Notes under the pieces: generated by a model
Told to the model about the DNA's origin: nothing
Databases searched by the model: none
What the model saw: the letters and a program-made list of their open reading frames with translations, nothing else
Shown: piece after piece, positions 1-64,000 of the stretch
Layout: each line of letters opens with the position of its first letter
Position numbering within the stretch: position 1 is the first letter of the stretch
Made by a program: the position numbers and the translations under genes
Assembly: GCA_964636285.1 (NCBI GenBank)
Contig: CAZWQF010000006.1
Coordinates: 938 to 64,937, forward strand
Source: an uncultured Candidatus Saccharibacteria bacterium
Lineage (GTDB): Bacteria > Patescibacteriota > WWE3 > UBA101185 > 2-01-FULL-41-18
Length of the DNA stretch: 64,000 bases
Direction: 5' to 3'

Positions 1-210
1 GTCCAGGGAAACCTTATACTTGCTGACCGCGGATCTAGGCATGGTACATTCATTTCAACCACTGAAGATCCCCAGGCACACAGACTAAAAAGAGGGGGGA
101 ACCTTACAGGCACCTTAAATATCACACAGCCAACAGAAATTTATCTACCTCTCCAGAAAGACACCGCAGGGAAAACTATATACTTAAAATTGGATTGTGA
201 TAAAAACTAA
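1..210 (+). CDS. possible 3' end of a CDS truncated by the window edge (hypothetical)
   Basis: An open frame runs from nt 1 to a TAA at 208-210 and translates to ...HRLKRGGNLTGTLNITQPTEIYLPLQKDTAGKTIYLKLDCDKN*. Composition is moderately GC-rich compared with neighbours. I see no recognisable motif. Confidence 0.2.
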   Translation, partial: VQGNLILADRGSRHGTFISTTEDPQAHRLKRGGNLTGTLNITQPTEIYLPLQKDTAGKTIYLKLDCDKN

Positions 211-1442
211 TATATAACCCCGCCTCCCAGTACTTTTCCTTTATCTACCAGATCATAAAAAACAGCGCTCTGTCCTGGAGCAACTCCAACCGTGTATTCA
301 TCAAGCTCTACTTTTAATACTTCCGTTCTTATCCGCTTTGAATCTTGCCCATGAACAGAAGCCTGTTTTCCAGCACCGTCTAAGCTTTTTTTCGAACATA
401 CCCTACAAGCCATCTTCTCCCCCAAATTTCTTATCCGAACAAAACATTTAAGACCTTCCTCCCCAACCCCCTTAGCTTCTCCTGCCTCACCAAATAACCT
501 TGCATATTCGCTTCTTATAAAACTCAGCTCGCCAACCTCAAACTCCTTAACCTCCGAATCCTTTGCAAAACCAACAACAAGCGTATTCGTTTTTGCATCT
601 TTTTTCACAACATACACCGGCATCCCAACATACTTATCAAGCCTAAACCCGTGCCTCTGCCCAATCGTATAGAGCGGAACCCCTTCGTGCTCACCAATAA
701 CTTCCCCCTCAACATTTACAACCGGCCCCTTCTCAACCTCTACGTTCGCCCTTATAAAATCAGCCACATTTATATCTCCAATAAAACAGATTCCAACGCT
801 GTCCGGCTTCTGTGCAGTTGCCAAATTAAATCTTTTAGCAAGTTCTCTTGTCTCACTTTTCTCATAGTCACCAAGTGGAAAAAGCGAATGGGAAAGGGCT
901 TCCTGACCTAACCTAAATAAAAAGTAACTTTGGTCTTTTCCATCATCAACTCCGGATAAAAGATCATATTCTTGCAATAAGTCTCCACCCACTTTAGCCG
1001 TAGCCTTCCCTTCCACCTGACTTACCCGAGCATAGTGTCCTGTTGCAACAAAATCAAAACCCTCCTTCAAAGCCCATTTTAAAAAAAGCCCAAACTTAAT
1101 CTCCTTATTACACATAATATCTGGGTTTGGAGTTTTACCCGCTTTCACCTCATCAAAAAAATATTTCAAAACAGTGTCTTTATACTCTGAAACAAAATTC
1201 AAGTCCTTAAAAGAAATTCCAAGAGTAGATGCAATTTTAATAGCGTCTCTTCTATCCTCGTTACCTTTACAACCAGGTAAGTTATAGTCCCAACACTGCA
1301 TGTGCACCCCAACAACATCAAACCCAAGGTCAACCAAAATCTTTGCTGCCACAGAACTATCAACACCACCTGATAACCCAACTGCAACCTTCACAGACCT
1401 CCCAAACTTTTCTTTAACTTGTCTTAAATATTCGTTTTTCAT
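207..1442 (-). CDS. mnmA: tRNA-specific 2-thiouridylase MnmA
   Basis: N-terminal PP-loop SGGVDSS; conserved Cys residues; ~410 aa, typical of the MnmA/TrmU family. Confidence 0.85.
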   Translation of the reverse strand: MKNEYLRQVKEKFGRSVKVAVGLSGGVDSSVAAKILVDLGFDVVGVHMQCWDYNLPGCKGNEDRRDAIKIASTLGISFKDLNFVSEYKDTVLKYFFDEVKAGKTPNPDIMCNKEIKFGLFLKWALKEGFDFVATGHYARVSQVEGKATAKVGGDLLQEYDLLSGVDDGKDQSYFLFRLGQEALSHSLFPLGDYEKSETRELAKRFNLATAQKPDSVGICFIGDINVADFIRANVEVEKGPVVNVEGEVIGEHEGVPLYTIGQRHGFRLDKYVGMPVYVVKKDAKTNTLVVGFAKDSEVKEFEVGELSFIRSEYARLFGEAGEAKGVGEEGLKCFVRIRNLGEKMACRVCSKKSLDGAGKQASVHGQDSKRIRTEVLKVELDEYTVGVAPGQSAVFYDLVDKGKVLGGGVIY

Positions 1443-1478
1443 CTTGTTTCTTAAACAATAAATACAGTTTCAATTATA

Positions 1479-2549
1479 GTGTATAATCCCCTGGTGCATA
1501 AAATACCGGCACAAGAGACAGGCACCAACTATAACTCAGAACCAAATGAGATAAAAACCGCTATTCAAAACTCCAAAAACATAGCACTTTTCCTACATAG
1601 AAGCCCTGACCTTGATAGCCTTTGCTCAAACTACGCCATGCATGTTTATCTGGAGTCAATCAAAAAGCCACATACACTTTTTAGTTTGGATAAAGTACCT
1701 AATTCTTATGATCTCTTTGATACTTCCTTTATAAAATCGAATGAGGATCCGGCAAAACTAGACTTTTCGCCTTTTGATCTTGTAATTGGAATTGATATGG
1801 GTAGCCCTTCCGTTTCTACACAGGAAAAAAGCTTCAGTTTCCCAGAGCTTGGGTTGAATGGAGAAAAGCTATTAAAAATTAATATAGATCACCATGACAA
1901 CTCATTTTGGGGGGACATCAATTATTCGTTTGCTCACAGAAATTCGGCTTGTTCTATTCTTTTCACACTATTTCAGGCATTTGGATTTGAAGTTAAAAAT
2001 AACCTAGCGAACGTTCTACTATTAGGGCACCTTGCTGATACAGGCGTTTTTCAAAACCAACTTACATCCGAGGACTTAAGAGTTTCAGCGGAATTAATTG
2101 ATAGGGGCGCTGACGGGGCAAAAATGATATGGTATCTTAATTTTAATCTTGACTACTTAGCTTTTAAACGCAGGGCATATGTTCTTTCTAAAACAACTAT
2201 GGATAGAGAAAGAAACATCGCATACTCAAGCCTATCAATAAAAGAGAACCAAGACCTTGGGATTTCCCCAGAACTAGATGTTGATATGAATGGAAAGGAA
2301 GTACAGGATATTCGGAGGATTAAAGGGATAAATTTTGCAATGTTCTTTAAGGAAAAATCCGATAATAGAGTAACGGTAAGCTTTAGATCAAATAATCCAG
2401 AGTTTGATGTGTCAAAAATTGCTGTGCTGCTTGGAGGCGGAGGTCATAAAAATGCTGCTGCCGCTATGGTTCCAGATTCAACTTTAGACGAGGCTATAAA
2501 GTACGTCTTAAAAGTTATTGATGCCTATAATGAGCGCTCCCTTGAATAA
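1479..2549 (+). CDS. DHH/DHHA1 family phosphoesterase (NrnA-like nanoRNase / pAp phosphatase)
   Basis: HRSPDLDSLCS and DHHDN motifs; C-terminal DHHA1 GGGGHKNAAAA motif. The start codon overlaps a TGTATAAT-like sequence, so the true start is uncertain. Confidence 0.7.
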   Translation: MYNPLVHKIPAQETGTNYNSEPNEIKTAIQNSKNIALFLHRSPDLDSLCSNYAMHVYLESIKKPHTLFSLDKVPNSYDLFDTSFIKSNEDPAKLDFSPFDLVIGIDMGSPSVSTQEKSFSFPELGLNGEKLLKINIDHHDNSFWGDINYSFAHRNSACSILFTLFQAFGFEVKNNLANVLLLGHLADTGVFQNQLTSEDLRVSAELIDRGADGAKMIWYLNFNLDYLAFKRRAYVLSKTTMDRERNIAYSSLSIKENQDLGISPELDVDMNGKEVQDIRRIKGINFAMFFKEKSDNRVTVSFRSNNPEFDVSKIAVLLGGGGHKNAAAAMVPDSTLDEAIKYVLKVIDAYNERSLE

Positions 2550-2558
2550 TTAAGCTAG

Positions 2559-3143
2559 TTATTTTTTAGCTACAGGGCTTACTTCAAAACCCTCCTTATT
2601 TAACGAAGCAATAAGACTCTGAGCTTCTTCCTCTGAGATTTTAAATACCAAAGCCTCGTGCTGATCAAAAGTAGCCAAAATAAGTGACTTGAGTTTTTCC
2701 TGTGGGGAATCCACAAGGTCCATCAAATAAACTTTTTTGACGTCATCAAGATAGGATAGGGCCTCAGATTTATGATTTCTTGATAAGTCAGAGTTTTCAA
2801 TTGAAACTTTTACTTTTTTAAGAGTTTCAAGGCCTTGATCCCTCTTAAGGTAAAGGTCAACCCCACTCATTCCAGACCTAACCTCAAGCTCATGAGTGTT
2901 TAAGGCTCTTAAAAGCCTTACTCTAGATTCGCCCAAATTCTTCTCTTCATTTGATGCTTCTGCCTTTCCAATACCTGAAAAGACTTTGGAGATGTTATCT
3001 ACAACTATCTCAAAGAAAGTTTTTCTTGAGTCTGAGTTTTTATATTCTTCTGGTGATGCTGAATAAACCCTTGTTAAAGGGACGCATAAAAATGCTACCG
3101 AATAAACTAAAACAGCTATAACGGACAACTTTGATATTTTCAT
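2559..3143 (-). CDS. hypothetical secreted or membrane-anchored protein
   Basis: N-terminal hydrophobic signal or anchor (KLSVIAVLVYSVAFLCVPL); no recognisable catalytic motif. Confidence 0.5.
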   Translation of the reverse strand: MKISKLSVIAVLVYSVAFLCVPLTRVYSASPEEYKNSDSRKTFFEIVVDNISKVFSGIGKAEASNEEKNLGESRVRLLRALNTHELEVRSGMSGVDLYLKRDQGLETLKKVKVSIENSDLSRNHKSEALSYLDDVKKVYLMDLVDSPQEKLKSLILATFDQHEALVFKISEEEAQSLIASLNKEGFEVSPVAKK

Positions 3144-3326
3144 AGACCTTTCTGGGCTGGCTACAGGAAAATGGCAGATTGCCGGCAGTGAATGATCTTA
3201 CAAGATAACGGTGAGAATTTTAACATATATTGAGGGCATAATCAACCTTAAGAGAGGTAAAGAATATGCTGTAGGTAAGAGATAAAACGGCTATCAAACT
3301 TGTGTTTTGGCCGTGATTTATGGGAT

Positions 3327-4295
3327 TTAGCTATGGTGAAGCCTTTTAAAGACCGCTTCCGCCGCAATCGCACCTTCAGAAGCAGCGGTAACAAGCTGTG
3401 CAAACCTATTTGAGGCGGTTGTAACATCACCAGCCGCATAAAGGCCGTCAACATTTGTGCTTTGATCTTCGGCTACTTTAATATAGCCTCTGTCGGTTAC
3501 TTCAACCCCAAGGGTTTTTGCCAGAGTGTTTTCCGGGTCAAAACCTATTTCAATGAAAACACCGTCCAAAGCAAGGGTAGTGGAGCCGTTGTAAGGTTTA
3601 TCAAGCGTTACCTCTTGGACTTTTGAAGATCCTTTGATTTCAGTCACGTTTGTATCAAGAATAAATTCTATTTTTGGATTACTTTTTGCTTTATCAATGT
3701 TTCCAGGCTTAGCTCTAAAATCTGATCTTCTGTGAATCAAATATACTTTTGATGCGTTGTTTGCAAGATCAAGGGCACCGCCAATTGCAGCGTCGCCACC
3801 GCCAATAACGGCTGTAACTTTGTTTCTAAAAAACGGGCCGTCGCATGTAGCGCAGTAACTCACACCCCTTCCTGACAGCTCGTTTTCTCCGGGAACTCCA
3901 AGGTGTCTGTGGTTTGCCCCGCTGGTTAAAATCACAGTCTTTGCAATTATCCTTGTGTACCCATCTCCTGAGTCTGTAATAGCCTCAAACCCACCCTCCA
4001 CTTTTTTAACTGACTCCACAAAGGCGCTAACAAGGTTTGCGCCAAGGCTTCTTGCATGGTCTTCATAGTTTTGTGCAAGCTCAGGGCCTGTAATTTTCTT
4101 TGAACCAGGCCAGTTTTCTATTTCGCCTGTATTTAAGATTTGACCTCCAAAATCTTTTGAAACAAGCACGGTTTTAAGGTTGTACCTAACAGCATAAATT
4201 GCGGAAGTGAGCCCTGCAGCTCCACCACCTATGATTAAAAGGTCACAAACAAACGGCTCCTTATTCGAATCTAAAAATGAAGTTTGTAAATCCAT
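3327..4295 (-). CDS. trxB: thioredoxin-disulfide reductase
   Basis: FAD-binding GGGAAG motif; redox-active CATCDG; NAD(P)-binding GGGDAA; ~320 aa. Confidence 0.85.
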   Translation of the reverse strand: MDLQTSFLDSNKEPFVCDLLIIGGGAAGLTSAIYAVRYNLKTVLVSKDFGGQILNTGEIENWPGSKKITGPELAQNYEDHARSLGANLVSAFVESVKKVEGGFEAITDSGDGYTRIIAKTVILTSGANHRHLGVPGENELSGRGVSYCATCDGPFFRNKVTAVIGGGDAAIGGALDLANNASKVYLIHRRSDFRAKPGNIDKAKSNPKIEFILDTNVTEIKGSSKVQEVTLDKPYNGSTTLALDGVFIEIGFDPENTLAKTLGVEVTDRGYIKVAEDQSTNVDGLYAAGDVTTASNRFAQLVTAASEGAIAAEAVFKRLHHS

Positions 4296-4345
4296 CAGAC
4301 TGAAATTCTAAACCTAAAGTTAAGTTTAGAAAAGAATTAATACAC

Positions 4346-4828
4346 CTAAGCCCTACCGTGCTCAATAAGCTGGTGCGCTTCCTCCATTGCTTGAATAATA
4401 TCACCTACTAAAAGCTGAGCATCTCTAAAAGTAAGTTTTCTAAAGTTATGAGGGTAATAATGGAACACAAGATTTCTTCCGTTCTTCCAAACAGCCCAAA
4501 GAAATTCAGAAAGGTCTCTATCAGGAATATGCCTTGGGATTCTTGCATAAACATTCTTGTTCTCGTGCGAAAAAGTTGGGTTCAAAATTCTTCCTATCCT
4601 AACGTCATCACCAAAAAATTCGTTTTTATCTATTAAATGAAGATCAAGAAATAGCTTTTTAAGAAACCCCTCATAAGCTTTTGAGAAAGGAAACACAAGG
4701 TACGAATAATCAGAAATCTTGTTGTTGTGCTCAGAAACATCCGCTAAAAGAATTTCCCCGTCAGAAACTAGCCCCTGCAAATTTTCGCCAAGATACTCCC
4801 AAAGTTTTGAAGTTCTATTAATAAGCAT
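4346..4828 (-). CDS. hypothetical protein (160 aa, no recognisable motif)
   Basis: A clean ORF, AT-rich like the backbone. It lies between trxB and the first GC-rich island. Confidence 0.5.
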   Translation of the reverse strand: MLINRTSKLWEYLGENLQGLVSDGEILLADVSEHNNKISDYSYLVFPFSKAYEGFLKKLFLDLHLIDKNEFFGDDVRIGRILNPTFSHENKNVYARIPRHIPDRDLSEFLWAVWKNGRNLVFHYYPHNFRKLTFRDAQLLVGDIIQAMEEAHQLIEHGRA

Positions 4829-4979
4829 GAGGTATTTATATCAGAAAAGAATTGAGGGTTGAAGATTTTGTAACGATGAGTTGTTTTAGAAAGTAGAAGA
4901 GCCGCCCGTATGTCCAGAAAAATCTGACAAACGAGCGGCCCTTGCCGGTCAAGTAAGGGTTGTGAGCGAAGCCCTAATT

Positions 4980-5288
4980 CTAGGCTTTGACGTTGATGGT
5001 GCCCGCACCCCACTCATTGTTACAAACTGAGCAGTGGTGATCCGCACCTGGGTGTCGAAGGCCTCCCTTGATGGTCACGTCCTTGGTCATCACGCTTTGA
5101 CAAGAGCCGTAGCACTGAGGGCAACCGCACCCACAAAGCTCAGGACCTTGGCTTCTTGCAGTCGGGTGGTAGCCCTGGACACTCTCGGCCGAACCTCCTT
5201 GACGCGGATTCCCGGCACCGGTCCCTGACCCCGAATTTCCAACGACCACGTTCTTCGTACGCCCGCCCCATAACGCTGACAAAGGCAT
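4980..5288 (-). CDS. small Gly/Cys-rich protein encoded in a GC-rich island (hypothetical; possible metal-binding protein or peptide precursor)
   Basis: The ORF has an AGAGGAT Shine-Dalgarno sequence 6 nt upstream of the ATG. A C-terminal Cys cluster reads CGCGCPQCYGSC...HHCSVCN. A GC-rich hairpin follows the stop. Local GC is far above the backbone. Confidence 0.45.
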   Translation of the reverse strand: MPLSALWGGRTKNVVVGNSGSGTGAGNPRQGGSAESVQGYHPTARSQGPELCGCGCPQCYGSCQSVMTKDVTIKGGLRHPGADHHCSVCNNEWGAGTINVKA

Positions 5289-5385
5289 GGTATCCTCTAT
5301 TCTTCTTGGGCTGCCGTTACAACAGCCTAGTTTTGTGTGAGGATTCTAACACTATAGGTATGCATTTATCAAATCCCAATAAACC

Positions 5386-8124
5386 TTGTACCTTTTTTCT
5401 TTAGCCAATATACTAAAACCTATGTACTACACCAAAACTGCCGACGACGTTCTTTTAGAACTCAAAACCTCCGCCACAACTGGCCTTTCGCTTAATGACG
5501 CTTCCCAAAAACTCATCACAAACGGATTCAACGAGCTTCCTGAACCAAAAAAAGAGCCCCTCATACTTAAATTTCTTTCAGAATTCACAGACCCGTTGAT
5601 CATCCTCTTAATTATTGCGTCAGGAATTTCATATTTTCTTGGCGAAGGGATAGACGCACTCGCCATCATCGCAATCGTAATCATCAACGCAGTTATAGGC
5701 TTTTCACAGGAATATAAAGCCGAAAAAGCCATAGAAGCGCTAAAAAAGATGTCCGCTTCGTTTACAAAAGTTTTAAGAGATGGGGAAGTTCACAAAATAG
5801 AGGCAAAGAAACTTGTTGTTGGAGACATAATTCTCCTTGAAGCAGGAGACAAAGTACCAGCAGACGCAAGACTAATAGAGTGTGCAAACCTTGAGGTCTC
5901 AGAAGCAGTTATCACAGGAGAATCAGTGCCCGTAAAAAAATCACTTAATGTAATTTTGCAAGAAGGCCTTGCATTAGGTGACCAGAAAAATATGGTTTTT
6001 AAAGACACCTCAGTTGTTTACGGCAGGGCTAGAGCAATAGTCACAAGCACTGGCGCAGGTACGGAAGTAGGAAAAATCTCAACTCTTCTTAAAGAGGAGG
6101 AAACTGAACAAACACCTCTTCAAAAAGAAATAACAAAAGTTGGGAAAAGCCTAAGTATAGCTGCCTTATTAATAATTGTAGTTATATTTCTAACTGAAAT
6201 TTTCTTTGATGGAACAGATTTAAAACTCGCCTTTTTGAGCTCAGTAAGTCTTGCTGTTGCAGCCATACCTGAAGGTCTTCCTGCGGTCATTACCATTGTG
6301 TTAGCAATTGGAGTAACACGACTTGCAGCAAAAAAAGCCATCATAAGAAAGCTCCCCGCAGTGGAAACTCTGGGCGCAACAACTCACATTCTCACTGATA
6401 AAACAGGAACTCTTACACAAAATAGAATGGTTGTAACGGATCTTTATCTATCAGGTAACCAAGAATACAAAGTAGACGGCCAAGGGTACAATCCAAAAGG
6501 CTTTTTCTACAATAGTAGCAATGTGAAAGTAGAACCTAGGGAGCATGATAATTTATATAACCTTTTAAAATATGGTGCACTTTGTAACGATTCAACTCTC
6601 ACTGAAAACAAGGAAACAAATAAATGGGAAATTGTTGGGGATATAACCGAAGGAGCACTTGTAGTTACAACTGAAAAAGCAGGGATCAGCTATAAAAAAT
6701 TGAGAGATGAAAATAAAAGAATATACGAGATGCCTTTCTCTTCGATAACAAAAATAATGGCAACAGTGCACCGTACAGAAACAGGTAAAGCTCTAGTTGT
6801 TGTAAAGGGAGCTCCTGAAGTTATTGTTACAAAGTGCAAAATGCAAGAAGCGGATAGAAAACAAATTTTGGAGAAAGTTGATTACTACGCATCAGAAGGA
6901 CTCAGGAGTTTGGGTTTTTGCACTAAAGAAATAGATATTTCAGAGATTGATACCCTTGTTAACTCAGATGAAACAAAGAAAGAATCTCTAGAACAAAAAT
7001 TAATATCAGACTTAATTTTTACTGGAATTATGTGCCAAAAAGATCCTCTTAGACTAGAAGTTAAGGATGCTGTTTTTGAAGCACAGAAAGCAGGTATCAC
7101 AACAGTCATGGTGACAGGAGACCATAAGCTTACTGCGGTATCAATTGCAAAAGAGCTTGGAATTGCAAAAAGCGCGGAAGATGCAATGACTGGGGAGGAA
7201 ATTGCAAAACTAAGTCAAGAAGAGTTTGAACAAATCGTAATTACTAAAAGAGTTTTTGCAAGGGTATCGCCTGAACAAAAACTTAAACTTGTAAAGGCAT
7301 TTAAAAAAGCAAAAAACATTGTTGCTGTAACAGGCGATGGGGTTAATGACGCTCCTGCAATTAAAGCTGCGGATATAGGCATCTCAATGGGAATTGAGGG
7401 TACAGATGTTTCAAAAGAAGCATCAGACATGATTCTTCAGAATGACAACTACGCCACAATAGTTGCTGCAATTGAAGAGGGTAGAATTGTATTTGATAAT
7501 TTAATTAAATTTATTACTTACTTAATCTCGTGCAACATTTCAGAGATAATAATAATCTTTTTGTCGGCAGTTTTGAGAGATCCATTACCACTTCTTCCAA
7601 TACATCTACTATGGATAAATCTTGTTACAGATGGCTTTCCTTCCTTAGCTCTTGGTATGGAGCCTGGGGAAAAAGACATTATGAAAAGAGCCCCAAGACG
7701 TATATCAGAGGGAATTTTAAATTCCAAAAGATGGTTAATTATGGCTTTAGAAGGTGTGACTATGGGCTTAGCAGTATTTACTGCTTTTAAAGTTTCGAAC
7801 CATTACTTTGGTATTGATGTAGCAAGGACTGTAACTTTCTTGGCGCTTAATTTGGCCCAGCTTGTTCATTCGTTAAATAGTAGATCAGAGAAAAAATCTC
7901 TATTTAGTATAGGAGTTACAGGCAATAAGCTTTTACTTGGAGTTTTTGTTGTTTCCATAGCTGCTCAATTTCCTGTGATATATAGCGTAGTTGGAGAAAA
8001 ATTGTTCAAAGCTGTTGACCTTAACCTGGCACAACTTGGGATTGCATTTGCAGCTGCCTGCGTTCCGTTTGTAGTTGTAGAGGTGTTAAAAGTCTTCAGA
8101 CGAATGGAAAAAGCTAGCGCATAA
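5386..8124 (+). CDS. P-type cation-transporting ATPase (type II, Ca2+/Mg2+-like)
   Basis: DKTGTLT phosphorylation motif; KGAPE; TGDGVNDAPAL hinge; 8-10 TM segments; 912 aa. Confidence 0.85.
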   Translation: MYLFSLANILKPMYYTKTADDVLLELKTSATTGLSLNDASQKLITNGFNELPEPKKEPLILKFLSEFTDPLIILLIIASGISYFLGEGIDALAIIAIVIINAVIGFSQEYKAEKAIEALKKMSASFTKVLRDGEVHKIEAKKLVVGDIILLEAGDKVPADARLIECANLEVSEAVITGESVPVKKSLNVILQEGLALGDQKNMVFKDTSVVYGRARAIVTSTGAGTEVGKISTLLKEEETEQTPLQKEITKVGKSLSIAALLIIVVIFLTEIFFDGTDLKLAFLSSVSLAVAAIPEGLPAVITIVLAIGVTRLAAKKAIIRKLPAVETLGATTHILTDKTGTLTQNRMVVTDLYLSGNQEYKVDGQGYNPKGFFYNSSNVKVEPREHDNLYNLLKYGALCNDSTLTENKETNKWEIVGDITEGALVVTTEKAGISYKKLRDENKRIYEMPFSSITKIMATVHRTETGKALVVVKGAPEVIVTKCKMQEADRKQILEKVDYYASEGLRSLGFCTKEIDISEIDTLVNSDETKKESLEQKLISDLIFTGIMCQKDPLRLEVKDAVFEAQKAGITTVMVTGDHKLTAVSIAKELGIAKSAEDAMTGEEIAKLSQEEFEQIVITKRVFARVSPEQKLKLVKAFKKAKNIVAVTGDGVNDAPAIKAADIGISMGIEGTDVSKEASDMILQNDNYATIVAAIEEGRIVFDNLIKFITYLISCNISEIIIIFLSAVLRDPLPLLPIHLLWINLVTDGFPSLALGMEPGEKDIMKRAPRRISEGILNSKRWLIMALEGVTMGLAVFTAFKVSNHYFGIDVARTVTFLALNLAQLVHSLNSRSEKKSLFSIGVTGNKLLLGVFVVSIAAQFPVIYSVVGEKLFKAVDLNLAQLGIAFAAACVPFVVVEVLKVFRRMEKASA

Positions 8125-8130
8125 ACAAAA

Positions 8131-8154
8131 AACGACCGGTTTTAAACGGTCGTT
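8131..8154. terminator. GC-rich hairpin (AACGACCG-N8-CGGTCGTT), a rho-independent terminator mainly for the minus-strand island gene
   Basis: A perfect 8-bp stem. On the minus strand it is followed by UUUUUUG. It sits just after the ATPase stop codon. Confidence 0.55.
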
Positions 8155-8296
8155 ACTTGTCTTGAAAAAACCAGGCGTTATGCCTCACTTTCTCAAGCAA
8201 AACACATTCAACGGTATCAAGAGCCGTTTACCAATTTGTAAAAGGTCCTTGCGGAGTCAGTCTTCAAATTGGCTGTGTTCTCTACGAAGTCAGAGC

Positions 8297-8803
8297 TTAG
8301 TAGTCCCCACCCCACTCTGGATCGTCATAGTAGCCGTCTCTCAGACGTGCCCAGTCCAGAGCTTCAAGACTATGAGGACTCAAGGCCGGAGGAACAGGAA
8401 ACACCACCCCGGTTTGTTGAAAGAGAAAAGCTCTTCGAGCTTTCACCTCCAAAGCTTTCTGCTCCTCAAGAAGACGAAGCCTACCCTCCTCATTCTTCAG
8501 GTGCTTCTGAATATAAGGCCTGAGCTCAGATGGAAAGCTTCCCATCATGCTGGACAAGAGCTCCATAGAGGCCACATTGAACTCCGGGTCCTTGCCGTGC
8601 CACACCATTACGGTCAAGGGCGACTTGGCAACAACCACAATAGTAACTGGAAGCAATGCCCTGCCAGAGCGCCTCTGCCAAGCTTCGACCTGATGGCCAA
8701 TAAGAAGCTGAAGCTCCCAATGACTTTTGACCAAACCTTTGCTCCAGACACGGCCCGAGCACTCAACACCTTCCTCCCCAATCACAAAATAGTTGTATCT
8801 CAT
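8297..8803 (-). CDS. hypothetical protein encoded in a GC-rich island
   Basis: The true start is at MRYNYFVIGEEG, with a perfect AAGGAGG Shine-Dalgarno sequence 5 nt upstream. The longer ORF in the six-frame track reads through this sequence. The gene is GC-rich and has its own terminator. Confidence 0.55.
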   Translation of the reverse strand: MRYNYFVIGEEGVECSGRVWSKGLVKSHWELQLLIGHQVEAWQRRSGRALLPVTIVVVAKSPLTVMVWHGKDPEFNVASMELLSSMMGSFPSELRPYIQKHLKNEEGRLRLLEEQKALEVKARRAFLFQQTGVVFPVPPALSPHSLEALDWARLRDGYYDDPEWGGDY

Positions 8804-8955
8804 GACACCCTCCTTAGGCGTCAAGCCTGTTGTTGAATTTGGAAGATTCTACACTTTATCCACAGAATTATCAAATACTATAGGTTGGTTGGTTTGCTCT
8901 TTGATCCAAGACAGTTAAGGGCGCGCCAGTATACCCGTCGTGATATCATTACCTC

Positions 8956-10104
8956 ATGCAGGAAGCCAAAATCGCCATCATTCACGACTACATGACAGCC
9001 TTTGGTGGTGCTGAAAGAGTACTTAAAGCAATCCACGACCTCTTCCCAAAAGCAGTAGTTTTTACATCCTCTTATGACCCAGAATCCATGCCAGAAGAAT
9101 TTAAGACCTGGGAAATTAGGACAACAGGAGTAGATAAGCTTCCGCTCTTTTCTTCACTTTCCAAGCACTACACAGCGCTTTACCCAGTCTATTTTGAGAA
9201 CTTTGACTTAAGCGAATTTGACATAATAATCTCCTCATCAACAGCATGGAGCAAAGCAGTCATCACAAAGCCCCACCAGCTTCATATTTGCTACTGCCAC
9301 ACGCCAGCCCGCTTTTTATATAAATACTCAGGTGAATCAAACAAAAGAAATACTTGGTATTACAAACCATTTGTTGGATTTATAGACAACATTTTACGAA
9401 CATGGGACTTTGCCTCTGCACAAAGACCTAACTTTATAGTTGCAAACTCAAATACAGTAGCAGATAGAATCAGAAAATTTTATAGAAGAGAGCCTGACGC
9501 TGTAATTTACCCACCAGTTAAAACCGAATATGACGTAGTACTGCCACAAGAAGGAGCGCACAGAATAGAGAACAACTACTTCCTTATGGTCTCAAGACTT
9601 TCAGCATACAAAAATGTGCACCTAGTCATTGAGGCGTTTAATAGAATGAAAACCCCACTAAGAATAGTTGGAGCAGGCAAAGAAATAGAGCACCTTAAAA
9701 AAATTGCTCGAATGGACATAGCATTCCTTGGAAAAGTTTCAGAGAGGGAACTCAACATTCTTTACCAAAACTCAAAAGGGCTCATTTTCCCAGTACAAGA
9801 TGAGGACTTTGGCATATCCCCAGTGGAAGCAATGGCTCACGGAAAACCGGTGCTTTCTCACAAATCTGGAGGCCCTACAGAATACATAGAGGAGGGTAAA
9901 ACAGGAATGTTTTTTGACGATATATCAGTAGAAGGAATAATTAATGCAGTTGATAAGTTTGATGCCGCTATCACAGCTAACACATACGACTCAGGTTACA
10001 TTAAACAGGCGGCAAAAAGATTTGATGAAAAAGTGTTTGCAGAAAACTTTAGAAAATTTGTAGAAGAAAAATGGACAGGATATGCCGGAGCTCCCAGAAG
10101 TTGA
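8956..10104 (+). CDS. glycosyltransferase family 4 (GT-B fold)
   Basis: C-terminal EDFGISPVEAMAHGKPV motif typical of GT4/RfaB-like enzymes. Confidence 0.75.
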   Translation: MQEAKIAIIHDYMTAFGGAERVLKAIHDLFPKAVVFTSSYDPESMPEEFKTWEIRTTGVDKLPLFSSLSKHYTALYPVYFENFDLSEFDIIISSSTAWSKAVITKPHQLHICYCHTPARFLYKYSGESNKRNTWYYKPFVGFIDNILRTWDFASAQRPNFIVANSNTVADRIRKFYRREPDAVIYPPVKTEYDVVLPQEGAHRIENNYFLMVSRLSAYKNVHLVIEAFNRMKTPLRIVGAGKEIEHLKKIARMDIAFLGKVSERELNILYQNSKGLIFPVQDEDFGISPVEAMAHGKPVLSHKSGGPTEYIEEGKTGMFFDDISVEGIINAVDKFDAAITANTYDSGYIKQAAKRFDEKVFAENFRKFVEEKWTGYAGAPRS

Positions 10105-10942
10105 AACAATTTCAAAAGATTTAAATAAAGAACTAGCAGGCAAGACTATTAAAAAAGCTTTGGTTGCAAAGGATTATAAAACTTTCCCAGAACCAAAAGA
10201 ATTCATAAAACTTTTAGTCAATTCCAAAATAAAAGAAGTAACTAGAATTGCAAAAGTAATTGTTTTTATTTTTGAAAATAAAGAAGAGAAACTAACTTTT
10301 CATCTTGCCATGACGGGAAGAGTATTACTTCATAATTCCCATAACGATAGTTTAGGAGAAGATGCTTTTTCCAAAGTTTCTCATAAAGAGAAACACATAA
10401 AAGTGTGTCTGCAATTTGAGGATAGTTCATTTCTAACTTTCTCAGATGTGAGAATGTTTGGGTACGCAAAGATAATTAATTTGGAGGAATCAGAAAAACT
10501 AGAAAAAAAGTATGGGCCAACTCCTTTTCACAAAGACCTAACGCCAGAAAAACTCCTCGTCATTTTAAAATCCAGGAAAACTCAGATAAAAAGAGCGCTA
10601 CTTGAACAAGATTTAATTTCCGGACTTGGAAACATCTATGCAAACGATTCTCTATGGCTTTCTCAAATTCACCCGGAGCGAATTACCCATTCGATCACGC
10701 TTGAAGAAGCAGAAAAACTACTACTAGCAATGAAGCAAATACTAACTGAAGGAATAGCCCACAGAGGATCCACTCTCGACGATAAAATGTATGTAGACAT
10801 CTACGGTAAAGAAGGCTCCCATCAAAACCACTTTAGAGCTTATGGAAAAGCGCAGGTGCCTTGTGCAAGATGCGGAACCAAAATAAATGCTATAGTTGTT
10901 GCTCAAAGATCAACTTTCTTCTGCCCTAAATGTCAGGTATGA
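10082..10942 (+). CDS. mutM: formamidopyrimidine-DNA glycosylase (Fpg/Nei family)
   Basis: N-terminal MPELPEVET with catalytic Pro2; C-terminal zinc finger CARCG...CPKC. Confidence 0.85.
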   Translation: MPELPEVETISKDLNKELAGKTIKKALVAKDYKTFPEPKEFIKLLVNSKIKEVTRIAKVIVFIFENKEEKLTFHLAMTGRVLLHNSHNDSLGEDAFSKVSHKEKHIKVCLQFEDSSFLTFSDVRMFGYAKIINLEESEKLEKKYGPTPFHKDLTPEKLLVILKSRKTQIKRALLEQDLISGLGNIYANDSLWLSQIHPERITHSITLEEAEKLLLAMKQILTEGIAHRGSTLDDKMYVDIYGKEGSHQNHFRAYGKAQVPCARCGTKINAIVVAQRSTFFCPKCQV

Positions 10943-11997
10943 AAATCACAGAATTAAATCTTCAGAACTTTAGAAACTTTCACAAAATAAAGTTTGAGCT
11001 TGAGGGAACAACGGTCATTTATGGTCCAAATGCTTCAGGCAAGTCTTCCATTATTGAAGCCGTAAATCTTCTGGCAACAGGGCATTCAATGAGAGCAGGC
11101 TTTGATAGGGATATGGTTTCCTTCAATAAAGATCATTCAAAAGTCGAAGGCAAAACGGACACTACAAAGCTGGAAATTTCAATTGCAAAAAGTGAAGTGG
11201 CAGAAAATCTTGCTAGGAAAAAATACAAAGTAAACGGAGTTGCCAGGATGCTTAATAACTTTGCTGGAAATTTTAAGTGCGTAACATTTACACCACTTGA
11301 TCTAGAAGTTATTACTGACGGGCCTCAGGTCAGAAGGCGTTATCTTGACCTCATACTTTTTCAAACTAGCAGAGAGTACAGGACCTCCCACACAAACCTC
11401 ACAAAAGTAATTAAAAATAGAAATAAAATTCTTGAGAAAATAAATGAATTTGGAAAAGGCTATAACGAAATTGGTTTTTGGAATGATCTTCTTGTAAAGG
11501 AAAGCGAAGTAATTCATAAACACAGAAAAAACTTTTTCCATTCGATAAAAGATAAAATAAATTCCCACGGGAAATCTTTGGACCCAACATGTGAAACCCT
11601 TGAAATCCATTACAAAGTAAATGAGGCTACATTTGAAAGGATTAAGGAGTACCAAATAAAAGAAATTGCCTCCAAAAGTACCCTTTTAGGACCAAACAGA
11701 GACGACTTCTCTATACTTTTAAATAAAAGAGAAATTGGGAGTTTTGGATCAAGAGGCCAGCAAAGAGCAGCAGTTCTCTCCCTAAAACTCAGTGAGATAG
11801 ATTTTCTTGAAGAAAGCTCTCTAGAAAATGAAAGGCCAGTACTTTTACTTGATGATATTTTTTCAGAACTAGATGAAAAGCATAGGGAGCAAATATTAAA
11901 CATCGTGGAGCTTCAGCAGACAATTATTACCACAGCAGACAAGCACTACCTAAAAGAGTTCCCCTCCTTTGAAAAGGTAATAAACCTTGAAAAGTGA
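10930..11997 (+). CDS. recF: DNA replication and repair protein RecF
   Basis: Walker A GPNASGKSS; signature and Walker B LLLDDIFSELD; ~355 aa. Its start overlaps the mutM stop. Confidence 0.85.
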   Translation: MSGMKITELNLQNFRNFHKIKFELEGTTVIYGPNASGKSSIIEAVNLLATGHSMRAGFDRDMVSFNKDHSKVEGKTDTTKLEISIAKSEVAENLARKKYKVNGVARMLNNFAGNFKCVTFTPLDLEVITDGPQVRRRYLDLILFQTSREYRTSHTNLTKVIKNRNKILEKINEFGKGYNEIGFWNDLLVKESEVIHKHRKNFFHSIKDKINSHGKSLDPTCETLEIHYKVNEATFERIKEYQIKEIASKSTLLGPNRDDFSILLNKREIGSFGSRGQQRAAVLSLKLSEIDFLEESSLENERPVLLLDDIFSELDEKHREQILNIVELQQTIITTADKHYLKEFPSFEKVINLEK

Positions 11998-12009
11998 TAA
12001 TCTAAATAC

Positions 12010-12483
12010 ATGCAGTATGAAAAGTCAGTTGGTGTTGTTGTGTACAGGGAAAACCAATCTGAAGTCGAGTTTCTTTTACTAGAAGCCCCAAGGCTTGCAG
12101 CAAAACCTGAAGATACAAAAAATAAAACGTACTGGTCTTTTCCTAAAGGGCACCAAGAAAAAGGAGAAACCGATCATCAGACCGCGTTCAGGGAGATAAA
12201 AGAAGAAACTGGAATTACACTTGTTGAGTTAGATCGTGGCTTTAAAGAGATAGAAAAATACTTCTATAGAAGAGATGGAGAATTAAGAAGTAAAACCATT
12301 GTCTATTACCTTTCCAAAGTCTCCTATAATACAGCAGTAACAATTTCTGACGAGCACATCAACTACGAATGGACAGAAAAAGACAAAGCTCTTGAGCTTC
12401 TAAAAATTAAGCCTGCTAAAGCCATGCTTCTTAAAGCTTCTGAACACATACTCAATGGAAAAAACCAACTTTCCATGCTATGA
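12010..12483 (+). CDS. NUDIX hydrolase
   Basis: Nudix box GHQEKGETDHQTAFREIKEETGI. Confidence 0.8.
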   Translation: MQYEKSVGVVVYRENQSEVEFLLLEAPRLAAKPEDTKNKTYWSFPKGHQEKGETDHQTAFREIKEETGITLVELDRGFKEIEKYFYRRDGELRSKTIVYYLSKVSYNTAVTISDEHINYEWTEKDKALELLKIKPAKAMLLKASEHILNGKNQLSML

Positions 12484-12490
12484 TGCGCCC

Positions 12491-12598
12491 ATGGGACAAA
12501 TAATAGAAGGTGTAATCGGTGCGGTTGTAGGGGCAGTTTTAGCGGTTATTGATGCCGTTGTTGGCGCTATCACAGCAATCCTCAGCATCGGTAGATAA
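12491..12598 (+). CDS. unannotated 35-aa hydrophobic glycine-zipper peptide (MGQIIEGVIGAVVGAVLAVIDAVVGAITAILSIGR)
   Basis: An ATG-initiated ORF 8 nt after the NUDIX stop codon. The peptide is a single amphipathic or TM helix with a repeated GxxxG/AxxxG pattern. I see no clear Shine-Dalgarno sequence. It is absent from the six-frame track, which omits ORFs under 60 aa. Confidence 0.3.
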   Translation: MGQIIEGVIGAVVGAVLAVIDAVVGAITAILSIGR

Positions 12599-12616
12599 AA
12601 CTTGTAGCTACCGTCT

Positions 12617-13681
12617 TTGCGGGAAATATGCAAGAATTATTGCGTGTACTTTCCCGAGTTTTCTGTAACAACTAACATATTAAATTTTTCGGGACAAATT
12701 GAGGCTGCAAAGGCAGTTATTGAGGTCATTCCAGTAGTCAGTTCGTGGGAAAAAAGCCTTGAAAGGGAAGCGGCCTTAAAAACTATCTACCACTTAAATC
12801 ATTTTGATGGGGTTAAGCTTTCTCAAGAAGAGGTAAAGTACTTTTTTGAAGGTAAAGACGTCTCCACTGCAAAGTCGGTAACTCATGAAATCGAAAACAC
12901 TCAAGAAGCTCTGGACTTTGTGAAAGCAAGACCAGATCTTAACGAGGAAACTCTTAAAATGCTCCACTCAATTCTAGTAAAAGGCATCACTCACGAATCT
13001 AAAACTGGGTATTACAGGAAAACCCCAATCCAAAACTATAACTCAAGCTTCATACAATCCGCAGGTCCCGATGAGGTTGTGGCTAGTCTATTAAGCTTCT
13101 TTGCATGGCTTGAAACCCCAGATGCAAAAGAGATCCCAGCGCCTGTCAGGTCTTCAATCATTTATCTAGAGTTCATAAAAGTGTCCCCATTTGATTCGCA
13201 CAATAAAAAGATTGCTGCACTTTTTGCACTTCTTAATTTGTACATAAATGATTACGATAAATACAAAGCAGTAACAATAGATAAATCCGCAGACGAGAAT
13301 CCAACATCTTTTTTTCAAGCGATTAGGTCAACCCAAAATCCTACAGGAGATATAACAAGATGGATTGAATACTATGTCTCAAACCTAACCCAGGAATTTT
13401 CCGGACTAAAAGATAAGATTGTTTCGTTATCAAAAGAAAATAAAGTAAGAGCAGTGGCAGGGATGGCCCCTTTAAACGAAAGGCAAGAGCGCGTAGTTGA
13501 GTACCTTCACGACTACGGAAGTATTCAGAACAAAGACTTTGCAAGACTTTTTTACGGAATCTCAGAGGATACAATTCTAAGAGACTTGAAAGATTTAATT
13601 TCAAAAAAGATCATACAAAAGGTTGGAAGCACTAAATCTTCAAGATACACAATTGCAACTACAGGAACTGCCGTCAGTTAA
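12617..13681 (+). CDS. Fic/DOC-fold protein with degenerate active-site motif and C-terminal winged-helix domain
   Basis: The Fic core is recognisable (LHSIL, GYYRK, IPAPV). The position of the HPFx[DE]GNGRxxR motif reads SPFDSHNKKIAA, so the catalytic His is replaced by Ser. A C-terminal wHTH-like domain is present (DFARLFYGISEDTILRDLKDL). Confidence 0.45.
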   Translation: MREICKNYCVYFPEFSVTTNILNFSGQIEAAKAVIEVIPVVSSWEKSLEREAALKTIYHLNHFDGVKLSQEEVKYFFEGKDVSTAKSVTHEIENTQEALDFVKARPDLNEETLKMLHSILVKGITHESKTGYYRKTPIQNYNSSFIQSAGPDEVVASLLSFFAWLETPDAKEIPAPVRSSIIYLEFIKVSPFDSHNKKIAALFALLNLYINDYDKYKAVTIDKSADENPTSFFQAIRSTQNPTGDITRWIEYYVSNLTQEFSGLKDKIVSLSKENKVRAVAGMAPLNERQERVVEYLHDYGSIQNKDFARLFYGISEDTILRDLKDLISKKIIQKVGSTKSSRYTIATTGTAVS

Positions 13682-13702
13682 GCAACCTGATATACTTCCA
13701 CC

Positions 13703-15505
13703 ATGGAGTTTTCCGTATTTTCAACTTACTTACAAAGGCTGGAATCAACTACAAAAAGGCTTGAAATCACAGCAATACTTGCAGAAATGTTAAAGGAGCT
13801 TGAGCTTTTGGAGACGGATAAAGCTGTGTACCTTTCGCTTGGACAGCTAGGGCCACAGTTTGCTCAAATTGATTTTGCTTTAGCAGAAAAGATGATGCTA
13901 AGAATTCTGGCTGCCGCATTTGTAACAAAGGAGGAAGAAGTACAAAAACTTTATGACAAAATTGGAGATATTGGAACTGTTGCAGAGGAACTTGCAAACA
14001 AAACCACCAGGGTTTCAGGTCAAAAGAAAAAGGGAGGTAGTATCACAATCTTATATGTGTACGAACACTTACTTGAGATAGCGCTTATCAGTGGTACCGG
14101 TTCTCAAGAAAAAAAAGTGTCAAAGTTTGCGGAGCTTATTTCAAAATTGGATCCTCTTTCGGTTAGATATGTCACAAGAATTCCCACAAAAAACACTAGA
14201 CTAGGGTTTTCAGATGTAACAATTATTGAGGCTCTTTCTTGGATGGAAACTGGTGGAAAATCATTAAAAGCAGAAATAGAAAGCTACTTTCATGTGTATC
14301 CGGACATTGGAAAAATTGCAAAACTTTTCAAAGAGGGACAAATAAACGGGCTCAAAAAAGTTCGGCTTGAAGTTGGGGTTCCTATACTTCCTCAGCTATG
14401 CCAAAGAGTTTCAACAGCGGAGGAAGCAATAGAAAAACTTGGGGGGCAGGCAGGTGTTGAAATCAAATACGACGGCACAAGAGTTCAGCTCCACATGGAT
14501 AAAAAACGAATGGTAGAAATGGGCGATTCTGACCAGCTTACTTTTTTTGATAATAAAAAAAAGATGCCTTATGTTAGGTCCTTCACAAGAAACCTTGAAG
14601 AATCAACCAACATGTTTCCAGATTTAGTAAAAGCAGCAATTGAGCAGATTGATGCAGACTCGGTAATTCTTGATGGCGAAGCAGTGGGCTATGATCCAAA
14701 AACTCAAAAGATGATTCCTTTTCAGGAGACAAGTCAGAGAAAAAGAAAGCACGGGATTATGGAAAAAGTTTCTGAAATCCCGTTACGGTATTTTGTGTTC
14801 GACCTACTTTACCTTAACGGGAAACCGCTTTTAGACCTTTCCTTTAACGAGAGGCGTGAGAAATTAAAGAAAATTGTGAGAAAAGGGGAAACAATTGTAG
14901 TAGACGAACAGAGAATTGTAGAGGATCCTGAGGAGCTATTAGAGTTTTTCAATGAGATAAAAGGCCAAGGGCTAGAAGGCGTAGTGATGAAAAAACTTGA
15001 TAGCAAATATGAGGCGGGAGGAAGGGGCTACTCTTGGGTAAAGTTTAAGAGAGAGGAGACAGGCGGACTTGAGGACACAATAGATGGGGTAATCCTTGGC
15101 TACTATCTTGGAAAAGGGAACAGGGCAAAGTTTGGAATTGGAGGTTTCTTGGTAGGACTTTTTGATCCTCAAAAAGATGCGTTTACTACAGTCTGTAAAG
15201 TAGGGAGCGGGCCCACAGAAGAGGAATGGCAGGAAATAAAAAAACGCGTAGATAAAATTAAGACCAAAGAGAAACCTGCTAATCTAGAAATAGATAAAAC
15301 ACTAGTTCCAGACGTTTGGTCAAAACCTGAGATTATAGTTGTGATAAGGGCTGATGAAATTACGGTATCCGAAGTACATACAGCAGGCTATGCATTAAGA
15401 TTTCCAAGACTCATGGCATTTAGAGAAGATAAAAGCGCAACGGATTCAACTACACCAAAAGAAATAAAAAGACTATTTGAAATCCAGCAGAATAAAAGAA
15501 AATAA
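13703..15505 (+). CDS. ATP-dependent DNA ligase (Lig1/LigB-type with N-terminal DNA-binding domain)
   Basis: Adenylation motif I EIKYDGTRVQ (KxDGxR); motif LEGVVMK; ~600 aa with an N-terminal DNA-binding domain and a C-terminal OB domain. Confidence 0.8.
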   Translation: MEFSVFSTYLQRLESTTKRLEITAILAEMLKELELLETDKAVYLSLGQLGPQFAQIDFALAEKMMLRILAAAFVTKEEEVQKLYDKIGDIGTVAEELANKTTRVSGQKKKGGSITILYVYEHLLEIALISGTGSQEKKVSKFAELISKLDPLSVRYVTRIPTKNTRLGFSDVTIIEALSWMETGGKSLKAEIESYFHVYPDIGKIAKLFKEGQINGLKKVRLEVGVPILPQLCQRVSTAEEAIEKLGGQAGVEIKYDGTRVQLHMDKKRMVEMGDSDQLTFFDNKKKMPYVRSFTRNLEESTNMFPDLVKAAIEQIDADSVILDGEAVGYDPKTQKMIPFQETSQRKRKHGIMEKVSEIPLRYFVFDLLYLNGKPLLDLSFNERREKLKKIVRKGETIVVDEQRIVEDPEELLEFFNEIKGQGLEGVVMKKLDSKYEAGGRGYSWVKFKREETGGLEDTIDGVILGYYLGKGNRAKFGIGGFLVGLFDPQKDAFTTVCKVGSGPTEEEWQEIKKRVDKIKTKEKPANLEIDKTLVPDVWSKPEIIVVIRADEITVSEVHTAGYALRFPRLMAFREDKSATDSTTPKEIKRLFEIQQNKRK

Positions 15506-15558
15506 TTGGCCGCGACTCGGAGATGAAATCAAATTTCTCCGAGCAACGGCCAAAAGTA

Positions 15559-16158
15559 TCAGTTGTCAGGCCAAGTGACCCTCACAAGAATTCCCCATTC
15601 TTGCTTGTCCCCAGGCTTGCATGGGTAAAACAGGATCTTATAGCCTCCAAACATGGAGACTTCCCCTGTACTCCCATCAAACTGGCTCGAAATCCTGTTT
15701 GAGTTGAACAGGAAGGGGTTCATGATTCGGGCCGAGTCCCTGGGGTAGTCTTCCCTGAGCAAACGGAGGGTATGGTCAGAGTCTCCATACCAGATTTCCG
15801 CCACTCGTTTCACAGTCTCTGGGTAGATGTCAGAAGCCTCCGCAACCGCGTAGTATGCGTCTACGCCATAAAGCGTGAAAATGCCGTGCCCAGATACCGA
15901 ATCGCCTGGAAAGTGACCAAATTTCTGCCCCTTCCAGACTACCTCGAAGCCCTCTGGAGCAACACACGGATAAGGCGCGAGCTCCCCTGGGTAGGCAACA
16001 TAGCGCTGAGGCAAAGTAAAAACCTGCACCACTTGATCGCTCAGCGTCGCAAACCCACCCCAGAACAGCGCAAGGACTGGAGTCAAAACCAACATACCTC
16101 CGACAAGGGCGGCCAACACCAGCTGTCTCCAGCTGAAGTTGTTGTTTTCCTGGCTCAT
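15559..16158 (-). CDS. membrane-anchored hypothetical protein in a GC-rich island (island C, gene 1)
   Basis: The start is at MSQENNNFSW, with a GGAGGT Shine-Dalgarno sequence 4 nt upstream. It has an N-terminal TM helix and a ~150-aa extracytoplasmic domain. GC is far above the backbone. Confidence 0.5.
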   Translation of the reverse strand: MSQENNNFSWRQLVLAALVGGMLVLTPVLALFWGGFATLSDQVVQVFTLPQRYVAYPGELAPYPCVAPEGFEVVWKGQKFGHFPGDSVSGHGIFTLYGVDAYYAVAEASDIYPETVKRVAEIWYGDSDHTLRLLREDYPRDSARIMNPFLFNSNRISSQFDGSTGEVSMFGGYKILFYPCKPGDKQEWGILVRVTWPDN

Positions 16159-16268
16159 ACTACCTCCATGGCGCCACAATGTGTTTGCACTATGGCCTAG
16201 AATTATTTGCTCCAACAAACAAGTAATTGCCTATGGCAGTTACCTTACTTAGACCCAAAGAGCTTACC

Positions 16269-16784
16269 CTATTCTTGTGCCCCAAGGTTTAGAGGGCGCA
16301 CCCTCCACAAGAACGTATCTCCTGTAACAGAACACTCTCCAAAATCAAAGGTCGCTCCTTCAATTGAGATGTAACCCCACTGCTCTATTGCGGAACCTGC
16401 CGGACCCCTAGAGCCGTTTTCAAAAGCATAGGGGACTAAAACGTACCTGTTGGGACTCCCCTCCACGGTGGTCTTGGTAATTGAATACCAGCGAGTCTCG
16501 CTTTTGAACCACATCTCCTTGATGGCCACCAAGCGCCACTCAAACAAGCCACCTGGATGCTCTACCAAACGCAGCTCTCTCTGTGTCGGCCCGTATGAGG
16601 AGACACGCAATTCACCAAGGTCCCCTGCCAAAATGTTGAAGTCTTTGGCAAGAACTCCTCCACTACACATGGTCTTTAAAAGATTGGTGTAGTGATCAAT
16701 GATCGTAGGCATCAGTGTAAAAAAAGCGGTTCCACACACGATGACTACTAGAGGAACGAGAATCCAGGGATTAAACCTTCTCAT
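16269..16784 (-). CDS. membrane-anchored hypothetical protein in a GC-rich island (island C, gene 2)
   Basis: An AGGAGG Shine-Dalgarno sequence lies 4 nt upstream of the ATG. It has an N-terminal TM helix and a ~140-aa extracytoplasmic domain, the same architecture as the gene downstream. Confidence 0.5.
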   Translation of the reverse strand: MRRFNPWILVPLVVIVCGTAFFTLMPTIIDHYTNLLKTMCSGGVLAKDFNILAGDLGELRVSSYGPTQRELRLVEHPGGLFEWRLVAIKEMWFKSETRWYSITKTTVEGSPNRYVLVPYAFENGSRGPAGSAIEQWGYISIEGATFDFGECSVTGDTFLWRVRPLNLGAQE

Positions 16785-16904
16785 GCTGGCCTCCTACCGC
16801 CATAGCGGTATTTATCCTGGATTAAAAAATCCAGACTAATTAAAGTTTGCAACATTATAGGCTACTTTATAACAGTTTACAAAAACCCTTCACCCCTGTA
16901 ACTT

Positions 16905-17237
16905 ATGCATACTATGCCCATGAAAAGCATTAAAGAAATCCTAACTGAAAAAGCAAGGAACAACCCAAAAGCCAGATACAACAGACACGAGTATCAAGCC
17001 TATGGAAACATGCTTGCAGAGGAACTCAAAGATGAGGAACACCGCTCCCTTTATATAAAATTCGCCAAAACCGTTAACAGAGGTCTTCTTGACGCAGCAC
17101 GCGACTTCATAAAAGGCACAGGAAAATTAAAATCCGGTAGCAAAGCAAGGCTTTTCATGTGGAAGCTTAAGGAGCTTAGATTAAAACAAAAGGAGAAAGA
17201 AGCCACCTTAAAACTAGAACAACAAACAACAAAGTGA
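16905..17237 (+). CDS. small lysine-rich hypothetical protein
   Basis: 110 aa, highly basic, predicted helical; no motif. Confidence 0.4.
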   Translation: MHTMPMKSIKEILTEKARNNPKARYNRHEYQAYGNMLAEELKDEEHRSLYIKFAKTVNRGLLDAARDFIKGTGKLKSGSKARLFMWKLKELRLKQKEKEATLKLEQQTTK

Positions 17238-17249
17238 TATCGTTATAGT

Positions 17250-17798
17250 ATGCTTTTTAAGCTTCTTAATCACTACAAAATCAGGGTGCTAGTTGCCTTA
17301 ACAATAGTAATTGCAATAATTGCCTCCAGAGGTGAGAAACACACGCTCCAAATCATCTTAACTTTGGCTGGTGGTCTTTTAGGAATGCTTATTCCTGACA
17401 TTGAGTACTTTGTCCACAGCTACTGGGACAATCCAGATTCCGAATTCTCCAAAGGTTTCAAAGACCTGATGAATCAAAAAAACTTTCAAGGTCTCTTCAC
17501 ATATGTAAATGCCCACAAACACCTCCTATCAAAAAGAGTAATGCATAGCGTGCTTTTTCAGATAATCCTTGGTGGAATCACCTTATTTCTTGCAACATCT
17601 CAAGGCCCTGCTTTTGGAACGGCGCTAAGCCTAAGCGCTTTCACCCAAACTTTCTACTTAATGTACCAAGAAGTTTCAGAAACAAATTCAATTAACACAT
17701 GGTTTTGGATACTTAAAAGCACCCCAACTAGAACCTGGCAGGGCATTTACGCCACTTGCATGGGATTATTTCTCATTGCAATCTTAGTGGCACTCTAG
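17250..17798 (+). CDS. hypothetical integral membrane protein
   Basis: 4-5 predicted TM segments; no motif. Confidence 0.45.
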   Translation: MLFKLLNHYKIRVLVALTIVIAIIASRGEKHTLQIILTLAGGLLGMLIPDIEYFVHSYWDNPDSEFSKGFKDLMNQKNFQGLFTYVNAHKHLLSKRVMHSVLFQIILGGITLFLATSQGPAFGTALSLSAFTQTFYLMYQEVSETNSINTWFWILKSTPTRTWQGIYATCMGLFLIAILVAL

Positions 17799-17819
17799 CT
17801 TGCCCCACATTAAAGCTTT

Positions 17820-18593
17820 ATGTACGGAATTCTGTTTTCTATTGGTCTTGTCCTTTCGGCCTTTGTCGCCCAAAAACTTGCTAAAAAGCAAAGCCTAAAA
17901 ACAGAGGTCTTACTCGATCTTATTTTTTATTCGGTTATTGGAGGAGTTATTGGAGCTAGGATTTTCCATGTTATAGATTACTGGGAACTTTACTCTAAAA
18001 ACCCAGTTCAAATACTTGAGATTTACAAAGGAGGTCTTGGAATCTTTGGAGGGCTGCTTGGGGGAGGCGTTGCCTTCTACCTATTTTTAAGAATTAAGCA
18101 GATTCCCGTTACAGAAATGCTTAAATTTCTTGACGTGTTTGCTGTCTGTATACCGCTTGCTCAATCAATAGGCAGATGGGGAAACTATTTTAATCACGAA
18201 CTGTTTGGGGGCCCAAGCTCTTTACCTATAGCCATTTACATCCCATTTGAATTCAGACCTAAGAACTTAAAAAGCTTTGAAACATTCCACCCACTATTCT
18301 TATACGAGTCCGTTCTAAACTTGGTTCTTTTTGCTGCTTTATATTACCTTTCTACAAAAGCAAAAAAATCAAGTAACAAAGCGCTTAAAATGTTTGACGG
18401 TGACATATTTTTACTGTATCTTTTGGGCTATGGGCTAACAAGACTTGTTCTTGAGCCTTTGCGAATAAGGCACTTTTATGTACAAAACATAAATGCCGTA
18501 ACGGTAATCGCCTTATTACTAATTTTGTTTTCAACTGCCTTGTTTATTTTAAGGAGGAAAAATGGCAACAGTAAAAGAGCCCAAAGAAGTTAA
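17820..18593 (+). CDS. lgt: prolipoprotein diacylglyceryl transferase
   Basis: Lgt signature GRWGNYFNHELFG; multi-TM; ~257 aa. Confidence 0.8.
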   Translation: MYGILFSIGLVLSAFVAQKLAKKQSLKTEVLLDLIFYSVIGGVIGARIFHVIDYWELYSKNPVQILEIYKGGLGIFGGLLGGGVAFYLFLRIKQIPVTEMLKFLDVFAVCIPLAQSIGRWGNYFNHELFGGPSSLPIAIYIPFEFRPKNLKSFETFHPLFLYESVLNLVLFAALYYLSTKAKKSSNKALKMFDGDIFLLYLLGYGLTRLVLEPLRIRHFYVQNINAVTVIALLLILFSTALFILRRKNGNSKRAQRS

Positions 18594-19437
18594 AAGTTCA
18601 AAGGAGGTAAAAATGCCAAAGGAAGTAAAGGACACTATGAAGCCTGTTCAAGAAAATGTAGAAACACCAACCCACACACACTTTCCAGAATCGCAAAAAG
18701 GATCTCCAATTGCATCAGCAATTATAATGTCAGGAATCCTTGTTTCGTTTTCAATATTTTTACACGCATACATTTTAAAAGGTGTAAGCCTACCAGGCTT
18801 TAAAAATCTTGGTGCAAAAACACAAGAGCAAGGAACAAATGTTAAAACAGCACCTACAGACGACACTTTAATACCAGAAAACCCTGGTGCAAAAGTAGAC
18901 GTCTCTATAGATGACGATGCGGTTAAGGGTAACAAAGACGCAAAGGTAACAATAGTAGAGTTCTCTGATTTTCAGTGCCCATTCTGTGAAAGATTCTATT
19001 CAGATGCATACAAAAGCATAATTAAAGACTACGTAGATTCAGGAAAAGTAAAGGTTGTGTTCAGAGACTACCCACTTTCATTCCACGCAAACGCACAAGT
19101 TTCTGCAGAGGCGTCTGAATGCGCTGCGGATCAAGGCAAGTTTTGGGAAATGCACGATAAGCTGTTTGAGACTCAAAGCGAGTGGTCTGAACTTTCAAAC
19201 GAACTAGCAAAAGGAAAATTTGGAGAGTATGCAGCGCAACTTGGGCTTAACACAGGAAACTTTAATAGTTGCCTAAGTACAGGAAAGCAGACTGAAGAGG
19301 TCAAAAAGGACATGGCCGAAGGAACTAAATATGGAGTTTCTGGAACACCAACAGTCTTTGTCAACGGAATCAAGCTTGTAGGAGCACAGCCATACAGTGT
19401 GTTCAAACAAGCCATAGACGATGAGCTCAACAAATAA
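18562..19437 (+). CDS. DsbA-like thiol:disulfide oxidoreductase (thioredoxin fold, membrane-anchored)
   Basis: CPFC active site within FSDFQCPFC; N-terminal TM anchor; a strong AAGGAGG Shine-Dalgarno sequence. Confidence 0.75.
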   Translation: MATVKEPKEVKSSKEVKMPKEVKDTMKPVQENVETPTHTHFPESQKGSPIASAIIMSGILVSFSIFLHAYILKGVSLPGFKNLGAKTQEQGTNVKTAPTDDTLIPENPGAKVDVSIDDDAVKGNKDAKVTIVEFSDFQCPFCERFYSDAYKSIIKDYVDSGKVKVVFRDYPLSFHANAQVSAEASECAADQGKFWEMHDKLFETQSEWSELSNELAKGKFGEYAAQLGLNTGNFNSCLSTGKQTEEVKKDMAEGTKYGVSGTPTVFVNGIKLVGAQPYSVFKQAIDDELNK

Positions 19438-19831
19438 AACAAAAATCCTGCTAATAATCTCTGCGCTTGGAATTGCAGTGTCGCTATACCTAACTTATGT
19501 AAAACTTACCGGCTCGCCGATAAAGTGTTCAGTAGGGTCGTGCGACATAGTGCAAAGAAGCAAGTACGCAGAGATTTTTGGTATTCCAGTAGCTTTGTTT
19601 GGAGTCCTGTACTATTTAACTGTTGCAATCCTTGCTCAGTACAAAGCCACAAAGATGCTCAAAATAGTAACTTCTTGGGGCATTTTATTTTCGGGGTACT
19701 TAACCTATCTGGAGCTATTTGTGATCCACGAAATCTGTCAATGGTGCGTGATCTCAGCAATACTTGCAACAGGGGCGTTTGTTTTTTCGTTTATAAAAGG
19801 TAGTGCTAGCGAGCAAAAGCAGGAAGTATAA
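19421..19831 (+). CDS. VKOR-family membrane protein (DsbB-analogous disulfide oxidoreductase partner)
   Basis: Loop cysteine pair CSVGSC and a TM CQWC motif; ~4 TM helices; directly downstream of the dsbA-like gene. Confidence 0.65.
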   Translation: MSSTNKTKILLIISALGIAVSLYLTYVKLTGSPIKCSVGSCDIVQRSKYAEIFGIPVALFGVLYYLTVAILAQYKATKMLKIVTSWGILFSGYLTYLELFVIHEICQWCVISAILATGAFVFSFIKGSASEQKQEV

Positions 19832-19838
19832 TTAAAAT

Positions 19839-20297
19839 ATGAAAGCATCAAAAATATATTTTGCGTCTGACCATGGCGGTTTTGGACTAAAAGGAAAGCT
19901 ACTAGAGTTTACAAAATCCCTTGGGTATAGTGTTGAGGATTTAGGACCGGAGAAACTTGATCCAAGTGACGATTACCCAATCTTTGCAAAAAAGATTGCT
20001 GAAAGGGTAGCAAAAGAGCCTGAAAGCTTAGGAGTAATTTTGTGTAGAAACGGAGTTGGAATTTCCGTAGCCTGTAATAAAGTTGACGGGGCAAGATGCG
20101 CTTTATCCTGGAACTCAAAGCACGCTTCCTCAACCAGAAAAGATGATAATGCCAATGTGATTTCAATACCTGCAGATTATGTAGAAAAAACCCAGGCAGA
20201 AGAGATGCTTAAAGCTTTTTTTGAAACCGAGTATGTGCATAACGAGAGATTTGATAGAAGATTAAATGAAATAAAAGACATAGAAAGTTCAAATTAG
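19839..20297 (+). CDS. rpiB: ribose-5-phosphate isomerase B
   Basis: N-terminal IYFASDHGGFGLK; RpiB/LacAB family; 152 aa. Confidence 0.8.
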   Translation: MKASKIYFASDHGGFGLKGKLLEFTKSLGYSVEDLGPEKLDPSDDYPIFAKKIAERVAKEPESLGVILCRNGVGISVACNKVDGARCALSWNSKHASSTRKDDNANVISIPADYVEKTQAEEMLKAFFETEYVHNERFDRRLNEIKDIESSN

Positions 20298-20312
20298 TTA
20301 TAATCAAAACTT

Positions 20313-20957
20313 ATGCAAAAAGTCATCATTCCGGGAATACTTGAAAAAACACTCGAGGAAATAAAGGAAAAACTTGAGGAGGTTGAAAGCATGACGCCTC
20401 TAGTTCAAATTGATGTTGAGGATGGGACTTTCACAAACGCAACTACCTTTTGCGATGTAGATGCGCTAAACGAGCTTGATACATCTGCAATACTTGAGCT
20501 TCATTTGATGGTTCAAAATCCTAAAAACTTTATCCCAAAGTTTCCAAAAGCAGTAAGAAAATTAATTTTCCATATTGAAAGCCAAGGGCTATACAGGGAA
20601 ATCATAGAAGATGTAGAAGAAAGAGGCTTTGAGGTTTGCCTATGTTTAAACCCCGACACGCCTTTTGAAGACGTGGAGCCGTTTCTTGAGTTTGCTGGAT
20701 CTGTTCAGTTCATGACTGTAAATCCGGGAGTACAAGGTCAAAAATTCCTTCCTGAAGTCCTTGAAAAAATTAAAGCTTTTACTGATGAGTACCCTCAGAT
20801 ACCTGTTGAGGTTGATGGGGGAATAAATCCTCACACCGCAAGCCTTTCGGCACAAGCAGGGGCTTCCCTTTTTGTATCTGGAAGCTATATATTAGACAGC
20901 GAAGAGATCAAGAAAAATATAGAAAGTTTAGAGGAGGCAATTGAAAATGAAGATTAG
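20313..20957 (+). CDS. rpe: ribulose-phosphate 3-epimerase
   Basis: IDVEDGTF, HLMVQNP, MTVNPGVQGQKF, VEVDGGIN motifs. Confidence 0.8.
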   Translation: MQKVIIPGILEKTLEEIKEKLEEVESMTPLVQIDVEDGTFTNATTFCDVDALNELDTSAILELHLMVQNPKNFIPKFPKAVRKLIFHIESQGLYREIIEDVEERGFEVCLCLNPDTPFEDVEPFLEFAGSVQFMTVNPGVQGQKFLPEVLEKIKAFTDEYPQIPVEVDGGINPHTASLSAQAGASLFVSGSYILDSEEIKKNIESLEEAIENED

Positions 20958-21525
20958 TAATGTTTCTTTTTTAGGTGGTGCTGAAGTAAAGCAGGATTCT
21001 CCAGTGTACAAAGACGCTGTGGAGGTTGCCAAGGTTTTAGCCGAATCAGGTATCAAAATTTTAAATGGCGGTGGACCAGGAGTAATGAAAGCATCCACAG
21101 AAGGAGCCCATCTTGGAGGCGGCAAAGCAGTAGGAGTGACTTTTTATCCAAAATATAAGCATGCACATTTTGAAGGCAGGGACCATGAAAATAATTTTGA
21201 CGAGGAAGTGGTCTGCAATGATTATTTTGACAGGACACAGAGACTTCTTGAGATGGGAGATGTTCACATATTGTTTGCAGGAGGAACCGGCACATTAAGC
21301 GAATTTGGAATGAGCTGGGCAGTAGCAAGAATTCACGAAGGCCACAACATCCCTATCATTCTTTTTGGAGATTTTTGGAAAAATGTAATTCAATCTTTTA
21401 AAGAGAACCTCATGATAAGGCCTGGAGAAGAAGAGCTGTTTAGAATTGTAAGCACTCCTCAGGAAGCTTATTTTACAGTTAAGGAGCTTGAGGGTCTGGA
21501 AAAACCCTACCCAATACCTCAGTAA
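20941..21525 (+). CDS. LOG family protein (TIGR00730-like, Rossmann-fold nucleotide-binding)
   Basis: GGGPGVM and GGTGTLSEF motifs. Confidence 0.7.
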   Translation: MKMKISNVSFLGGAEVKQDSPVYKDAVEVAKVLAESGIKILNGGGPGVMKASTEGAHLGGGKAVGVTFYPKYKHAHFEGRDHENNFDEEVVCNDYFDRTQRLLEMGDVHILFAGGTGTLSEFGMSWAVARIHEGHNIPIILFGDFWKNVIQSFKENLMIRPGEEELFRIVSTPQEAYFTVKELEGLEKPYPIPQ

Positions 21526-21528
21526 TAA

Positions 21529-22635
21529 ATGCCGTCAAAAAACTGGTTCACATTGCCCCGATTGTTGTTATTCCTTGCTTGCGCGGTGCTTGCAGTTGCA
21601 ACTGTGTACTTAAAAGCAAGTCTTGAAAAAAAGCTTTCTCCGGAAAAACAAGAAATCAATCCAAAAGAACAAATCGAATCAAAAGGAAGCACAGACCGGG
21701 GAAAAGACATAAAAAGCCAAGGAGGAGATGTAACCCAAAAAGATACAATCTACACACCAGGAAGCGTTGGCCAAACGTTTGAGATACCAGTAAGAAACCA
21801 AATCCAAACAAGCTATTTTGATCCCGTGTTTAAAAGAGGTGATGGCCTTGAAGGCTTCTACCACAACAACAAGACCCTTAACGATCTCAAACTAAAAAGA
21901 GTAGATAAAATGATCTCAGTCCAAACAAGTGCTGGTGCAACGCCAAACAACGCCATTACGTCCGATGACTACTCTATTAGGTGGGAAGGCCAGATTTACG
22001 CCCCGGTAACTAGTGACTATAATTTTTACTTTTCAGGGGATAACGCAGTTATTAAACTTTGGGTGGAAAACACACAACTTTCTTTTGCACAGCTTAGAGG
22101 TGAAGACATTAGAATTCCCATTCATTTGGAGGAGAAACAAAGGTATGAAGTAAAAATCGAAATGTATAAAGCAAGAAGCGATTTAGGGGCTTCTTTTAAG
22201 CTTTTATGGGAATTTGATGGCCAACCAAAAATTCCAGTTCCAGCCGAGTACATGTTCACTCAAAAGCTCCCCGCAATGCTCGATGTTCCCATTAAAAATG
22301 AGGATTTTACAGACGGAAAAGCTCAATATGGTTTGAAAGTTGCAAGGAGCGGATTTTACTACCCTTGGGTTAAAGTCTTCACCGCAAGCAAAGATAGAGA
22401 TACTTTTGAAATGCAAATTGATGATCGAATATACGTGTTTGAACTTCCTTCAACTGCTTCTCAATGGATGTGGTTAAAACCATTTTTGGTTGAAAGTTCT
22501 TCGCAAAACAAAGTTGCTACGGCTTATGTTGCTCGAGGTAATAGGGTTATGACAATCTCAAAACTTGAACCAAATATAAAACTTGAACGAATAATTTTGG
22601 TGGACAGCGCCGACTATGCGCCAGACAAGCAGTAA
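21529..22635 (+). CDS. membrane-anchored PA14-domain protein
   Basis: N-terminal TM; PA14-like core YSIRWEGQIYAPVTSDYNFYFSGDNAVIKLWV. Confidence 0.55.
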   Translation: MPSKNWFTLPRLLLFLACAVLAVATVYLKASLEKKLSPEKQEINPKEQIESKGSTDRGKDIKSQGGDVTQKDTIYTPGSVGQTFEIPVRNQIQTSYFDPVFKRGDGLEGFYHNNKTLNDLKLKRVDKMISVQTSAGATPNNAITSDDYSIRWEGQIYAPVTSDYNFYFSGDNAVIKLWVENTQLSFAQLRGEDIRIPIHLEEKQRYEVKIEMYKARSDLGASFKLLWEFDGQPKIPVPAEYMFTQKLPAMLDVPIKNEDFTDGKAQYGLKVARSGFYYPWVKVFTASKDRDTFEMQIDDRIYVFELPSTASQWMWLKPFLVESSSQNKVATAYVARGNRVMTISKLEPNIKLERIILVDSADYAPDKQ

Positions 22636-22693
22636 AGCTACTGCTAACTTACCTACAAGGGGCGATATTCAAAATACGTGGCCTTAAGCAGCA

Positions 22694-22737
22694 AAAGACC
22701 CCGCAAAATTCGTGTGAACAAATCGTGCGGGGTCTTT
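22694..22737. terminator. bidirectional rho-independent terminator hairpin (AAAGACCCCGCA-N20-TGCGGGGTCTTT)
   Basis: A 12-bp GC-rich stem. A U-tract follows it on the minus strand (UUUUGCUGC). It closes both the PA14 gene (+) and the island D operon (-). A G9 homopolymer follows at 22746-22754. Confidence 0.6.
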
Positions 22738-22847
22738 AATCCTCTGGGGGGGGGTATCAGCCGACCTGAACTTGATAAAACCCCGGCCCCTTAGCTTCAA
22801 GCTTCTTCCGCTCAATGAGCGAAATCGTCGCCGACTTTGCAACGCCC

Positions 22848-22994
22848 TCAAGCGGGTTGGGGGTTGGACAACGTCAAGATGCCGCCTTGGTGTCTGAGCG
22901 CGTTGCCCACAACCTCCTTAAAGTTGTACGCCATAGAGGCGTTGGCAGGTTGGAAAGCATTCACCCCATCCCAGTACACAAGCATCTGGTTCAT
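22848..22994 (-). CDS. small hypothetical protein (48 aa), second gene of the GC-rich island D operon
   Basis: ATG preceded by a GGATGAG Shine-Dalgarno sequence; translates MNQMLVYWDGVNAFQPANASMAYNFKEVVGNALRHQGGILTLSNPQPA. Confidence 0.4.
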   Translation of the reverse strand: MNQMLVYWDGVNAFQPANASMAYNFKEVVGNALRHQGGILTLSNPQPA

Positions 22995-23010
22995 GGTAGG
23001 CTCATCCTTT

Positions 23011-23307
23011 CTAAGGCTGAGCGATGAGCGTTGCTTTGAGCACCTGACCTTTCCAGTCAAGAGTGAGCTCATACAGCGCCCCCACGACGAGATTTTCGCA
23101 GGGTTGCGTTTTCTCACCATGCATATGGACACAGTGCAGGGTTTCCTGAACGCCAACCCTTCTGGAGTAGCCTTCAAGCGACAACCCTTCTTTGCCGTTC
23201 TTGATGGCATTGAAGGTGTCCATGCGATCCTTCTTGGCTACGTTCGCCACAGAGATATCCTGCCCTCCCTTGGAATTGAGGAAAAACACTGACTTGATAG
23301 TTGCCAT
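23011..23307 (-). CDS. small hypothetical protein (98 aa), first gene of the GC-rich island D operon
   Basis: The start is MATIKSVFFLNSKGG, with an AGGAG Shine-Dalgarno sequence 7 nt upstream. The gene is GC-rich. The longer ORF in the track is an in-frame upstream extension. Confidence 0.45.
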   Translation of the reverse strand: MATIKSVFFLNSKGGQDISVANVAKKDRMDTFNAIKNGKEGLSLEGYSRRVGVQETLHCVHMHGEKTQPCENLVVGALYELTLDWKGQVLKATLIAQP

Positions 23308-23491
23308 TTCGATACTCCTCGGCCATAGGCCGCTTGCGGGATACCCAATCGTTTGAATTATCCCATAGTAAATTGATGTTTGAAATCTTACACCCAAAAG
23401 CCCATCCGGTCAACCTTAGAAAACCCGGCCATCAGGCCTTAAAACCACCTAACATTGTCTTAAAACCTCAAATCTTCTATACTTTCATTTA

Positions 23492-24349
23492 ATGCCACAA
23501 GAGCACATCTCAAAAACGTTAGCTCAAAAAGCCAATGACATTCGTCAATCCATTATCAGCATGCTTATCAATGCAGGGTCTGGGCACTCAGCAGGCCCAC
23601 TAGATATGGCAGACATCTTTGCTACATTATATTTTCATGTTTTAAACGTTGATCCAGAAAAACCGTATAAAGACGACAGGGATTACGTACTTTTATCTTG
23701 CGGGCACATTTGCCCTGTTTGGTACGCAACCTTAGCTCACAGAGGCTATTTCCCACAAAAAGAACTTTTAACGCTGAGAAAGCTTGGAACAAGACTTCAA
23801 GGACACCCCCACATCCATGCTCTCCCTGGGATTGAAAACACATCAGGACCACTTGGCCAAGGTTTGTCACAAGGAGCGGGCATTGCACTAGGATTAAAAA
23901 TGCAAGGCAAAACAAGCCAATTTGTTTATGTAATAGGATCAGACGCTGAGTTCCAAGAAGGCCAGGTGTGGGAAGCAGCAATGTTTGCTTCAAAAAATCA
24001 ACTGGGCAATCTTATCTGGATAATCGATAGAAATAACATTCAAATTGACGGCTACACAGAAAGCGTCATGCCAATAGAGCCTCTCAGGGAAAAGCTTGAA
24101 GCCTTTGGTTGGTACACACTTGAGGTGGACGGGCACAATCACCAAGAAATAATTTCTGCTTGCGAACATGCAAAAGCCGTGTTCAACAGACCTACCGTAA
24201 TCGTAGCCCACACAATTGCAGGTAAAGGTGTTGATTTTATGGAATATAAATACGAATGGCATGGAAAAGTCCCATCGCCAGAAGAGGCAAAAGAAGCCCT
24301 CAATGAACTTAGAACACTTGGTGGTAAAATAGTTAGCGAGCATCAGTAA
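23492..24349 (+). CDS. transketolase, N-terminal (TPP-binding) subunit
   Basis: GHSAGPLDMADIF and the TPP motif GSDAEFQEGQVWEA...NLIWIIDRNNIQIDG. This is the split-transketolase architecture. Confidence 0.8.
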   Translation: MPQEHISKTLAQKANDIRQSIISMLINAGSGHSAGPLDMADIFATLYFHVLNVDPEKPYKDDRDYVLLSCGHICPVWYATLAHRGYFPQKELLTLRKLGTRLQGHPHIHALPGIENTSGPLGQGLSQGAGIALGLKMQGKTSQFVYVIGSDAEFQEGQVWEAAMFASKNQLGNLIWIIDRNNIQIDGYTESVMPIEPLREKLEAFGWYTLEVDGHNHQEIISACEHAKAVFNRPTVIVAHTIAGKGVDFMEYKYEWHGKVPSPEEAKEALNELRTLGGKIVSEHQ

Positions 24350-24371
24350 AGTTGCTCCAGAAAGGCTTTAA

Positions 24372-24932
24372 ATGTCGGAATCACAAACAACTCAACCAAC
24401 ACAAACAAAATCCAATAAGATGGTTAACATCGCTATCTATACTGCCGTTTTTCTTGTAATGGGTTTTCTAATTCTATACTTTGTAGGACCAAAGTTTGGA
24501 ATTAACCTTTTTGGAAAGGGCAAGGACGCTAACAACATTGAGTACTCAAGAGTAGATGGCTTTCCAAGAGCCTTCAACACTGCAGAACAGGTAAACAAGG
24601 CAAGACTCGTCATTAAAACCGAAGAAGAACTCAAGCAAGCAATCTCAAACATAGATAAATCAGGTGAGATCAAACTTCCTAAAATTAACTTTGAAAAGAA
24701 AATGGCCCTTCTTGTTACATCAAAGACAAGAAACACAGGAGGTTATGAGACACGAATCAGAAAAATCGAATTAGATAAAGACGATTTGGTAGTCACAATC
24801 AGGGATCAGGAACCAGGTAAAACCTGTATGACTACACAGCAATTAAACGTACCTATGGACTTAGTAGTACTTGATAAGACCGACCTGTCCATTGAATGGC
24901 AAGTCAGGCAGGAAGTTAAAGAATGCAACTAA
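24372..24932 (+). CDS. membrane-anchored hypothetical protein (possible PrcB_C-like domain) inserted between the transketolase halves
   Basis: N-terminal TM; a C-terminal GGYETRIRKIELDKDDLVVTIRDQEPGKTCMTTQ region resembling PrcB C-terminal domains. Confidence 0.4.
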   Translation: MSESQTTQPTQTKSNKMVNIAIYTAVFLVMGFLILYFVGPKFGINLFGKGKDANNIEYSRVDGFPRAFNTAEQVNKARLVIKTEEELKQAISNIDKSGEIKLPKINFEKKMALLVTSKTRNTGGYETRIRKIELDKDDLVVTIRDQEPGKTCMTTQQLNVPMDLVVLDKTDLSIEWQVRQEVKECN

Positions 24933-25891
24933 ACCCAAAGATCTACCAGCCCGATGTTGAACAAAAACCAAATCGAATGGGATTTGGCGAAGGGCTTTTG
25001 GTGGCTGGGGATGAAAACCCTGACGTTGTGGCACTCTGCTGTGATTTAAAAGAGTCCACAAGAGTTGACCTTTTTGCATCAAAATATCCAAACAGATACG
25101 TGGAGTTAGGTGCCGCAGAACAAAACATGGCAGGCGTGGCAGCTGGCCTTGCTATAACAGGCAAAATTCCGTTTATCACTTCGTATGCTACTTTTAGTCC
25201 TGGAAGGAACTGGGATCAGATCAGAGTTTCAATTTGCTACTCAAACAATAATGTGAAGATTGTGGGCTCCCATTCGGGAATATCAGTTGGACCTGATGGG
25301 GCAACACACCAAGCTTTAGAAGATATTGCAATAACAAGAGTCTTGCCAAACCTAGTGGTGATTGCACCATGTGACGCTATAGAAGCAAAAAAAGCCACAA
25401 TTGCATCCGCAAAATACAAAGGCCCTGTATACATTAGACTTGCTAGAGAAAAAACTCCAATCATTACAACGGAGGATACTCCATTTGAAATTGGAAAATC
25501 TCAAGTTTTTAGAGAAGGAAATGCAATTACCGTGGTTGCAACAGGAACCTTGGTCTATGACGCACTCATTGCAGCGGAAGAACTCATGCGCGAAAGGGCG
25601 ATTGCAGTAGAAGTGATAAACTGCCCAACAATCAAACCTTTAGATGGTCAAACAATTCTTAAGTCTGTTAAAAAAACTGGTGCACTTATTACAGTGGAAG
25701 AACACCAAATTGACGGAGGTTTTGGAAGCGCAGTTTGTGAGTTTATTTCTGAAACCCACCCTGTTAAAGTTAAAAGAATCGGAATGCCAAACAGCTTTGG
25801 CGAATCCGGCCAACCCAGAGAACTTCTTGAAAAATATGGAATGAGTAAAAACCATATCAAGAATGCGATCAGAGAAATGATTGCCCAGTAG
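24923..25891 (+). CDS. transketolase, C-terminal (pyrimidine-binding) subunit
   Basis: The Pyr domain and the C-terminal domain of a split transketolase; ~320 aa. Confidence 0.8.
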   Translation: MQLNPKIYQPDVEQKPNRMGFGEGLLVAGDENPDVVALCCDLKESTRVDLFASKYPNRYVELGAAEQNMAGVAAGLAITGKIPFITSYATFSPGRNWDQIRVSICYSNNNVKIVGSHSGISVGPDGATHQALEDIAITRVLPNLVVIAPCDAIEAKKATIASAKYKGPVYIRLAREKTPIITTEDTPFEIGKSQVFREGNAITVVATGTLVYDALIAAEELMRERAIAVEVINCPTIKPLDGQTILKSVKKTGALITVEEHQIDGGFGSAVCEFISETHPVKVKRIGMPNSFGESGQPRELLEKYGMSKNHIKNAIREMIAQ

Positions 25892-26924
25892 TCTCAGAAA
25901 CACCAAAGTTTGGGACTTTAAACTGTCCTTAAAGTCTATGTACGATATTATTTCAATGGGCGATTCAGTAATTGACGCCTTTACAGTAATCAGTGAAGCC
26001 GAAGTCCTCTGCCACTTAAGCGAGCAGGATTGTAGGCTGTGTTTAAGCTATTCGGATAAAGTTCCCGTAGATAAATTTAAATTAACAACAGCAGGCAACG
26101 CTTTAAATAATGCGGTAGGGTCAGCAAGGCTTGGGCTTAAGACAGCTTTATACACAGAAATTGGCAATGACATGTTTGGAAAAATGATTGTGGACAAAAT
26201 GATGCAAGAAAAGATATCAACTGATTATGTAAACTTAAATAAAGGCGCAGCTACAAATCTTCACACTGTACTTTCATACAAAGTTGAAAGGACTATACTT
26301 GTCTATCACGAACCAAGAAGTTACAAACTCCCTCAGTTTGAAGAGGCACCAAAGTGGATCTACTATACTTCGCTTTCAAAAGGCTTTGAGAAAGTTCAGG
26401 AGGAGCTTGTTAATTACCTGTACGCAAACCCTGAAGTTAAACTTGCTTTTAACCCGGCAACTTTTCATTTAAGAGCGGGACTGGATGCGTTAAGGGAGAT
26501 AATCAAGAGAACGGAAGTTATTTTTATTAATCGCGAAGAGGCAAAAAGGCTTTTAAACATTGATCTAAAAGAACCCACACCTATTAAGGAGCTCCTTTCA
26601 AAGATTCACGAGCTTGGGGTTAAGACTATAATTATTACTGATGGCCCAAAGGGGTGTACTGTTTACGATGGAAAAGATTACGGACAGCTTGGGCTGTACG
26701 ATGTTCCGATTGTGGAAAGAACAGGAGTTGGCGATGCATTTGCTACAGGTTTTATAGCCGCGCAGGTCTATGGAAAAAACCTTGAGGAATGTCTTAAGTG
26801 GGGAACTATTAACTCTGCAGGGGTTATTCAGGAAATAGGGCCTCAGGACGGACTTCAAACTAAAGACCAGATTGAAAAAGTTTTAGCTTCAAATCCAGTT
26901 TTTACCCCAGTAAATCTTCTTTAA
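25881..26924 (+). CDS. PfkB-family carbohydrate kinase (ribokinase-like)
   Basis: C-terminal motif TGVGDAFATGFIAA, the DTxGAGD-type anion hole. The true start is probably the downstream Met in MYDIISMGDSVIDAF. Confidence 0.7.
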   Translation: MPSSLRNTKVWDFKLSLKSMYDIISMGDSVIDAFTVISEAEVLCHLSEQDCRLCLSYSDKVPVDKFKLTTAGNALNNAVGSARLGLKTALYTEIGNDMFGKMIVDKMMQEKISTDYVNLNKGAATNLHTVLSYKVERTILVYHEPRSYKLPQFEEAPKWIYYTSLSKGFEKVQEELVNYLYANPEVKLAFNPATFHLRAGLDALREIIKRTEVIFINREEAKRLLNIDLKEPTPIKELLSKIHELGVKTIIITDGPKGCTVYDGKDYGQLGLYDVPIVERTGVGDAFATGFIAAQVYGKNLEECLKWGTINSAGVIQEIGPQDGLQTKDQIEKVLASNPVFTPVNLL

Positions 26925-27004
26925 CCTCAATTGAACATATTACTATAAGCTGTTATTATCCGTTTTAACAACCTATTAGCGACTCATGAAAGGAGTCATC
27001 ACAC

Positions 27005-27631
27005 ATGTTGGATTTCTTCATCCTTGAATCCATCCTTAGGGTGGATCTCAGCCTCACAGCGTCCATGCAGGTGGTGCTGTGGGGAATGGGGGCGCCCTAC
27101 CTGGTTTTGGCGATCCTGGCACTTTTCCGTGGCGCCAAACCGCCTGACTGGGGAGCAACTGTGTCCTTGATCGGTATGTTCCTGGCGACCCCGGTGCTGG
27201 GACCTCTGTCCGCCCACCTACTCTGGTCTCTTGCGGACCTTCCGTTCAACTGGCGGGACGTGCAGTGCCACTGGAGCGCCTCAAACCTCTGGCACTTCCT
27301 GAACGGGATCCAGTTATGGGGAGAGCACCTCAAGTGGGACATCACGGACAAAGACAGCCAGGGACGGGCGCCGTACATTGCAGAGGCCATTATCTCCATC
27401 TTGCTCGGAGGCTTATGGACCGTGCTTCTGCTCTGGGTGTTTGGAGGAGGCCTTAGCGTGGAGGAGTTGTGGGTCGGGCTGGTCTACTTTTACGGGATGC
27501 AAGGGATCATGAACTGGGCGCAGGACACAGGGCCACTTGGACGCCCTCTGGCCGACTACATCGGAAAGAGCAGCCTGGTGGCATTCCTGTTTCACTTGGC
27601 CTTGGCCCTCATCTATCTTATCGCCCGGTAA
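27005..27631 (+). CDS. hypothetical polytopic membrane protein encoded in a GC-rich island (island E)
   Basis: An AAAGGAG Shine-Dalgarno sequence lies 9 nt upstream of the ATG. The protein has 5-6 TM helices and is Trp-rich. GC is ~65%. A strong terminator follows immediately. Confidence 0.55.
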   Translation: MLDFFILESILRVDLSLTASMQVVLWGMGAPYLVLAILALFRGAKPPDWGATVSLIGMFLATPVLGPLSAHLLWSLADLPFNWRDVQCHWSASNLWHFLNGIQLWGEHLKWDITDKDSQGRAPYIAEAIISILLGGLWTVLLLWVFGGGLSVEELWVGLVYFYGMQGIMNWAQDTGPLGRPLADYIGKSSLVAFLFHLALALIYLIAR

Positions 27632-27644
27632 GACAGAGGACCAG

Positions 27645-27692
27645 AAACGGTCGGGGATTACTGACGCACGTCAGCCCCGACCGTTTTTTCTA
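27645..27692 (+). terminator. rho-independent terminator (AAACGGTCGGGG-loop-CCCCGACCGTTTTTT)
   Basis: A 12-bp perfect stem followed by T6. Confidence 0.75.
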
Positions 27693-27956
27693 TTTATTAA
27701 AGGCTACTTTTACTTCTTTGGAGCCACAAAGCATACACTCAAAGTTATTTCCTTCGGACATGCATGAAGGGCAAAGATAAAGCCCTCCTTGGTATACCAA
27801 GTCTTTGGTGTCGCACGTGTTACACAAAAATGCCACATCATCTTGACTCACTTTTCCACACTTTGGGCATGTAAATTCGGCCCCTTCGCCATCTGTAACT
27901 ACTTTTGCTTGTTCCTCTTTATCTAGCTTATCAAAGTTATATACATGCTTTTTCAT
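27690..27956 (-). CDS. small zinc-ribbon protein (four CxxC pairs)
   Basis: CPKC...CNTC...CPSC...CMLC; 88 aa. Confidence 0.5.
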   Translation of the reverse strand: MKKHVYNFDKLDKEEQAKVVTDGEGAEFTCPKCGKVSQDDVAFLCNTCDTKDLVYQGGLYLCPSCMSEGNNFECMLCGSKEVKVAFNK

Positions 27957-27975
27957 ACTTTCCTTTCATCTAACC

Positions 27976-28629
27976 TTACATAGTCTTTGGCTTTGCGGGG
28001 ACACTGTCAGGGCTGTACCAATCGCAAATATCTACGCCTGTAACCCCTTTTCCACCTTCAACCTTAACTTGAATAGGGCTGTGGTCTGTACAACTTACCG
28101 TCAGTCCGCAAGGAACAGCTTTTGAATAAGAGCCTCCAAGCTTTCCTCCGTCAAGCCATGCAAACGCAACATAATTACCAGCTGGAACTGCTGTAAACGA
28201 ATAAGAAGTAGAGTTAGCAGGCATATCCATATTAAGCACCGCATTTGTAACAGTGTTCTTTAAGTAAACAGTAAGAGCTGGAATCCCCTCACCAGGGTAA
28301 CAAATCTTACCAGCAACTTTTCCTACCTTTGTAAGATCAACAGCAGGAGTTTTTTTTGAAAGCTCTAAGGACTCATCAGTACCTTGCTTGCCCGACTCAA
28401 CACTGGCAAATGGGTCTGCGTTTCCTTTAGTTTCAACAGATGCTGTGCTTTCTTTTGGCTCCTCTTTAACCTGAACTTGTTGAGCCTCGGCAGTAGGCTT
28501 GACCTCCCTAGCCTTATCAAGCTCAATCATTAGCCTATAAATTAAAAACGAAACTCCGAGAAGTGCAACTAAAATTAAAGATAAAAGGACAGCAATAACT
28601 TTTTTCATCTTCTTATTATAAACAATCAA
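27976..28629 (-). CDS. hypothetical secreted or membrane-anchored protein
   Basis: N-terminal TM (KVIAVLLSLILVALLGVSFLIY); no recognisable motif. Confidence 0.45.
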   Translation of the reverse strand: MIVYNKKMKKVIAVLLSLILVALLGVSFLIYRLMIELDKAREVKPTAEAQQVQVKEEPKESTASVETKGNADPFASVESGKQGTDESLELSKKTPAVDLTKVGKVAGKICYPGEGIPALTVYLKNTVTNAVLNMDMPANSTSYSFTAVPAGNYVAFAWLDGGKLGGSYSKAVPCGLTVSCTDHSPIQVKVEGGKGVTGVDICDWYSPDSVPAKPKTM

Positions 28630-28685
28630 AGGTCCAAACCCAACTAAATCTGGAATACCGCACTGTAAACAGTTAGAATGAGCGT

Positions 28686-29675
28686 ATGAAAATAGCAGTT
28701 ACAAGAGAAATTCCACAAACAGGTATAGAGCATTTGAAAAAAGCCTTTGGCGAAGAAAATGTCAAAGTCCATCATGGAGCCCCAATGCCTCATGAGGAAC
28801 TCCTTGAATTCGTAAAAGGCGCGGACGGAATTCTTTCTCTTTTAACTGACAAAATTGGCGCGGACGTACTCGACTCAGCAGGGGAGCAACTAAAAGTGGT
28901 TGCAAACTACGCAGTAGGTTTTGACAACATTGATCTAGGGGCATGCACACAAAGAGGCGTGGCTGTAACAAACACTCCTGGAGTACTCACTGAAGCTGTT
29001 GCGGAGCATGTTGTTGCCCTCATGATGGCCGTTTCAAGAAGAATTGTAGAAGCTGACAATTTTGTAAGAGCAGGGAAGTACTCATACTGGGAGCCTATGC
29101 TTTTCCTTGGACCAAAAATCTACGGCAAAACTCTAGGCATTATAGGTCTGGGAAGAATCGGAGGTTACACAGCCAAAATCTGTAAGCAAGGCTTTGACAT
29201 GAAAATTATTTACCACGACGTAGTAAGAAATGACAAATTCGAGCAAGAATACGGCGCAATGTACGTCAGCATGGATGACCTTCTTGAAAAGTCAGACTTT
29301 GTCTCCATAAACGTGCCATTAATGCCGTCAACCCATCATTTATTTGGCGAAAAAGAATTCAAAAAGATGAAACCAACTGCAATTCTTATTAACACAGCAA
29401 GAGGCCCTGTCGTCGATGAAAAAGCTCTAGTTGTAGCACTTAGAGAAAAATGGATTGAAGGCGCTGGAATTGATGTTTTTGAAGAAGAACCAAAACTAGC
29501 CGAAGGGTTAAAAGATCTTGCAAATGTTGTTCTAACGCCACATATAGCAAGCGCAACAAGAGAAGCCAGAATCGAAATGGCAAGACTTGCGGTTCAAGGC
29601 GTAACTGAGGTCCTTCTGGATAAAAAGAGCCCAACAAACCTAGTTAACAAAGACGTAAAGCTGAAATTAATTTAG
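28686..29675 (+). CDS. D-isomer-specific 2-hydroxyacid dehydrogenase (glycerate dehydrogenase / hydroxypyruvate reductase-like)
   Basis: NAD-binding GIIGLGRIGG; catalytic R/E/H triad region; ~330 aa. Confidence 0.8.
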   Translation: MKIAVTREIPQTGIEHLKKAFGEENVKVHHGAPMPHEELLEFVKGADGILSLLTDKIGADVLDSAGEQLKVVANYAVGFDNIDLGACTQRGVAVTNTPGVLTEAVAEHVVALMMAVSRRIVEADNFVRAGKYSYWEPMLFLGPKIYGKTLGIIGLGRIGGYTAKICKQGFDMKIIYHDVVRNDKFEQEYGAMYVSMDDLLEKSDFVSINVPLMPSTHHLFGEKEFKKMKPTAILINTARGPVVDEKALVVALREKWIEGAGIDVFEEEPKLAEGLKDLANVVLTPHIASATREARIEMARLAVQGVTEVLLDKKSPTNLVNKDVKLKLI

Positions 29676-29695
29676 GAAGTTCATTTACATTAAAA

Positions 29696-29747
29696 GGTGC
29701 TTGGGCGTCAACTTGCAATCGCAAGATAGAAAGACCGCCCAAGCACC
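29696..29747. terminator. GC-rich hairpin (GGTGCTTGGGCG-loop-CGCCCAAGCACC) between convergent genes
   Basis: A 12-bp perfect stem. Its 28-nt loop is itself palindromic (CTTGCAATCGCAAG). No strong U-tract. Confidence 0.45.
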
Positions 29748-29780
29748 GTACCGACTCACCACACTACCGCGATCCAAAGT

Positions 29781-29981
29781 TCATTGTTTGGCGACTATAC
29801 CGCCACCAAACAAGATCAGGAAGAGCGCCGCGGCCCCAGCACAGATTGGATTGAAAAAGCCACTAGTAGCTTGCGCAACGGGAGCTAATAGAAGCGCAAG
29901 TAGGAGGCCGACCAATACCACAACTACTACAAGCCCCAGAAAAAATAACATTGAAAAGAGGGCCGTTTTATCTCTGTCCAT
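29781..29981 (-). CDS. small hypothetical membrane protein (66 aa) in a GC-rich island (island F)
   Basis: The start is MDRDKTALF, with an AAGGAG Shine-Dalgarno sequence 6 nt upstream. Two hydrophobic helices. Confidence 0.45.
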   Translation of the reverse strand: MDRDKTALFSMLFFLGLVVVVVLVGLLLALLLAPVAQATSGFFNPICAGAAALFLILFGGGIVAKQ

Positions 29982-30115
29982 GGGAGGCTCCTTAAGGCGT
30001 ATAGGCACTAGGCCTATCCAAAGTTGTTGGCAGGATTGTACTCTAGGCTAACAGAGGAATCAAATGGCGTATACCATCTCGACAAATACATTAATTTCAA
30101 GCTAGTATTCATTAA

Positions 30116-30802
30116 ATGACTGTAACAAAGCCTTCTTCAAAACTTAGAGACATAATTCTTGGCGGACAAGACGGTCTTGTAAATGTTTTAGGTGTGATCC
30201 TTGGCGTATCCGCTGCAACCCCAGACATGAGAATCATAATAGTCTCCGGCCTTGCTGCCACATTTGCAGAGAGCATCTCCATGGCAGCAGTAGCTTACAC
30301 TTCCACAGAAGCAACATTAAGCGAGTACTACAAAAGTAGAAAAAACGAAGAAGACCTTGTGGACAAAGACCCAGAAAGCCAAAAAGAAGATGTAAGGGTA
30401 GTTTTAAGAAAATGGGGCTTTGAAAGTGAACTTCTAGAAGAAACAACAGAAAAAATAACCCAAGACAAAGCAAGGTGGGTAAAATTCATGATGCACGAGG
30501 AATTAGGTCTTTCAAAGCACACAATTGAAAACCCGGTTTTATCTGCCATAGTAGTAGGCTTGGCTTCATTTGGGGGATCGGTAATACCCCTAATACCCTA
30601 CTTCCTAATTAACTCCGCAGCCCCAGCCTCGTACATTGCAATTAGCATATCTGCTATAAGCCTTTTTATTGTAGGTTTCATGAAAGCCAAACAAACCGTA
30701 GGAAGTCCATGGACTTCGGGAATAAAAATAATGGTGATTGGGATGGTATCAGCATTCTGTGGATATTTGATAGGAAAAGTTCTTGGAAGCGCTTCTTATT
30801 AA
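30116..30802 (+). CDS. VIT1/CCC1-family iron/manganese transporter
   Basis: N-terminal LGGQDGLVNVLGVILGVSAA; ~5 TM; 228 aa. Confidence 0.7.
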   Translation: MTVTKPSSKLRDIILGGQDGLVNVLGVILGVSAATPDMRIIIVSGLAATFAESISMAAVAYTSTEATLSEYYKSRKNEEDLVDKDPESQKEDVRVVLRKWGFESELLEETTEKITQDKARWVKFMMHEELGLSKHTIENPVLSAIVVGLASFGGSVIPLIPYFLINSAAPASYIAISISAISLFIVGFMKAKQTVGSPWTSGIKIMVIGMVSAFCGYLIGKVLGSASY

Positions 30803-31206
30803 GCGCCTTGTGTAACTGCTTTATTCAGAAGCTTAGTGATACTTAGTTGAAACTCGAGCAACCCTTTTATATTACCTGATGCTTTTCCAGTAAGCTTTAA
30901 TCCTTCAAGCATAGTTCTTGCGTCCACAAGTTCTGCAAAAAGTATTGCAAGATCATCTACATCCATAAAGTTAATGGACTCAATCTTATCCGAAAGATAC
31001 TCAAGCTTTGTGGCTCTAAGTGCAAGCCTTAGCTTCTCTTGACCATAGTATTCACCACTCAAAAAAGTCGAAACGCCACTTAGGTACTTTGACCTCATCT
31101 CAAGGTATCTTTTAACATCAGAAGCCTCAAGCCTCTCTTTTTCAAGCTCAAGCAAGGATTTTATGTAGTTAACATTTACTGCGCTATCAAGTAATGCGTC
31201 GCTCAT
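30799..31206 (-). CDS. hypothetical all-helical protein, in an operon with the response-regulator receiver
   Basis: 135 aa. Its start overlaps or abuts the receiver gene. I see no His-containing Hpt motif. Confidence 0.4.
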   Translation of the reverse strand: MSDALLDSAVNVNYIKSLLELEKERLEASDVKRYLEMRSKYLSGVSTFLSGEYYGQEKLRLALRATKLEYLSDKIESINFMDVDDLAILFAELVDARTMLEGLKLTGKASGNIKGLLEFQLSITKLLNKAVTQGA

Positions 31207-31208
31207 AT

Positions 31209-31592
31209 TTAAACTGTGACAGGGGCTTCCACAAACCCCTTAACTTCCTTTAAAAGCTCCTCTTTGTTAACTCTCGCTTTTAAAAAGTATCCAACAGCCC
31301 CAAGCTCAAATGCTCTCTTAACAAGCGAATCATCGGCAAGGTTTGTGAGCATTGCCACAGGAACCCTACTGTTGATCTTTGATACGTCTGCAAGAACAGA
31401 AATACCATCTTTACCTGGGAGCATGATATCAAGCAAAACAAGGTCAAAAACTTCGGTTTGAAATTTATCTACTGCATCAGGTCCTGTGTCTGCAGTAACA
31501 ACAGTATAACCCTCACTAAGAAGGTACATCTGGAAGAGTTCCCTGATAAATTTTTCGTCTTCAACAAGCAAAATCTTTTTTCCAACGAGCAT
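31209..31592 (-). CDS. stand-alone response-regulator receiver domain (CheY-like)
   Basis: KKILLVEDE...DLVLLDIMLPGKDG, the phospho-acceptor Asp context; 127 aa; no output domain. Confidence 0.75.
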   Translation of the reverse strand: MLVGKKILLVEDEKFIRELFQMYLLSEGYTVVTADTGPDAVDKFQTEVFDLVLLDIMLPGKDGISVLADVSKINSRVPVAMLTNLADDSLVKRAFELGAVGYFLKARVNKEELLKEVKGFVEAPVTV

Positions 31593-31604
31593 TGAGTTTA
31601 TTCT

Positions 31605-32267
31605 ATGAAACTGATACCATATCGGTCAATGCGCGCGATTAAAGAAAACCTTGTGATAATCGTAATAGTGGCTGTTACAATCTTAGGCTTTTTTGGCGTA
31701 GTCTTTATGGCAAGTGGGCAAGAAAAGAAGTCAGAACAAGCTCAAACCATTGACATGGAAGTGCTACTTACAGAAGGGACCAACGTAAAAGGTGAGGCCA
31801 CGGCCAGTGTAACTCTAGTTGAATTTTCAGACTTTCAATGCCCAGCATGCGGGGCTTTTTACCCCCTAATAAAACAACTTGAATTAAAATTCAAAGACCA
31901 ACTAAAAATTGCGTTCAAGCATTTTCCTCTTCCACAACACAAAGACGCTCAAAAAGCAGCCGAAGCATCGGAAGCCGCAGGGGAGCAGGGCAAGTTCTGG
32001 GAATACCATGACATTCTTTTTGCAAATCAGGAGCGCTTAGCCGTAGAGGATCTTAAAAAGTACGCAAAAGAACTGGGACTTGATGAAGCCAAATTTAACC
32101 AGGCTCTAGATTCAGGAAAATTTGCTGACAAAGTCAAGGCTGATGAGAGCCTTGCAAACAGAATTGGGGTAAACGCTACCCCAACTTTTTACTTAAACGG
32201 TAAAAAACTTGTGATAAGGGAGGGTACAGACATTGAAAAGGCTATTCTCCAGGAACTTGGAAAGTAA
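31605..32267 (+). CDS. DsbA-like thiol:disulfide oxidoreductase (second copy)
   Basis: FSDFQCPACGAF CxxC motif; N-terminal TM anchor. Confidence 0.75.
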   Translation: MKLIPYRSMRAIKENLVIIVIVAVTILGFFGVVFMASGQEKKSEQAQTIDMEVLLTEGTNVKGEATASVTLVEFSDFQCPACGAFYPLIKQLELKFKDQLKIAFKHFPLPQHKDAQKAAEASEAAGEQGKFWEYHDILFANQERLAVEDLKKYAKELGLDEAKFNQALDSGKFADKVKADESLANRIGVNATPTFYLNGKKLVIREGTDIEKAILQELGK

Positions 32268-32272
32268 AGCCA

Positions 32273-32923
32273 CTAAACTTTAAACGCTGAAGGGCAGACT
32301 TTATTAAGCACGCACGAATCGCACTTTGGTTTTCTTGCAACACAAACGTACCTCCCATGAAGCACTATGGCGCTACTCACATATCTCCAATCCTTCTTGT
32401 CAAAAATCTCCATTAAGTCTCTTTCAATTTTTACAGGATCTTTTTGTTCCGTGAGCCCAAGCCTATTCATAACCCTTGTCATGTGAGTGTCCACAACAAC
32501 CCCTTCGGCAATATTAAATGCTTCATTTAAAATTACGTTTGCAGACTTTCTTGCAATTCCGGGAAGCCTCATGAGCTCTTCCATTGTCTGGGGCATTTTG
32601 CTTCCAAATTCGGTCACAAGAGCTCTTGCCATCCCAATCAAAGATTTTGCCTTATTGTTAAAAAAATTAACACTTTTTATATATGTTTTAAGCTCGTCTA
32701 TGTCAGCTTCAGCTAAAGACTTAGCATCAGGGTACCTTTCAAAGAGGGCAGGAGTTACTTTGTTAACAAGCTTGTCTGTGCACATAGCTGCAAGAATTAC
32801 AGAACAGGCAAGCTGAAATGGGTCTATAAAAGAAAGTTCAGTTTTTGGCTCTGGTGTTACTTTTTTTAACAAGGGGATAATTTGTCCGGCTAGTTCTTTT
32901 TTTTGTTCTATTGATATAGGCAT
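32273..32923 (-). CDS. nth: endonuclease III
   Basis: HhH-GPD fold; C-terminal 4Fe-4S cluster ligands CVARKPKCDSCVLNKVC. Confidence 0.8.
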   Translation of the reverse strand: MPISIEQKKELAGQIIPLLKKVTPEPKTELSFIDPFQLACSVILAAMCTDKLVNKVTPALFERYPDAKSLAEADIDELKTYIKSVNFFNNKAKSLIGMARALVTEFGSKMPQTMEELMRLPGIARKSANVILNEAFNIAEGVVVDTHMTRVMNRLGLTEQKDPVKIERDLMEIFDKKDWRYVSSAIVLHGRYVCVARKPKCDSCVLNKVCPSAFKV

Positions 32924-32979
32924 TCTCGTAATTTATAGCGGAGGCCGTGATTTGTAAAGTATAATAAATTTGTTCAAAG

Positions 32980-34545
32980 ATGAAGTACCTTAACTACCCC
33001 GTGCGGTTTATCAAATGGTTACTACTTAAGATTGTGATTCCACTTGTCACAAGTACAGTGATTGCTATAGGAATTGCCTATTTTATTTCGGTTAAATATA
33101 ACGTCCAAAATCCCTTTTTAAGTTTAGTCACAAATAGACCTTATCATGTCCTACTTGCAGGGACAGGTTCGATGTATCCAACGCTTTATTGGGATAAAAA
33201 GCAGGGCGGCCCTGACGACTATCAAGAGGCCAAAACGCAAAACCTGGAAAGAGTAAGCCCAGGAATGGTGTATAGAGTGGACATTAACCCTCAAAAGGTG
33301 TCTTCTGGGTTTAAAAGTAAAACGGGACTTGATCTACCCGAACTCTCCGCACTTAAATTTTCGTACCCCAGCGTAGGCTTTGGAGACATTGTTTCATTCT
33401 CAAGCGCTTCTAGCACGGAAAGCTACATCAAAAGAGCGATTGGGCTTCCTGGAGACAAAATAGTAATTAAAGATGGCTTTGTAGTAAGAAATGGAGAGGT
33501 TTTACATGAGCCGTACACATACAAGCCAAGATCTACATTCGGAGGAAAATCAATTCCCGAATGCAAGGAAGTCACAGTCCCTGAAGGAAGCATCATGGCT
33601 CTTGGGGACAACAGAAAAATCAGTATGGACTCAAGGGCGGATTTGGGCTTTGTTAAGCTATCAACTGTAGATTTTGTCCTACCTTATGGCAAACAAGACG
33701 CTTTAAAAGACACCTGGAGGAAAATCGAAGAAACCGAATTTGGTAGCAACGTAGCCACACTTAACGCACAAGACTTCCTTCAAAGAGTAAACACGCTCAG
33801 AAAAGAGCAGGGGTTAAAAGAGCTTTCTATAGATCAAAAGCTCAACGAGGCAACAAAAGCCAGAGCTAACTTCATTCTTGATAACGATAACTACACAACA
33901 AAAGATTCAAACGGAAAAAGTTTTGCAACAATGGAAATGGAGAGGGCAGACTATACAAATATTTTAACAGCTGAGTACCTTGTTCAAGGTTATTTGGAAG
34001 CTTCCGATCTAATGGAACTAAGACTTGAGAGTAAGGAGCTAAGCGCGCTGCTTCTTGAAAAGAATTATACAGATGTAGGAATAGCGGTTGTAAATAAAAA
34101 CGTAAGAAACTGCCCAACACAAGTAACCGTAATTCACTTTGGAGGCTACATCCCAGCAACATACCCAGAAGAGACCGTTAAGTCGTGGAAAGAGGCCTCT
34201 GAGCGTGCTGTGGAGTCTTCCAAGACATGGAAGGAGGCAAGGGACAACAAGTTCTACGATCAGGATAAGCTAAATAAGCTTTTAGATAAGTATGAGGCGA
34301 TAATCGACATCGCAAGCGCCATATACAACAAGGTTAAAAACAGACTTTGGCTTACAGATACAGATAACGCCAAAATTGAAGAGTACAAAAGGCAACTTAC
34401 TCAAATTTCGGATCTTTCAAACGAATTAAACAACACTGCAAAAGAAGAGGTTGAAAAGATCAAGAAAGATAATTACCAAAAATGTACATCAAATTGGCAA
34501 CTATACGTTAGCAAAAAAGACGAGTGTAAAAAGTTCCTTGAATAG
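32980..34545 (+). CDS. lepB: signal peptidase I fused to a C-terminal CAP/YkwD-like domain
   Basis: SPase boxes GTGSMYPTL, KRAIGLPGD and GDNRKISMDSR. A ~270-aa C-terminal extension contains LQRVNTLRKEQGLKELSIDQKLNEATKARANFILDN, matching the CAP/YkwD family. Confidence 0.65.
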   Translation: MKYLNYPVRFIKWLLLKIVIPLVTSTVIAIGIAYFISVKYNVQNPFLSLVTNRPYHVLLAGTGSMYPTLYWDKKQGGPDDYQEAKTQNLERVSPGMVYRVDINPQKVSSGFKSKTGLDLPELSALKFSYPSVGFGDIVSFSSASSTESYIKRAIGLPGDKIVIKDGFVVRNGEVLHEPYTYKPRSTFGGKSIPECKEVTVPEGSIMALGDNRKISMDSRADLGFVKLSTVDFVLPYGKQDALKDTWRKIEETEFGSNVATLNAQDFLQRVNTLRKEQGLKELSIDQKLNEATKARANFILDNDNYTTKDSNGKSFATMEMERADYTNILTAEYLVQGYLEASDLMELRLESKELSALLLEKNYTDVGIAVVNKNVRNCPTQVTVIHFGGYIPATYPEETVKSWKEASERAVESSKTWKEARDNKFYDQDKLNKLLDKYEAIIDIASAIYNKVKNRLWLTDTDNAKIEEYKRQLTQISDLSNELNNTAKEEVEKIKKDNYQKCTSNWQLYVSKKDECKKFLE

Positions 34546-34547
34546 AG

Positions 34548-35495
34548 CTAAAACATTTGGAGTTGTGATTTATCAGCTGGGGTGCTTTTTTTATTTTTAT
34601 TTACACCAGGTGCAGAATCCTCAGGTTCAAAACCAAGCTTTCTTATTAAGGATTTAAAATTATATTTTTTTAGAACCTCAAGCACCTTCAACCTATCTGA
34701 GGACTTGATTTTGGAAGCATCTAGCTCAATTTCTAATTCAAGGTCGGTGATTATGGTAGCTAACGTCTTACTAAGGTATGCCATTTCCTTATCTCGATTA
34801 AGTTTATTTCTCACTGACTCTACTTTAATTTTTGGAATATTTTTATAAATTGTATCTAAATCTTTGAAAGCTAATACTAGCTCTTTAGCGGTTTTATCTC
34901 CTATGCCTTTAACTCCGGGAATGTTATCGCTTGTGTCCCCTCTTAACGCCTTATAGTCACACAAGTTCACAGGCTCAAATCCATTCTTTTTGATGAATTC
35001 CGGCTTTCCAAAATAAACTTGCCCATCTTTTGCATCTGGAAAAAAGAGCTTCACATTTCCATCAATACCGAGTAGCTGAGTAATGTCGGCATCCTTTGAA
35101 ACAATAACAACATCAAAATCTTCTGAGGCCGCTTTCTTAGCCACCGAGCCAATGACATCATCAGCCTCATACCCGCTCTTAAATACCTGAGTAATACCAA
35201 AAGCGGTTAAAATATCTTTGATTTTTGGGATTTGAGAAGCAAGGTCTGGATCTAGTTCTTTCCTATGAGCCTTATAGGCTTCGAACATCTTCTTTCTGTT
35301 TAGCTTTTCATCTTTTTCATCTATGGCTGCAATAACATGAGTAGGTTTAGCCATGTCTAGAGTGGAAATGAGCATGGAGGTAAAACCATAAATTGCATTG
35401 GTTGGATTGCCCTCCTTGTCTTTAAAAGTCTTTGGAAAAGCATGAAAAGCCCTATGAATATAATTAAAGGTGTCTATTAAAAGAAGCCTCTTCAC
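34548..35495 (-). CDS. 5'-3' exonuclease (FEN/Pol I N-terminal domain family)
   Basis: N-terminal KRLLLIDTFNYIHRAFHA; acidic cluster GYEADDVIGS; C-terminal H3TH region. Confidence 0.75.
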   Translation of the reverse strand: MKRLLLIDTFNYIHRAFHAFPKTFKDKEGNPTNAIYGFTSMLISTLDMAKPTHVIAAIDEKDEKLNRKKMFEAYKAHRKELDPDLASQIPKIKDILTAFGITQVFKSGYEADDVIGSVAKKAASEDFDVVIVSKDADITQLLGIDGNVKLFFPDAKDGQVYFGKPEFIKKNGFEPVNLCDYKALRGDTSDNIPGVKGIGDKTAKELVLAFKDLDTIYKNIPKIKVESVRNKLNRDKEMAYLSKTLATIITDLELEIELDASKIKSSDRLKVLEVLKKYNFKSLIRKLGFEPEDSAPGVNKNKKSTPADKSQLQMF

Positions 35496-35559
35496 TAAGT
35501 GAGAATACCACGGAGAGAATATAAAGCGCTAACACTAGAGTTACTTTAGCGAACGATTA

Positions 35560-35590
35560 CCAAGGGGCGCTATATCTAAACGCCCCTTGG
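35560..35590. terminator. hairpin terminator (CCAAGGGGCG-N11-CGCCCCTTGG)
   Basis: A 10-bp perfect stem at the 3' end of the minus-strand island G genes. Confidence 0.5.
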
Positions 35591-35606
35591 CAAGTTTCCT
35601 ACTTAT

Positions 35607-35831
35607 CTAATACTGAGGAGGTGTCTTGGAGTCTTCAGGTGGTGATGGTTTCTTAGAGGAGACCCTACCCACAAAGACCCAAAGCACGAGCAGCAGAACC
35701 AAACAAATCACGCCAAGAGCTGGATTACTGGGTATATCGCCAAAGGATAGCAATACCCCAATCAGAAGAATCAAACTCGGCCCTCCTATGAGAAGGCAAC
35801 CCATTGAAAACCTAAAGGCGCTTGAGCTCAT
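35607..35831 (-). CDS. small 2-TM hypothetical membrane protein in a GC-rich island (island G, gene 2)
   Basis: A TAAGGAG Shine-Dalgarno sequence lies 5 nt upstream. Two TM helices and a Pro/Lys/Ser-rich tail (KKPSPPEDSKTPPQY). Confidence 0.45.
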   Translation of the reverse strand: MSSSAFRFSMGCLLIGGPSLILLIGVLLSFGDIPSNPALGVICLVLLLVLWVFVGRVSSKKPSPPEDSKTPPQY

Positions 35832-35875
35832 GGTAACTCCTTACTAACGAATGGGCGACTCATCAAACCTGTTTG

Positions 35876-36136
35876 TTACATCCCCTTCCCACTCCAGTCC
35901 TCCTTATATTCTGGGGACTCAGATGTTTTTCGGACGGTAGATTCCTCTGCCTTAGGCTTTTTTGGTGAAGGGGTGTAGTAGCCCTGTATACCCCAAACCA
36001 CTATCACAACAGCCATTACCAGGATCGCACCGCACCCCCATTGAACCACAGGCAAGTCTCTACATGACCACAGGATAAAACCCCAACAGACGATCCCAAA
36101 CAGAAAGCAGAGGGAGTTAGCCAAACCTCTCATCAC
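35876..36136 (-). CDS. small 2-TM hypothetical membrane protein in a GC-rich island (island G, gene 1)
   Basis: An AGGAGG Shine-Dalgarno sequence is upstream. Two TM helices and a similar Pro/Lys-rich tail (TPSPKKPKAEES). Confidence 0.45.
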   Translation of the reverse strand: MMRGLANSLCFLFGIVCWGFILWSCRDLPVVQWGCGAILVMAVVIVVWGIQGYYTPSPKKPKAEESTVRKTSESPEYKEDWSGKGM

Positions 36137-36186
36137 GGGACACCTCCTAGTGAAAATAGTTGTTGGCGTGATTCTAACAAAAAATG

Positions 36187-38058
36187 TTAACTTAGCAATT
36201 CGTTTTTGGGGTGTTTAAAGCCAATAAGTTTTTCAAAATCCTCGGCCTCAAGGGTTTCTTTCACAATTAATTCTTCAGAAATTTTATCTAGCTGATCTCT
36301 ATGCTTAATCAAAATGTTCTTTGCGTTCTCAAAACAGGTATCAACAATCTTTTTAATTTCAGAATCAATTTTCTTTGTCACTTCTTCACTAAATGACTTG
36401 GATTCTCCCATCTGCATGGCCATAAATGATCTTCTTTCATCAACGGCATAATTGATAGGCCCAAGGTCACTCATTCCCCATTCGGTAACCATTCTTCTAG
36501 CAATATCAGAAGCCTTCTCAATGTCATTTGATGCGCCAACAGTCTGCTCTTTAAATACAATTTCTTCTGCAGCCCTTCCTCCCAACGAGGTTGTAATCAT
36601 AGACATAAGCCTTGTCTTTGTTTCATTAACTCTGTCATTTGTTGGAGGAAAAAGCGTGAATCCAAGCGACATACCTCTAGAAATTATTGAAATCCTATGC
36701 ACAGGGTCCATATTCTCAGAGTAAGCAGCAACTATCGCGTGACCTGCTTCATGATAAGCAACAACTTTTCTTTCCTCCTCTGACTGCATTTTCTTTTTCT
36801 CAGGACCAAGCTGAACCTTCAGTGCTGCTTCCTCAAGATCTTTGGAATCAACTGTCTTTTTACCAGCTCTTGCAGCAAGAATTGCGGCCTCGTTTATCAT
36901 GTTCTCAATATCAGCACCAGTAAAACCAACTGTTCTTCTAGCAATCTTTTCGGTATTTACATCTTCAACAAAAGGCTTGCCTTTCATGTGAAGCTTTATA
37001 ATCTCTTCTCTTTCTTTAAGGTCAGGAAGGGCAATCATGACTCTTCTATCAAACCTGCCTGGTCTAACAAGAGCCGAATCAAGCATGTCTGGCCTATTTG
37101 TTGCAGCAAGCACAATTACGCTAGTTCTTGGATCAAAACCATCCATCTCAACAAGAATCTGGTTCAAAGTTTGCTCTCTTTCATCATGACCTCCGCCTAT
37201 GCCCATTCCCCTTTGCCTTCCAATAGCATCAACCTCATCAATAAAAATTAACGAAGGCTGACTTGCCTTTGCCATCTCAAACAAATCTCTAACTCTCGCG
37301 CTTCCAACACCCACAAGCATTTCCATGAACTCGCTACCAGCAACGCTAAAGAAAGGTACATTAGCTTCACCAGCCACTGCCTTTGCCAAAAGCGTTTTAC
37401 CAACCCCAGCTGCCCCAACAAGCAAAACTCCTCTTGGAACTCTAGCTCCAAGAGCTCTGTACTTTGCAGGATTCTTCAAAAAGTCTACAACCTCAACAAG
37501 TTCTGCTTTTGCCTCTGCATTTCCAGCAACATCAGTGAACTTCACAGTAGAGTTATTCTTATTAAAAAGCTTGGCTTTAGACTTACCAAAGGCAAAAACG
37601 TCACCACCAGCCCCTTTAACCTGCCTAAATAAAAACAGGATGAATAGAATGGGAAGACCAATCTGTAAGAGAGTGACCCAAAAATCCATCCAAGGAACCG
37701 ATTGACTAACCTCAACACCGCCACTTATTTTTGAGATTTCAATGCTGTTATTCTTCAATAGATCAGAAAAGCTAATAGAAGATTCTTTTTCCGAAGCAAA
37801 CCTTGCCCCATCTTTTAACTCCACTTTAAGAAGGTCTCTATCTACAACCACCTTACTTACTTTATCTTCTTTTATAAGAACCAGCATTTCAGAAAGTGGT
37901 TTTTTTATACCTGCAACAGAGTCTTGAGCAGCACTGCTAAAGACCATTAGGGCCAAAAAAGATACAAAGAGCCAAAAGAAAACGTTATTAAATAATCCCT
38001 TTGGCTTAAGCTTTCCCACCTGATTTTGAATATTTTTTTTCTTATCGCTTGCTGGCAT
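36187..38058 (-). CDS. ftsH: ATP-dependent zinc metalloprotease FtsH
   Basis: AAA+ Walker A GAAGVGKT; SRH; zinc-binding HEAGHA; two N-terminal TMs. Confidence 0.9.
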   Translation of the reverse strand: MPASDKKKNIQNQVGKLKPKGLFNNVFFWLFVSFLALMVFSSAAQDSVAGIKKPLSEMLVLIKEDKVSKVVVDRDLLKVELKDGARFASEKESSISFSDLLKNNSIEISKISGGVEVSQSVPWMDFWVTLLQIGLPILFILFLFRQVKGAGGDVFAFGKSKAKLFNKNNSTVKFTDVAGNAEAKAELVEVVDFLKNPAKYRALGARVPRGVLLVGAAGVGKTLLAKAVAGEANVPFFSVAGSEFMEMLVGVGSARVRDLFEMAKASQPSLIFIDEVDAIGRQRGMGIGGGHDEREQTLNQILVEMDGFDPRTSVIVLAATNRPDMLDSALVRPGRFDRRVMIALPDLKEREEIIKLHMKGKPFVEDVNTEKIARRTVGFTGADIENMINEAAILAARAGKKTVDSKDLEEAALKVQLGPEKKKMQSEEERKVVAYHEAGHAIVAAYSENMDPVHRISIISRGMSLGFTLFPPTNDRVNETKTRLMSMITTSLGGRAAEEIVFKEQTVGASNDIEKASDIARRMVTEWGMSDLGPINYAVDERRSFMAMQMGESKSFSEEVTKKIDSEIKKIVDTCFENAKNILIKHRDQLDKISEELIVKETLEAEDFEKLIGFKHPKNELLS

Positions 38059-38076
38059 CTGGAAGAGTATATCAGA

Positions 38077-39084
38077 TTAAATGCTAATTTGCATTGCCTC
38101 TTTAGCGACATCTAGTGTCTTTTTTGCCTCAAATCTGGTCTTTTCGATTCCCGTAACAAGAATGTCTCTCACAAGATTTCTGTTATTTTCAAAATAAATT
38201 CTTTTCTCTCTAATAGGTGCAATAAATGCGTTTACCGCTACGAGAAGCTTCTGTTTTACCTCAACGTCGCCAACTTTACCTACAAGATACCTAGCTTTTA
38301 GATCTTCAACCTCTTCTTTATTCGAATTAAATGCGTCGTGGTAAATAAAAACAGGATTCCCCTCAACAGTCCCCGGATCCGTGGCTCTAATTCTCTTAGG
38401 GTCAGTGTACATATTCATTATCTTTTGTTTGACCTCTTCAGGCGAGTCGCTAAGATAAATGCAGTTACCAAGTGACTTGGTCATCTTGGCGCTTCCATCT
38501 GTACCTACAAGCCTCTTCACCCTTCCTACAAGCCCTTTTGTCTCCTTAAGCACTTCAGAGCCTTTACCGTAGTTTAAGTTGAAAGTCCTAACAATTTCAT
38601 TTGTTTGCTCCACGTGAGGAAGTTGGTCCTCCCCAACGGGTACTAGGTCGGCACCAACACTGATAATGTCAGCTGCCTGCAAAATAGGGAAGTTGATAAA
38701 GCCTAGGGAGTAGTTATCCCCCATACCTTTTACCTTAATCTCGTCTTTAATAGTAGGGTTTCTAAGCGCTCTAGAATGTGAAACAAGCATGCTAAAGATC
38801 ACACCAAGCTCATAAATTTCAGGTACGGAGGACTCTACAAAAATAAAAGACTTGTTTGGATCAAGCCCCACTGCAAGATTGTCCATTGCAACCTCAAATA
38901 CCGCCTGGCTAACAACTTCGGGGTTAGAAACATACTTTGGGTACGCAAAAGCATGCATATCCGCAAGGATAATAAAGGTTTCGTATTCTTCTTGGAGCTT
39001 TACTCTGTTTTCAAGAGAACCAACATAATGGCCTAAATGAAGCTTCCCAGTTGGGTTATCTCCTGTCAGAATTCGCTTTTTCAT
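38077..39084 (-). CDS. trpS: tryptophan--tRNA ligase
   Basis: HIGH-type TGKLHLGHYVG; KMSKS-type KMTKSLG; ~335 aa. Confidence 0.85.
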   Translation of the reverse strand: MKKRILTGDNPTGKLHLGHYVGSLENRVKLQEEYETFIILADMHAFAYPKYVSNPEVVSQAVFEVAMDNLAVGLDPNKSFIFVESSVPEIYELGVIFSMLVSHSRALRNPTIKDEIKVKGMGDNYSLGFINFPILQAADIISVGADLVPVGEDQLPHVEQTNEIVRTFNLNYGKGSEVLKETKGLVGRVKRLVGTDGSAKMTKSLGNCIYLSDSPEEVKQKIMNMYTDPKRIRATDPGTVEGNPVFIYHDAFNSNKEEVEDLKARYLVGKVGDVEVKQKLLVAVNAFIAPIREKRIYFENNRNLVRDILVTGIEKTRFEAKKTLDVAKEAMQISI

Positions 39085-39127
39085 GTGCTGATTATAAAGG
39101 TAAAAAGGCTAAATCGCGAGGATTTCT

Positions 39128-39202
39128 TGGTGCCAGCGGTAGGAATTGAACCTACAACATGAGCTTTATGAGGGCTCCGTTCCACCATTGAACTACGCTG
39201 GC
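39128..39202 (-). tRNA. tRNA with CAT anticodon (elongator tRNA-Met, or tRNA-Ile2 if lysidinylated)
   Basis: A cloverleaf folded by hand. The acceptor stem is GCCAGCG/CGCTGGC, the D-stem GTTC/GAAC, the anticodon loop CTCATAA, the T-loop TTCAATT. The 3' CCA is encoded. Confidence 0.75.
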
Positions 39203-39291
39203 AAACACCGCAGATATAGTTAACTCAGTGGATTATATCAAATTGTTGTAAAAATAGGGAAGCTTAGAGCTATGGGATAATAGGGACTTTT

Positions 39292-39365
39292 GGTTGCGGG
39301 GCCCGGATTCGCACCGGGACCTTCAGATTATGAGCCTGACGAGGTGCTATTCCTCCACCCCGCGT
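39292..39365 (-). tRNA. initiator tRNA-fMet (CAT)
   Basis: The sequence CGCGGGGTGGAGG...GGCTCATAATCTGAAGGTCCCGG TGCGAAT CCGGGCCCCGCAACCA has a C1:A72 mismatch. It is near-identical in its ends to canonical bacterial tRNA-fMet. The anticodon is CAT. Confidence 0.8.
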
Positions 39366-39404
39366 CAAAGTCCGCCAGTATAGTACCACTTAAGCCTGTA
39401 CCTG

Positions 39405-39833
39405 TCAAAAAAAGAGCTCCAGCCACTTTTTGTAATTTGGGAGACTTGCCTTATCAACCATACCCTCTCGTAGCTCCTCCGATAAACTCTTCCCCTGTGT
39501 AGAGGCACCTGCAACCACAGGAATTAAGACTTTTTCCCCAGGCTTTGCCAAATTAAGCTTGTTTCTTGCAACACCCTCAACAAACCCTTCGGTTTTACTA
39601 TACTCATACTCACTGGACAGCTTTTTATTGTCCTCTTTCATACTAAAAACCTCACTCCTAAGTTGCTCCAACCTCTTGCTACTTTCATGAATTTCAAGTG
39701 TAGTTTTGGTAATATTATAGGTTGCCACAAGGAATAAGGCAGCAAACAGGAGATATTTAGCTCTGGACAGGATTTCAAACATATTTGTAAGCTCCAAACA
39801 GACCCATAGAGTAGGTTTGACAGCATCTTCCAA
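39405..39833 (-). CDS. FtsB/DivIC-like septum formation initiator
   Basis: Single TM plus coiled coil; a C-terminal KTEGFVEGVARNKLNLAKPGEKVLIPV motif typical of the FtsB family. The true start is likely the internal Met in MFEILSRAKY. Confidence 0.55.
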   Translation of the reverse strand: MEDAVKPTLWVCLELTNMFEILSRAKYLLFAALFLVATYNITKTTLEIHESSKRLEQLRSEVFSMKEDNKKLSSEYEYSKTEGFVEGVARNKLNLAKPGEKVLIPVVAGASTQGKSLSEELREGMVDKASLPNYKKWLELFF

Positions 39834-39835
39834 TA

Positions 39836-40747
39836 ATGCTAATCTACCCCATAGGAGTCACAATTTCAAGGATATTAAACAATATGATACCACTTAAAAC
39901 AGCTCATAAAAACTTTGTTGAGCACTTAAAAACCAATAACAGATCAGAAGCTACAGTCATAGCCTATAGTAAGGATGTTGAGCAGCTTAACGATTTCCTT
40001 TATAAAAAGGGCAGAAACCTTGTTCATGAGGTGATTCTTCAGGATTTAGTTGAATACATGAAGAAGCTTGCAACTGAGTCTTTTACCGCCAAATCAATCT
40101 CAAGAAAGACCAATTCCACAAAGACCTTCTTTAAATATTTAAAAATTGAAGGACACGTTGAAACAGACCCGGCAACAGAGCTTTCGCATCCTAAAGTAGA
40201 TCCAAAAGCACCAAGAATACTTTCTAAAGTAGAGTACAGAGCTCTCAGGGACGCTTGTAAAAACGATATCAGAACATTAGCTATTGTCGAACTTTTACTT
40301 CAAACAGGTATAAGAATAGGGGAACTTGCAAAGCTTAAAGTCTCAGATATCTCAAACGGTGATAGCGGAAAGCTTAAAGTACCTTCTCTTGGAACACACC
40401 AAGAAAGAGAAGTACCCCTCAACCAAGCAGCCCAAAAGGCTCTCAGAGATTACATTCATATCAGAGGAGAAGTTAAAAACGACCACCTTTTTGTGACCAA
40501 AACAGGCAACCCACTTCTTGTAAGAAACATCAGAGCTACAATTGACAGGTTCTTTAGACTTGCAGGAATCGAAGGGGCAAAAGTCAACGACCTTAGACAC
40601 ACTTTTGTTGCTCACCACCTCAGAGAAGGGGCAAATCTTGTCCTGATCTCAAAGATTGCAGGGCACAAAAGAATTTCTACTACAGAAAAATATCTTGAGT
40701 ATGTAGAAAGAAAAGGCGAAGAAAAAACAGATCTTGTTGAGCTCTAA
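39836..40747 (+). CDS. tyrosine site-specific recombinase (XerC/XerD family)
   Basis: N-terminal SAM-like domain; C-terminal catalytic R...HxxR...Y (RHTFVAHHLREGANLVLISKIAGHKRISTTEKYLEY). Confidence 0.75.
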   Translation: MLIYPIGVTISRILNNMIPLKTAHKNFVEHLKTNNRSEATVIAYSKDVEQLNDFLYKKGRNLVHEVILQDLVEYMKKLATESFTAKSISRKTNSTKTFFKYLKIEGHVETDPATELSHPKVDPKAPRILSKVEYRALRDACKNDIRTLAIVELLLQTGIRIGELAKLKVSDISNGDSGKLKVPSLGTHQEREVPLNQAAQKALRDYIHIRGEVKNDHLFVTKTGNPLLVRNIRATIDRFFRLAGIEGAKVNDLRHTFVAHHLREGANLVLISKIAGHKRISTTEKYLEYVERKGEEKTDLVEL

Positions 40748-40750
40748 TCC

Positions 40751-41155
40751 TTATTTAGCGGTTTTTGTAACCTTAACCCTTGAAACAACAAGGTAAGCGC
40801 AAAGAGCTATAAACACAAGGGAAACTCCCATAACACCTATTTCAAACAGACCTATTGATGTGCTGTTATTTTTGTATCCAGGGCTTTTGCAGTATTCTGA
40901 AATAACAGAGAAATCAGGCCCCAAATCCTTCACCACAAAAGACATTTTTCCAACACTTTCAGGAATCTGGCAGTAAGTTGCAAGCTCTTCACCTAAGTTT
41001 GGATTTTCAACCTCGCCCCCATACCTTACAACGCAGTCGCCCTGTGAATTTTTACCCACCACTTCGTAGGCAAAAGACCCATAAGTGATATACACTCGCT
41101 CTTTCGCAGGCGCACATTCCAAAAAATCAATTGAGACTGTTCTTATATCTGACAT
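40751..41155 (-). CDS. hypothetical tail-anchored membrane protein
   Basis: C-terminal TM (MGVSLVFIALCAYLVVS); no motif. Confidence 0.4.
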   Translation of the reverse strand: MSDIRTVSIDFLECAPAKERVYITYGSFAYEVVGKNSQGDCVVRYGGEVENPNLGEELATYCQIPESVGKMSFVVKDLGPDFSVISEYCKSPGYKNNSTSIGLFEIGVMGVSLVFIALCAYLVVSRVKVTKTAK

Positions 41156-41168
41156 AGCTTTACTCTAA

Positions 41169-42908
41169 ATGATACTATATTTACACATGGACTTTTTCAT
41201 TGAGTTAAGCACACTGCTCTTACTTACTCTCTCAGTTTCTATTGTTATGAGGCTTTTAAAACAGCCTCTCATAATAGGTTATATATTTGCTGGTATTCTT
41301 GCAGGGCCTCATTTTCTAAACCTACTTAAGTCCCCTGAAATAGTTGAGGTGTTTTCAAAATTTGGAATTGAAGTGCTTTTGTTTATTGTGGGACTAGGGC
41401 TTAGCCCAAAGGTTGTAAAGGAACTGGGTAAAGTATCGCTGGCAACAGGCGCAGGTCAAGTTGTAGCAACATCAGTAATTGGATACTTTATTGGCACAGC
41501 ACTTGGATATAAAAGTTTAGAAGCTGCATATATCTCTATTGCTTTAACATTTAGCAGCACAATAATCATCTTAAAACTTCTATCTGACAAAGGAGACGTA
41601 AATAAACTTTACGGTCGAATAGCTGTAGGCTTTCTACTCGTTCAGGACCTTGTAGCAACAATGTTACTTGTTTTTGTATCAGCCGCATCCTCTGCTTCTG
41701 GACAAGCAAACCCTGCGGCAACGGTGTCATTAATATTCCTAAAAGGTATTGCTCTACTTGTTCTCCTCTTTGCAATCTCAAACTACCTTCTCCCAAAGCT
41801 AGAATCTTTTTTGGCAGGATCCCAAGAACTTCTCTTTATTTTTTCACTCGCATGGGGAGCAGGTATAGGCAGTTTGTACTATATCAGTGGCCTTTCGATT
41901 GAAATCGGAGCTCTTGTTGCAGGAGTTTGCCTTTCAATGACACCTTACGCAGGAGAAGTTGCCTCAAGACTTAAGCCTCTTAGAGACTTTTTTATTGTAA
42001 TGTTCTTCTTGTTTTTAGGGTCTCAGATGTCCGGCGCAAATTGGCAAAACATGATTGTTCCAATTATTGTTTTCTCTCTATTCATTCTTGTTGGTAACCC
42101 CTTAATCATGCTCATTGTAATGAACATTCTAGGGTTTAGCACAAGGACAGGTTTTCTTAGTGGACTCCTTGCAGCTCAGATCAGCGAATTCTCCCTCATA
42201 TTAATTGCGCTTGCATATAAAGTTGGTCATATCTCAAACGAAGTAGTCTCAATGGTAACAATCGTGGGTGTAATTACAATTTCAGGGTCTACTTATTTAA
42301 TCCTTTCTGGCGAAAAGCTTTACGAGTACCTAAAAGGACACCTCAAACACTTTGAGATCAGAAAACAAAGATCAGAAAAAGACGAAAACCCAGGCCGATA
42401 CGATGCCATTCTTTTTGGCTACCATAGAGTTGGTAGGGATTTTGTGGACCTGTTTAAAAGGCTAAACTTTGAGTATCTTGTAATAGATTTCAATCCAGAA
42501 GCTATCAGAAAACTCACGGAAAGTGGAATCCCAAACAGGTATGGCGACGTTGAGGACATAGAGTTTTTGGACGAGCTTCCGTTAAATGAGGTTAAACTTG
42601 TTGTGTCCACAGTTCCGGATTATGATGCAAACCTGCTTCTTGTTAAACGAATAAGAAATGCGAACCAAGCCACTTCCGTAATTGTAATATCAAAAAACAT
42701 TGAAGACGCCCTAGATCTATACAACTCAGGTGCAAGTTATGTTGTAATGCCTCACTACCTAGGCGCAAAGTTTGCAAGCCAAGTTATATCAAGAAACAAC
42801 ATAAACCCAAACACAATGCTACAAGAAAGAGAAGCTCACATAGAATATTTGAAGAAAAAACTCCTGGTGGGTCAGGATGGGATCGAACCATCGACATCCA
42901 CTTTATAA
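41169..42908 (+). CDS. monovalent cation:proton antiporter (CPA2/Kef-type) with C-terminal RCK/TrkA-N domain
   Basis: Twelve or more N-terminal TMs of the Na+/H+ exchanger family, and a C-terminal Rossmann-like RCK domain (ILFGYHRVGRDFVDL). The last ~15 codons are antisense to the tRNA-Ile gene. Confidence 0.75.
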   Translation: MILYLHMDFFIELSTLLLLTLSVSIVMRLLKQPLIIGYIFAGILAGPHFLNLLKSPEIVEVFSKFGIEVLLFIVGLGLSPKVVKELGKVSLATGAGQVVATSVIGYFIGTALGYKSLEAAYISIALTFSSTIIILKLLSDKGDVNKLYGRIAVGFLLVQDLVATMLLVFVSAASSASGQANPAATVSLIFLKGIALLVLLFAISNYLLPKLESFLAGSQELLFIFSLAWGAGIGSLYYISGLSIEIGALVAGVCLSMTPYAGEVASRLKPLRDFFIVMFFLFLGSQMSGANWQNMIVPIIVFSLFILVGNPLIMLIVMNILGFSTRTGFLSGLLAAQISEFSLILIALAYKVGHISNEVVSMVTIVGVITISGSTYLILSGEKLYEYLKGHLKHFEIRKQRSEKDENPGRYDAILFGYHRVGRDFVDLFKRLNFEYLVIDFNPEAIRKLTESGIPNRYGDVEDIEFLDELPLNEVKLVVSTVPDYDANLLLVKRIRNANQATSVIVISKNIEDALDLYNSGASYVVMPHYLGAKFASQVISRNNINPNTMLQEREAHIEYLKKKLLVGQDGIEPSTSTL

Positions 42909-42939
42909 GAGTGGCGCTCTACCACTGAGCTACTGACCC
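42865..42939 (-). tRNA. tRNA-Ile (UAU anticodon, gene TAT)
   Basis: The sequence GGGTCAGTAGCTCAGTGGTAGAGCG CCACT CTTATAA AGTGG ATGTC GATGG TTCGATC CCATC CTGACCC A CCA folds into a perfect cloverleaf. The acceptor and D arms are Ile-like. Confidence 0.8.
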
Positions 42940-43021
42940 AGGAACAAGCTAACTCAAAGGATTATATCACTTAAATATATTTAAATTACATGTGATTAAA
43001 AGGAATTTCTAAAAGTGTAAG

Positions 43022-43396
43022 CTATTTAACTTCTCCTGACACAACCTTGTTTTCGGTCTTAAAAACCTTGCCATCCTCAGTCTTTATTTCAACTGAAAAG
43101 TTGTTTTCTTTGCCTGGAAGCAAACCATCAATGTAGTACGAGTGCTCTGTTGTAGGACCTTTCTCAGAGGTTTCAACCCCGTACAAAGGCGTTGTTCCAT
43201 AATGTACTTTGGTTGTAACTGGTTTTTGAGTCTTAAAAGAAAGCACCATCCCTGAACTTTCAACCCTTGAATACGAAAGCTCGTTCAAGTGAACCCCTTT
43301 AATTCGCATTAAAATACTGTTTTTATTCCAATAAAAGTAACCCCCAGCAATTCCAAGTAAAAACATTATTAGAAACACAACTATGTAAACTTTCAT
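43022..43396 (-). CDS. hypothetical membrane-anchored protein
   Basis: N-terminal TM; 124 aa. Confidence 0.4.
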   Translation of the reverse strand: MKVYIVVFLIMFLLGIAGGYFYWNKNSILMRIKGVHLNELSYSRVESSGMVLSFKTQKPVTTKVHYGTTPLYGVETSEKGPTTEHSYYIDGLLPGKENNFSVEIKTEDGKVFKTENKVVSGEVK

Positions 43397-43755
43397 AGAT
43401 CTTTAAGGTCTGAAGAGAAAATAAAGCTTTTGAATTTTCTTAAAAGCCTCTTGTTCTTTTTATACGCTTTACCTTTATAGTCATTAATTTGTCTGATAAC
43501 CTCCTCTATAGACTCATCTATAGCCCCCTCAACACTAAAACCACCGGCATTTGCAATAAAGGACTTGTTAGGAACAAACACCTCTGACTTAACAACAAAT
43601 CCAAACCTTGGGCCTTTATTTATCACCATTCTGATTTCTCGTAAGTCCTCGCCAACATCTTTAATAACTCGTTCGATTTTCTTGGCTTTCTCTAAAGCTA
43701 ATTCATGTGTAGTGGGTCTTAATTGAAGATTTGTAGATGTAATTTGGTATCCCAT
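43393..43755 (-). CDS. hpf: ribosome hibernation promoting factor / RaiA (YfiA family)
   Basis: MGYQITSTNLQLRPTTHELALEKAKKIERV... conserved HPF/RaiA fold; 120 aa. Confidence 0.75.
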   Translation of the reverse strand: MGYQITSTNLQLRPTTHELALEKAKKIERVIKDVGEDLREIRMVINKGPRFGFVVKSEVFVPNKSFIANAGGFSVEGAIDESIEEVIRQINDYKGKAYKKNKRLLRKFKSFIFSSDLKDL

Positions 43756-43820
43756 GTCTCTATTAAGAGTATAGCACTTAAGCAGCTACGTATAAATAAG
43801 AATTATCACAAAGCTAAAGA

Positions 43821-44957
43821 TCAGGATTCCAAAACGAATGGAGCCCTTGAATCTATAGTTTTTTGCATGAGAGCCCTGTCTTGAGGCCTGTTTATTAGCA
43901 CACATCCGTCAAGCTTTCCCTCTCGCACAAAAAACTGAGCACATTCGGTAGGCGAATAGAACTTTGTGGAAGTCTTAGTTTTTTCATCAACTCCGGTAAA
44001 CCCCACAAAGACCAAATTGAGCTCCTTTATGTTTGAGGAATAAGAAGATAGGCTATCGAATGATAAGTTCTCGCCAAGCATATTAAACCCCGCAGCCCTT
44101 CCACTGGTAAGCGCGTTATTCCAGTTTCCATACCTTACATATCTCCCAAGCTTGTTGCTGTAGAATTTAGCTATATCCCCAGCCGCGTACACATCAGGAA
44201 TGTTTGTTTTAAGTGTTGCGTCTGTAACAATCCCCATATCAAAAGTTAACGGGGAGTCTTTCATAAACCCTCTTTGCATTTCGATTCCAATACCCACTCC
44301 AACCACAGTTTTAGGATCTTCAACAAAAACTTTATAGGAGTCTGGCATATCTGACTTAAAGATTTTTACACCTTTATGCTCAAGGATCTGGATAATTGTG
44401 TTTGACACCTGGGGATCAAGAAATCCTGCCCAAAAACCTTTTTTTGAAACTCCAAGATAGGACTCAAGACCTGCTCTTAAAAAGCTTTCGATGAGCTCAA
44501 GAGCAATAAAACCACTTCCAATCACAGCCCCTCTAGTCGACTTCTGAATTGAGTCAACAAGCCTATCTGCGTCCTCAATGGTGTACATAAAATGGCCGTT
44601 ATCTACCCCTGTAAGCTTTCTAGGAGCGCCTCCAGTAGTAATTAGGAGCTTCTTATACCCAAACGAATCCCCATCAAAGCAATGCACTGTTTTTTTATCA
44701 AAATCAATGGATTGAACCTCTTTTGAAACCAAATATTCAATGTTTTTTGCCCTGTAATCTTCAAGGCTTCTTAAAAATATTTCTGATCTTTTCTTTTCGC
44801 CTCTAATGTAGTGAGGGATTAAAACTCTGGAGTATAAAGGATTTGCCTCATGGGATAAAACAGTCACCAAGGAAGTAGTGTCTTTACTCCTGATAGCTTC
44901 TGCTGCGGAAGTTCCAGCAATACCCCCACCAATAATTAAAAAATCAACATTTTTCAC
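43821..44957 (-). CDS. FAD-dependent pyridine nucleotide-disulfide oxidoreductase family protein
   Basis: N-terminal FAD motif IIGGGIAGTSAAE; second Rossmann GSGFIALE; no CxxC redox centre. Confidence 0.6.
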   Translation of the reverse strand: MKNVDFLIIGGGIAGTSAAEAIRSKDTTSLVTVLSHEANPLYSRVLIPHYIRGEKKRSEIFLRSLEDYRAKNIEYLVSKEVQSIDFDKKTVHCFDGDSFGYKKLLITTGGAPRKLTGVDNGHFMYTIEDADRLVDSIQKSTRGAVIGSGFIALELIESFLRAGLESYLGVSKKGFWAGFLDPQVSNTIIQILEHKGVKIFKSDMPDSYKVFVEDPKTVVGVGIGIEMQRGFMKDSPLTFDMGIVTDATLKTNIPDVYAAGDIAKFYSNKLGRYVRYGNWNNALTSGRAAGFNMLGENLSFDSLSSYSSNIKELNLVFVGFTGVDEKTKTSTKFYSPTECAQFFVREGKLDGCVLINRPQDRALMQKTIDSRAPFVLES

Positions 44958-45011
44958 CCACCGATAATACTCTGCAACCTAGTTTTTTAGCAAGGATCAA
45001 ACCCTGTAGTA

Positions 45012-45572
45012 TTACTTCTTTAAGGAGTTGGAAAGAGCAGGGGAGAATCTCACAGGATCTCCAACATTAAAGCCAAACCTCTCAGCTAGCCCTGAATTTA
45101 CCTCAACAACATATTTTGCATTCGAATCAGGAGTTATTTGATAGCAGGTCTCTTTTGTCTTACAAGGCTCGGCGTTTTGTTTAATGTAAGACACCTTAAA
45201 ATCTTCAGAAACCCAGACTATATCAAGAGGAATTAAAGTTTTATACATCCAAAACGAGGGCCTTCCTACCGAATCAAACACAAAAAGCATCCCGGAATCT
45301 TTTGGAAGCGAACTTCTTCCCATAAGGCCCCTTGCCCTTTCGTTAAAAGAATCCGCAACCTCAACATCAAAACGCTGGTTTTTAACTTCAACCCAAACAT
45401 CTTTTGAAACGCTTTGCCTCAAAACGGAGTCTTTGCTTGGTTTCATTGTAAGAAGAGCAACAAAAGAAATTACTCCAAAAATTATGATTGGAATAACTAT
45501 GAAAACCGACATTTTTCTTTTTTTGACTGCATCGGGGTCGGCAGTGTTCTTTAATACTTCCTGCATATTCAA
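45012..45572 (-). CDS. DUF192 (COG1430) domain protein, membrane-anchored
   Basis: ERARGLMGR...GMLFVF...PLDIVWVSEDFKV pattern characteristic of DUF192. Confidence 0.6.
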   Translation of the reverse strand: MNMQEVLKNTADPDAVKKRKMSVFIVIPIIIFGVISFVALLTMKPSKDSVLRQSVSKDVWVEVKNQRFDVEVADSFNERARGLMGRSSLPKDSGMLFVFDSVGRPSFWMYKTLIPLDIVWVSEDFKVSYIKQNAEPCKTKETCYQITPDSNAKYVVEVNSGLAERFGFNVGDPVRFSPALSNSLKK

Positions 45573-46333
45573 ATATTATAATAATACTCTTCTAGTGCTG
45601 GTGTTTTAGCAATAGTAACGCACCAAACATGCCTAAATCCAAACTCTTTGAGTACCAAAGTAGCCGAAAGTAGGGTAGCTCCGGTAGTACATACGTCGTC
45701 GATCAAAATTATGTCTAAAGAGCTTGGATCAAAAAGCATTTTAGCCTTTAAATCAACGAACTTCTCTGACACTGCGAAGATACTTTTTACATTCTTTTTT
45801 CTATCAGATTTAGTAGCAGTGGTTGCCTGATCTACAGTCTCAAGACTTTTAACAAGTAGGTTTGTTGTACACCCAACCTCTAAAGTCTTAGCAAACATTT
45901 TTGCAATTATCTCCGCCTGGTTAAAGCCCCTTTCAGCGTACCTCTTTTTAGAGAGGGGGATAGGAACAGCAAGCACCTTTGATCTACATGTTTTTGGGAT
46001 ACATGCATAGGAGCTCTTTACCAAAGGCGCAGAGAGATTACACAGGTACTCAAGGTAGCTGAAAGTCTTCCCCGCAAACTTTGAAGCCAAAATCGCACTT
46101 CTAACAGCCCCTTCGTAATTAAAAACAGAGATAAGTCTTTCAGGATTTAAAGCGCCAAGGCAACACGAATGAGTAAACCCTAAAACGCTCGGCTTACCAC
46201 ATACAACACAAGTGCTTTCCCTAAGCACAGTTTTATTTAGGCATTCTCTGCAGATAAAAAGTCCAAATCTCCCACAACCTATACAAGAAGGAGGGTACAT
46301 TATGTCAAGAAAAGTTGTGAACAGCTTTTCCAC
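45569..46333 (-). CDS. comFC: ComF family protein (phosphoribosyltransferase domain with N-terminal zinc finger)
   Basis: N-terminal Cys4 zinc finger; C-terminal PRTase motif LDIILIDDVCTTGATL. Confidence 0.75.
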   Translation of the reverse strand: MEKLFTTFLDIMYPPSCIGCGRFGLFICRECLNKTVLRESTCVVCGKPSVLGFTHSCCLGALNPERLISVFNYEGAVRSAILASKFAGKTFSYLEYLCNLSAPLVKSSYACIPKTCRSKVLAVPIPLSKKRYAERGFNQAEIIAKMFAKTLEVGCTTNLLVKSLETVDQATTATKSDRKKNVKSIFAVSEKFVDLKAKMLFDPSSLDIILIDDVCTTGATLLSATLVLKEFGFRHVWCVTIAKTPALEEYYYNI

Positions 46334-46413
46334 AATTGTTGAGAGGTTGTAGTGAAAACAAAAAACAAGTACTAGGCCTGTAGTAGTGATGTGTAGACAT
46401 CCTATAACTATTT

Positions 46414-47151
46414 ATGTTTGAGATCAATATTTTTCTCAAAAACTTATATAATGAGCTGATGAAAGTAGCTTTCTTAGACATTGATAAGACTTTGTACAAC
46501 GGATACCTATTTTACGAATGGGCTAGGTATATGGAGAACAAAGGCATTTTTTCTTTTATAGACTTTGCTAAATTTCAGGAGATCGGAGTGTTCTACGAGC
46601 TAGGTGCTGTTGACTACACAAAAGCAGCAACAATGACATCGGAAGTAATAGGGGAGGTGCTTAAAGACAATAAATTTGATGTAGTAATAAAGCACACTCA
46701 GAACTTCATAGATTCGGTTAAGAACAGATATTTTGACTACTCCCCAGCAATAATTAAGTACCTTAAGAAACAAGGGTACTTAATTGTTTTTGTTACAACG
46801 GAACCTGATTTTCTTGCCGAAATGGTAAAGGCTCAAATTGGCGGGGACGATGCAATAGGAATTGACTATACAGTAAAGGAAGGCTTGTTCACTGGAGAAT
46901 TAACAAACGATCTTTTTTCGCAGTTTGGAAAGGCTAATACTGTGAGCAAGTTTGCAAAAGAGCACGGACTGAACATGGAAGAGTGTTTTTCAATGGGGGA
47001 TTCCGAAGGGGATATTGAAATGCTTAAGCTTACGGGCAGGTCTGTAATAATAAACACGAGTGGGCAAATTAAGGAGCTTATTCGTGATACAAAAATAATT
47101 CAGGCCAGGCGAGAGATGGTACTTGAGGATATGGTTATGACAGGAGTATGA
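46414..47151 (+). CDS. HAD-superfamily hydrolase (subfamily IB-like)
   Basis: Motif I FLDIDKT; motif IV GDSEGDIEML. Confidence 0.65.
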   Translation: MFEINIFLKNLYNELMKVAFLDIDKTLYNGYLFYEWARYMENKGIFSFIDFAKFQEIGVFYELGAVDYTKAATMTSEVIGEVLKDNKFDVVIKHTQNFIDSVKNRYFDYSPAIIKYLKKQGYLIVFVTTEPDFLAEMVKAQIGGDDAIGIDYTVKEGLFTGELTNDLFSQFGKANTVSKFAKEHGLNMEECFSMGDSEGDIEMLKLTGRSVIINTSGQIKELIRDTKIIQARREMVLEDMVMTGV

Positions 47152-47152
47152 G

Positions 47153-47668
47153 ATGTATAAAATAATTATTGAGGTCTTTAGGGCAAAAATTGAGGGCAAT
47201 TCCATACTCTATACAAAACATGATGTGGTTGTAGGGGAGGATGACAAAAGAGACCCAGACGAACTAGTACACGAAGAGCTTATTAAGCACATGCATGTTG
47301 AAAACATAAATAAAGCTATCACGCACTCTACAAGCTGGAGGTTTCAAAAAGACGGGTCTATAGTTTTAACCTACCTTGTTTATTCGGACTTTGACGACCT
47401 TTCGAGCAAGTACGATCAGGATCACAAAATACACGCACTTAAGATTGAGGATATGGAAATAGCTAGAAGTAAATCCCACAGGTCACCAAGACCGGAAAAG
47501 ATTGAGGAAAAAAACGTAGTCTCCCACGCAATAAGACATCTAGCATTTTTAATTCAGGTTGGGGATAAGGATAGATACTCAAAGTTATTAGGTAGAAATG
47601 TTAGTAAACTTACCCAAATATTTCCACAAGTTTCAGGGAGAATTCGCAGTGACTTTTTTCCTATATGA
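47153..47668 (+). CDS. hypothetical protein, translationally coupled to the HAD gene
   Basis: The stop and start codons overlap (TGAGATG); 171 aa; no motif. Confidence 0.45.
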   Translation: MYKIIIEVFRAKIEGNSILYTKHDVVVGEDDKRDPDELVHEELIKHMHVENINKAITHSTSWRFQKDGSIVLTYLVYSDFDDLSSKYDQDHKIHALKIEDMEIARSKSHRSPRPEKIEEKNVVSHAIRHLAFLIQVGDKDRYSKLLGRNVSKLTQIFPQVSGRIRSDFFPI

Positions 47669-48792
47669 ACAATAATAAGACCTTTATAACACTTTTGATA
47701 ACAGCACTCTCTTTTTGTGGTGTAATTCTTTATGTTGCAACCCATAGAGGAACCCCTGTTATAGATTTTGAGGCCTATTATACAGGCGCAACTATTGTGA
47801 GGGAGGGGAATGTCAAAAAACTTTACGATGTTTCTACACAAAAGGAAGCCAGAAATAAAGTAATTGATAGAGTACCAAGGAACGGACTTCTAGCTTATAG
47901 AAACCCACCGTTATTAGCATACCTACTTGCCCCCTTGTCAAACTTAGATTTTGATTACGCTTATGTATCTTTTATATCTTTAACACTACTCTCGTTCTGC
48001 ATTTTCTGTTACATGTTGTATAAAAAGGGTTTTCTACAGTCAAACTCTGATATTTTAACTCTTTTTCTATATTTACCTGTTATTCATAGCATTATGATTG
48101 GTCAGGTGGCTCCCATATTATTGCTTTGTGTGGCAAGTAGCGTTTTTTTGATACAAAAAGGCAGATATAGATTAGCGGGGTTTATAATGACCTCTTTGCT
48201 ATTTAAACCACAGAGGTTTTTATTAGGTCTAATTTTTCTACTTTTTGTAAAAAATAAAAGCCAGTACGCTCAAGGGCTCCTGATAGGTTTTGTTATGTTC
48301 GCTTTCTTAAATGTTTTAATAGACCCTAGTTTAATTTACAAAATGCCACAATTTCTTGTAGCTACTCAGAACATGAGTAATGGTACAGACTTAGCTGACA
48401 GCTATAGCATTCAAAGCATTGTTAAGTTTATATTTCCAGCAATAAATGACACGGAAAACCTTAAAATAACCATCTTTGTGAGCATACTTGGTTTAGTTTC
48501 TTACACAGCTTATATTCTTAAGAAAGGGGTTAAAAATATTGAAGAGGGGATCATCAGCGCAATTCCTATATCTCTTCTACTCGGAGTGCATACAATGCCC
48601 GCGGATTATGTTCTTGTAGCCCTCCCCTTAATTATGTTAAAAAAGTGGGGAGAAAGAGTGGTGTTGCTAATTCTAATTTGCACCCCCTGGCTAGGCTTTA
48701 TAAAACACACATCCTGGTTAATCGTAGTAATACATGGTGCTGTTTTAATAGCAGTTTTAGCCAAAAACACTAAGATAAAGGCGAGGGCCTAA
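47665..48792 (+). CDS. hypothetical polytopic membrane protein (possible GT-C-like glycosyltransferase)
   Basis: Ten or more TM helices. Confidence 0.4.
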   Translation: MNNNKTFITLLITALSFCGVILYVATHRGTPVIDFEAYYTGATIVREGNVKKLYDVSTQKEARNKVIDRVPRNGLLAYRNPPLLAYLLAPLSNLDFDYAYVSFISLTLLSFCIFCYMLYKKGFLQSNSDILTLFLYLPVIHSIMIGQVAPILLLCVASSVFLIQKGRYRLAGFIMTSLLFKPQRFLLGLIFLLFVKNKSQYAQGLLIGFVMFAFLNVLIDPSLIYKMPQFLVATQNMSNGTDLADSYSIQSIVKFIFPAINDTENLKITIFVSILGLVSYTAYILKKGVKNIEEGIISAIPISLLLGVHTMPADYVLVALPLIMLKKWGERVVLLILICTPWLGFIKHTSWLIVVIHGAVLIAVLAKNTKIKARA

Positions 48793-49702
48793 AAGAAGGT
48801 TTTTTATAGGTAGCCATTAAATAAGCTAGTAAAAAACCAAATAGCACATCAGTAATATAATGCTCGCCCAACATTATTACAGAAAACCCTATCATAATAG
48901 GCACGAGCAAAACAAGCTTTATCCATTTATTTTTATAAAATCTGGTGATTAAAAAAAAGCTAGAAAAAGCAGGCCATGCAGTATGCAGAGAAGGGAGTGC
49001 TGCAACTGCGTTACCGTAAACAAAATAATAGGCAACAGTTGCTGTCTTTTGTGCAAAGGGGGAGAAAAAGTATAGGTATCTAACTATACCTAGGTCTAAG
49101 CTTGACGAAACATACCAAGGTGGAGCTACAGGTATTAAAAGGAACAACATCAAACTAACATAGGTCATTAAAATAAATCTGAGTGAATAAGATCTAAATA
49201 GATTGGAATCTCTATACCAAACAATAAAGGCAACACCAAAGGAATACACAAAAAAGAGTCCATAAAAAAAAGTGCATATGGGAACAAGCCAAATATTATG
49301 TACAAACAAACTCTGGAAAAAAGCAGTTGAAGTTTGCCCAAATAAATAGTTTTCAAGAAGGTAAACGCTAAATAAAGTCTGCTGTTTAAAAGGTGCTATA
49401 TCATCTACATACCCCCTCAGGAACTCGTACAGCAGGAAAGCAGCTACGAAAGGTATCCACACAGAAAGATACTGCTTGGATCTAGCTTTTTTCCAAGCAA
49501 GAACAAATAACATAAACTCTATCAATAAAATATCTGGTGTGGCCTTTATTACAAAAATGTTAACAAATACTAAATAGAATAAAATAGTAAATTTTGACAA
49601 GACTAGAGGGTTAAAGGACTTGCTTAGAAAATGGAGGACCCTTTGATTACTTGATGACATCTTGAGTCGTAATAAGGGCTTTTTCCGCCGCCTCGCCAGC
49701 AA
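48770..49702 (-). CDS. PAP2-superfamily membrane phosphatase
   Basis: PSLHTAW (PSGH-like) and GEHYITDV (SRxxxxxHxxxD-like) motifs. The true start is possibly the internal Met in MSSSNQRVLH. Confidence 0.5.
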   Translation of the reverse strand: MLARRRKKPLLRLKMSSSNQRVLHFLSKSFNPLVLSKFTILFYLVFVNIFVIKATPDILLIEFMLFVLAWKKARSKQYLSVWIPFVAAFLLYEFLRGYVDDIAPFKQQTLFSVYLLENYLFGQTSTAFFQSLFVHNIWLVPICTFFYGLFFVYSFGVAFIVWYRDSNLFRSYSLRFILMTYVSLMLFLLIPVAPPWYVSSSLDLGIVRYLYFFSPFAQKTATVAYYFVYGNAVAALPSLHTAWPAFSSFFLITRFYKNKWIKLVLLVPIMIGFSVIMLGEHYITDVLFGFLLAYLMATYKKPSFRPSPLS

Positions 49703-50978
49703 TGACAGAATTTACAGCAGTTTTCAAAGCATCTACCTCTTTGTCGTTTCCGGCTCTTGAAGCAAATACACCGCTTTTTGCAGTGTCGCCACTTCTCAAA
49801 TATGTATCTAAATAGGCGTTACCTGAAAGCTCAGACTGAAGAGACTTTAGAGCGTAAGGTTGGCCAAACGCCCTAACTTTTGATCCCTCACTGAAAAGCT
49901 TCCTCTGTGTATCCTCAGTAGTTAAAAATCTTAGGTAGTCCCAAGCCACTGCAGGATTCTTACTGCTTTTGGAAACGGCAACCATCCAAAAACTACCCCA
50001 ATTTACATCAATAGCCCTCCCCTCAAGATCTAAAGCCTTAGGAACTGACGCAACTCCCATATTGATTTGAGGATTTCTTGCAAGGATATTTAAAACTTCC
50101 CAGCTAGGTACAAAAGCCATAGCTACTTTTCTATCAGCAAAAGCTTCAACAGATTGAGGCAACACATCACTCCAAACCTTCTCTTGAGTAGCAAAGTTGG
50201 TATAAAAAGTTAAAGCGTCTGCAGCCGCTTTAGAGTTCAAATCATCGGGGACTTTTACAGAGGCCTGTGAAAAGAATAAACCTAAGATATCAGAGAAATG
50301 CTCAATGTTGTTTGCTGTACCAATCGCAGCACCAGCCTGAGATATAACACCGTCCTTATCTCTTTTTGTTAACGCTACGGCCATCTGTCTAAACTCCTCC
50401 CAAGATGTTGGAGGTGCAGAAAGGTTTGCCTCTGTAAACATGTCCCTGTTATAAACCAGAGCTAAGCCGTCATAACTAAGAGGAACAGCGTAGACAGATT
50501 TCTGATCCGCTGAAGAGCCCCAAGCCTTTGCTACAGGGTAGAACGCCTCGGCATTCACAACACCATCAGGAGCGGGGGCCAAGTTGTCCCTTAAGAAAGG
50601 CACCCAAGTATTGTGAACAACAATAATGTCTGGGGCAGTACCTTCGGAGAGTCTTGTAAAAACAGAGTCTTTGTAGTTCTTAAGGCTTCCTACAACAGAC
50701 CTCTCTTCGTAATTTATAGAAACATTTGGTTTTTCTTTTTTGTACTCATTATTTACAGAACCTATCAGATCTTTGGGCTCCCACAAACCCCACATGGTGA
50801 GTTCAACAGGTGTAGCCACATTAGCGCTATCTTTTTTTGCAAAAAACTTACCTATTACAGGTAAGTCTGAAACGGAACATGCTGTAAGAATTAAAGGGCT
50901 GAGTACTGCTAAAGCAATAAGCTTAAATTTTGGGCTTGGATTTTTCAATTTCAGCATCTTGTTTAATTGTAGATGCAC
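49647..50978 (-). CDS. ABC-transporter substrate-binding lipoprotein (solute-binding protein family 1, sugar-type)
   Basis: Lipobox LILTAC; ~440-aa periplasmic binding fold; no adjacent permease or ATPase genes. Confidence 0.5.
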   Translation of the reverse strand: MHLQLNKMLKLKNPSPKFKLIALAVLSPLILTACSVSDLPVIGKFFAKKDSANVATPVELTMWGLWEPKDLIGSVNNEYKKEKPNVSINYEERSVVGSLKNYKDSVFTRLSEGTAPDIIVVHNTWVPFLRDNLAPAPDGVVNAEAFYPVAKAWGSSADQKSVYAVPLSYDGLALVYNRDMFTEANLSAPPTSWEEFRQMAVALTKRDKDGVISQAGAAIGTANNIEHFSDILGLFFSQASVKVPDDLNSKAAADALTFYTNFATQEKVWSDVLPQSVEAFADRKVAMAFVPSWEVLNILARNPQINMGVASVPKALDLEGRAIDVNWGSFWMVAVSKSSKNPAVAWDYLRFLTTEDTQRKLFSEGSKVRAFGQPYALKSLQSELSGNAYLDTYLRSGDTAKSGVFASRAGNDKEVDALKTAVNSVIAGEAAEKALITTQDVIK

Positions 50979-52320
50979 CCATACCTAGTGTCAACCAAAA
51001 TAAAAGTTGCCCTTGCTGTAATGTAAGGAAATAATGGTCAAAATTCGAAATGAAAACAATCACGAACAAGAGTACAAAGTACAAAAAAACTCGTGGTCGT
51101 GAAAAATAGTAGAAACAGGAAACAAGCAACATACAAAAAAGTGTTAACGAAACAACCCCGCACTCAGAAAGGATAAGGAAAAATATGTTATGTACAGGCT
51201 GGATAAACCTAATAACCCCTCTAACTCCACCGTTATTATTTAGTTCAAGAGTAAACTTATTTAAGCCCACACCTGATAACGGATGTGACCCAAACATTTT
51301 TAGGGAAGCGTTTATCAAATCAACCCTTCTATAAACCGAATGGCTTTTGGATCCAAAACCCATATTTACTGCGGAGTAAACAGAAAGGGCGTTTATCAAT
51401 ACAAAAAATAAAACTACAACAATAAGTAACGCAGCGCGTAATTTTCCTACAGCGGCCTCTTTAACCGAGTGGCTACCTTTTGCCACATACTTAACAACAA
51501 GAAACCTGAGACCTATGTAGAGGCCAAAAAAGGCAATCCCAAGCAAAAACCCAAAAATTGCTACAGAGCCCTTAGTAAGTAGCAAAATAATCAAAGAATA
51601 AAGCCAAGCACAAACAACAAGCGGCTTTAACCCTTTTTTAAAAGTGTACATAAGTAAAACTAGCAATACAAAAACCAAAAAACCAGAAAGCACATTAGGG
51701 TGGGGGAATGTGCCGTACGGGGCTAGTTTAAGCTCGCCAAAGTAATCTTTATATACAAGACCTGGAGTTTTATAAGTAAAAGGTTGCTCACCAAAGAACA
51801 GGTAATTATTAAAAAAAGACCTACCGTTAACCCACTGAACTAATGAAATAAAACTTTGAAACAGTGCAGAACTGGCAAGCAAAGTAGATATCTTGTTAAA
51901 GTCGTCTTTGTTTGAGTAATTAAAATAGGTGTAGACAGCAAGGAGAGAAAAAAGCAAATACCTTCCAAATTTATAGAACGAAGGGGCGAATGAAAAATCC
52001 GTAGCAAAAAGCAAGCTCAGGATAAACATTAGAAGGAGGTAGCCAATAATGACAACCCTTCGATTAAAAAAACTTTTGAAAGTTAAAGCATAGGATTTAA
52101 AGCTAAAGTTATGAAATAAGTAAAGCCTTAAGAACTCATCAACCACCCATAAAGCTAAAGTAGCTAAAACAAGTATATCCGTGAGGTATATTGACGGGAT
52201 TAGATAGTCTACAAGGACACCGCTCACGTATGAGTTTGGAGAGATAAAGTTTTTTGCAAGGTTTACTGGTACTAAAAGTACAAGTAAATAAAACAGCCCT
52301 TTGTGTAAAAGTCTGAACAT
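50923..52320 (-). CDS. polytopic membrane protein, O-antigen ligase/polymerase-like (Wzy_C-like)
   Basis: About 12 TM helices with a large periplasmic loop. Confidence 0.35.
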   Translation of the reverse strand: MFRLLHKGLFYLLVLLVPVNLAKNFISPNSYVSGVLVDYLIPSIYLTDILVLATLALWVVDEFLRLYLFHNFSFKSYALTFKSFFNRRVVIIGYLLLMFILSLLFATDFSFAPSFYKFGRYLLFSLLAVYTYFNYSNKDDFNKISTLLASSALFQSFISLVQWVNGRSFFNNYLFFGEQPFTYKTPGLVYKDYFGELKLAPYGTFPHPNVLSGFLVFVLLVLLMYTFKKGLKPLVVCAWLYSLIILLLTKGSVAIFGFLLGIAFFGLYIGLRFLVVKYVAKGSHSVKEAAVGKLRAALLIVVVLFFVLINALSVYSAVNMGFGSKSHSVYRRVDLINASLKMFGSHPLSGVGLNKFTLELNNNGGVRGVIRFIQPVHNIFFLILSECGVVSLTLFCMLLVSCFYYFSRPRVFLYFVLLFVIVFISNFDHYFLTLQQGQLLFWLTLGMGASTIKQDAEIEKSKPKI

Positions 52321-52621
52321 ATCCTATATTTATCACTATAGAGACGTGTTATGCAACCTTTCCACAAACCTCCTCATATTACTTTCTTATATAATATATC
52401 AAGAAGCAGTTGTATTAGTGGTGTGGATATGTTGATTTCGGTAGTTTTAGGTCTTGGTTGTCACTAATACAATTTATATTTGAGTTTATACCTTTAGAAT
52501 GCTGTTATTCCTGCTGTTAACTACCCGAAACCCCCTGTTTTTTGTTGTACCCTCGTGTTTATAAGTTGTATGTTTTGGTGGATATCGTTGTGGATAAGTA
52601 GGGGTAGTTATCCACACTGCT
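52321..52621. promoter_or_regulatory. candidate oriC: DnaA-box cluster plus AT-rich unwinding element immediately 3' of dnaA
   Basis: Two perfect DnaA boxes in inverted orientation, TGTGGATAA at 52589-52597 and TTATCCACA at 52608-52616. Several one- or two-mismatch boxes elsewhere (52422-52430 and others). An AT-rich stretch at 52386-52405. Confidence 0.55.
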
Positions 52622-53989
52622 TTACGCACCTATATTCAAAGTTCTTTTAATGTTGACAACATCTGCTTTGATCCTTGTATCTGCATTAAGCTCCAGCTCT
52701 ACTTTTTCTGTTCCGTGCATTATAGTTGTGTGATCTCTTCCTCCAAGAATATCTCCAATTACCATATATGGCGTATCTGTAAACTTTTTTAAAAGATACA
52801 TTGATACTTGTCTTGGAACTACATACTCTTTAACCCTACTTTTTCCTTTTAGATCTGTAATTTTTATATTGTAATAAGCACACACAGTCTTTAAAAGTTC
52901 GTTTACATTTACAACCGGTTTACCAATATTTTGGCCTAAAAACTTTGCGCAGTACTCAACGGTGAGGTCTTGCCCTTCGGCTTTTGCTCTTGTAATGATC
53001 TGCAAAAAGTTTCCTTCCAGCTCTCTAATGTTTGTCTCAATGTTTTGTGCAATGTAGTCCACTACATTGTTTGGGATGCTTTCTCTCATTATGTCTCTCT
53101 TTTCTCTTAAAATGGCACTTCTTGTTTCCGAATCAGGCTTTTGCATATCAGCAACAATTCCGCTTGCAAACCTTGAAGTAATTCTTGCATCCAGCTTTGA
53201 TAATTCTTTTGGAGGTCTGTCTGAAGTAAGCACAATTTGCTTTTGAGACATGTAAAGAGCGTTAAAAGTGTGGAAAAATTCTTCTTGCGTGGCTTCTCCT
53301 CTTCCTGCAATAAATTGAATATCATCAATTAACAGCACATCTGTTTTTCTGAATTTGTCTCTAAACTTGTTTGCGGTATAGTTCTTATTCCTACCTGCCT
53401 GTATAGCCTCTATAAGCTCGTTCATGAAAGTTTCTGCTGTAGCATATACAACCCTAGCTTTTGGATTCTGTTTGAGCACAGCGTTCCCTATGGCCTGCAT
53501 TAGGTGTGTTTTACCAAGACCCACACCTGCATGAAGAAAAAATGGGTTGTAAACTTTTCCTGGGTTTTCAGAAACTGCAGTAGCAATTGCATGAGCAAGC
53601 CTGTTTGATGGCCCCACAATAAAGCTTTCGAATGTATATTTTGGGATCAGGCCTGCGTCTTCATACGCGTCTTTTGTAAGCGCTTGCTGCTTTTTTTGCA
53701 TGTCGTTGAAGAGTGGTAGGTCTTCAACTTTTGTTTGTACTTCTCTTTTTTCTACTCTGAATGTTATTTCAACGCTCGTTTTTGAAATTCTATCCACGGT
53801 TGATTTTAAAAGGCCGTAGAATTTTTTGTTTATTTGATCTGCAATGTATTCGCTTCCAACCACAACTTCAATGTTGTTCTCTTTTGTTTCTCCAAGCTCT
53901 GCATGAGAAAAGAACGACTTAAAGACGGCTTTTGATAGAACTGTTTCTAGTTCGCCTAATGTGGCTTTCCATAATTCAGAATGATTCAT
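52622..53989 (-). CDS. dnaA: chromosomal replication initiator protein DnaA
   Basis: AAA+ Walker A GVGLGKTHL; C-terminal DnaA-box binding domain; 455 aa. A perfect DnaA box TTATCCACA lies at 54027-54035 in its promoter region. Confidence 0.9.
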   Translation of the reverse strand: MNHSELWKATLGELETVLSKAVFKSFFSHAELGETKENNIEVVVGSEYIADQINKKFYGLLKSTVDRISKTSVEITFRVEKREVQTKVEDLPLFNDMQKKQQALTKDAYEDAGLIPKYTFESFIVGPSNRLAHAIATAVSENPGKVYNPFFLHAGVGLGKTHLMQAIGNAVLKQNPKARVVYATAETFMNELIEAIQAGRNKNYTANKFRDKFRKTDVLLIDDIQFIAGRGEATQEEFFHTFNALYMSQKQIVLTSDRPPKELSKLDARITSRFASGIVADMQKPDSETRSAILREKRDIMRESIPNNVVDYIAQNIETNIRELEGNFLQIITRAKAEGQDLTVEYCAKFLGQNIGKPVVNVNELLKTVCAYYNIKITDLKGKSRVKEYVVPRQVSMYLLKKFTDTPYMVIGDILGGRDHTTIMHGTEKVELELNADTRIKADVVNIKRTLNIGA

Positions 53990-54049
53990 AGGATTTTGGC
54001 AGGTGGTAACAATCTATTTATAAAGTTATCCACAATTTTGTCAATGATT

Positions 54050-54520
54050 TTATGAAGTTTTAAGCGCCTCTTTGCACAAGGTTTTAACTATAGGAAGTAT
54101 GTTTGAATCCTCAATTTCCTTATTGGTAAACCATTTAAGCTCTTGCCCCTCAAGCGGTTTTGGCTCCGCATCTGAGCTCACTAAATACGCAAAGCAAATA
54201 TTCTTGTGCTTTGTTTTTGTAGTCCCGTCGTTTTCTAAAGTGTGTCTATAAGAGGCGAATGGGGTTGGCAAAGATTCGTGCAGCTCCTCAGTTGGGAAAA
54301 GAGGTTTACTTATAAAATTAATTTCTACACCAAGCTCTTCCCTCACCTCTCTTTTGACTGCAATATGAGGTTCTTCAAAAGGCTCAACATGACCTCCTGG
54401 GAGTTTCCAGCCGATAGAGCTGTTTGAGCTCTTTTCGAGCAGAATTTTACCATCCTTTATAAGTGCAAAATTAGCTACATAATCTATTGGGAGTTTTTGA
54501 TCAAGTTCTACAAAATTCAT
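54050..54520 (-). CDS. NUDIX hydrolase (second copy)
   Basis: Nudix box GGHVEPFEEPHIAVKREVREELGVE. The start is likely at MNFVELD, since the upstream extension overlaps the VKOR gene. Confidence 0.7.
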   Translation of the reverse strand: MNFVELDQKLPIDYVANFALIKDGKILLEKSSNSSIGWKLPGGHVEPFEEPHIAVKREVREELGVEINFISKPLFPTEELHESLPTPFASYRHTLENDGTTKTKHKNICFAYLVSSDAEPKPLEGQELKWFTNKEIEDSNILPIVKTLCKEALKTS

Positions 54521-54939
54521 ACTTTTTGCATTTTCTGATAAATAGAAAGTCCTAAAATTCCAAGCATGGTAAATTGACACATAAGGCAAACTGGACAATA
54601 AACTTTTAGTTGAAAAAGCTCGATGTATGTAATTCTTAGGCAAAATAGCGTCCCAAACAAAGCCATTCCCAAAACCAGCTTAAACTTATTCTTTACAGCT
54701 CCAAACAAAATTATAATGTATCCAATAAGTCCGTATAAGGAGGTTGGAACTCCTAGCGTTTTTGAAACCTCTCCGCTAATCACAGCATCACAATTTACAT
54801 TCTGGCTTATTGTACATAGCCTAACTTTAGGCTGAAAAATAAAGTTATAAAAAAGATAGCTTGCAAGAAGAACTCCAAAAACTGAAAGAAAAATTATGGA
54901 CTTTTTGATCTGACCTTTCATGACCAGATTATACTCCAA
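54517..54939 (-). CDS. VKOR-family membrane protein (second copy)
   Basis: Loop Cys pair C...C and TM CPVC; 4 TM; 140 aa. Confidence 0.6.
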   Translation of the reverse strand: MEYNLVMKGQIKKSIIFLSVFGVLLASYLFYNFIFQPKVRLCTISQNVNCDAVISGEVSKTLGVPTSLYGLIGYIIILFGAVKNKFKLVLGMALFGTLFCLRITYIELFQLKVYCPVCLMCQFTMLGILGLSIYQKMQKV

Positions 54940-54941
54940 AA

Positions 54942-55286
54942 TTATTTTTTGCTTTTTGTAAACGAAAACAGAACGCTGTTCACAAGGGAAAGTACTACTG
55001 CAAATAAAAGCGCGCTTAAAAACCCGTTTACCCTAAACCCCGGCACAAAGTAATCAGTAATCATTACCATTGCAGCAGATATGACAAGACTAAACAGCCC
55101 AAGAGTTAATATGCTTAGAGGTAATGTAAGAATTTCCAGTATAGGTTTAATTACTGCGTTTGAGACTGCCAAGACAACAGACACTACAATAGCAATAAAA
55201 AACCCATCCACATGTACTCCAGGTATTAAGTAGGCACAAATCATGACTGCAACGCCGCTAAGAAGAAGATTTAAAATTGTTTTCAT
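54942..55286 (-). CDS. small 4-TM membrane protein of the YvlD / phage-holin-4_2 (PF04020) family
   Basis: 114 aa with four hydrophobic helices; sequence pattern of the PF04020 family. Confidence 0.5.
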   Translation of the reverse strand: MKTILNLLLSGVAVMICAYLIPGVHVDGFFIAIVVSVVLAVSNAVIKPILEILTLPLSILTLGLFSLVISAAMVMITDYFVPGFRVNGFLSALLFAVVLSLVNSVLFSFTKSKK

Positions 55287-55293
55287 CGTATTA

Positions 55294-58200
55294 TTATACC
55301 TCCGATCCGATTATTCCTGTGACATTTGTTGTTCTGTTAAGTTTTCCCCAAGAAACATTAGACCCCTTAATAGCAGATAGCACAACTTTGATGCTAATAA
55401 AATAAAAAAGGAACCTATATAAAACTCTTTGAAGAGGAAGAAGCCTTACCAAATACTGTTCCTCCTTTTCCTCAAGCATTAACGCTGCCACTGAAACAAG
55501 GTAATCCACAAACAGAAACACAAGGTAGAAGTAGGCAATTTTTCCAAGACCTTCAAAAGAAGCACTTGGGTGTTGGAATTTCTGAAACAGGTCTATTGCA
55601 ACCAAAAACATTGCATATACGTCTAAAATTGGCGCTACCAAAGGAAAAGCTATTTGAAACACAATTACGTTGGGTACTACTACAAGTCCAAGAAACTTAT
55701 ACTTTGGCTTGAGAATCACATCCTGGTGTTTCCATATTGCTTGAAATGTGCCAAACATCCATCTATATCTTTGCTTGATAAAGTCCCTAATGTTTTCTGG
55801 AGCTTCTGTATAACTTATCGCCCTTTCTTCATACTCAACCTTGTATCCAAGTTTTAAAACTTTAAGAGTTAATTCGGCGTCTTCTGCAAGAGTGTCCGTT
55901 CCAAACCCGCCCACCTTCTCTAGCAGGTCTTTTCTCCACACACCTATTGCACCAGGCACCACTGTAATGCTGTTAAGCAACGCAAATGCTCTTCGATCAA
56001 GATTTTGACTTGTTACATACTCAAGGGCTTGGAACTTTGTTAACAAATTTACTCTGTTTCCTACCTTTGCATTTCCTGCTACCGCTCCAACTGAAGTGTC
56101 TTTGAATCGCCTGACAATTTTGCTGACAGCATTTGCTTTTAGAAGAGTGTCTGCGTCCAAAACCATTATTAACTCTGCACTACTTTGGTTTACTGCAAAG
56201 TTGATAGCGCTAGATTTGCCTCCTCCATTCGTTTGAAAAATTTTAACTTTGGGATTTCCTTTAAACGCTGCTTTTGTAATTTCAAATGTTGAGTCTGTAG
56301 ATCCATCATCTACCACAATAACCCCAAGGTTGTTGTAAGTTGATCTTAAGATGTTATCCACAGTCCTTACAATAACTTTTGCCTCGTTTAAGGCTGGTAT
56401 AACAATAGAAATCGAAGGGGTAAACTTGGCGTCATATACTTTTTTCCTTGAGCTAACCTTTTGAATTACAGCAAGAACAAATATTAAAATTTGTCTGGAA
56501 ATACCAAGCATAATTCCAACTACAAAAAGATTTGTGACAAACTTATAAAAGAGATACGCAAGGGTAAAACCCATATTACTTGAATAGTTAATTAGAGGTT
56601 TGGTGGCTTTGGCAGGAGGCATGATCTGATCCCTTGTTAGACCCATCAATTCTGAAACTGTCACAAACTCATACCCTTGCTCTTTGAGGTTTGAAATTAT
56701 GTAAGGAAGTGCCTGGATTGTTGCGGTTCTATCTCCACCACCGTCATGTAAAAGTACAATGTTCCCATCGCCGTTTTTCACCTTCTTTTCTACATCCTGC
56801 GCAATTTCAAGTGCGCTTGGTTTTGCCCAGTCTTTTGGGTCAACATTCATTCCCACTGTAAAGTAGCCTAACTCTCCTGCGGTAATGAGAGTTTTTAATT
56901 GCGAAGGGGTTTGCGGTTCTACATCCTCACCGTACGGAGGTCTAAATAGCAGGGTGCTTCTTCCTGTTGCACTTTCGATTAGTTTTTGGGTGGCATTTAT
57001 CTCAAGAAGTGCCTCTTTGGTTGAAGTAAGTTCAAGGTTGGGGTGGGAGAAGGTGTGGTTTCCAATTTCGTTTCCTTCGTTATATATCCTTTGCAAAATG
57101 TCCCTATTAGCATTTCCTAGCGCTCCAATAATAAAAAACGTACCACGCACCCCTTGGTTTTTGAGAGTGTCCAAAATCTTAGTTGTATATTTTTTTGTAG
57201 GTCCGTCATCAAAAGTTAGAGCCACTTTTTTTGAGACTAGTCCGTATCTTTGAACGGTGTATGGGTTTGGGGCTGTCACAATTTTTTCAGATAATACTTT
57301 GGTGGTAGGGTCTTCTGTAATTTCCCTTGACCCCATTGTTGGCATCGCTTTTATTTTTATAGTCTCTCCGGTTCCAAGGTAGTTTATCCCGTACCCGTAC
57401 TGCATCTCTTGCATATTCCCAACAGCCTGCCCGCCATTATTTAAGTCTTTGGTAAATAGCGCCCATATCTGTGGGTCTTCGGATCCGAGTCTCCACATTG
57501 CAAAACCTTTAACCCCAGAGTTCTGGGCCTCTTTTATCTGGTTATATGCGGTGATACCATCTAAAAACCAAAGAGTATGTGCGGAAAATCCGTTATCCAC
57601 ATATGTAAAATAAGGGTTTGCGCTGATTGAATCCCAGCTGAATGTAGCTTTTGCTAGCTTGGCTTTGGTCATAACTTCGTCGTAGCTGAGGCTTACTGCA
57701 TTTGTTGTCCCTGCTTGCCAGTCGTACCCATACTGTCCCAGAGCCACAACAACTTTTTCCGCAGGTATTTGCTGAAGTCTCCAAGCAAGCTTCTCTTTAA
57801 ACCAATTTTGTGACGAAATAGCCCCAGGCTCTCCGCCTGCCCAGTGTTCGTCATAGGCCATTAAAATCAAATAATCGCTGTACTCTGAAAGACTAAACCC
57901 GCTAAAGTCGTCGTCATCAAGAGGGATTGAAGCAGAGACAGCAAGCCCTTCGGATTTGAATCTTGCATACAGGTCACGCATAAAAAAGTGAAACGAATTC
58001 ATGTCCTCGGGGTACATATTCTCAAAATCAATGCTTACCCCATCAAACTGACCCTCCTTAACAAACTTAACCGCGTTACTTATAAGCTCCTGCTTTTTTG
58101 TTTCGTTTTTAAGAAATATTGCTGTAAGCTCTGGATCAAAGCTTTGGGTATCAGAGTTGTAATTATTTATGAGAGGCACAATTTTTATTGAAGAGTTTTC

Positions 58201-58686
58201 TCTCCTAACGTAATTAGTAACTTCTTTTTGATAATCTTTGTTGTCTGAAATCACGTCCCCGTCCTTTGAAATGTGCCCCCATTCAGGTGTTAGTGTTGTA
58301 ATGCCCTTGAGGTTTTGTTTTAAAGACGCAAAGCTTGCGGGGTCCCAGTTTACAAAATATCCCACAACTTCTTTTTGAGGAGTTTTATCCGTGGTTTTAG
58401 GTGTGGGTTGATAAGCAATATTTATACTTTGGTTGCTGTGACCTGTTTGTTGAAGGGCATCTACAGTTAAACCTCTGCTTGGCGCCCCGCCTTTTCTTGC
58501 AATTAGGCTACTCGGGTCTTCAATCCCAAAACTGTTTTGAAATTCGGGTATGTTTAAAATAGAGTACCCCATTGCGGTTACTGTGGTTGCAACAAAAATT
58601 GCAAAAACAAAAACTACCGCTAGAAATATATTCCATCTGCTTCTTTTTGAAGAATAAAAGATTGGTTTGACCTCAGAAGACTTCAT
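55294..58686 (-). CDS. multidomain exopolysaccharide enzyme: TM anchor + GH18-like glycoside hydrolase + CE4 (NodB) polysaccharide deacetylase + GT2 processive glycosyltransferase
   Basis: GH18 DxxDxDxE-type DGVSIDFENMYPED. CE4 motifs TFDDGP, HTFSHP, RPPYG, LLHDGGG. GT2 motifs VDDGSTDST, LDADT and Q(R)YRW. 1130 aa with internal and C-terminal TMs. Confidence 0.75.
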   Translation of the reverse strand: MKSSEVKPIFYSSKRSRWNIFLAVVFVFAIFVATTVTAMGYSILNIPEFQNSFGIEDPSSLIARKGGAPSRGLTVDALQQTGHSNQSINIAYQPTPKTTDKTPQKEVVGYFVNWDPASFASLKQNLKGITTLTPEWGHISKDGDVISDNKDYQKEVTNYVRRENSSIKIVPLINNYNSDTQSFDPELTAIFLKNETKKQELISNAVKFVKEGQFDGVSIDFENMYPEDMNSFHFFMRDLYARFKSEGLAVSASIPLDDDDFSGFSLSEYSDYLILMAYDEHWAGGEPGAISSQNWFKEKLAWRLQQIPAEKVVVALGQYGYDWQAGTTNAVSLSYDEVMTKAKLAKATFSWDSISANPYFTYVDNGFSAHTLWFLDGITAYNQIKEAQNSGVKGFAMWRLGSEDPQIWALFTKDLNNGGQAVGNMQEMQYGYGINYLGTGETIKIKAMPTMGSREITEDPTTKVLSEKIVTAPNPYTVQRYGLVSKKVALTFDDGPTKKYTTKILDTLKNQGVRGTFFIIGALGNANRDILQRIYNEGNEIGNHTFSHPNLELTSTKEALLEINATQKLIESATGRSTLLFRPPYGEDVEPQTPSQLKTLITAGELGYFTVGMNVDPKDWAKPSALEIAQDVEKKVKNGDGNIVLLHDGGGDRTATIQALPYIISNLKEQGYEFVTVSELMGLTRDQIMPPAKATKPLINYSSNMGFTLAYLFYKFVTNLFVVGIMLGISRQILIFVLAVIQKVSSRKKVYDAKFTPSISIVIPALNEAKVIVRTVDNILRSTYNNLGVIVVDDGSTDSTFEITKAAFKGNPKVKIFQTNGGGKSSAINFAVNQSSAELIMVLDADTLLKANAVSKIVRRFKDTSVGAVAGNAKVGNRVNLLTKFQALEYVTSQNLDRRAFALLNSITVVPGAIGVWRKDLLEKVGGFGTDTLAEDAELTLKVLKLGYKVEYEERAISYTEAPENIRDFIKQRYRWMFGTFQAIWKHQDVILKPKYKFLGLVVVPNVIVFQIAFPLVAPILDVYAMFLVAIDLFQKFQHPSASFEGLGKIAYFYLVFLFVDYLVSVAALMLEEKEEQYLVRLLPLQRVLYRFLFYFISIKVVLSAIKGSNVSWGKLNRTTNVTGIIGSEV

Positions 58687-58706
58687 TCTCTGCTATAATG
58701 CGCTGA

Positions 58707-59540
58707 ATGAAATCGCGCAAATACCTGCTTTTTTTAATACCTATAGTTATCATAGTTTTACTAACTTATATCATTATTAGACAAAGTTCAAGAATTATGA
58801 TGAGTCCTGTAGTTAAATCTAGTTTGACAGGAGGTTCCACAAAACTTTTGGAGATAGTGGAAGCACTTGAGTCGAGCGAATCGAGCACATCAAGCAAAGG
58901 ATCAAAGATTCCAAATCCCCTAGCCTTTGTTGCTGACCTTTTTAAAGAAAAATACCCTGTACACAAAGATATAAGCACTACCTTTTTTTGGGTTGGAGAA
59001 CCTTCCGATGAGGATAACCATTTTATTCCTAACAAAGCGAGCGCTTGGGATGACGAATGGATGAAGCATTACGGTGGTCCTGACGATCCCGAAAAAAGAA
59101 AAAACCTCCTTCCCGAAAACTTTAAGCCAAAAGAAAACCCATTTTACTTTGCGCTTCCCTACAATGATTTTGATGAAGATGGAAAAAGACGAAAAGATTT
59201 AAGTAAGGTTGTATATTGGTTTGACCAAAAAAAGTGGGGTAAAGAGGAGTCTATGCTAAAAAATAGGTGGATAAAAATAACCAAGGGGGATAAAGACGCC
59301 TATGCGCAGTGGGAGGATGTAGGTCCTTTTGGAGAAGATGACGCCAAGTATGTCTTTGGTAAGTCCGCTCCAAAAAATAAAGACAACAAAAGTGCAGGTC
59401 TTGATGTCTCGCCTGCCGTAAAAGAATACTTAGGTCTTAAAGATTTGGATAAAACAGATTGGCAATTTGTTGATGAAAAGGACGTACCTGATGGCCCTTG
59501 GAAAGAGGTTATAACCAAATCTCAGGTTAATTGGAAATAA
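58707..59540 (+). CDS. hypothetical secreted or membrane-anchored protein
   Basis: N-terminal TM; Ser-rich linker; no motif. Confidence 0.45.
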   Translation: MKSRKYLLFLIPIVIIVLLTYIIIRQSSRIMMSPVVKSSLTGGSTKLLEIVEALESSESSTSSKGSKIPNPLAFVADLFKEKYPVHKDISTTFFWVGEPSDEDNHFIPNKASAWDDEWMKHYGGPDDPEKRKNLLPENFKPKENPFYFALPYNDFDEDGKRRKDLSKVVYWFDQKKWGKEESMLKNRWIKITKGDKDAYAQWEDVGPFGEDDAKYVFGKSAPKNKDNKSAGLDVSPAVKEYLGLKDLDKTDWQFVDEKDVPDGPWKEVITKSQVNWK

Positions 59541-59554
59541 CTTTAATTATGTCA

Positions 59555-59591
59555 AAAGCGCCGTTGGGTTTTTTGCCCGCCGGCGCTTTTT
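59555..59591. terminator. bidirectional rho-independent terminator (AGCGCCG-loop-CGGCGCTTTTT)
   Basis: A GC-rich stem flanked by T5 on the plus strand and A/T-rich sequence on the minus strand. Confidence 0.55.
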
Positions 59592-59602
59592 GAGACTTTT
59601 TG

Positions 59603-59839
59603 TTAGGCAACTCCAAGACAGCTCGCCAGCTCATTGAACGCCACATCCGAGCCGTCCGTTTTCCAGTGATGGTTGGCATAAAAAGCCGCAGTTTGCCACC
59701 CCGCAAAATACCTAAGAAAGGCCCCAACATTGTCTCCACTCATCCGATTCATCATGCTGGCAAGAGCTTCTCTTGGGTTCTCGCTTCCCTTGACGCTCTC
59801 AACCATTTGGTCATATTTGGAGGTGTCGAGAAGTTCCAT
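59603..59839 (-). CDS. small hypothetical protein (78 aa) in a GC-rich island (island H)
   Basis: A GGAG...AGAGG Shine-Dalgarno region is upstream. The gene is GC-rich. A C9 homopolymer lies upstream at 59929-59937. Confidence 0.4.
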   Translation of the reverse strand: MELLDTSKYDQMVESVKGSENPREALASMMNRMSGDNVGAFLRYFAGWQTAAFYANHHWKTDGSDVAFNELASCLGVA

Positions 59840-59980
59840 TTTAACCTCTAGCTCCTGTGAAAGCAGGATACTTGTGGGTTATATATTACCCTATAGTGCG
59901 AGTTTTTACAAACCAGTCTGCCTTCCTTCCCCCCCCCTCATTCTATTGCGGTTTTCTTCGGGTTTTATTAAAATACCACT

Positions 59981-61378
59981 GTGTTCCCCAGGAAAATGAC
60001 ATTTGTAGATGTCGAAACAACCGGCGGCTCGTACAGGCGAGACCGAATAATAGAAATAGCTCTTATCCAAACCGAAGACGGAAAAATAACAAGTACCTTT
60101 CAATCATTAATTAATCCAGAACAACGGGTTCCAGAGTCAATTCTTGAAATGACAGGGGTTATACAGGCAGAGCTTGAAAAGGCGCCTACTTTTAGTGAGG
60201 TAGTGCAAGAAGTGGGGGAGCTTTTGGCCGATTCGGTTTTTGTTGCTCACAACGCAGCGTTTGATTACGGATTTGTTAAAAACGAATTTAGACTCCTTGA
60301 GAAGAACTATTCTGCAAAATGTCTCTGTACGGTCAAGTTATCAAGAGCACTATTCCCAAGCTACAGGTCTCACAGTCTTGATAGCCTGATAAAAAGATTT
60401 GGGTTTGAGGTTAATAATAGGCATAGGGCTTATGATGACGCCAAAGTAATGGTTGATTTTTTTGATCTTGTAAAATCTCAATTTGAACCTGAAAAAATAG
60501 AAAAAGCTGTGAGCGCTATTCTTAAAAGGCCTTCAATTCCTGTTCGTATCTCAGAGAAAAAGCTTAATAGTTTGCATGAAGGGCCTGGAGTATATATTTT
60601 TTATGGCGACACGGGGATTCCGCTATACATTGGAAAGAGCGTGAGTGTTAGGGATAGGGTTCTTTCGCACTTTTCTGCGTCTAGCTTTTCAAGTACCGAG
60701 CTAAATATTGCTTCGCAAATAAAAGATATTGAAGTTATAAAGACGGAAGGGGAGCTTGGAGCTTTATTAAAGGAATCGGAGCTTATAAAAAGGATGCTAC
60801 CTGTGTATAACAAAAGGCTTAGGGTTGTTGAGAACCTGGCTTATATTAAAGGCGGGATAAACAGCCAGGGGTATAAAACTATTTTTCTTACTACTGATGC
60901 TCTTGAGGAGGGGGAGACCCTTGGAATTTTTAAAACTCAAAAACAAGCTAAAGATAGAATTGAGGAGCTTTGTGAAAAGCATAGGCTTTGTAAGAAGCTT
61001 CTTGGGCTTGAAAAATCTCACACAAAAGGACAATCGTGTTGTTTTGGGCATCACCTTGGGAAGTGTAAAGGTGCTTGTGTGGGCGAGGAGCCTGCAAAAA
61101 TGTACAACCTTAGATTTGATATGGCATTTGTGGAGACAAAGCTTAAATCCTGGCCTTTTAAAGGTCCTGTTTTAATAACCGAAGGAGACTCGGCTGTTAT
61201 TGTTGATAACTGGGTCTGCAAAAGTGTAGAAACAAATATTTCAGAGGTGCCTTTGGGAAAAGAAGGGTTGCCTGATTTAAGTGGTTTGCACGAGACAAAA
61301 TTTGATCTGGATACCTACAAGATTCTTTCAAGTTACATTTTTTCAAAGAAAAACCAGAAAAATATAAAGGTGATGTAG
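59981..61378 (+). CDS. Cho-like nuclease: DnaQ/epsilon-type 3'-5' exonuclease domain fused to a GIY-YIG (UvrC-like) endonuclease domain
   Basis: DEDDh motifs FVDVETTG, HNAAFDYGF, HRAYDDAK; a GIY-YIG motif GVYIFYGDTGIPLYIGKS...R. Confidence 0.7.
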   Translation: MFPRKMTFVDVETTGGSYRRDRIIEIALIQTEDGKITSTFQSLINPEQRVPESILEMTGVIQAELEKAPTFSEVVQEVGELLADSVFVAHNAAFDYGFVKNEFRLLEKNYSAKCLCTVKLSRALFPSYRSHSLDSLIKRFGFEVNNRHRAYDDAKVMVDFFDLVKSQFEPEKIEKAVSAILKRPSIPVRISEKKLNSLHEGPGVYIFYGDTGIPLYIGKSVSVRDRVLSHFSASSFSSTELNIASQIKDIEVIKTEGELGALLKESELIKRMLPVYNKRLRVVENLAYIKGGINSQGYKTIFLTTDALEEGETLGIFKTQKQAKDRIEELCEKHRLCKKLLGLEKSHTKGQSCCFGHHLGKCKGACVGEEPAKMYNLRFDMAFVETKLKSWPFKGPVLITEGDSAVIVDNWVCKSVETNISEVPLGKEGLPDLSGLHETKFDLDTYKILSSYIFSKKNQKNIKVM

Positions 61379-61453
61379 GAGGTAGAAAAGGCACCCCTAC
61401 GAATATACATAGAGGTGCCTCCCTCACAACAAGGTTCGAGATGCGCGTCTTTT

Positions 61454-61702
61454 TCAGCCTTGCAGGCTCTGCTGGACGCCAATCATGTAACAGGAATCTT
61501 TTCCGGTTGCGCCGGGGTGTCCTGGGATTGGCGCTTGAAGGATGGTGTCCATGGCGTTCGCAACATCCTGGGGCATGTCAGCTCTGTTTGCTGGGCGTGG
61601 CTGGTCAACCCACCACTCATGAAACTTTTCCCATGCCCGTTTGACCACGTCCGGGTATTGTTCATGCTCTTCTGGAAGAATCGGAATTCCTCGCGGTAGC
61701 AT
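61454..61702 (-). CDS. small hypothetical protein (82 aa) in a GC-rich island (island I)
   Basis: A TAAGGAGA Shine-Dalgarno sequence lies 8 nt upstream. The gene is GC-rich. A hairpin at 61389-61420 is downstream. Confidence 0.4.
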   Translation of the reverse strand: MLPRGIPILPEEHEQYPDVVKRAWEKFHEWWVDQPRPANRADMPQDVANAMDTILQAPIPGHPGATGKDSCYMIGVQQSLQG

Positions 61703-61795
61703 CAGTGGGTCTCCTTACTTTTGTAGCGATTGTTGTGAGGGCTTTATTATAAAACTTTAAACCTATAGCATCAAATTGATTTTTCCCTGAAAAAA

Positions 61796-62179
61796 TCAGA
61801 GGTTTTTATCCAAAAATTCCTTGACCCCATCTATATACCTTTTCTCTGCATCGTAATAAAACGAACAAATGCCAACAGACTCCGCGCTTTTAACAGCTTC
61901 AGGATTGTGTTCAAAATAAACTACGTCATTAGCTTTAAGGTCAAAATGAGCTAGCATTTTTCTAAAGTATTCTGGATCTATTTTATCTGGATTATGTTTT
62001 AGAGAAAAAAGTTCGTACGGAAGATTAGTAAGCCCAAACTTTACTACCTGTTCGTCATTTGCATTTGTTAGAATGATTTTTCTGTTAGGGTATTTTTCTA
62101 GAAGGTCGTGAAGAGGTTTGAACACTCCTTCGCCTTCAATTACAAAAGCATCTACAGCATCAACAAGAATTGTTTTCAC
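61796..62179 (-). CDS. small HAD-like hydrolase (hypothetical)
   Basis: N-terminal ILVDAVDAF (DxD-like motif I); 127 aa. Confidence 0.35.
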   Translation of the reverse strand: MKTILVDAVDAFVIEGEGVFKPLHDLLEKYPNRKIILTNANDEQVVKFGLTNLPYELFSLKHNPDKIDPEYFRKMLAHFDLKANDVVYFEHNPEAVKSAESVGICSFYYDAEKRYIDGVKEFLDKNL

Positions 62180-62225
62180 TCAGTGAGTATATAACAAGTC
62201 TTGGGTTTATGCCTATAATACCCAG

Positions 62226-63710
62226 GTGAAATTTGCGGTTGTTCTTACGGCACTCTACATTCTTTTTTGCCTCCTGACGTTCAAACACTTTGGAGTTACA
62301 TCTGACGAATATGTAGAGTACCAAAGCGGAAAAGCACTTCTTCATTATTATCAAACAGGAAGTCAATCAAAAAACTTTAATATTTCAGAAAGGCACTTCC
62401 CCACAGAAAGCACCTATTTTAGAGGGCACCTCGCACTTTTTAGCTTTTTAAACCCCAAAGGCTACTATGAAAACTACCATCTATTAAATATGCTTTTTGC
62501 TCTCCCAATATTTCTAATGTTCTATGCGTTGTTACTGCATACCTATAAAGATCAAAAAATTGCTTTTGTTGGAACCCTCTTCCTTTTTGCCACGCCGCGA
62601 TTCTTAGGAGACCTACCTGCCAACCCAAAAGACGTGCCTTTTGCAGTGTTTTACTTTTTAACCCTTGGGGCCATCTACTTATTTCATCAGAAAAAACAAA
62701 ATTTTATTATCAGTTCTGTTGCAATAGGGCTTCTAATAGGAGTAACCACATCTTTTAGATTAGTTGGGGCGTCCTTATTTGTTGTCATGTTTTTTTACTA
62801 TGCTAAAAGATCACCAGTTACTGCTTTACGAGACTCCGTCATTTCATTTTTTATTTCAATTTTAGCCTTGGTTTTACTGCTTCCTTTGTTTTCTCAGGGG
62901 GTTTTGGAAGGCCTTAAAGTTTTGGTTGAAAGTAGTACTAACTTTGAATATTGGAATAATAAGATGCTGTTTATGGGCAAGTTTCTTTCAAAAGAACAAA
63001 GACCTTTTTACTACTTACCTGTGTGGCTTGCTATCACAACTCCTCTGTACCAGATCGTCCTTTTAGTGATATTGCCGTTCCTAATATATTTTCGTAAAGT
63101 AAAAAGAGCAGGCCTGCTATATTTCTTTGGGTTCGCATTTACAGTTAATCTTTTAGCTTACTTGTTAATTAATCCTGTGATCTACAATGGACTTAGGCAC
63201 TTTTTATTTTTAGTTCCAATCCTATCGCTTTTAGCCTGTCTTTCAGCAATTGATCTGTTTACGTTTCTGAATTCCAGGGCAGGCAACTTCAAATTCGTCC
63301 ATTTAATTTTAATATCATTTCTCTTTCTCGTTACGGTAATCAACATTACCAAATCGCACCCTTATGAATACATTTATTTTAACGAATTATCAGGAGGCTT
63401 AAAAAAAGCGATAGGGAATTACGACACAGATTATTGGGGAGCTTCGTACAAAGAAATGTCAGAATGGCTTTTAAAGAACCCTGCAAAAACTCGTTCGATT
63501 AATGTGTACACGTGCGATATGCCTTTTGCAGTCAGCTATTACTCAAAAAAATTATTTCAAGTTGTTTCTGACGAGTCCGAAGCTGATTTTATAGTTTGTG
63601 ACGTGGACAATGTTCCTCAGAAAAAATATGATCTGCCTGTAGTTTATTCTGTTGATAGGGGTGGGGTTTCATTAGGCAGTGTGTTTGATAGCAGCTCGCT
63701 TAAGAAGTAG
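62226..63710 (+). CDS. GT-C fold membrane glycosyltransferase (ArnT/PMT-like, GT39/GT83-like)
   Basis: Eleven or more TMs; a first-loop DE motif (TSDEYVEY); 494 aa. Confidence 0.5.
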   Translation: MKFAVVLTALYILFCLLTFKHFGVTSDEYVEYQSGKALLHYYQTGSQSKNFNISERHFPTESTYFRGHLALFSFLNPKGYYENYHLLNMLFALPIFLMFYALLLHTYKDQKIAFVGTLFLFATPRFLGDLPANPKDVPFAVFYFLTLGAIYLFHQKKQNFIISSVAIGLLIGVTTSFRLVGASLFVVMFFYYAKRSPVTALRDSVISFFISILALVLLLPLFSQGVLEGLKVLVESSTNFEYWNNKMLFMGKFLSKEQRPFYYLPVWLAITTPLYQIVLLVILPFLIYFRKVKRAGLLYFFGFAFTVNLLAYLLINPVIYNGLRHFLFLVPILSLLACLSAIDLFTFLNSRAGNFKFVHLILISFLFLVTVINITKSHPYEYIYFNELSGGLKKAIGNYDTDYWGASYKEMSEWLLKNPAKTRSINVYTCDMPFAVSYYSKKLFQVVSDESEADFIVCDVDNVPQKKYDLPVVYSVDRGGVSLGSVFDSSSLKK

Positions 63711-63920
63711 CGCCTTTTTACCCCAGTGTATTTTGTTCCAAATTCTTTCGTGGAAATAATAAAGAAAGGTATTCACAATCGTTGAGATTCCCGTTACCTC
63801 AAGAGTTATCTTTTGATTTCCCGTAAAGAGAAATACTGTTGTAGCGGTAGAGATTATAATAAGAATTCTATAGGTAATTGTTTTTACAAGAGACCTTTTA
63901 TTGTCTTCTAGATGAGGCAC
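63672..63920 (-). CDS. small 2-TM membrane protein (DUF2061-like)
   Basis: 82 aa; TYRILIIISTATTVFLFTGN...TGISTIVNTFLYYFHERIWNK pattern. Confidence 0.35.
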   Translation of the reverse strand: MPHLEDNKRSLVKTITYRILIIISTATTVFLFTGNQKITLEVTGISTIVNTFLYYFHERIWNKIHWGKKALLLKRAAIKHTA

Positions 63921-64000
63921 TGGTTTATTATATATGAACTTATTGTATAAACCTACTCTGAGCTTAGCTATTGGATCCTACCTTCTTGCTGCCTCTTCAA

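Follow-up and report, generated by a model that had tools for sequence, protein, structure and literature searches.

The 64 000 nt stretch of DNA analysed here (the window) comes from a small, AT-rich Patescibacteria (CPR) chromosome of 40% GC, and is itself 40.1% GC. Its backbone is rich in housekeeping genes, such as dnaA, ftsH, trpS, lgt and transketolase; genes for a ComFC-like competence protein and for an ATP-dependent DNA ligase are also present in it. Backbone ORFs have a GC content of 34–44%. Interspersed among them are nine GC-richer blocks (islands 1–9), which lie where the original prediction had placed them. The qualitative pattern was borne out, with the exception of its magnitude: a GC content of 55–68% had been claimed for the blocks, an overstatement of the measured 47–58% (in order, 56.1, 50.3, 50.8, 51.7, 58.1, 49.6, 49.1, 47.2 and 53.4%). 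The richest 300 nt window in a sliding analysis reached 59%, and island 8 is the weakest block (47%). G9 tracts occur at 22746–22754 in island 4 and at 59929–59937 in island 8.

Island 1 (4829–5385, minus strand) fills the space separating a HEPN-like gene from a P-type ATPase gene, and change-point segmentation placed its GC-rich core at 4899–5327 (57% GC). A promoter-like site (5372–5343) and a hairpin (4896–4946) are predicted on the same strand as a Cys-rich ORF of 102 aa (4980–5288), which is preceded by a 4 nt AGGA only. The coding status of this ORF is doubtful, because it shows no codon-position periodicity (GC1/2/3 of.57/.58/.61) and its exact sequence was not found among the called genes of the protein collection. 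Island 2 (8125–8955, minus strand, 50% GC), between P-type ATPase and GT4 glycosyltransferase genes, encodes a soluble ORFan of 168 aa (8297–8803) with AAGGAGG 5 nt upstream of its ATG and a GC3 of about 0.56, as measured on the longer 8297–8824 ORF. The gene is accompanied by a predicted promoter-like site (8874–8846) and a predicted terminator that is bidirectional in form (8125–8154).

Island 3 (15506–16904, minus strand, 51% GC) is a two-gene unit that has the ATP-dependent DNA ligase gene on one side and a conserved gene of 110 aa on the other, with a predicted promoter at 16882–16854 and a predicted terminator hairpin at 15506–15553. Both products have an N-terminal membrane anchor. Gene b (16269–16784, 171 aa, transmembrane (TM) residues 4–32) has AGGAGG 5 nt upstream and is present as a gene call in the Logan assembly; gene a (15559–16158, 199 aa, GC3 0.62) has GGAGGT 3 nt upstream. 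Island 4 (22636–23491, minus strand, 52% GC) is bordered by a PA14-domain gene and by a gene encoding the N-terminal half of transketolase. Its soluble 98-aa product is encoded at 23011–23307, with AGGAG 7 nt upstream, and is called as a gene by both Logan and NCBI; promoter-like sites (23413–23357) and a terminator (22688–22737) are predicted. A possible second ORF of 48 aa (22848–22994), with AAGGA upstream of its ATG, is uncertain, the Logan call extending this frame to 74 aa.

The only plus-strand block is island 5 (26925–27689, 58% GC), flanked by genes for a pfkB kinase and a zinc-ribbon protein. Its gene (27005–27631), with AAGGAG 9 nt upstream, encodes a multi-pass membrane protein of 208 aa with four hydrophobic segments and is the strongest compositional outlier (GC1/2/3 of.58/.41/.76); the predicted terminator (27645–27689) is again bidirectional in form. 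Island 6 (29676–30115, minus strand) has genes for a 2-hydroxyacid dehydrogenase and for VIT1 as its neighbours, and contains a 66-aa gene (29781–29981, AAGGAG 6 nt upstream) with a predicted −10 box at 30035–30040 and terminator at 29688–29747; the exact sequence of this gene had no entry in the protein collection. Island 7 (35496–36186, minus strand) is a second two-gene unit, located between a 5′-3′ exonuclease gene and ftsH. Gene b (35876–36133, 85 aa) has AGGAGGTG 7 nt upstream and gene a (35607–35831, 74 aa) has AAGGAG 5 nt upstream, with a −10 box (36171–36176) and a terminator (35554–35594) predicted for the unit. Like the island 6 product, both proteins have two hydrophobic helices.

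Island 8 (59541–59980, minus strand), which separates a gene of 277 aa from one for an RNase T-like exonuclease, encodes a soluble protein of 78 aa (59603–59839, AGGAG 12 nt upstream), which is called in two Logan assemblies and is followed by a predicted terminator that is bidirectional in form (59549–59591). Island 9 (61379–61795, minus strand, 53% GC) is flanked by this exonuclease gene and by a gene of 127 aa; its soluble 82-aa product (61454–61702, AAGGAG 8 nt upstream) is called as a gene, with a predicted TATAAT box at 61746–61751 and terminator at 61381–61423. Same-start gene calls have been made independently for 8 of 10 island ORFs. The products had been described as mostly TM proteins, which is borderline: strongly hydrophobic helices are found in 6/11, and the remaining five or so are soluble. 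The minus-strand bias holds for 10/11 ORFs, but it amounts to 8/9 when counted as units and is then marginally significant.

The codon usage of the islands is clearly distinguishable from that of the backbone. GC3 ranged from 0.47 to 0.76 in the 11 best island ORFs, as against 0.27–0.42 in 61 backbone ORFs (mean 0.347±0.032, maximum 0.42), with zero overlap between the two sets (Mann–Whitney p = 1.6e-7), in agreement with the claim that third codon positions in the islands are GC-rich. Of the Arg codons, 49% are CGN in the islands versus 11% in backbone ORFs; ATC accounts for 56% of the island Ile codons and for 19% of those in the backbone. Amino-acid usage is shifted too, with Trp increased fourfold, Gly and Pro 1.5-fold, and Lys halved. 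Hydrophobic content alone fails to explain the GC shift, as had been predicted, because the soluble island proteins are also GC-rich. Synonymous sites are shifted as strongly as amino-acid composition (GC3 of 0.59 pooled and 0.76 in island 5, backbone 0.35). The pooled GC1/2/3 of.56/.43/.59 is the coding-type pattern expected for a genome of roughly 50–55% GC, and most island ORFs show coding periodicity, with GC2 below GC1 and GC3. Arg accounts for 4.4% of island residues, far below our own random-sequence estimate of about 11% at that base composition, so that the island ORFs look like real coding sequences.

Each unit also appears to carry its own expression signals. A match of at least 5 nt to the AAGGAGGT core was found 3–12 nt upstream of 10/11 island first-ATG starts, compared with 14% of all ATGs within the same GC-rich regions (binomial p = 4e-8) and 5/61 backbone starts (Fisher p = 6e-8). 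The prediction of a Shine–Dalgarno sequence 4–9 nt before every island ATG thus held apart from the wider spacing and island 1, with its AGGA, and the stated lack of such a sequence at many backbone genes is evident. Many backbone genes (first genes) look leaderless, whereas the island mRNAs have predicted leaders of 35–70 nt. The contrast is not independent evidence of foreignness, because leadered mRNAs would need such a site anyway. Consensus promoter matches are predicted upstream of islands 1, 2, 3 and 4, and TAnAAT boxes 37–73 nt upstream of the ATG in islands 1, 2, 3 (gene b), 5, 6, 7 (gene b) and 9; judged by these motifs, the island promoters look like ordinary host-type sigma-70 promoters. 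As anticipated, a GC-rich hairpin terminator is predicted behind all nine transcription units; the downstream regions (up to 120 nt) fold at −24 to −40 kcal/mol, and a T-run is present at most of the hairpins.

We compared gene order with that of related genomes for islands 3–7 (5/9), islands 1, 2, 8 and 9 being beyond the retrieved syntenic loci. The closest available genome, L002 (75% amino-acid identity on a marker gene), is collinear with the window from 15.2 to 39.1 kb. Islands 3, 4, 6 and 7 are absent from L002, in which 10–66 bp separate the neighbouring genes (66 bp at the island 3 site, about 10 bp at island 6 and about 18 bp at island 7). The genes flanking islands 3, 6 and 7 are, therefore, adjacent in L002, as are those flanking island 4 if the adjoining PA14 gene, which is missing along with it, is included. 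The island 5 site is occupied in L002 by a class II aldolase gene, and in L085 and L007 pfkB directly adjoins the 2-hydroxyacid dehydrogenase gene, with no island 5. No island 3 sequence was present in L003 or L083. In total, the island was absent from the syntenic position for 5/5 testable islands, showing that these are not conserved native genes; the polarity of insertion is based on outgroups with about 50–75% amino-acid identity.

The island borders were inspected for traces of mobility. No target-site duplications, terminal inverted repeats, or consistent direct or inverted repeats were detected at the borders, including the short direct repeats for which a check had been proposed; no sequence was common to different islands, and no integrase, transposase, tRNA or att site was found at the boundaries. 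The tRNA genes of the window lie at 39.1–39.4 and 42.9 kb, none of them adjacent to an island, and the sole tyrosine recombinase gene (39836–40747) is Xer-like and far from the islands. The motif RYYYAAC-N-GTTRRRY formed one symmetric pair in 6.4 kb of island sequence, close to background density. The suggestion of a mobile-element origin consequently found no support in shared sequence, duplications, terminal inverted repeats, attC sites or adjacent mobility genes.

Homology searches did not reveal relatives of the island proteins. The proteins of island 2, island 3 (gene a) and island 5 each matched only themselves among billions of sequences; for island 3 gene a, this included a full HMMER search of 1.84 billion (1.84e9) representatives. 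The proteins of islands 2, 3 (gene b), 4, 7 (gene a) and 9 form singleton clusters. Searches of phage and plasmid collections, Pfam, PHROGs, NCBIfam and PADLOC returned zero matches, and phage-genome and viral-contig searches gave none for the island proteins tested. Single-sequence structural models were of low confidence (AlphaFold2 pLDDT 59.6 for the island 2 protein), and a Foldseek search with the island 2 model found nothing. Such a complete lack of homologues is unusual for ordinary horizontal transfer, and counts against reading the blocks as foreign insertions. No donor lineage with identifiable homologues was found, and the proposal of a donor such as a high-GC partner organism was not upheld, given that the three proteins searched matched only themselves. 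Base composition points to donors of roughly 50–55% GC, higher for island 5, rather than to the classic high-GC taxa.

We consider that the nine blocks represent independent, lineage-specific foreign insertions in the intergenic spacers of a compact Patescibacteria chromosome, with a probability of about 0.6. As lineage-specific, stand-alone units without known relatives, they are most likely to be horizontally acquired accessory genes. Orphan genes normally match or fall below the GC content of their own genome (PMC11293555), and the GC excess of 10–20 points, therefore, argues for an external source. The original prediction of foreign small-gene cassettes is sustained as regards atypical composition and absence from relatives, but not as regards a donor or a mobile-element signature.

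A native origin would require that the genes arose de novo, by fast divergence or by overprinting, and that their GC content reflects selection, for example on Trp/Gly/Pro-rich membrane proteins or on stable leadered mRNAs, instead of foreign ancestry. The strict ORFan status of every tested protein, the ordinary host-type look of the sigma-70 promoters and the absence of mobility signatures are consistent with this model, and a broad survey has made the case that orphan genes in prokaryotes are mostly of native origin (PMC11293555). However, native or de novo orphans are reported there at or below genome GC, synonymous sites and soluble proteins share the GC enrichment of the islands, and L002 holds just 10–66 bp at the sites, hence no precursor DNA for evolution in place. 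We regard a native origin as unlikely. The same short gaps could reflect deletion of ancestral genes from L002 and other relatives by genome streamlining, which is a known feature of Patescibacteria genomes, and the outgroups compared are all distant. Yet parallel clean losses across several lineages would be needed, and neither the foreign composition nor the lack of a surviving homologue among about 15 billion proteins would be explained, making this scenario improbable.

In an AT-rich genome, intergenic regions of high GC content are classically taken to mark structured non-coding RNA genes, and the ORFs of some or all blocks could simply follow from a scarcity of stop codons. Islands 2, 4, 5 and 9 have long ORFs on both strands, which fits that proposal, as do the non-periodic island 1 ORF, never called as a gene, and the fold z-score of −3.1 for the minus strand of island 4, to which the terminator hairpin probably contributes. 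Against it, Rfam identified three tRNAs only in the whole window at the gathering threshold and no credible match in islands 1 and 4 at permissive thresholds, island 1 folds with modest z-scores (−1.2 and −0.7), most ORFs show coding periodicity and well-formed TM helices, and the arrangement of a Shine–Dalgarno sequence before the first ATG is highly non-random. A non-coding RNA origin is, in our judgement, highly improbable. The source is a metagenome-assembled contig, into which GC-rich reads from another organism might have been spliced during assembly or binning. Against this, independent Logan contigs from SRR12762304 and SRR12762303 match the window (100% identity) where they span the junctions of islands 3, 4, 8 and 9, island 8 being reproduced from both runs; all nine inserts sit exactly between intact genes, and the AT-rich promoter flanks and the terminators of the inserts are in keeping with the genes on either side. 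Chimeric assembly is unlikely, and we give an artefactual origin of the blocks almost no credence.

Judged by the predicted signals, each island is a self-contained transcription unit consisting of a sigma-70-type promoter with its −10 box 37–73 nt upstream of the ATG, a leader with a strong Shine–Dalgarno site, one or two short ORFs and an intrinsic terminator; several of the terminators are bidirectional in form and could also stop a convergent backbone operon. The products would be accessory proteins, six of them small and either membrane-embedded or membrane-anchored and about five small and soluble, and they probably act at the cell envelope. We infer that the DNA was acquired horizontally from donors of about 50–55% GC or higher, with other members of the Patescibacteria, partner organisms and unsampled mobile elements as candidates, and that illegitimate recombination integrated it once it had been taken up. 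Expression of the ORFs is predicted, and they would presumably be useful to the host. Horizontal transfer is documented in Patescibacteria, with competence as a proposed route (PMC12455944).

Several known systems resemble the islands in part. Integron gene cassettes are likewise small, mostly single-ORF units of foreign composition with a 3′ inverted repeat. Unlike cassettes, which are generally promoterless, the islands have their own predicted promoters and are dispersed over 57 kb instead of arrayed, with no enrichment of attC (RYYYAAC...GTTRRRY) and no associated intI or attI. The perfect GC stems and T-runs at the island 3′ ends indicate terminators, not attC sites. Integron gene cassettes were, therefore, rejected on the lack of attC, the lack of an array beside intI/attI and the presence of own promoters. 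In bacterial chromosomes, genomic islets and ORFans gained horizontally are recognized by their atypical GC content and codon usage in analyses of the Lawrence and Ochman type. The islands similarly are atypical at all codon positions, absent from relatives and composed of short ORFs without homologues; they differ in being single-gene units without tRNA, integrase or repeat association, and in having a higher GC content than the host, where foreign or orphan genes tend to be AT-richer or to match the genome (PMC11293555).

The closest structural parallel is with phage morons (the concept of Juhala and Hendrix), summarized in PMC4378225: a single gene, complete with promoter and terminator, is inserted between two genes that are neighbours in related phages. 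In the same way, one or two island ORFs lie between a predicted sigma-70-type promoter and a factor-independent terminator, the flanking genes are adjacent in a relative (islands 3, 6 and 7, and island 4 together with the PA14 gene), the nucleotide composition is unlike that of the adjacent genes, and no recombinase target sequence is recognizable. However, the islands reside in a cellular chromosome rather than a phage or prophage, have no PHROGs or phage match, and are present at high density (nine in 64 kb). Gains of this type have precedents, and what would distinguish the present case is its neatness and density, with moron-like units housed in a housekeeping chromosome.

The nine intergenic blocks (islands 1 to 9) are true GC maxima, as stated in the original prediction; their GC content, put there at 55–68 %, was an overestimate, since the blocks measured 47–58 % in a window with an overall GC content of 40.1 %. 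Change-point segmentation showed that the GC-rich core comprises the ORF and its terminator, whilst the promoter flank is still AT-rich. Taking the best ORF per block from the first ATG yielded 11 ORFs, including the paired ORFs of the two-gene islands 3 and 7 (I3a/I3b and I7a/I7b), plus one possible ORF of 48 aa. The expected difference in codon usage was clear: GC3 was 0.47–0.76 in the island ORFs and 0.347±0.032 (maximum 0.42) in 61 backbone ORFs, 22 of them ≤200 aa, with no overlap between the ranges (p=1.6e-7). Island and backbone genes also differed in the share of CGN amongst Arg codons (49 vs 11 %), of ATC amongst Ile codons (56 vs 19 %) and of CTG amongst Leu codons (23 vs 6 %).

At the protein level, the islands use Trp four times as often as the backbone, Gly and Pro 1.5 times as often, and Lys half as often. 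The pooled island ORFs had GC1/2/3 values of.56/.43/.59, a coding-type pattern that roughly matches a genome of ~50–55 % GC. Arg accounts for 4.4 % of island residues, far below the ~11 % estimated for random sequence of like composition, which argues that the island ORFs are protein-like sequences. Strongly hydrophobic helices were found in 6 of the 11 products. The reported preference for the minus strand was also borne out (10 of 11 ORFs), although when counted by unit (eight of nine) the bias is only marginally significant. The window contains just two G9/C9 homopolymer tracts, each within an island region, in the 3′ part of island 4 (22746–22754) and upstream of island 8 (59929–59937); they could be slippage-prone switches or merely foreign sequence.

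Assembly artefacts and non-coding RNAs were considered as alternative explanations of the islands. Independent Logan assemblies of run SRR12762304 contained contigs with 100 % identity to the window over 15515–26784 and 49603–62269, and a contig assembled from another run, SRR12762303, matched 58474–60230; Logan contigs span both borders of islands 3, 4, 8 and 9. Regarding non-coding RNA, Rfam reported only three tRNAs across the window, and neither gathering-threshold nor permissive scans revealed an RNA family, with no credible match to island 1 or island 4. Exact island ORFs had already been called as genes, independently, in NCBI or Logan data in 8 of 10 cases. Island 1 alone lacks codon periodicity, and its folding was no better than that of shuffled controls; its ORF is doubtful as a gene. 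Directly downstream of island 1 lies a HEPN (RNase LS-like) gene whose composition is native (4346–4828, minus strand), with a Pfam score of 27.8 bits, slightly under the 29-bit cut-off; it is set apart from the island by a terminator hairpin and by a predicted leaderless-type promoter of its own. The tRNA-Ile gene with a UAU anticodon (42865–42939, minus strand), a tRNA that is uncommon in bacteria, extends into the 3′ end of a Na+/H+ exchanger gene when that gene is taken as its longest ORF (41169–42908), and two tRNA genes with CAU anticodons are located at 39128–39202 and 39291–39364.

Judging by its gene content, the window is a housekeeping region of a Patescibacteria (CPR) chromosome. 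The backbone encodes mnmA, a P-type ATPase, fpg, recF, a Lig1-type ATP-dependent DNA ligase (13703–15505, plus strand), lgt, DsbA/VKOR, rpiB, rpe, a split transketolase, pfkB, a 2-hydroxyacid dehydrogenase, VIT1, endonuclease III, signal peptidase, ftsH, trpS, divIC, a Xer-like recombinase, dnaA and a ComFC-like gene with a double zinc ribbon and phosphoribosyltransferase (45569–46333, minus strand). The predicted ComFC-like and ligase products would be compatible with DNA uptake and end-joining. The closest locus, L002, belongs to a Patescibacteria MAG from Hainich groundwater (75 % amino acid identity on the dehydrogenase), followed by a candidate division WWE3 MAG at 59 %; genome and metagenome scans found no relative above 75 %.

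Comparison with related genomes upheld the original prediction: L002 lacks islands 3, 4, 6 and 7, and has a different gene at the island 5 site. L002 is collinear with the window over 15.2–39.1 kb, and its flanking genes are separated by 66 bp at the island 3 site, ~10 bp at island 6 and ~18 bp at island 7. Island 4 is absent together with its neighbouring PA14-domain gene (21529–22635, plus strand), which is also missing from the WWE3 relative L003. As this gene has native composition (40 % GC, GC3 0.36), lineage-specific genes here are not all GC-rich. At the site of island 5 (26925–27689), L002 has a gene for a class II fructose-bisphosphate aldolase (8230–9090 in that locus, Pfam E=1e-81). 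No aldolase gene was found anywhere in the window, and the occupation of one site by either gene suggests gene replacement or loss. Island 3 is also missing from L003 and a further CPR locus, L083, and pfkB directly adjoins the dehydrogenase gene in two more (L085 and L007). These absences indicate that the islands are lineage-specific, with gain as the parsimonious polarity.

A general CPR trait was also considered. GC-rich 300 nt windows are frequent in nine other CPR loci, L002 included, but the GC3-outlier scan did not link them to small outlier ORFs. Such ORFs were absent from L002 and nearly absent from the remaining eight loci (one in L003, one in L043), and we rejected this explanation. 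At the island 4 position, L003 has a GC-richer spacer (4946–5578; 46 vs 36 % for the locus) containing a 105 aa GC-rich ORF. The spacer had no Rfam match and aligned with island 4 no better than chance, ruling against a conserved element; insertions may have recurred at this site.

The islands and the backbone also differ in their expression signals. A Shine–Dalgarno sequence had been claimed at every island start, and this held for 10 of 11, which carry ≥5 nt of the AAGGAGGT core 3–12 nt upstream, and failed for one. By the same measure, the motif precedes only 14 % of the full set of ATGs in this GC-rich DNA (p=4e-8) and just 5 of 61 backbone starts (p=6e-8). The claim that many backbone genes lack the motif therefore stands, at 56 of 61 ORFs, and the few that have it appear to be mostly operon-internal. 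Instead, 18 of the 61 backbone ORFs have a TAnnnT box, often extended (TGn), ending 5–9 nt (mode 6) ahead of the start codon. We read this spacing as a leaderless-mRNA signature, and on sequence grounds the first-in-operon backbone genes look leaderless, for example at 38059–38080 (ftsH), 13681–13702 (ligase), 8934–8955 (GT4) and 58686–58706. In this respect, L002, L003 and L083 look similar to the window.

In the islands, the predicted −10 box precedes the ATG by 37–73 nt and is often accompanied by a TTGAT −35 element, consistent with leadered transcripts. The Shine–Dalgarno contrast is thus real, but is accounted for by mRNA architecture and is no separate proof of foreign origin. Native leaderless promoters mostly have an extended −10 box and a weak −35. 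Four island promoters share an ATTTGAT −35-like heptamer 14–21 nt upstream of a TAnAAT-type −10, at 5343–5379 (island 1), 8846–8882 (island 2), 30035–30070 (island 6) and 61746–61780 (island 9). As had been described, a strong GC hairpin closes each unit, with a T-run in most; several also carry an A-run on the opposite side, so that such hairpins could terminate the convergent backbone operon too.

Searches for relatives of the island proteins gave zero matches in Pfam, NCBIfam, PHROGs and PADLOC. Only self-matches were obtained for I5 and I2 (the products of islands 5 and 2) against a 5.8-billion-protein index, and for I3a when 1.84 billion representatives were scanned exhaustively with HMMER; all eight island ORFs present in the protein collection form singleton clusters, with this contig as their one source. 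A tblastn search of phage and plasmid collections returned no match, with a fused-protein query of a design that missed even self-matches in the 5.8-billion-protein index, and the island sequences matched neither viral contigs nor 2 Mb of related CPR loci. PDB sequence searches with I3a, I3b and I1 gave nothing credible. Single-sequence AlphaFold2 models reached pLDDT values of 44 (I3a) and 59.6 (I2), and Foldseek found no PDB match to the I2 model at E≤0.001.

All-against-all blastp and blastn revealed no similarity between islands, and the border search, proposed earlier as a check for short direct repeats, found neither target-site duplications nor terminal inverted repeats, so copies of one repeated mobile element were rejected. 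Integron cassettes were discarded as the islands contain no attC-like sites, and recognizable integrase-bearing islands because no mobility genes flank them. The foreign-cassette proposal is supported by atypical composition and absence from relatives, whereas the search for a donor, a phage or plasmid match or a mobile-element signature was negative.

The evidence best supports the view that single-gene units were repeatedly acquired by horizontal transfer from GC-richer, still unsampled sources; the donors, integration mechanism and product functions are inferred. A more specific reading, to which we assign a probability of only about 15 %, is that an episymbiotic-type lineage repeatedly captures foreign transcription units ('chromosomal morons') by uptake and illegitimate end-joining, and keeps them as a separate translational class. 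The sources would be GC-richer partners or hosts, one or a few in number, or the mobile elements of these organisms; DNA uptake would be followed by illegitimate end-joining; and the incoming genes would retain Shine–Dalgarno-dependent leadered expression in an otherwise largely leaderless genome. The islands would then record partner identity, and their products would be envelope proteins that are translated as a class apart and used in the association.

If the acquisition reading is right, ~10 % of a 64 kb stretch of a streamlined CPR genome would have been gained recently, as single-gene self-expressing units for predicted envelope proteins, and ultra-small bacteria would acquire foreign genes singly and with no need of classical mobile-element machinery. 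Roles in host interaction or defence would be candidates for the island genes, and their composition (~50–60 % GC) could help to find the partners within the same metagenome. The apparently leaderless backbone and leadered Shine–Dalgarno islands represent a natural system for studying foreign-gene translation in a genome that rarely uses Shine–Dalgarno sequences.

It is textbook knowledge that genomes acquire ORFans of atypical composition, and the islands leave current concepts unchanged. Horizontal transfer into Patescibacteria has already been documented, with competence as a proposed route (PMC12455944). In a large survey, orphan GC content tracked genome GC, and was lower in phage-derived or de novo orphans (PMC11293555); unlike such typical orphan genes, the islands are GC-richer than their own genome. 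With phage morons (PMC4378225) they share the arrangement of promoter, gene and terminator, a position between genes that neighbour each other in relatives, deviant composition and the lack of a recognizable recombinase target sequence. However, the moron definition requires a phage genome, and the islands sit outside one. They exemplify a known process in a clean and dense form, and are no new kind of system.

Follow-up and report, generated by a model that had tools for sequence, protein, structure and literature searches.

The islet studied here, about 0.7 kb in length, lies antisense within the pentose-phosphate cluster rpiB-rpe-(LOG-PA14)-tktN-tktC-pfkB, and the question that it raises is what such a piece of DNA encodes and how it came to lie there. 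An earlier reading, made from the letters alone (hereafter the sequence-only reading), had described it as a GC-rich cassette of two consecutive small genes of no recognisable family, possibly a toxin-antitoxin or immunity module. The reading preferred here, to which about an even chance (0.5) is given, is that the islet is a horizontally acquired, self-contained minus-strand transcription unit, antisense to the pentose-phosphate genes among which it lies, in a genome of Patescibacteria (CPR) type.

Table 1. Coordinates of the islet, its elements and its neighbours. Positions are those of the window, i.e., the whole 64-kb stretch of DNA that was analysed; for minus-strand features the higher position is given first.
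Feature	Position	Strand	Description
GC-rich islet	22641..23300	both	boundaries drawn at GC of at least 0.50 in 150-nt windows
Sigma-70-like match	23413..23385	minus	TTGACC-17-TAAGAT, consensus match
Sigma-70-like match	23384..23357	minus	TTCAAA-16-TG-n-GATAAT, consensus match
ORF1 Shine-Dalgarno	23320-23315	minus	GAGGAG, 7 nt 5' of ATG, read directly
ORF1	23307..23011	minus	98 aa, MATIK...IAQP, stop TAG
Spacer	23010-22995	minus	AAAGGATGAGCCTACC, 16 nt between ORF1 stop and ORF2 ATG, read directly
ORF2	22994..22848	minus	48 aa, MNQMLVYWDG...NPQPA, stop TGA
G9 homopolymer	22746-22754	plus	C9 on the cassette coding strand; 3' UTR, between ORF2 stop and hairpin
Hairpin	22694..22737	both	between the convergent PA14 gene (plus, stop 22635) and ORF2 (minus)
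rpiB	19839	plus	neighbour
rpe	20313	plus	neighbour
LOG/SLOG-like gene	20941	plus	neighbour
PA14-domain gene	21529..22635	plus	convergent neighbour of ORF2
tktN	23492..24349	plus	divergent neighbour of ORF1
PrcB_C-domain gene	24372	plus	neighbour
tktC	24923	plus	neighbour
pfkB	25881	plus	neighbour

Composition and coding signal of the islet

All the elements of the GC-rich, two-frame layout described in the sequence-only reading can be found in place (Table 1). On the minus strand, ORF1 is followed by the spacer, ORF2, the C9 run and the hairpin, with about 110 nt of GC-rich, untranslated DNA between the ORF2 stop and the C9 run. Three of the six frames of the islet are open (the plus strand contributes an ORF of 151 aa, the minus strand ORFs of 120 and 128 aa). 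Since 26% of the dinucleotide shuffles of the region hold an ATG-initiated ORF of at least 90 codons, ORF length by itself is not significant.

Coding potential was scored as the log-odds of the dinucleotides at codon positions 1 and 2, trained on 32 host genes. ORF1 reaches 0.187 bits/codon, as compared with host means of 0.199 in-frame and -0.23 off-frame, and shuffles with an ORF of at least 90 codons that scores as high number 0 in 3000. Its GC content per codon position is 0.56/0.35/0.64, against about 0.52/0.35/0.33 in host genes, while the frequencies of G at position 1 (0.35) and of A at position 2 (0.35) are the same as in host genes. With this host-like signature at positions 1 and 2, unmatched by any shuffle, ORF1 has the look of a normal protein with foreign synonymous codon usage and is very probably a real protein-coding gene. 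In both ORF1 and ORF2 the third (synonymous) position is the only one to depart from the host; with a GC3 of 0.64-0.71 versus about 0.33, and an overall GC of 0.52-0.55 versus a mean of 0.40 for the 64-kb window, the islet is compositionally foreign, and its earlier description as GC-rich is borne out. The antisense 151-aa ORF on the plus strand has a coding score of -0.03, and neither a homologue nor an entry in the protein collection was found for it.

It is very improbable that the islet is non-coding, i.e., a GC-rich structured RNA, a non-functional fragment, or an assembly chimera carrying DNA from a higher-GC organism. Structured RNAs classically show up as GC-rich intergenic islands in AT-rich genomes, a G9 tract lies at the islet edge, and the islet folds somewhat better than its shuffles (z of -2.6 and -2.4 on the two strands, where 16 host coding segments range from -1.8 to +1.8). 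However, the excess is modest and symmetrical between strands and, at a z of about -2.5 on both, it is not strand-specific; searches of Rfam are empty both at the gathering score and at E values up to 1, and ORF1 carries a codon-phase signature of host strength that none of the 3000 shuffles attains. As to a chimera, it is unlikely because both flanks carry on one syntenic host cluster with its genes intact, and two precise false joins would be required, repeated at seven or more islets.

The product of ORF1, which starts with MATIKSVFFLNSKGG and ends with LIAQP, was modelled from its single sequence with AlphaFold2 as a beta-alpha-beta-beta-beta arrangement (pLDDT 60.7, pTM 0.48), in which residues 88-96 make up the final and best-scored beta-strand. 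A cluster of His and Cys residues (H58, C59, H61, H63 and C69) is found around a predicted hairpin turn, and the protein is possibly a small alpha+beta domain in which C59, H61, H63 and C69 may form a metal site. A Foldseek comparison of the model with PDB and BFVD gave no match below E 0.3. On inspection, the sequences of ORF1 and ORF2 show no signal peptide and no transmembrane segment, which suggests that both products would be cytoplasmic.

The second reading frame and the signals for expression

The case for ORF2, whose product is MNQMLVYWDGVNAFQPANASMAYNFKEVVGNALRHQGGILTLSNPQPA, is less clear-cut in its coding score, which is weak (a total of 3.9 bits, or 0.08 bits/codon) and close to the 5.3 bits of a 70-aa antisense ORF (22815..23027, plus strand); this antisense ORF has no Shine-Dalgarno sequence, and its GC1 in excess of GC3 would be atypical. 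The GC content of ORF2 per codon position (0.53/0.39/0.71) follows the same phase pattern as that of ORF1, and the best-scoring frame passes from that of ORF1 to that of ORF2 at about 23050-23000. In the public annotation, ORF2 is a 74-aa protein (P0005) starting at the ATG at 23072; the added part shares 62 nt with ORF1 and has a score of -0.12 bits/codon in its own frame, which is non-coding-like, and the 48-aa version is the better call. Regarding the Shine-Dalgarno sequences that the sequence-only reading had assigned to each of the two genes, that of ORF1 (GAGGAG at 7 nt) stands, but ORF2 has only a weak candidate, either AGGA 10 nt or GAG 6 nt 5' of its ATG. A single-sequence AlphaFold model of ORF2 shows a short beta-hairpin and a helix at residues 19-36 (pLDDT 68.3).

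Two other accounts of ORF2 have to be weighed against translation of a separate second gene. According to one, ORF1 is the sole gene and ORF2 a chance frame in a GC-rich 3' UTR running some 270 nt to the hairpin. This account is favored by the weakness of the ORF2 score and its nearness to that of the antisense ORF, by the poor Shine-Dalgarno sequence, by the absence of homologues of ORF2, and by the frequency of open frames at such a GC content (the 26% of shuffles given above). It is nonetheless held to be rather unlikely, given that the codon-position GC of ORF2 resembles the coding pattern of ORF1, that the best-scoring frame changes to that of ORF2 right at the junction, that an ATG 16 nt past the ORF1 stop is a typical coupled layout, and that the ORF2 model is not disordered (pLDDT 68, with a hairpin and a helix). 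Translation of ORF2 is, with some reserve, considered probable.

According to the other account, a single gene of about 150 aa has been broken into ORF1 and ORF2 by a +1 frameshift, which would be a sequencing or assembly error or the mark of a real pseudogene. The six-frame ORFs had indeed first struck the earlier reader as a frameshifted gene, ORF2 is in frame +1 with respect to ORF1, and its frame is open upstream to 23210. Yet the frame of ORF1 holds its coding signal until its stop, the upstream part of the ORF2 frame is non-coding-like (-0.12 to -0.21 bits/codon), and residues 88-96 of ORF1, just before the stop, give the last and best-scored strand of the model. At the junction itself a clean stop is followed by a Shine-Dalgarno-like motif and then an ATG, and the spacer contains no homopolymer suggestive of an assembly frameshift. 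The earlier reading had allowed that the pair might be fragments of one known gene; no longer homologue matches either half. A frameshifted gene is therefore hard to credit, and the description as two consecutive small ORFs can be kept. The 16-nt spacer would put the two ORFs close enough for translational coupling.

At the 3' side, the hairpin has a G+C-rich outer stem of 12 perfect base pairs (AAAGACCCCGCA/TGCGGGGTCTTT) and a 20-nt loop that is partly paired. Its 20-nt arms are 85% complementary, the surrounding 81-nt stretch (22680-22760) has a folding energy of about -31 kcal/mol on either strand, and the stem is followed by T4 on the minus strand and by a weaker TTTAAT on the plus strand. 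Lying 58 nt past the PA14 stop and convergent with the cassette, it can terminate both transcripts, and is likely to be a bidirectional intrinsic terminator, as predicted from these features. What had been called a perfect hairpin terminator common to the PA14 gene is thus present, convergent and shared, although perfect only in the 12-bp outer stem. The G9 tract, too, is present by the islet edge where it had been reported. A change in its length would switch neither reading frame, the tract being outside the coding frames.

At the 5' side, the two sigma-70-like matches overlap within the 184-nt intergenic region common to ORF1 and the divergent tktN. The promoter is a 9/12 consensus match only, and the scanned region, with 8 matches for 4.6 expected, is barely enriched.

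Taken together, these elements suggest how a self-contained transcription unit could be expressed. A sigma-70-like promoter in 23357-23413 would drive one mRNA, from which ORF1 would be translated at the strong GAGGAG site and ORF2 probably by re-initiation or coupling past the ORF1 stop. Transcription of the cassette would end at the hairpin, which would also halt the convergent PA14 transcript.

Relatives of the products and of the locus

For ORF1 and for ORF2 alike, a search of 5.8 billion protein clusters returns only the query itself, and scans of both against Pfam, PHROG, NCBIfam and PADLOC stay within the noise. No toxin or antitoxin model of Pfam, NCBIfam or PADLOC is matched at E values up to 10, and the sub-threshold matches listed there belong to unrelated families. 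The earlier statement that no family can be recognised is in line with these results, and the two products are strict orphans. A phmmer search of ORF1 against 1.84 billion representatives returned ORF1 itself and three eukaryotic repeat proteins (of HRM, ankyrin and low-complexity type), which were discarded because summation over their repeats inflates the scores. A lead to NCBIfam PRK11432 (FbpC C-terminal, TOBE-like) for the cassette (E 0.02, 13.8 bits where the cut-off is 496) was rejected because neither a Pfam TOBE model nor a PDB sequence match supports it. PDB sequence searches with ORF1 and ORF2 gave no significant match, and no relatives of the cassette were found in viral contigs or in phage and plasmid collections, where a lone plasmid match, at E 0.5 and listed under an IS5 transposase, can be set aside as noise. 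Structure prediction, named as a check in the sequence-only reading, did yield models of both proteins, albeit mediocre ones (pLDDT 60.7 and 68.3) with no significant fold neighbours.

The genomic setting could be compared in 22 related loci, in which the order rpiB-rpe-tktN-tktC-pfkB is kept. Among 185,579 species genomes and the JGI metagenomes, the closest TktN proteins are 65-68% identical and come from Patescibacteria MAGs of the Doudnabacteria/Woykebacteria type. Neither the DNA of the islet nor its proteins can be found at any of the 22 loci, an absence that is judged against relatives with a TktN identity of 65-68% at best. In these loci the gap between rpe and tktN is mostly 20-60 bp, LOG lies directly 5' of tktN in two of the 22, and several others harbor, at the same junction, unrelated plus-strand inserts with a host-like GC content. 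With little between the two genes in most relatives and variable inserts in others, the junction can be regarded as a variable hotspot, and the islet appears, from gene order and composition, as a lineage-specific, compositionally foreign, antisense addition to it. No integrase, transposase or tRNA can be found around the islet, nor is it flanked by direct or inverted repeats of 9 nt or more. The neighbouring PA14 protein has no relatives in genome contigs; its clustering with two 57-aa proteins, plainly unrelated to it, is an artefact.

The islet is one of at least seven GC-rich orphan islets that together fill about 8% of the 64-kb window. Foreign and orphan genes are usually AT-richer than their host, and for this reason such a proportion of GC-rich orphan islets is unusual. 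The ORFs of the islets have no match in Pfam or PHROG, and those present in the protein collection are singletons. Compared with one another, the islet proteins are unrelated, and no end motif common to the islets emerges from their boundary k-mers. In four of them (B, C, H and the present one, D), minus-strand ORFs lie between plus-strand host genes. Only two 9-nt G/C homopolymers occur in the 64 kb, where about 0.07 would be expected by chance for the whole window, one being that at the edge of islet D and the other (59929-59937) at the edge of islet H.

Possible function and comparison with known systems

By analogy, a role of the cassette in conflict between genomes (defence, anti-defence or toxin/immunity) and no selected role as yet appear equally likely. 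The 48-aa product of ORF2 could be a partner peptide of the ORF1 product, and the cassette may resemble a phage moron or genomic islet in being accessory cargo that is expressed independently of its neighbours. It would be a decidedly long shot to see in ORF1 and ORF2 the founders of an unseen CPR conflict module (toxin-antidote, anti-phage or anti-defence), and in the many GC-rich orphan islets of this genome, two of them edged by 9-nt G/C homopolymers, the trace of a specific, as yet undescribed way of taking foreign DNA into operon junctions.

Provided that the cassette is genuine and is expressed, two protein families without relatives among some 15 billion sequences would join the accessory pool of an ultra-small, host-dependent bacterium, and foreign DNA would be lodged antisense inside a core pentose-phosphate operon. 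Orphan genes and genomic islets are already well known to show this pattern, and the present cassette would be a new orphan example of them; with neither a phenotype nor a recurring family, it opens no new question, and the genome-wide pattern of GC-rich islets is slightly more interesting than this islet itself.

A toxin-antitoxin pair (type II or similar) or a toxin-immunity pair, in which one product poisons and the other neutralises it by binding, had been put forward in the sequence-only reading. Two small co-directional genes set 16 nt apart, within a foreign islet that has expression signals of its own (the promoter being a consensus match), would agree with it, and cargo of this type is common in variable hotspots. 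The proposal is nevertheless improbable and did not hold up beyond the gene layout, which alone fits. No toxin, antitoxin or defence family is matched even at E 10 (Pfam, NCBIfam, PADLOC), and the ORF1 and ORF2 models, which are of low to moderate confidence, contain no RHH, HTH or AbrB-like element. A length of 48 aa is short for either partner, a combination of 98 and 48 aa is atypical of type II, and on inspection of the sequences both products are near-neutral, not a basic/acidic pair. Furthermore, true families are widespread and mobile, whereas this pair recurs nowhere, being found once among about 15 billion proteins.

In its likeness to type II toxin-antitoxin systems, the islet has two small, adjacent, co-directional genes and a promoter region of its own. 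Unlike in these systems, no recognised toxin fold or family (RelE/ParE, MazF/CcdB, VapC-PIN, HicA, Doc/Fic, GNAT, Zeta, HipA) and no Pfam DNA-binding antitoxin domain (RHH, HTH, AbrB/SpoVT, Phd/YefM) can be found in it. From type I systems it differs in that ORF2, on inspection of its sequence, has no hydrophobic stretch of transmembrane length, and in that the islet holds no Rfam antitoxin RNA.

Phage morons, a concept that goes back to the lambdoid phages HK97 and HK022, are autonomous promoter-gene-terminator units of deviant base composition located between conserved genes. The islet is similarly a short insert of deviant base composition between genes that are adjacent in relatives, and has promoter-like sites, a factor-independent terminator hairpin and one or two small genes. 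In contrast to morons, it lies in a chromosomal metabolic operon among pentose-phosphate and housekeeping genes and not in a prophage, it is antisense to the surrounding genes, and no phage gene or PHROG match can be found in the cassette, in the other islets or nearby.

With regard to genomic islets and ORFans in general, the islet differs in being GC-richer than its host, where such genes are usually AT-richer, in having no mobility gene, tRNA target or flanking repeat, and in measuring only about 0.7 kb. It can be compared with the genomic islands of Patescibacteria, in which horizontally acquired regions are reported to make up as much as 13% of genome length (PMC12455944). Like these islands, it is atypical in composition, absent from the same locus in relatives and without homologues, and it occupies a junction that is also variable in other members of the group.

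GC-rich islets of the window

Besides island D, the GC-rich islet lying between the PA14 gene and tktN on the minus strand, at least seven further GC-rich islets can be found in the window, with a GC content of 0.50-0.56 vs. 0.40. Such a GC excess over the host is uncommon for foreign or orphan DNA. Searches of the ORFs of these further islets against Pfam and PHROG gave no match, and comparison of the islets with each other revealed neither a relationship nor a common boundary motif; those islet ORFs that are present in a collection of 15 billion proteins are singletons. One ORF (27005..27631, plus strand; islet 26961-27710) encodes 208 aa with a GC3 of 0.76, and its product, as read from the sequence, looks like a multi-pass membrane protein.

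Coordinates of the further GC-rich islets, of the elements of islet H and of tRNA genes
Feature	Coordinates	Strand	Remark
GC-rich islet	4891-5360
GC-rich islet	8211-8830
GC-rich islet	15591-16210
GC-rich islet	16351-16680
GC-rich islet	26961-27710
GC-rich islet (H)	59541-59840
GC-rich islet	61371-61740
Host gene upstream of islet H	end 59540	+
Terminator hairpin of islet H	~59556-59592		after host gene end at 59540
Orphan ORF of islet H	59839..59603	-	GC-rich, 78 aa
tRNA, anticodon CAT	39128-39202		neighbour of 39291-39364
tRNA, anticodon CAT	39291-39364		neighbour of 39128-39202
tRNA-Ile, anticodon TAT (UAU)	42865-42939		uncommon anticodon

Islet H and the G9/C9 tracts

Islet H has the same architecture as island D, the order within 59541-59980 being host gene (+), hairpin, orphan ORF (-), C9 tract and next host gene (+). 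Only two 9-nt G/C homopolymers occur in the 64 kb, namely G9 at 22746-22754 and C9 at 59929-59937, vs. an estimated chance expectation of about 0.07 for the whole window; both are non-coding and located at an islet edge, that of D and that of H, respectively. Relative to the direction of the islet genes, the two tracts show no consistent orientation. They may be the scar of an integration event, result from slippage or stem from the sequencing.

Island D and the start of tktN

Island D (22740-23320) folds somewhat better than its dinucleotide shuffles (z of -2.6 and -2.4 on the two strands), while host coding segments (n = 16) range from -1.8 to +1.8; the excess is modest and common to both strands. 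In the deposited annotation (P0005, 22848-23072), the second gene of the island, ORF2, is given 74 aa from an ATG at 23072, with a 62-nt overlap with ORF1, the 98-aa gene. Since this N-terminal extension scores as non-coding in its frame, the start at 23072 is probably mis-called. Within 23455-23494, a promoter-like TTGTCT-17-TATACT ends 8 nt upstream of the tktN ATG (23492), and no Shine-Dalgarno sequence is found at this start. Transcripts of tktN may carry no leader, or only a very short one.

Insertions within the pentose-phosphate cluster

In the window, LOG, PA14 and island D are inserted at the rpe/tktN junction, and a PrcB_C-domain gene (24372..24932) at the tktN/tktC junction, where it separates the two transketolase halves. 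The cluster rpiB-rpe-tktN-tktC-pfkB (19839-26924) is kept across related Patescibacteria (loci L001-L010 and L084-L094), in which unrelated insertions recur at these same two junctions.

Follow-up and report, generated by a model that had tools for sequence, protein, structure and literature searches.

A single-chain GH18–CE4–GT2 membrane protein of Patescibacteria as a probable self-contained machine for a processed GlcNAc polymer

Locus and integrity of the reading frame

The window analyzed here is a 64,000-nucleotide stretch of Patescibacteria DNA, in which positions 55294..58686 of the minus strand are occupied by a single open reading frame with an ATG start that encodes 1130 amino acids (ORF list and translation). 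Taxonomy was read from DnaA homologues. The coordinates and length are exactly those of the original prediction, and every motif quoted in it is present. The Pfam annotation that it had called for places GH18 (aa 107–401), CE4 (aa 485–688) and GT2 (aa 757–1027) in that order, all above their cut-offs. The features of the gene and of its two neighbors are as follows.

55294..58686, minus strand: whole gene of the GH18–CE4–GT2 membrane protein (ORF list, Pfam and NCBIfam matches, identical ORF in an independent assembly)
58555..58641, minus strand: TM1, N-terminal signal-anchor helix, aa 16–44 (hydropathy peak 2.64; AF2 helix 16–44)
58381..58542, minus strand: low-confidence tether between TM1 and GH18, aa 49–102 (pLDDT <50; no consensus residues in the family alignment)
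57451..58371, minus strand: GH18 (beta/alpha)8 barrel of the SleL/YaaH/YdhD subgroup, aa 106–412 (PF00704; PDB sequence and fold matches)
57241..57399, minus strand: small conserved beta-rich linker domain from GH18 to CE4, aa 430–482 (AF2 strands 435–482)
56623..57234, minus strand: CE4 NodB-type de-N-acetylase, aa 485–688 (PF01522; five sequence motifs)
56449..56598, minus strand: TM2, within helix aa 697–746, bringing the chain back to the cytoplasm (hydropathy; AF2 helix)
55729..56418, minus strand: GT-A catalytic domain, predicted cytoplasmic, of a processive GT2 synthase, aa 757–986 (Pfam GT2 families; motifs)
55366..55695, minus strand: C-terminal membrane helices, aa 998–1107, presumed polysaccharide-conducting channel (hydropathy; AF2; PgaC alignment)
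58707..59540, plus strand: probable partner X, 277 aa and membrane-anchored, its conserved ~195-aa domain assigned to the DPBB fold; divergent, its start 20 bp from the synthase start
54942..55286: holin-like neighbor, PF04020 (Phage_holin_4_2), Pfam 111.6 bits; start codon 7 nt past the synthase stop

A triple fusion might be an artefact (a chimeric assembly, or a frameshift or stop codon that was overlooked), or else the gene might be decaying, with inactive outer domains; we found no evidence in support of either and regard the probability as negligible. The same ORF, intact and identical, is present in the independent Logan assembly of run SRR12762304. Furthermore, approximately 200 individually listed relatives, drawn from 2317 protein matches and at least 593 metagenome loci, align over 88–100% of the query length, except for a few ended by contig edges: this range holds for the best 120 of the 2317 protein matches, and nearly full-length matches lie at most of the 80 metagenome loci. 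Because of the identical independent ORF and these near-full-length relatives, the assembly fusion that the original prediction had named as its own refutation is excluded, and the 94–100% conservation of active-site residues in all three domains likewise led us to reject the artefact. Conservation of the fusion in related genomes, also raised there, is borne out by the best 120 of the 2317 homologues, all of which are tri-domain.

The three domains and their membrane setting

The GH18 domain matches Glyco_hydro_18 (PF00704) over aa 107–401 with 90.4 bits against a cut-off of 29.6, spanning profile positions 2–315 of 317, and its AF2 barrel (aa 106–412) has GH18 structures as top Foldseek matches (E 1e-23). 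The best PDB matches in both sequence and fold are 4s3j, 4s3k and 3cz8. The motif FDGVSIDFE at 214–222 (D215-G-V-S218-I-D220-F-E222) retains the DxxDxDxE signature with Ser in place of the middle Asp; the predicted catalytic pair D220-x-E222 is present and invariant, and D215 is not conserved across the GH18–CE4–GT2 family (consensus AGISIDFE). The same reduced acid motif is shared by the SleL/YaaH/YdhD subgroup. Residues D220, E222, Y278, D279 and W398 are invariant in an alignment of 40 relatives (41–48% identical to the query) and 94–99% conserved in 89. SleL/YaaH and YdhD, the nearest GH18 relatives (4s3j, 4s3k, 3cz8), have the same barrel fold, with the D-x-E inside [IF]DFE, but at 22–25% identity; they are soluble spore proteins, SleL/YaaH reportedly acting on spore-cortex peptidoglycan, whereas the window barrel is predicted to be tethered to the membrane and belongs to the same chain as a synthase. 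Both solved SleL/YaaH chains also carry ~120 extra N-terminal residues before the aligned barrel, which we take to be LysM repeats. The beta-rich domain that follows the barrel matched no Pfam family over aa 430–482, and its residues G438, G440, E441, P449, G452, R454, P473 and G482 are invariant.

The CE4 domain matches Polysacc_deac_1 (PF01522) over aa 485–587 with 113.4 bits (cut-off 23.1). All five CE4 motifs are found: TFDD 491–494 (within LTFDDGP 490–496), HTFSH 544–548 (HTFSHP 544–549), RPPY 582–585 (FRPPYG 581–586), DPKDW 616–620 and LLH 645–647. Their key residues are invariant in the 40 relatives, with D493, D494, H544, H548, R582, D616, D619 and H647 conserved at 98–99% in the 89. 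The best PDB matches are 7y51/7fbw, PdaC and PgdA.

The GT2 domain is recognized by Glyco_tranf_2_3, Glycos_transf_2 and Glyco_trans_2_3 (aa 757–1027, 99–110 bits against cut-offs of 23–27) and has fold matches to the hyaluronan synthases 7sp7 and 8smm. Its motifs, DDG 793–795, DAD 844–846, AED 934–936 (ED 935–936) and QRYRW 972–976, are followed by three long hydrophobic helices, the pattern of processive synthases of the BcsA, HAS, PgaC and NodC type. The motifs are invariant in the 40 relatives and 97–100% conserved in the 89, with D793, D794, D844, D846, E935, D936, Q972, R973, R975 and W976 among the conserved catalytic residues. The hydrophobic segments at 996–1035, 1049–1073 and 1088–1106 (AF2 helices 998–1038, 1045–1071 and 1077–1107) presumably form the polysaccharide channel and precede a conserved W1113-x4-R1118 tail. 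All three activities are under selection, given that the catalytic residues of each domain do not vary among the 40 relatives and are 94–100% conserved in the 89.

The topology that the original prediction had proposed to check is predicted to be N-in, with GH18 and CE4 outside and GT2 inside. The positive-inside rule holds at both TM1 and TM2: three K/R lie ahead of TM1 and none behind it (hydropathy and charge analysis), which by prediction places the short Lys/Arg-rich N-terminus in the cytoplasm, and the hydrophobic segment of TM2 (709–744) has one K/R before it and four after. In the AF2 model (pLDDT 83.8) two separate soluble blocks flank the unbroken helix 697–746, and the aa 49–102 tether is modeled as probably disordered. 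An N-in arrangement also fits the relative P0081, which has a Ser/Thr kinase domain of cytoplasmic type N-terminal to its TM1 equivalent.

Neighboring genes

No conserved operon around the synthase emerged from the clustering of 475 neighbor ORFs from 83 loci, only lineage-specific partners: a GT-C-like membrane protein at 26 loci, many of them from soil, GH75 in two cyanobacteria, and X in CPR-type loci, including the window. Promoter and terminator scans of the locus gave results at chance level. The original prediction had drawn attention to the holin-like gene; its PF04020 identity and its adjacency here both stand, and the functional link does not. Of the 83 loci, only those from this genome (in the window and in L001, a second assembly) have a PF04020 gene next to the synthase, and none is present in the gene lists of L005–L009. 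The genes around the synthase (VKOR, NUDIX, dnaA) are not phage genes, and no lysis or prophage setting was found. The holin-like gene was rejected as a system component because its adjacency is not conserved.

The divergent neighbor X is probably a recurrent partner of the synthase in related genomes. It is 52% identical to the product of the gene adjoining the Moraniibacteria synthase, and a homologue lies directly upstream of the GH18–CE4–GT2 gene in L006, L091/L092, L095 and L096. Searches of Pfam, NCBIfam, PHROG and the PDB returned no sequence match, and none of its 2181 homologues has a Pfam domain. Its assignment to the DPBB fold comes from weak Foldseek matches of the AF2 model (pLDDT 80), at E values of 1e-3 to 1e-1, to kiwellin, a barwin-like protein, PA4485 and expansins. 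A remote relationship of X to GH75 was rejected, as neither BLASTP nor hhalign supported it.

Linkage of the polymer

The framing of the product as PNAG, chitin or chitosan in the original prediction was fair. PgaC (beta-1,6) and NodC (beta-1,4) are equally distant from the GT2 core in sequence, and the comparison between them is indecisive in the catalytic core. We lean slightly, and with somewhat less than even confidence, toward a beta-1,4 chitin- or chitosan-like polymer over beta-1,6 PNAG, to which we give a lower but substantial probability. To our knowledge, characterized GH18 members cleave beta-1,4 GlcNAc linkages, and we know of none that cleaves beta-1,6 links. Beta-1,4 is also favored by the resemblance of the CE4 domain to NodB and by a chitosanase gene of family GH75 found beside the synthase in cyanobacteria. 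In Calothrix and Brasilonema this gene immediately precedes that of the synthase, and in Brunnivagina it is joined N-terminally; in the latter case the gene caller may have merged two genes, as a GH75 domain at the N-terminus does not match the predicted topology. The likeness to NodC and NodB lies in GlcNAc chemistry and in sequence, with 35% identity of the CE4 domain to Sinorhizobium meliloti NodB (202 aa) and 28% of the GT2 catalytic core to NodC (240 aa), and the Nod products are beta-1,4. Both matches stay below the equivalog level, however (NodC, TIGR04242, 106 bits against 550; NodB, TIGR04243, 119.1 against 240). Moreover, the products of NodC are short oligomers and NodB is a soluble enzyme of the cytoplasm, whereas the window CE4 is predicted to be extracytoplasmic and is fused, with a GH18 domain in addition.

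The alternative is a PNAG system of the MatB, IcaAB or PgaBC type, in which GT2 would make beta-1,6 poly-GlcNAc, CE4 would partly deacetylate it and GH18 would correspond in function to the GH153 domain of PgaB, a GH18 linkage specificity not described before; we put the probability of this at rather less than even. The best NCBIfam model is PgaC_IcaA (TIGR03937), colinear over model positions 18–387 of 407, but its 189.9 bits lie far under the equivalog cut-off of 422.3, marking the GT2 domain as a relative and not an equivalog. The BLASTP alignment with E. coli PgaC covers the catalytic domain and continues across the C-terminal membrane helices (356 aa, 127 bits, E 2e-35), and in tblastn with aa 690–1130 PgaC scores 130 bits and NodC 100, the latter aligning in the catalytic core only; identity in that core is nevertheless no higher to PgaC than to NodC (27% versus 28%). 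In E. coli PgaC and PgaB (IcaA and IcaB in Staphylococcus), a processive GT2 synthase is likewise combined with a CE4 deacetylase and a TIM-barrel hydrolase that processes deacetylated polymer, but these are separate proteins that work with PgaD, c-di-GMP control and the PgaA porin. The combination of a PgaB-type deacetylase with GH153 was not found in the window protein: its hydrolase is GH18, and its CE4 has no significant match in PgaB (BLASTP aligns only the TFDDG region, E 0.09, and the CE4 domain has no tblastn match). The PgaB hydrolase, which is joined to the CE4 domain and cuts only deacetylated polymer, is structurally near GH18 and GH20 barrels (PMC5933820), in keeping with PNAG; the cyanobacterial GH75 association suits beta-1,4 better.

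MatB (SCO2962) of Streptomyces, a bifunctional PNAG synthase/deacetylase with CE4 outside, one transmembrane helix and GT2 inside (PMC5972031), has this core layout. The architecture and predicted topology of aa 485–1130 of the window protein agree with the published description. In MatB GT2 is likewise PgaC-like and CE4 PgdA/NodB-like, and no outer-membrane export partner is needed; the window protein adds TM1, the tether, GH18 and the beta linker domain N-terminal to CE4. MatB lacks GH18 and is partnered by MatA, a protein without known domains, together with which it is required for PNAG production (PMC5972031). The lean toward beta-1,4 is weak because this sole characterized CE4–GT2 fusion makes beta-1,6 PNAG although its CE4, too, is similar to enzymes that act on beta-1,4 links.

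Proposed mechanism and the cell wall as an alternative target

We consider it likely that the protein is a self-contained, synthase-dependent exopolysaccharide machine that makes, partly deacetylates and trims a GlcNAc polymer on one polypeptide. This logic, put forward in the original prediction, is the best reading, because the motif sets are 94–100% conserved in 89 relatives and the predicted topology agrees with it; domains, motifs and membrane setting are supported, and from them we infer the mechanism. The cytoplasmic GT2 domain would polymerize UDP-GlcNAc processively and thread the chain out through its own C-terminal helix bundle; CE4, held beside the channel by TM2, would strip some of the N-acetyl groups from the emerging chain outside the membrane; and GH18, on its ~55-residue flexible linker from TM1, would cut the polymer at GlcNAc residues, trimming it, releasing it or setting its size. 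The parts played by GH18 and CE4 would be those of PgaB (CE4 and GH153) and PelA (hydrolase and deacetylase), there separate proteins. In the CPR lineage the DPBB-fold neighbor would probably assist by binding or cleaving glycan. Against the model, the loci compared revealed neither a conserved operon nor an export component or a regulatory domain.

An objection to the machine model comes from SleL/YaaH, the GH18 structures nearest to this domain: they reportedly act on the peptidoglycan of spores, such that the outer domains might target the wall rather than the product. GH18 and CE4 would then open or deacetylate the wall locally for passage or anchoring of the GT2 product or, in a variant suggested by the episymbiotic CPR lifestyle, act on the wall of a host cell; we judge this improbable. 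It draws on the nearest GH18 structures being spore-cortex peptidoglycan N-acetylglucosaminidases (SleL/YaaH, with YdhD; Lambert and Popham 2008), on the peptidoglycan deacetylases PdaC and PgdA among the nearest CE4 structures, on the reach to the wall that the ~55-residue tether would allow GH18, and on the expansin/RlpA-like fold of X, some members of whose class bind or cleave walls. However, the CE4 domain is equally close to NodB, an enzyme of free chitooligosaccharides, and the triple fusion is kept in monoderms and diderms, with their very different envelopes. The MatB CE4 is also PgdA-like and yet was assigned to PNAG by its authors (PMC5972031), and a hydrolase and a deacetylase acting on the product are the established pattern in PgaB (PMC5933820) and, reportedly, in PelA. 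Processing of the nascent polymer is the reading that we retain.

Distribution and significance

The original prediction had called the architecture unusual, which overstates the case: proteins with these three parts form a widespread family that has been catalogued before, not a one-off. There are 2317 homologues, and the metagenome loci that carry the architecture number at least 593, alongside 32 plasmid records; carriers include Bacillus mycoides, Deinococcus, sphingomonads, Prevotella and Sulfitobacter. The proteins of B. mycoides (WP_002191911.1) and Calothrix (BAZ17452.1) share the architecture at 42–44% identity over 90–99% of the length. IMG product names already describe the family by all three domains, and GH18–CE4–GT2 was listed for Acetivibrio cellulolyticus (ZP_09465738) in 2012 (PMC3413522), our only source for that member. 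No biochemical study of any member was found in the searchable literature, which otherwise offers in silico remarks on GT-fused PgaB/IcaB-like clades and on cyanobacterial NodB/NodC homologues. What is new here is the Patescibacteria member and the pointer to a lineage-specific partner of an unannotated family, of modest value for the window itself.

The wider interest lies in the family. PNAG, Pel and cellulose systems are normally multi-protein, whereas synthesis, deacetylation and cleavage are here placed on one chain, so that the family offers a compact model of how modification and translocation are coupled and might allow partly deacetylated GlcNAc polymers to be made from a single gene. 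It is abundant in soil metagenomes and present in culturable Bacillus, Deinococcus and sphingomonads. A bolder proposal, which we hold to be doubtful but worth stating, is that GH18–CE4–GT2 proteins are a widespread bacterial beta-1,4 chitin/chitosan-type synthase with built-in processing, paired in the ultrasmall CPR bacteria with a previously unannotated, highly conserved DPBB-fold family shared with DPANN archaea and Thermotogota, and that the pair might build or remodel a host-attachment surface layer. If true, bacteria would have a class of beta-1,4 polymer so far established in them only as Nod-factor oligomers. Knowledge of the linkage would tell whether chitosan-like polymers are common bacterial products.

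Integrity and domain composition of the synthase

The open reading frame at 55294..58686 on the minus strand has an ATG start codon and is translated into 1130 residues. Pfam places GH18, CE4 and GT2 domains on its product (hereafter the synthase), each with a score far over the curated threshold, as the original prediction had assigned them, and every catalytic motif quoted there was found in the translation. The identical ORF is present in a separate assembly of run SRR12762304, and relatives from many samples match the synthase over almost its entire length; the ORF is thus intact, and neither a chimeric assembly nor an overlooked frameshift can account for it.

Segments of the synthase, from hydropathy and the AlphaFold2 model, with Pfam matches
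before aa 16: N-terminus, short and basic
aa 16-44: TM1 (hydropathy and AlphaFold2)
between TM1 and GH18: tether of roughly 55 residues, low-confidence in AlphaFold2
aa 106-412: GH18 barrel (AlphaFold2); Pfam Glyco_hydro_18 at aa 107-401, 90.4 bits
aa 430-482: small, conserved beta domain (AlphaFold2)
about aa 487-688: CE4 domain (AlphaFold2); Pfam Polysacc_deac_1 at aa 485-587, 113.4 bits
aa 697-746: single long helix with TM2, one basic residue before and four after
about aa 759-986: GT-A domain, ending in the QRYRW helix; several overlapping Pfam GT2 models at aa 757-1027, about 100-110 bits
aa 998-1107: three long hydrophobic helices, C-terminal to GT-A
C-terminal tail: short and conserved, containing W1113 and R1118

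Membrane topology was predicted from hydropathy, the positive-inside rule and the AlphaFold2 model (mean pLDDT 83.8). The prediction places the GT2 domain in the cytoplasm, the side on which UDP-sugars are found, and the GH18 and CE4 domains outside. In the metagenomic relative P0081, the far N-terminal end is a Ser/Thr kinase domain, an arrangement that makes sense only if the N-terminus is cytoplasmic.

Conservation and distribution of the architecture

Among 40 relatives with 41-48% identity to the synthase, active-site residues are invariant in GH18 (D220-x-E222, Y278, D279 and W398), in CE4 (TFDD 491-494, H544, H548, RPP 582-584, D616, D619 and H647) and in GT2 (DDG 793-795, D844-x-D846, E935-D936 and Q972-R-x-R-W976), and these positions are 94-100% conserved when the comparison is widened to 89 sequences. 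At the sequence level, this conservation indicates purifying selection on all three activities across the family.

The triple fusion had been regarded as an unusual architecture; it is instead catalogued and widespread. A protein search with the synthase returned 2317 homologues at E <= 1e-10, and all 120 of those listed (about 1030-1560 aa) contain the GH18, CE4 and GT2 Pfam domains; named taxa among the matches listed include Cyanobacteria, Chloroflexota, Acidobacteriota, Moraniibacteriota and Syntrophobacteraceae. A metagenome scan gave at least 593 confirmed relatives, with a near-full-length match in most of the 80 metagenome loci kept and a few interrupted by contig ends. The query is covered to at least 80% in 32 plasmid records, including those of Bacillus mycoides, Deinococcus, Sphingobium/Novosphingobium, Prevotella nigrescens and Sulfitobacter; among the records listed, most copies are annotated 'glycosyltransferase' or 'glycosyl transferase family 2' and a few are unannotated. 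IMG product names for the homologues already concatenate all three COG descriptions, and 'GH18-CE4-GT2' was given for Acetivibrio cellulolyticus in a 2012 genome paper (PMC3413522). No functional test of any GH18-CE4-GT2 member was found in the literature, and the synthase is a further member of a known, functionally uncharacterized architecture.

Genomic setting and neighbors

The closest named homologues of dnaA belong to a 'Patescibacteria group bacterium' (71% identity), Parcubacteria and candidate division WWE3, a taxonomy that identifies the window as DNA of a CPR bacterium.

Genes around the synthase
47665..52320: further envelope-glycan genes, encoding a solute-binding protein, a PAP2 phosphatase, a GT87 (GT-C) protein and, at 50923..52320, a Wzy_C/O-antigen-ligase-like membrane protein
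52622..53989, minus strand: dnaA
54050..55286, minus strand: tight run after the synthase of a four-TM PF04020 protein, a VKOR homologue and a NUDIX hydrolase
58707..59540, plus strand: X, 277 aa
59981..61378, plus strand: 465-aa protein with an RNase_T/DEDD 3'-5' exonuclease domain and a GIY-YIG (Cho/UvrC-like) nuclease region; NCBIfam matches to 'DEDD exonuclease domain-containing protein' and 'excinuclease Cho', all under cut-offs
62226..63710, plus strand: 494-aa ORF, no Pfam or NCBIfam match at E <= 0.01

The region 52300..59600 is probably the replication origin region. Six perfect DnaA boxes (TTATCCACA) occur in the window, of which five, at 52589, 52608, 54026, 56354 and 57593, flank dnaA, two of them falling antisense within the synthase ORF. 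The cumulative GC skew is lowest near 58-59.5 kb; here, at the 20 bp that separate the synthase from X, the genes switch from the minus to the plus strand.

The PF04020 'Phage_holin_4_2' gene, 7 nt downstream of the synthase, had been mentioned as its holin-like neighbor. Across the 83 loci compared, it adjoins the synthase in this genome only, and it was absent from five further synthase-homologue contexts inspected; we regard the adjacency as incidental. The gene matches one PHROG of unknown function weakly, and no phage context was seen around it in the 54050..55286 region.

The same 83 loci revealed no conserved operon around GH18-CE4-GT2 genes, and three lineage-specific partners: a GT-C-like membrane protein, GH75 in cyanobacteria, and X. 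The first, a multi-pass protein of 500-640 aa with weak resemblance to PMT_2/Glyco_transf_22/DUF2142, is encoded no more than a few genes away from the synthase homologue at 26 of these loci, mostly as its immediate neighbor (L015-L017, for example L016:9221-11134, and 23 other metagenome loci); it does not occur in the window.

X is encoded upstream of the synthase and divergently, the start codons being 20 bp apart, and consists of an N-terminal anchor helix and a strikingly conserved domain of roughly 195 aa. It gave no Pfam, NCBIfam or PDB sequence match, and none of its 2181 homologues (47-73% identity; CPR bacteria, DPANN archaea, Thermotogota (Marinitoga) and Ca. Solincola) carries a Pfam domain. 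It shares 52% identity with the product of a gene adjoining a Moraniibacteria synthase homologue, and X homologues lie directly upstream of, and co-directional with, GH18-CE4-GT2 genes at L006 (7014-7892), L091/L092 (L091:8001-8885), L095 (6001-6825) and L096 (6001-6867), where the surrounding genes vary; in Marinitoga, X stands alone. The AlphaFold2 model of X (pLDDT 80) gave weak, consistent matches to the double-psi beta-barrel proteins kiwellin, barwin-like protein, PA4485, bacterial expansins and cerato-platanin, tentatively suggesting a barwin/expansin/RlpA-like fold, a class that binds or cleaves polysaccharides. From this weak fold match and the recurrent adjacency, we propose that, in this lineage, X assists the synthase as an extracytoplasmic accessory.

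Proposed activity and product

The synthase would make a GlcNAc-based polymer, partly deacetylate it and trim it, all on one chain. This mechanism, put forward in the original prediction, stays the best-supported reading and is probably correct, with precedents in MatB, PgaB and PelA. Streptomyces MatB has the CE4(out)-TM-GT2(in) layout that forms the core of the synthase; the matAB locus is required for PNAG, and MatB was compared by its authors to IcaA and IcaB combined (PMC5972031). A 2020 survey describes PgaB/IcaB-like clades fused to a GT and lacking export partners (PMC7112194). PgaB combines deacetylase and TIM-barrel hydrolase domains, the latter acting on the nascent polymer and cleaving only deacetylated PNAG (PMC5933820). 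A similar pairing of deacetylase and hydrolase is described for PelA.

The GH18 domain groups with the SleL/YaaH/YdhD subgroup (sequence E about 1e-27, Foldseek E 1e-23), with which it shares a reduced [IF]DFE acid motif; Lambert and Popham reportedly identified SleL in 2008 as a peptidoglycan N-acetylglucosaminidase. The CE4 domain is NodB/PgdA-like, its 202-aa alignment with NodB of S. meliloti showing 35% identity, and its closest solved structures are 7y51/7fbw, PdaC and PgdA. This kinship to SleL and PgdA would suit GH18 and CE4 domains that act on peptidoglycan, not on the product of their own GT2 domain. However, the PgaB and PelA precedents argue against such a target, as does the retention of the fusion in monoderm and diderm lineages alike, and we consider it unlikely.

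For a synthase acting on its own polymer, beta-1,6 PNAG is one candidate product, with MatB as a precedent and PgaC/IcaA as the best curated model for the GT2 part (NCBIfam PgaC_IcaA, 189.9 bits, under its cut-off of 422.3). The alignment of the GT2 part to E. coli PgaC spans 356 aa, C-terminal membrane helices included, at 27% identity, and the catalytic core of the GT2 part is as close to NodC (28% over 240 aa); the membrane-embedded part resembles hyaluronan synthases in its predicted fold. Pointing instead to a beta-1,4 linkage, the CE4 domain is NodB-like and not PgaB-like, E. coli PgaB showing no significant similarity to it. To our knowledge, characterized GH18 enzymes use substrate-assisted catalysis to cleave beta-1,4 GlcNAc linkages. 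In the heterocystous cyanobacteria Calothrix (L008:6811-7644) and Brasilonema (L050), the synthase homologue has a gene for a GH75 chitosanase immediately upstream, and in the Brunnivagina homologue P0017 a GH75 domain is joined N-terminally, although this may be a merged gene call, as an N-terminal GH75 is at odds with the predicted topology. We lean slightly toward a beta-1,4 chitin/chitosan-like product; the preference is weak because the CE4 domain of MatB is likewise beta-1,4-like, though the matAB locus yields PNAG. If the family does turn out to synthesize a chitosan-type polymer with beta-1,4 linkages, this would be of greater interest than the window member by itself.
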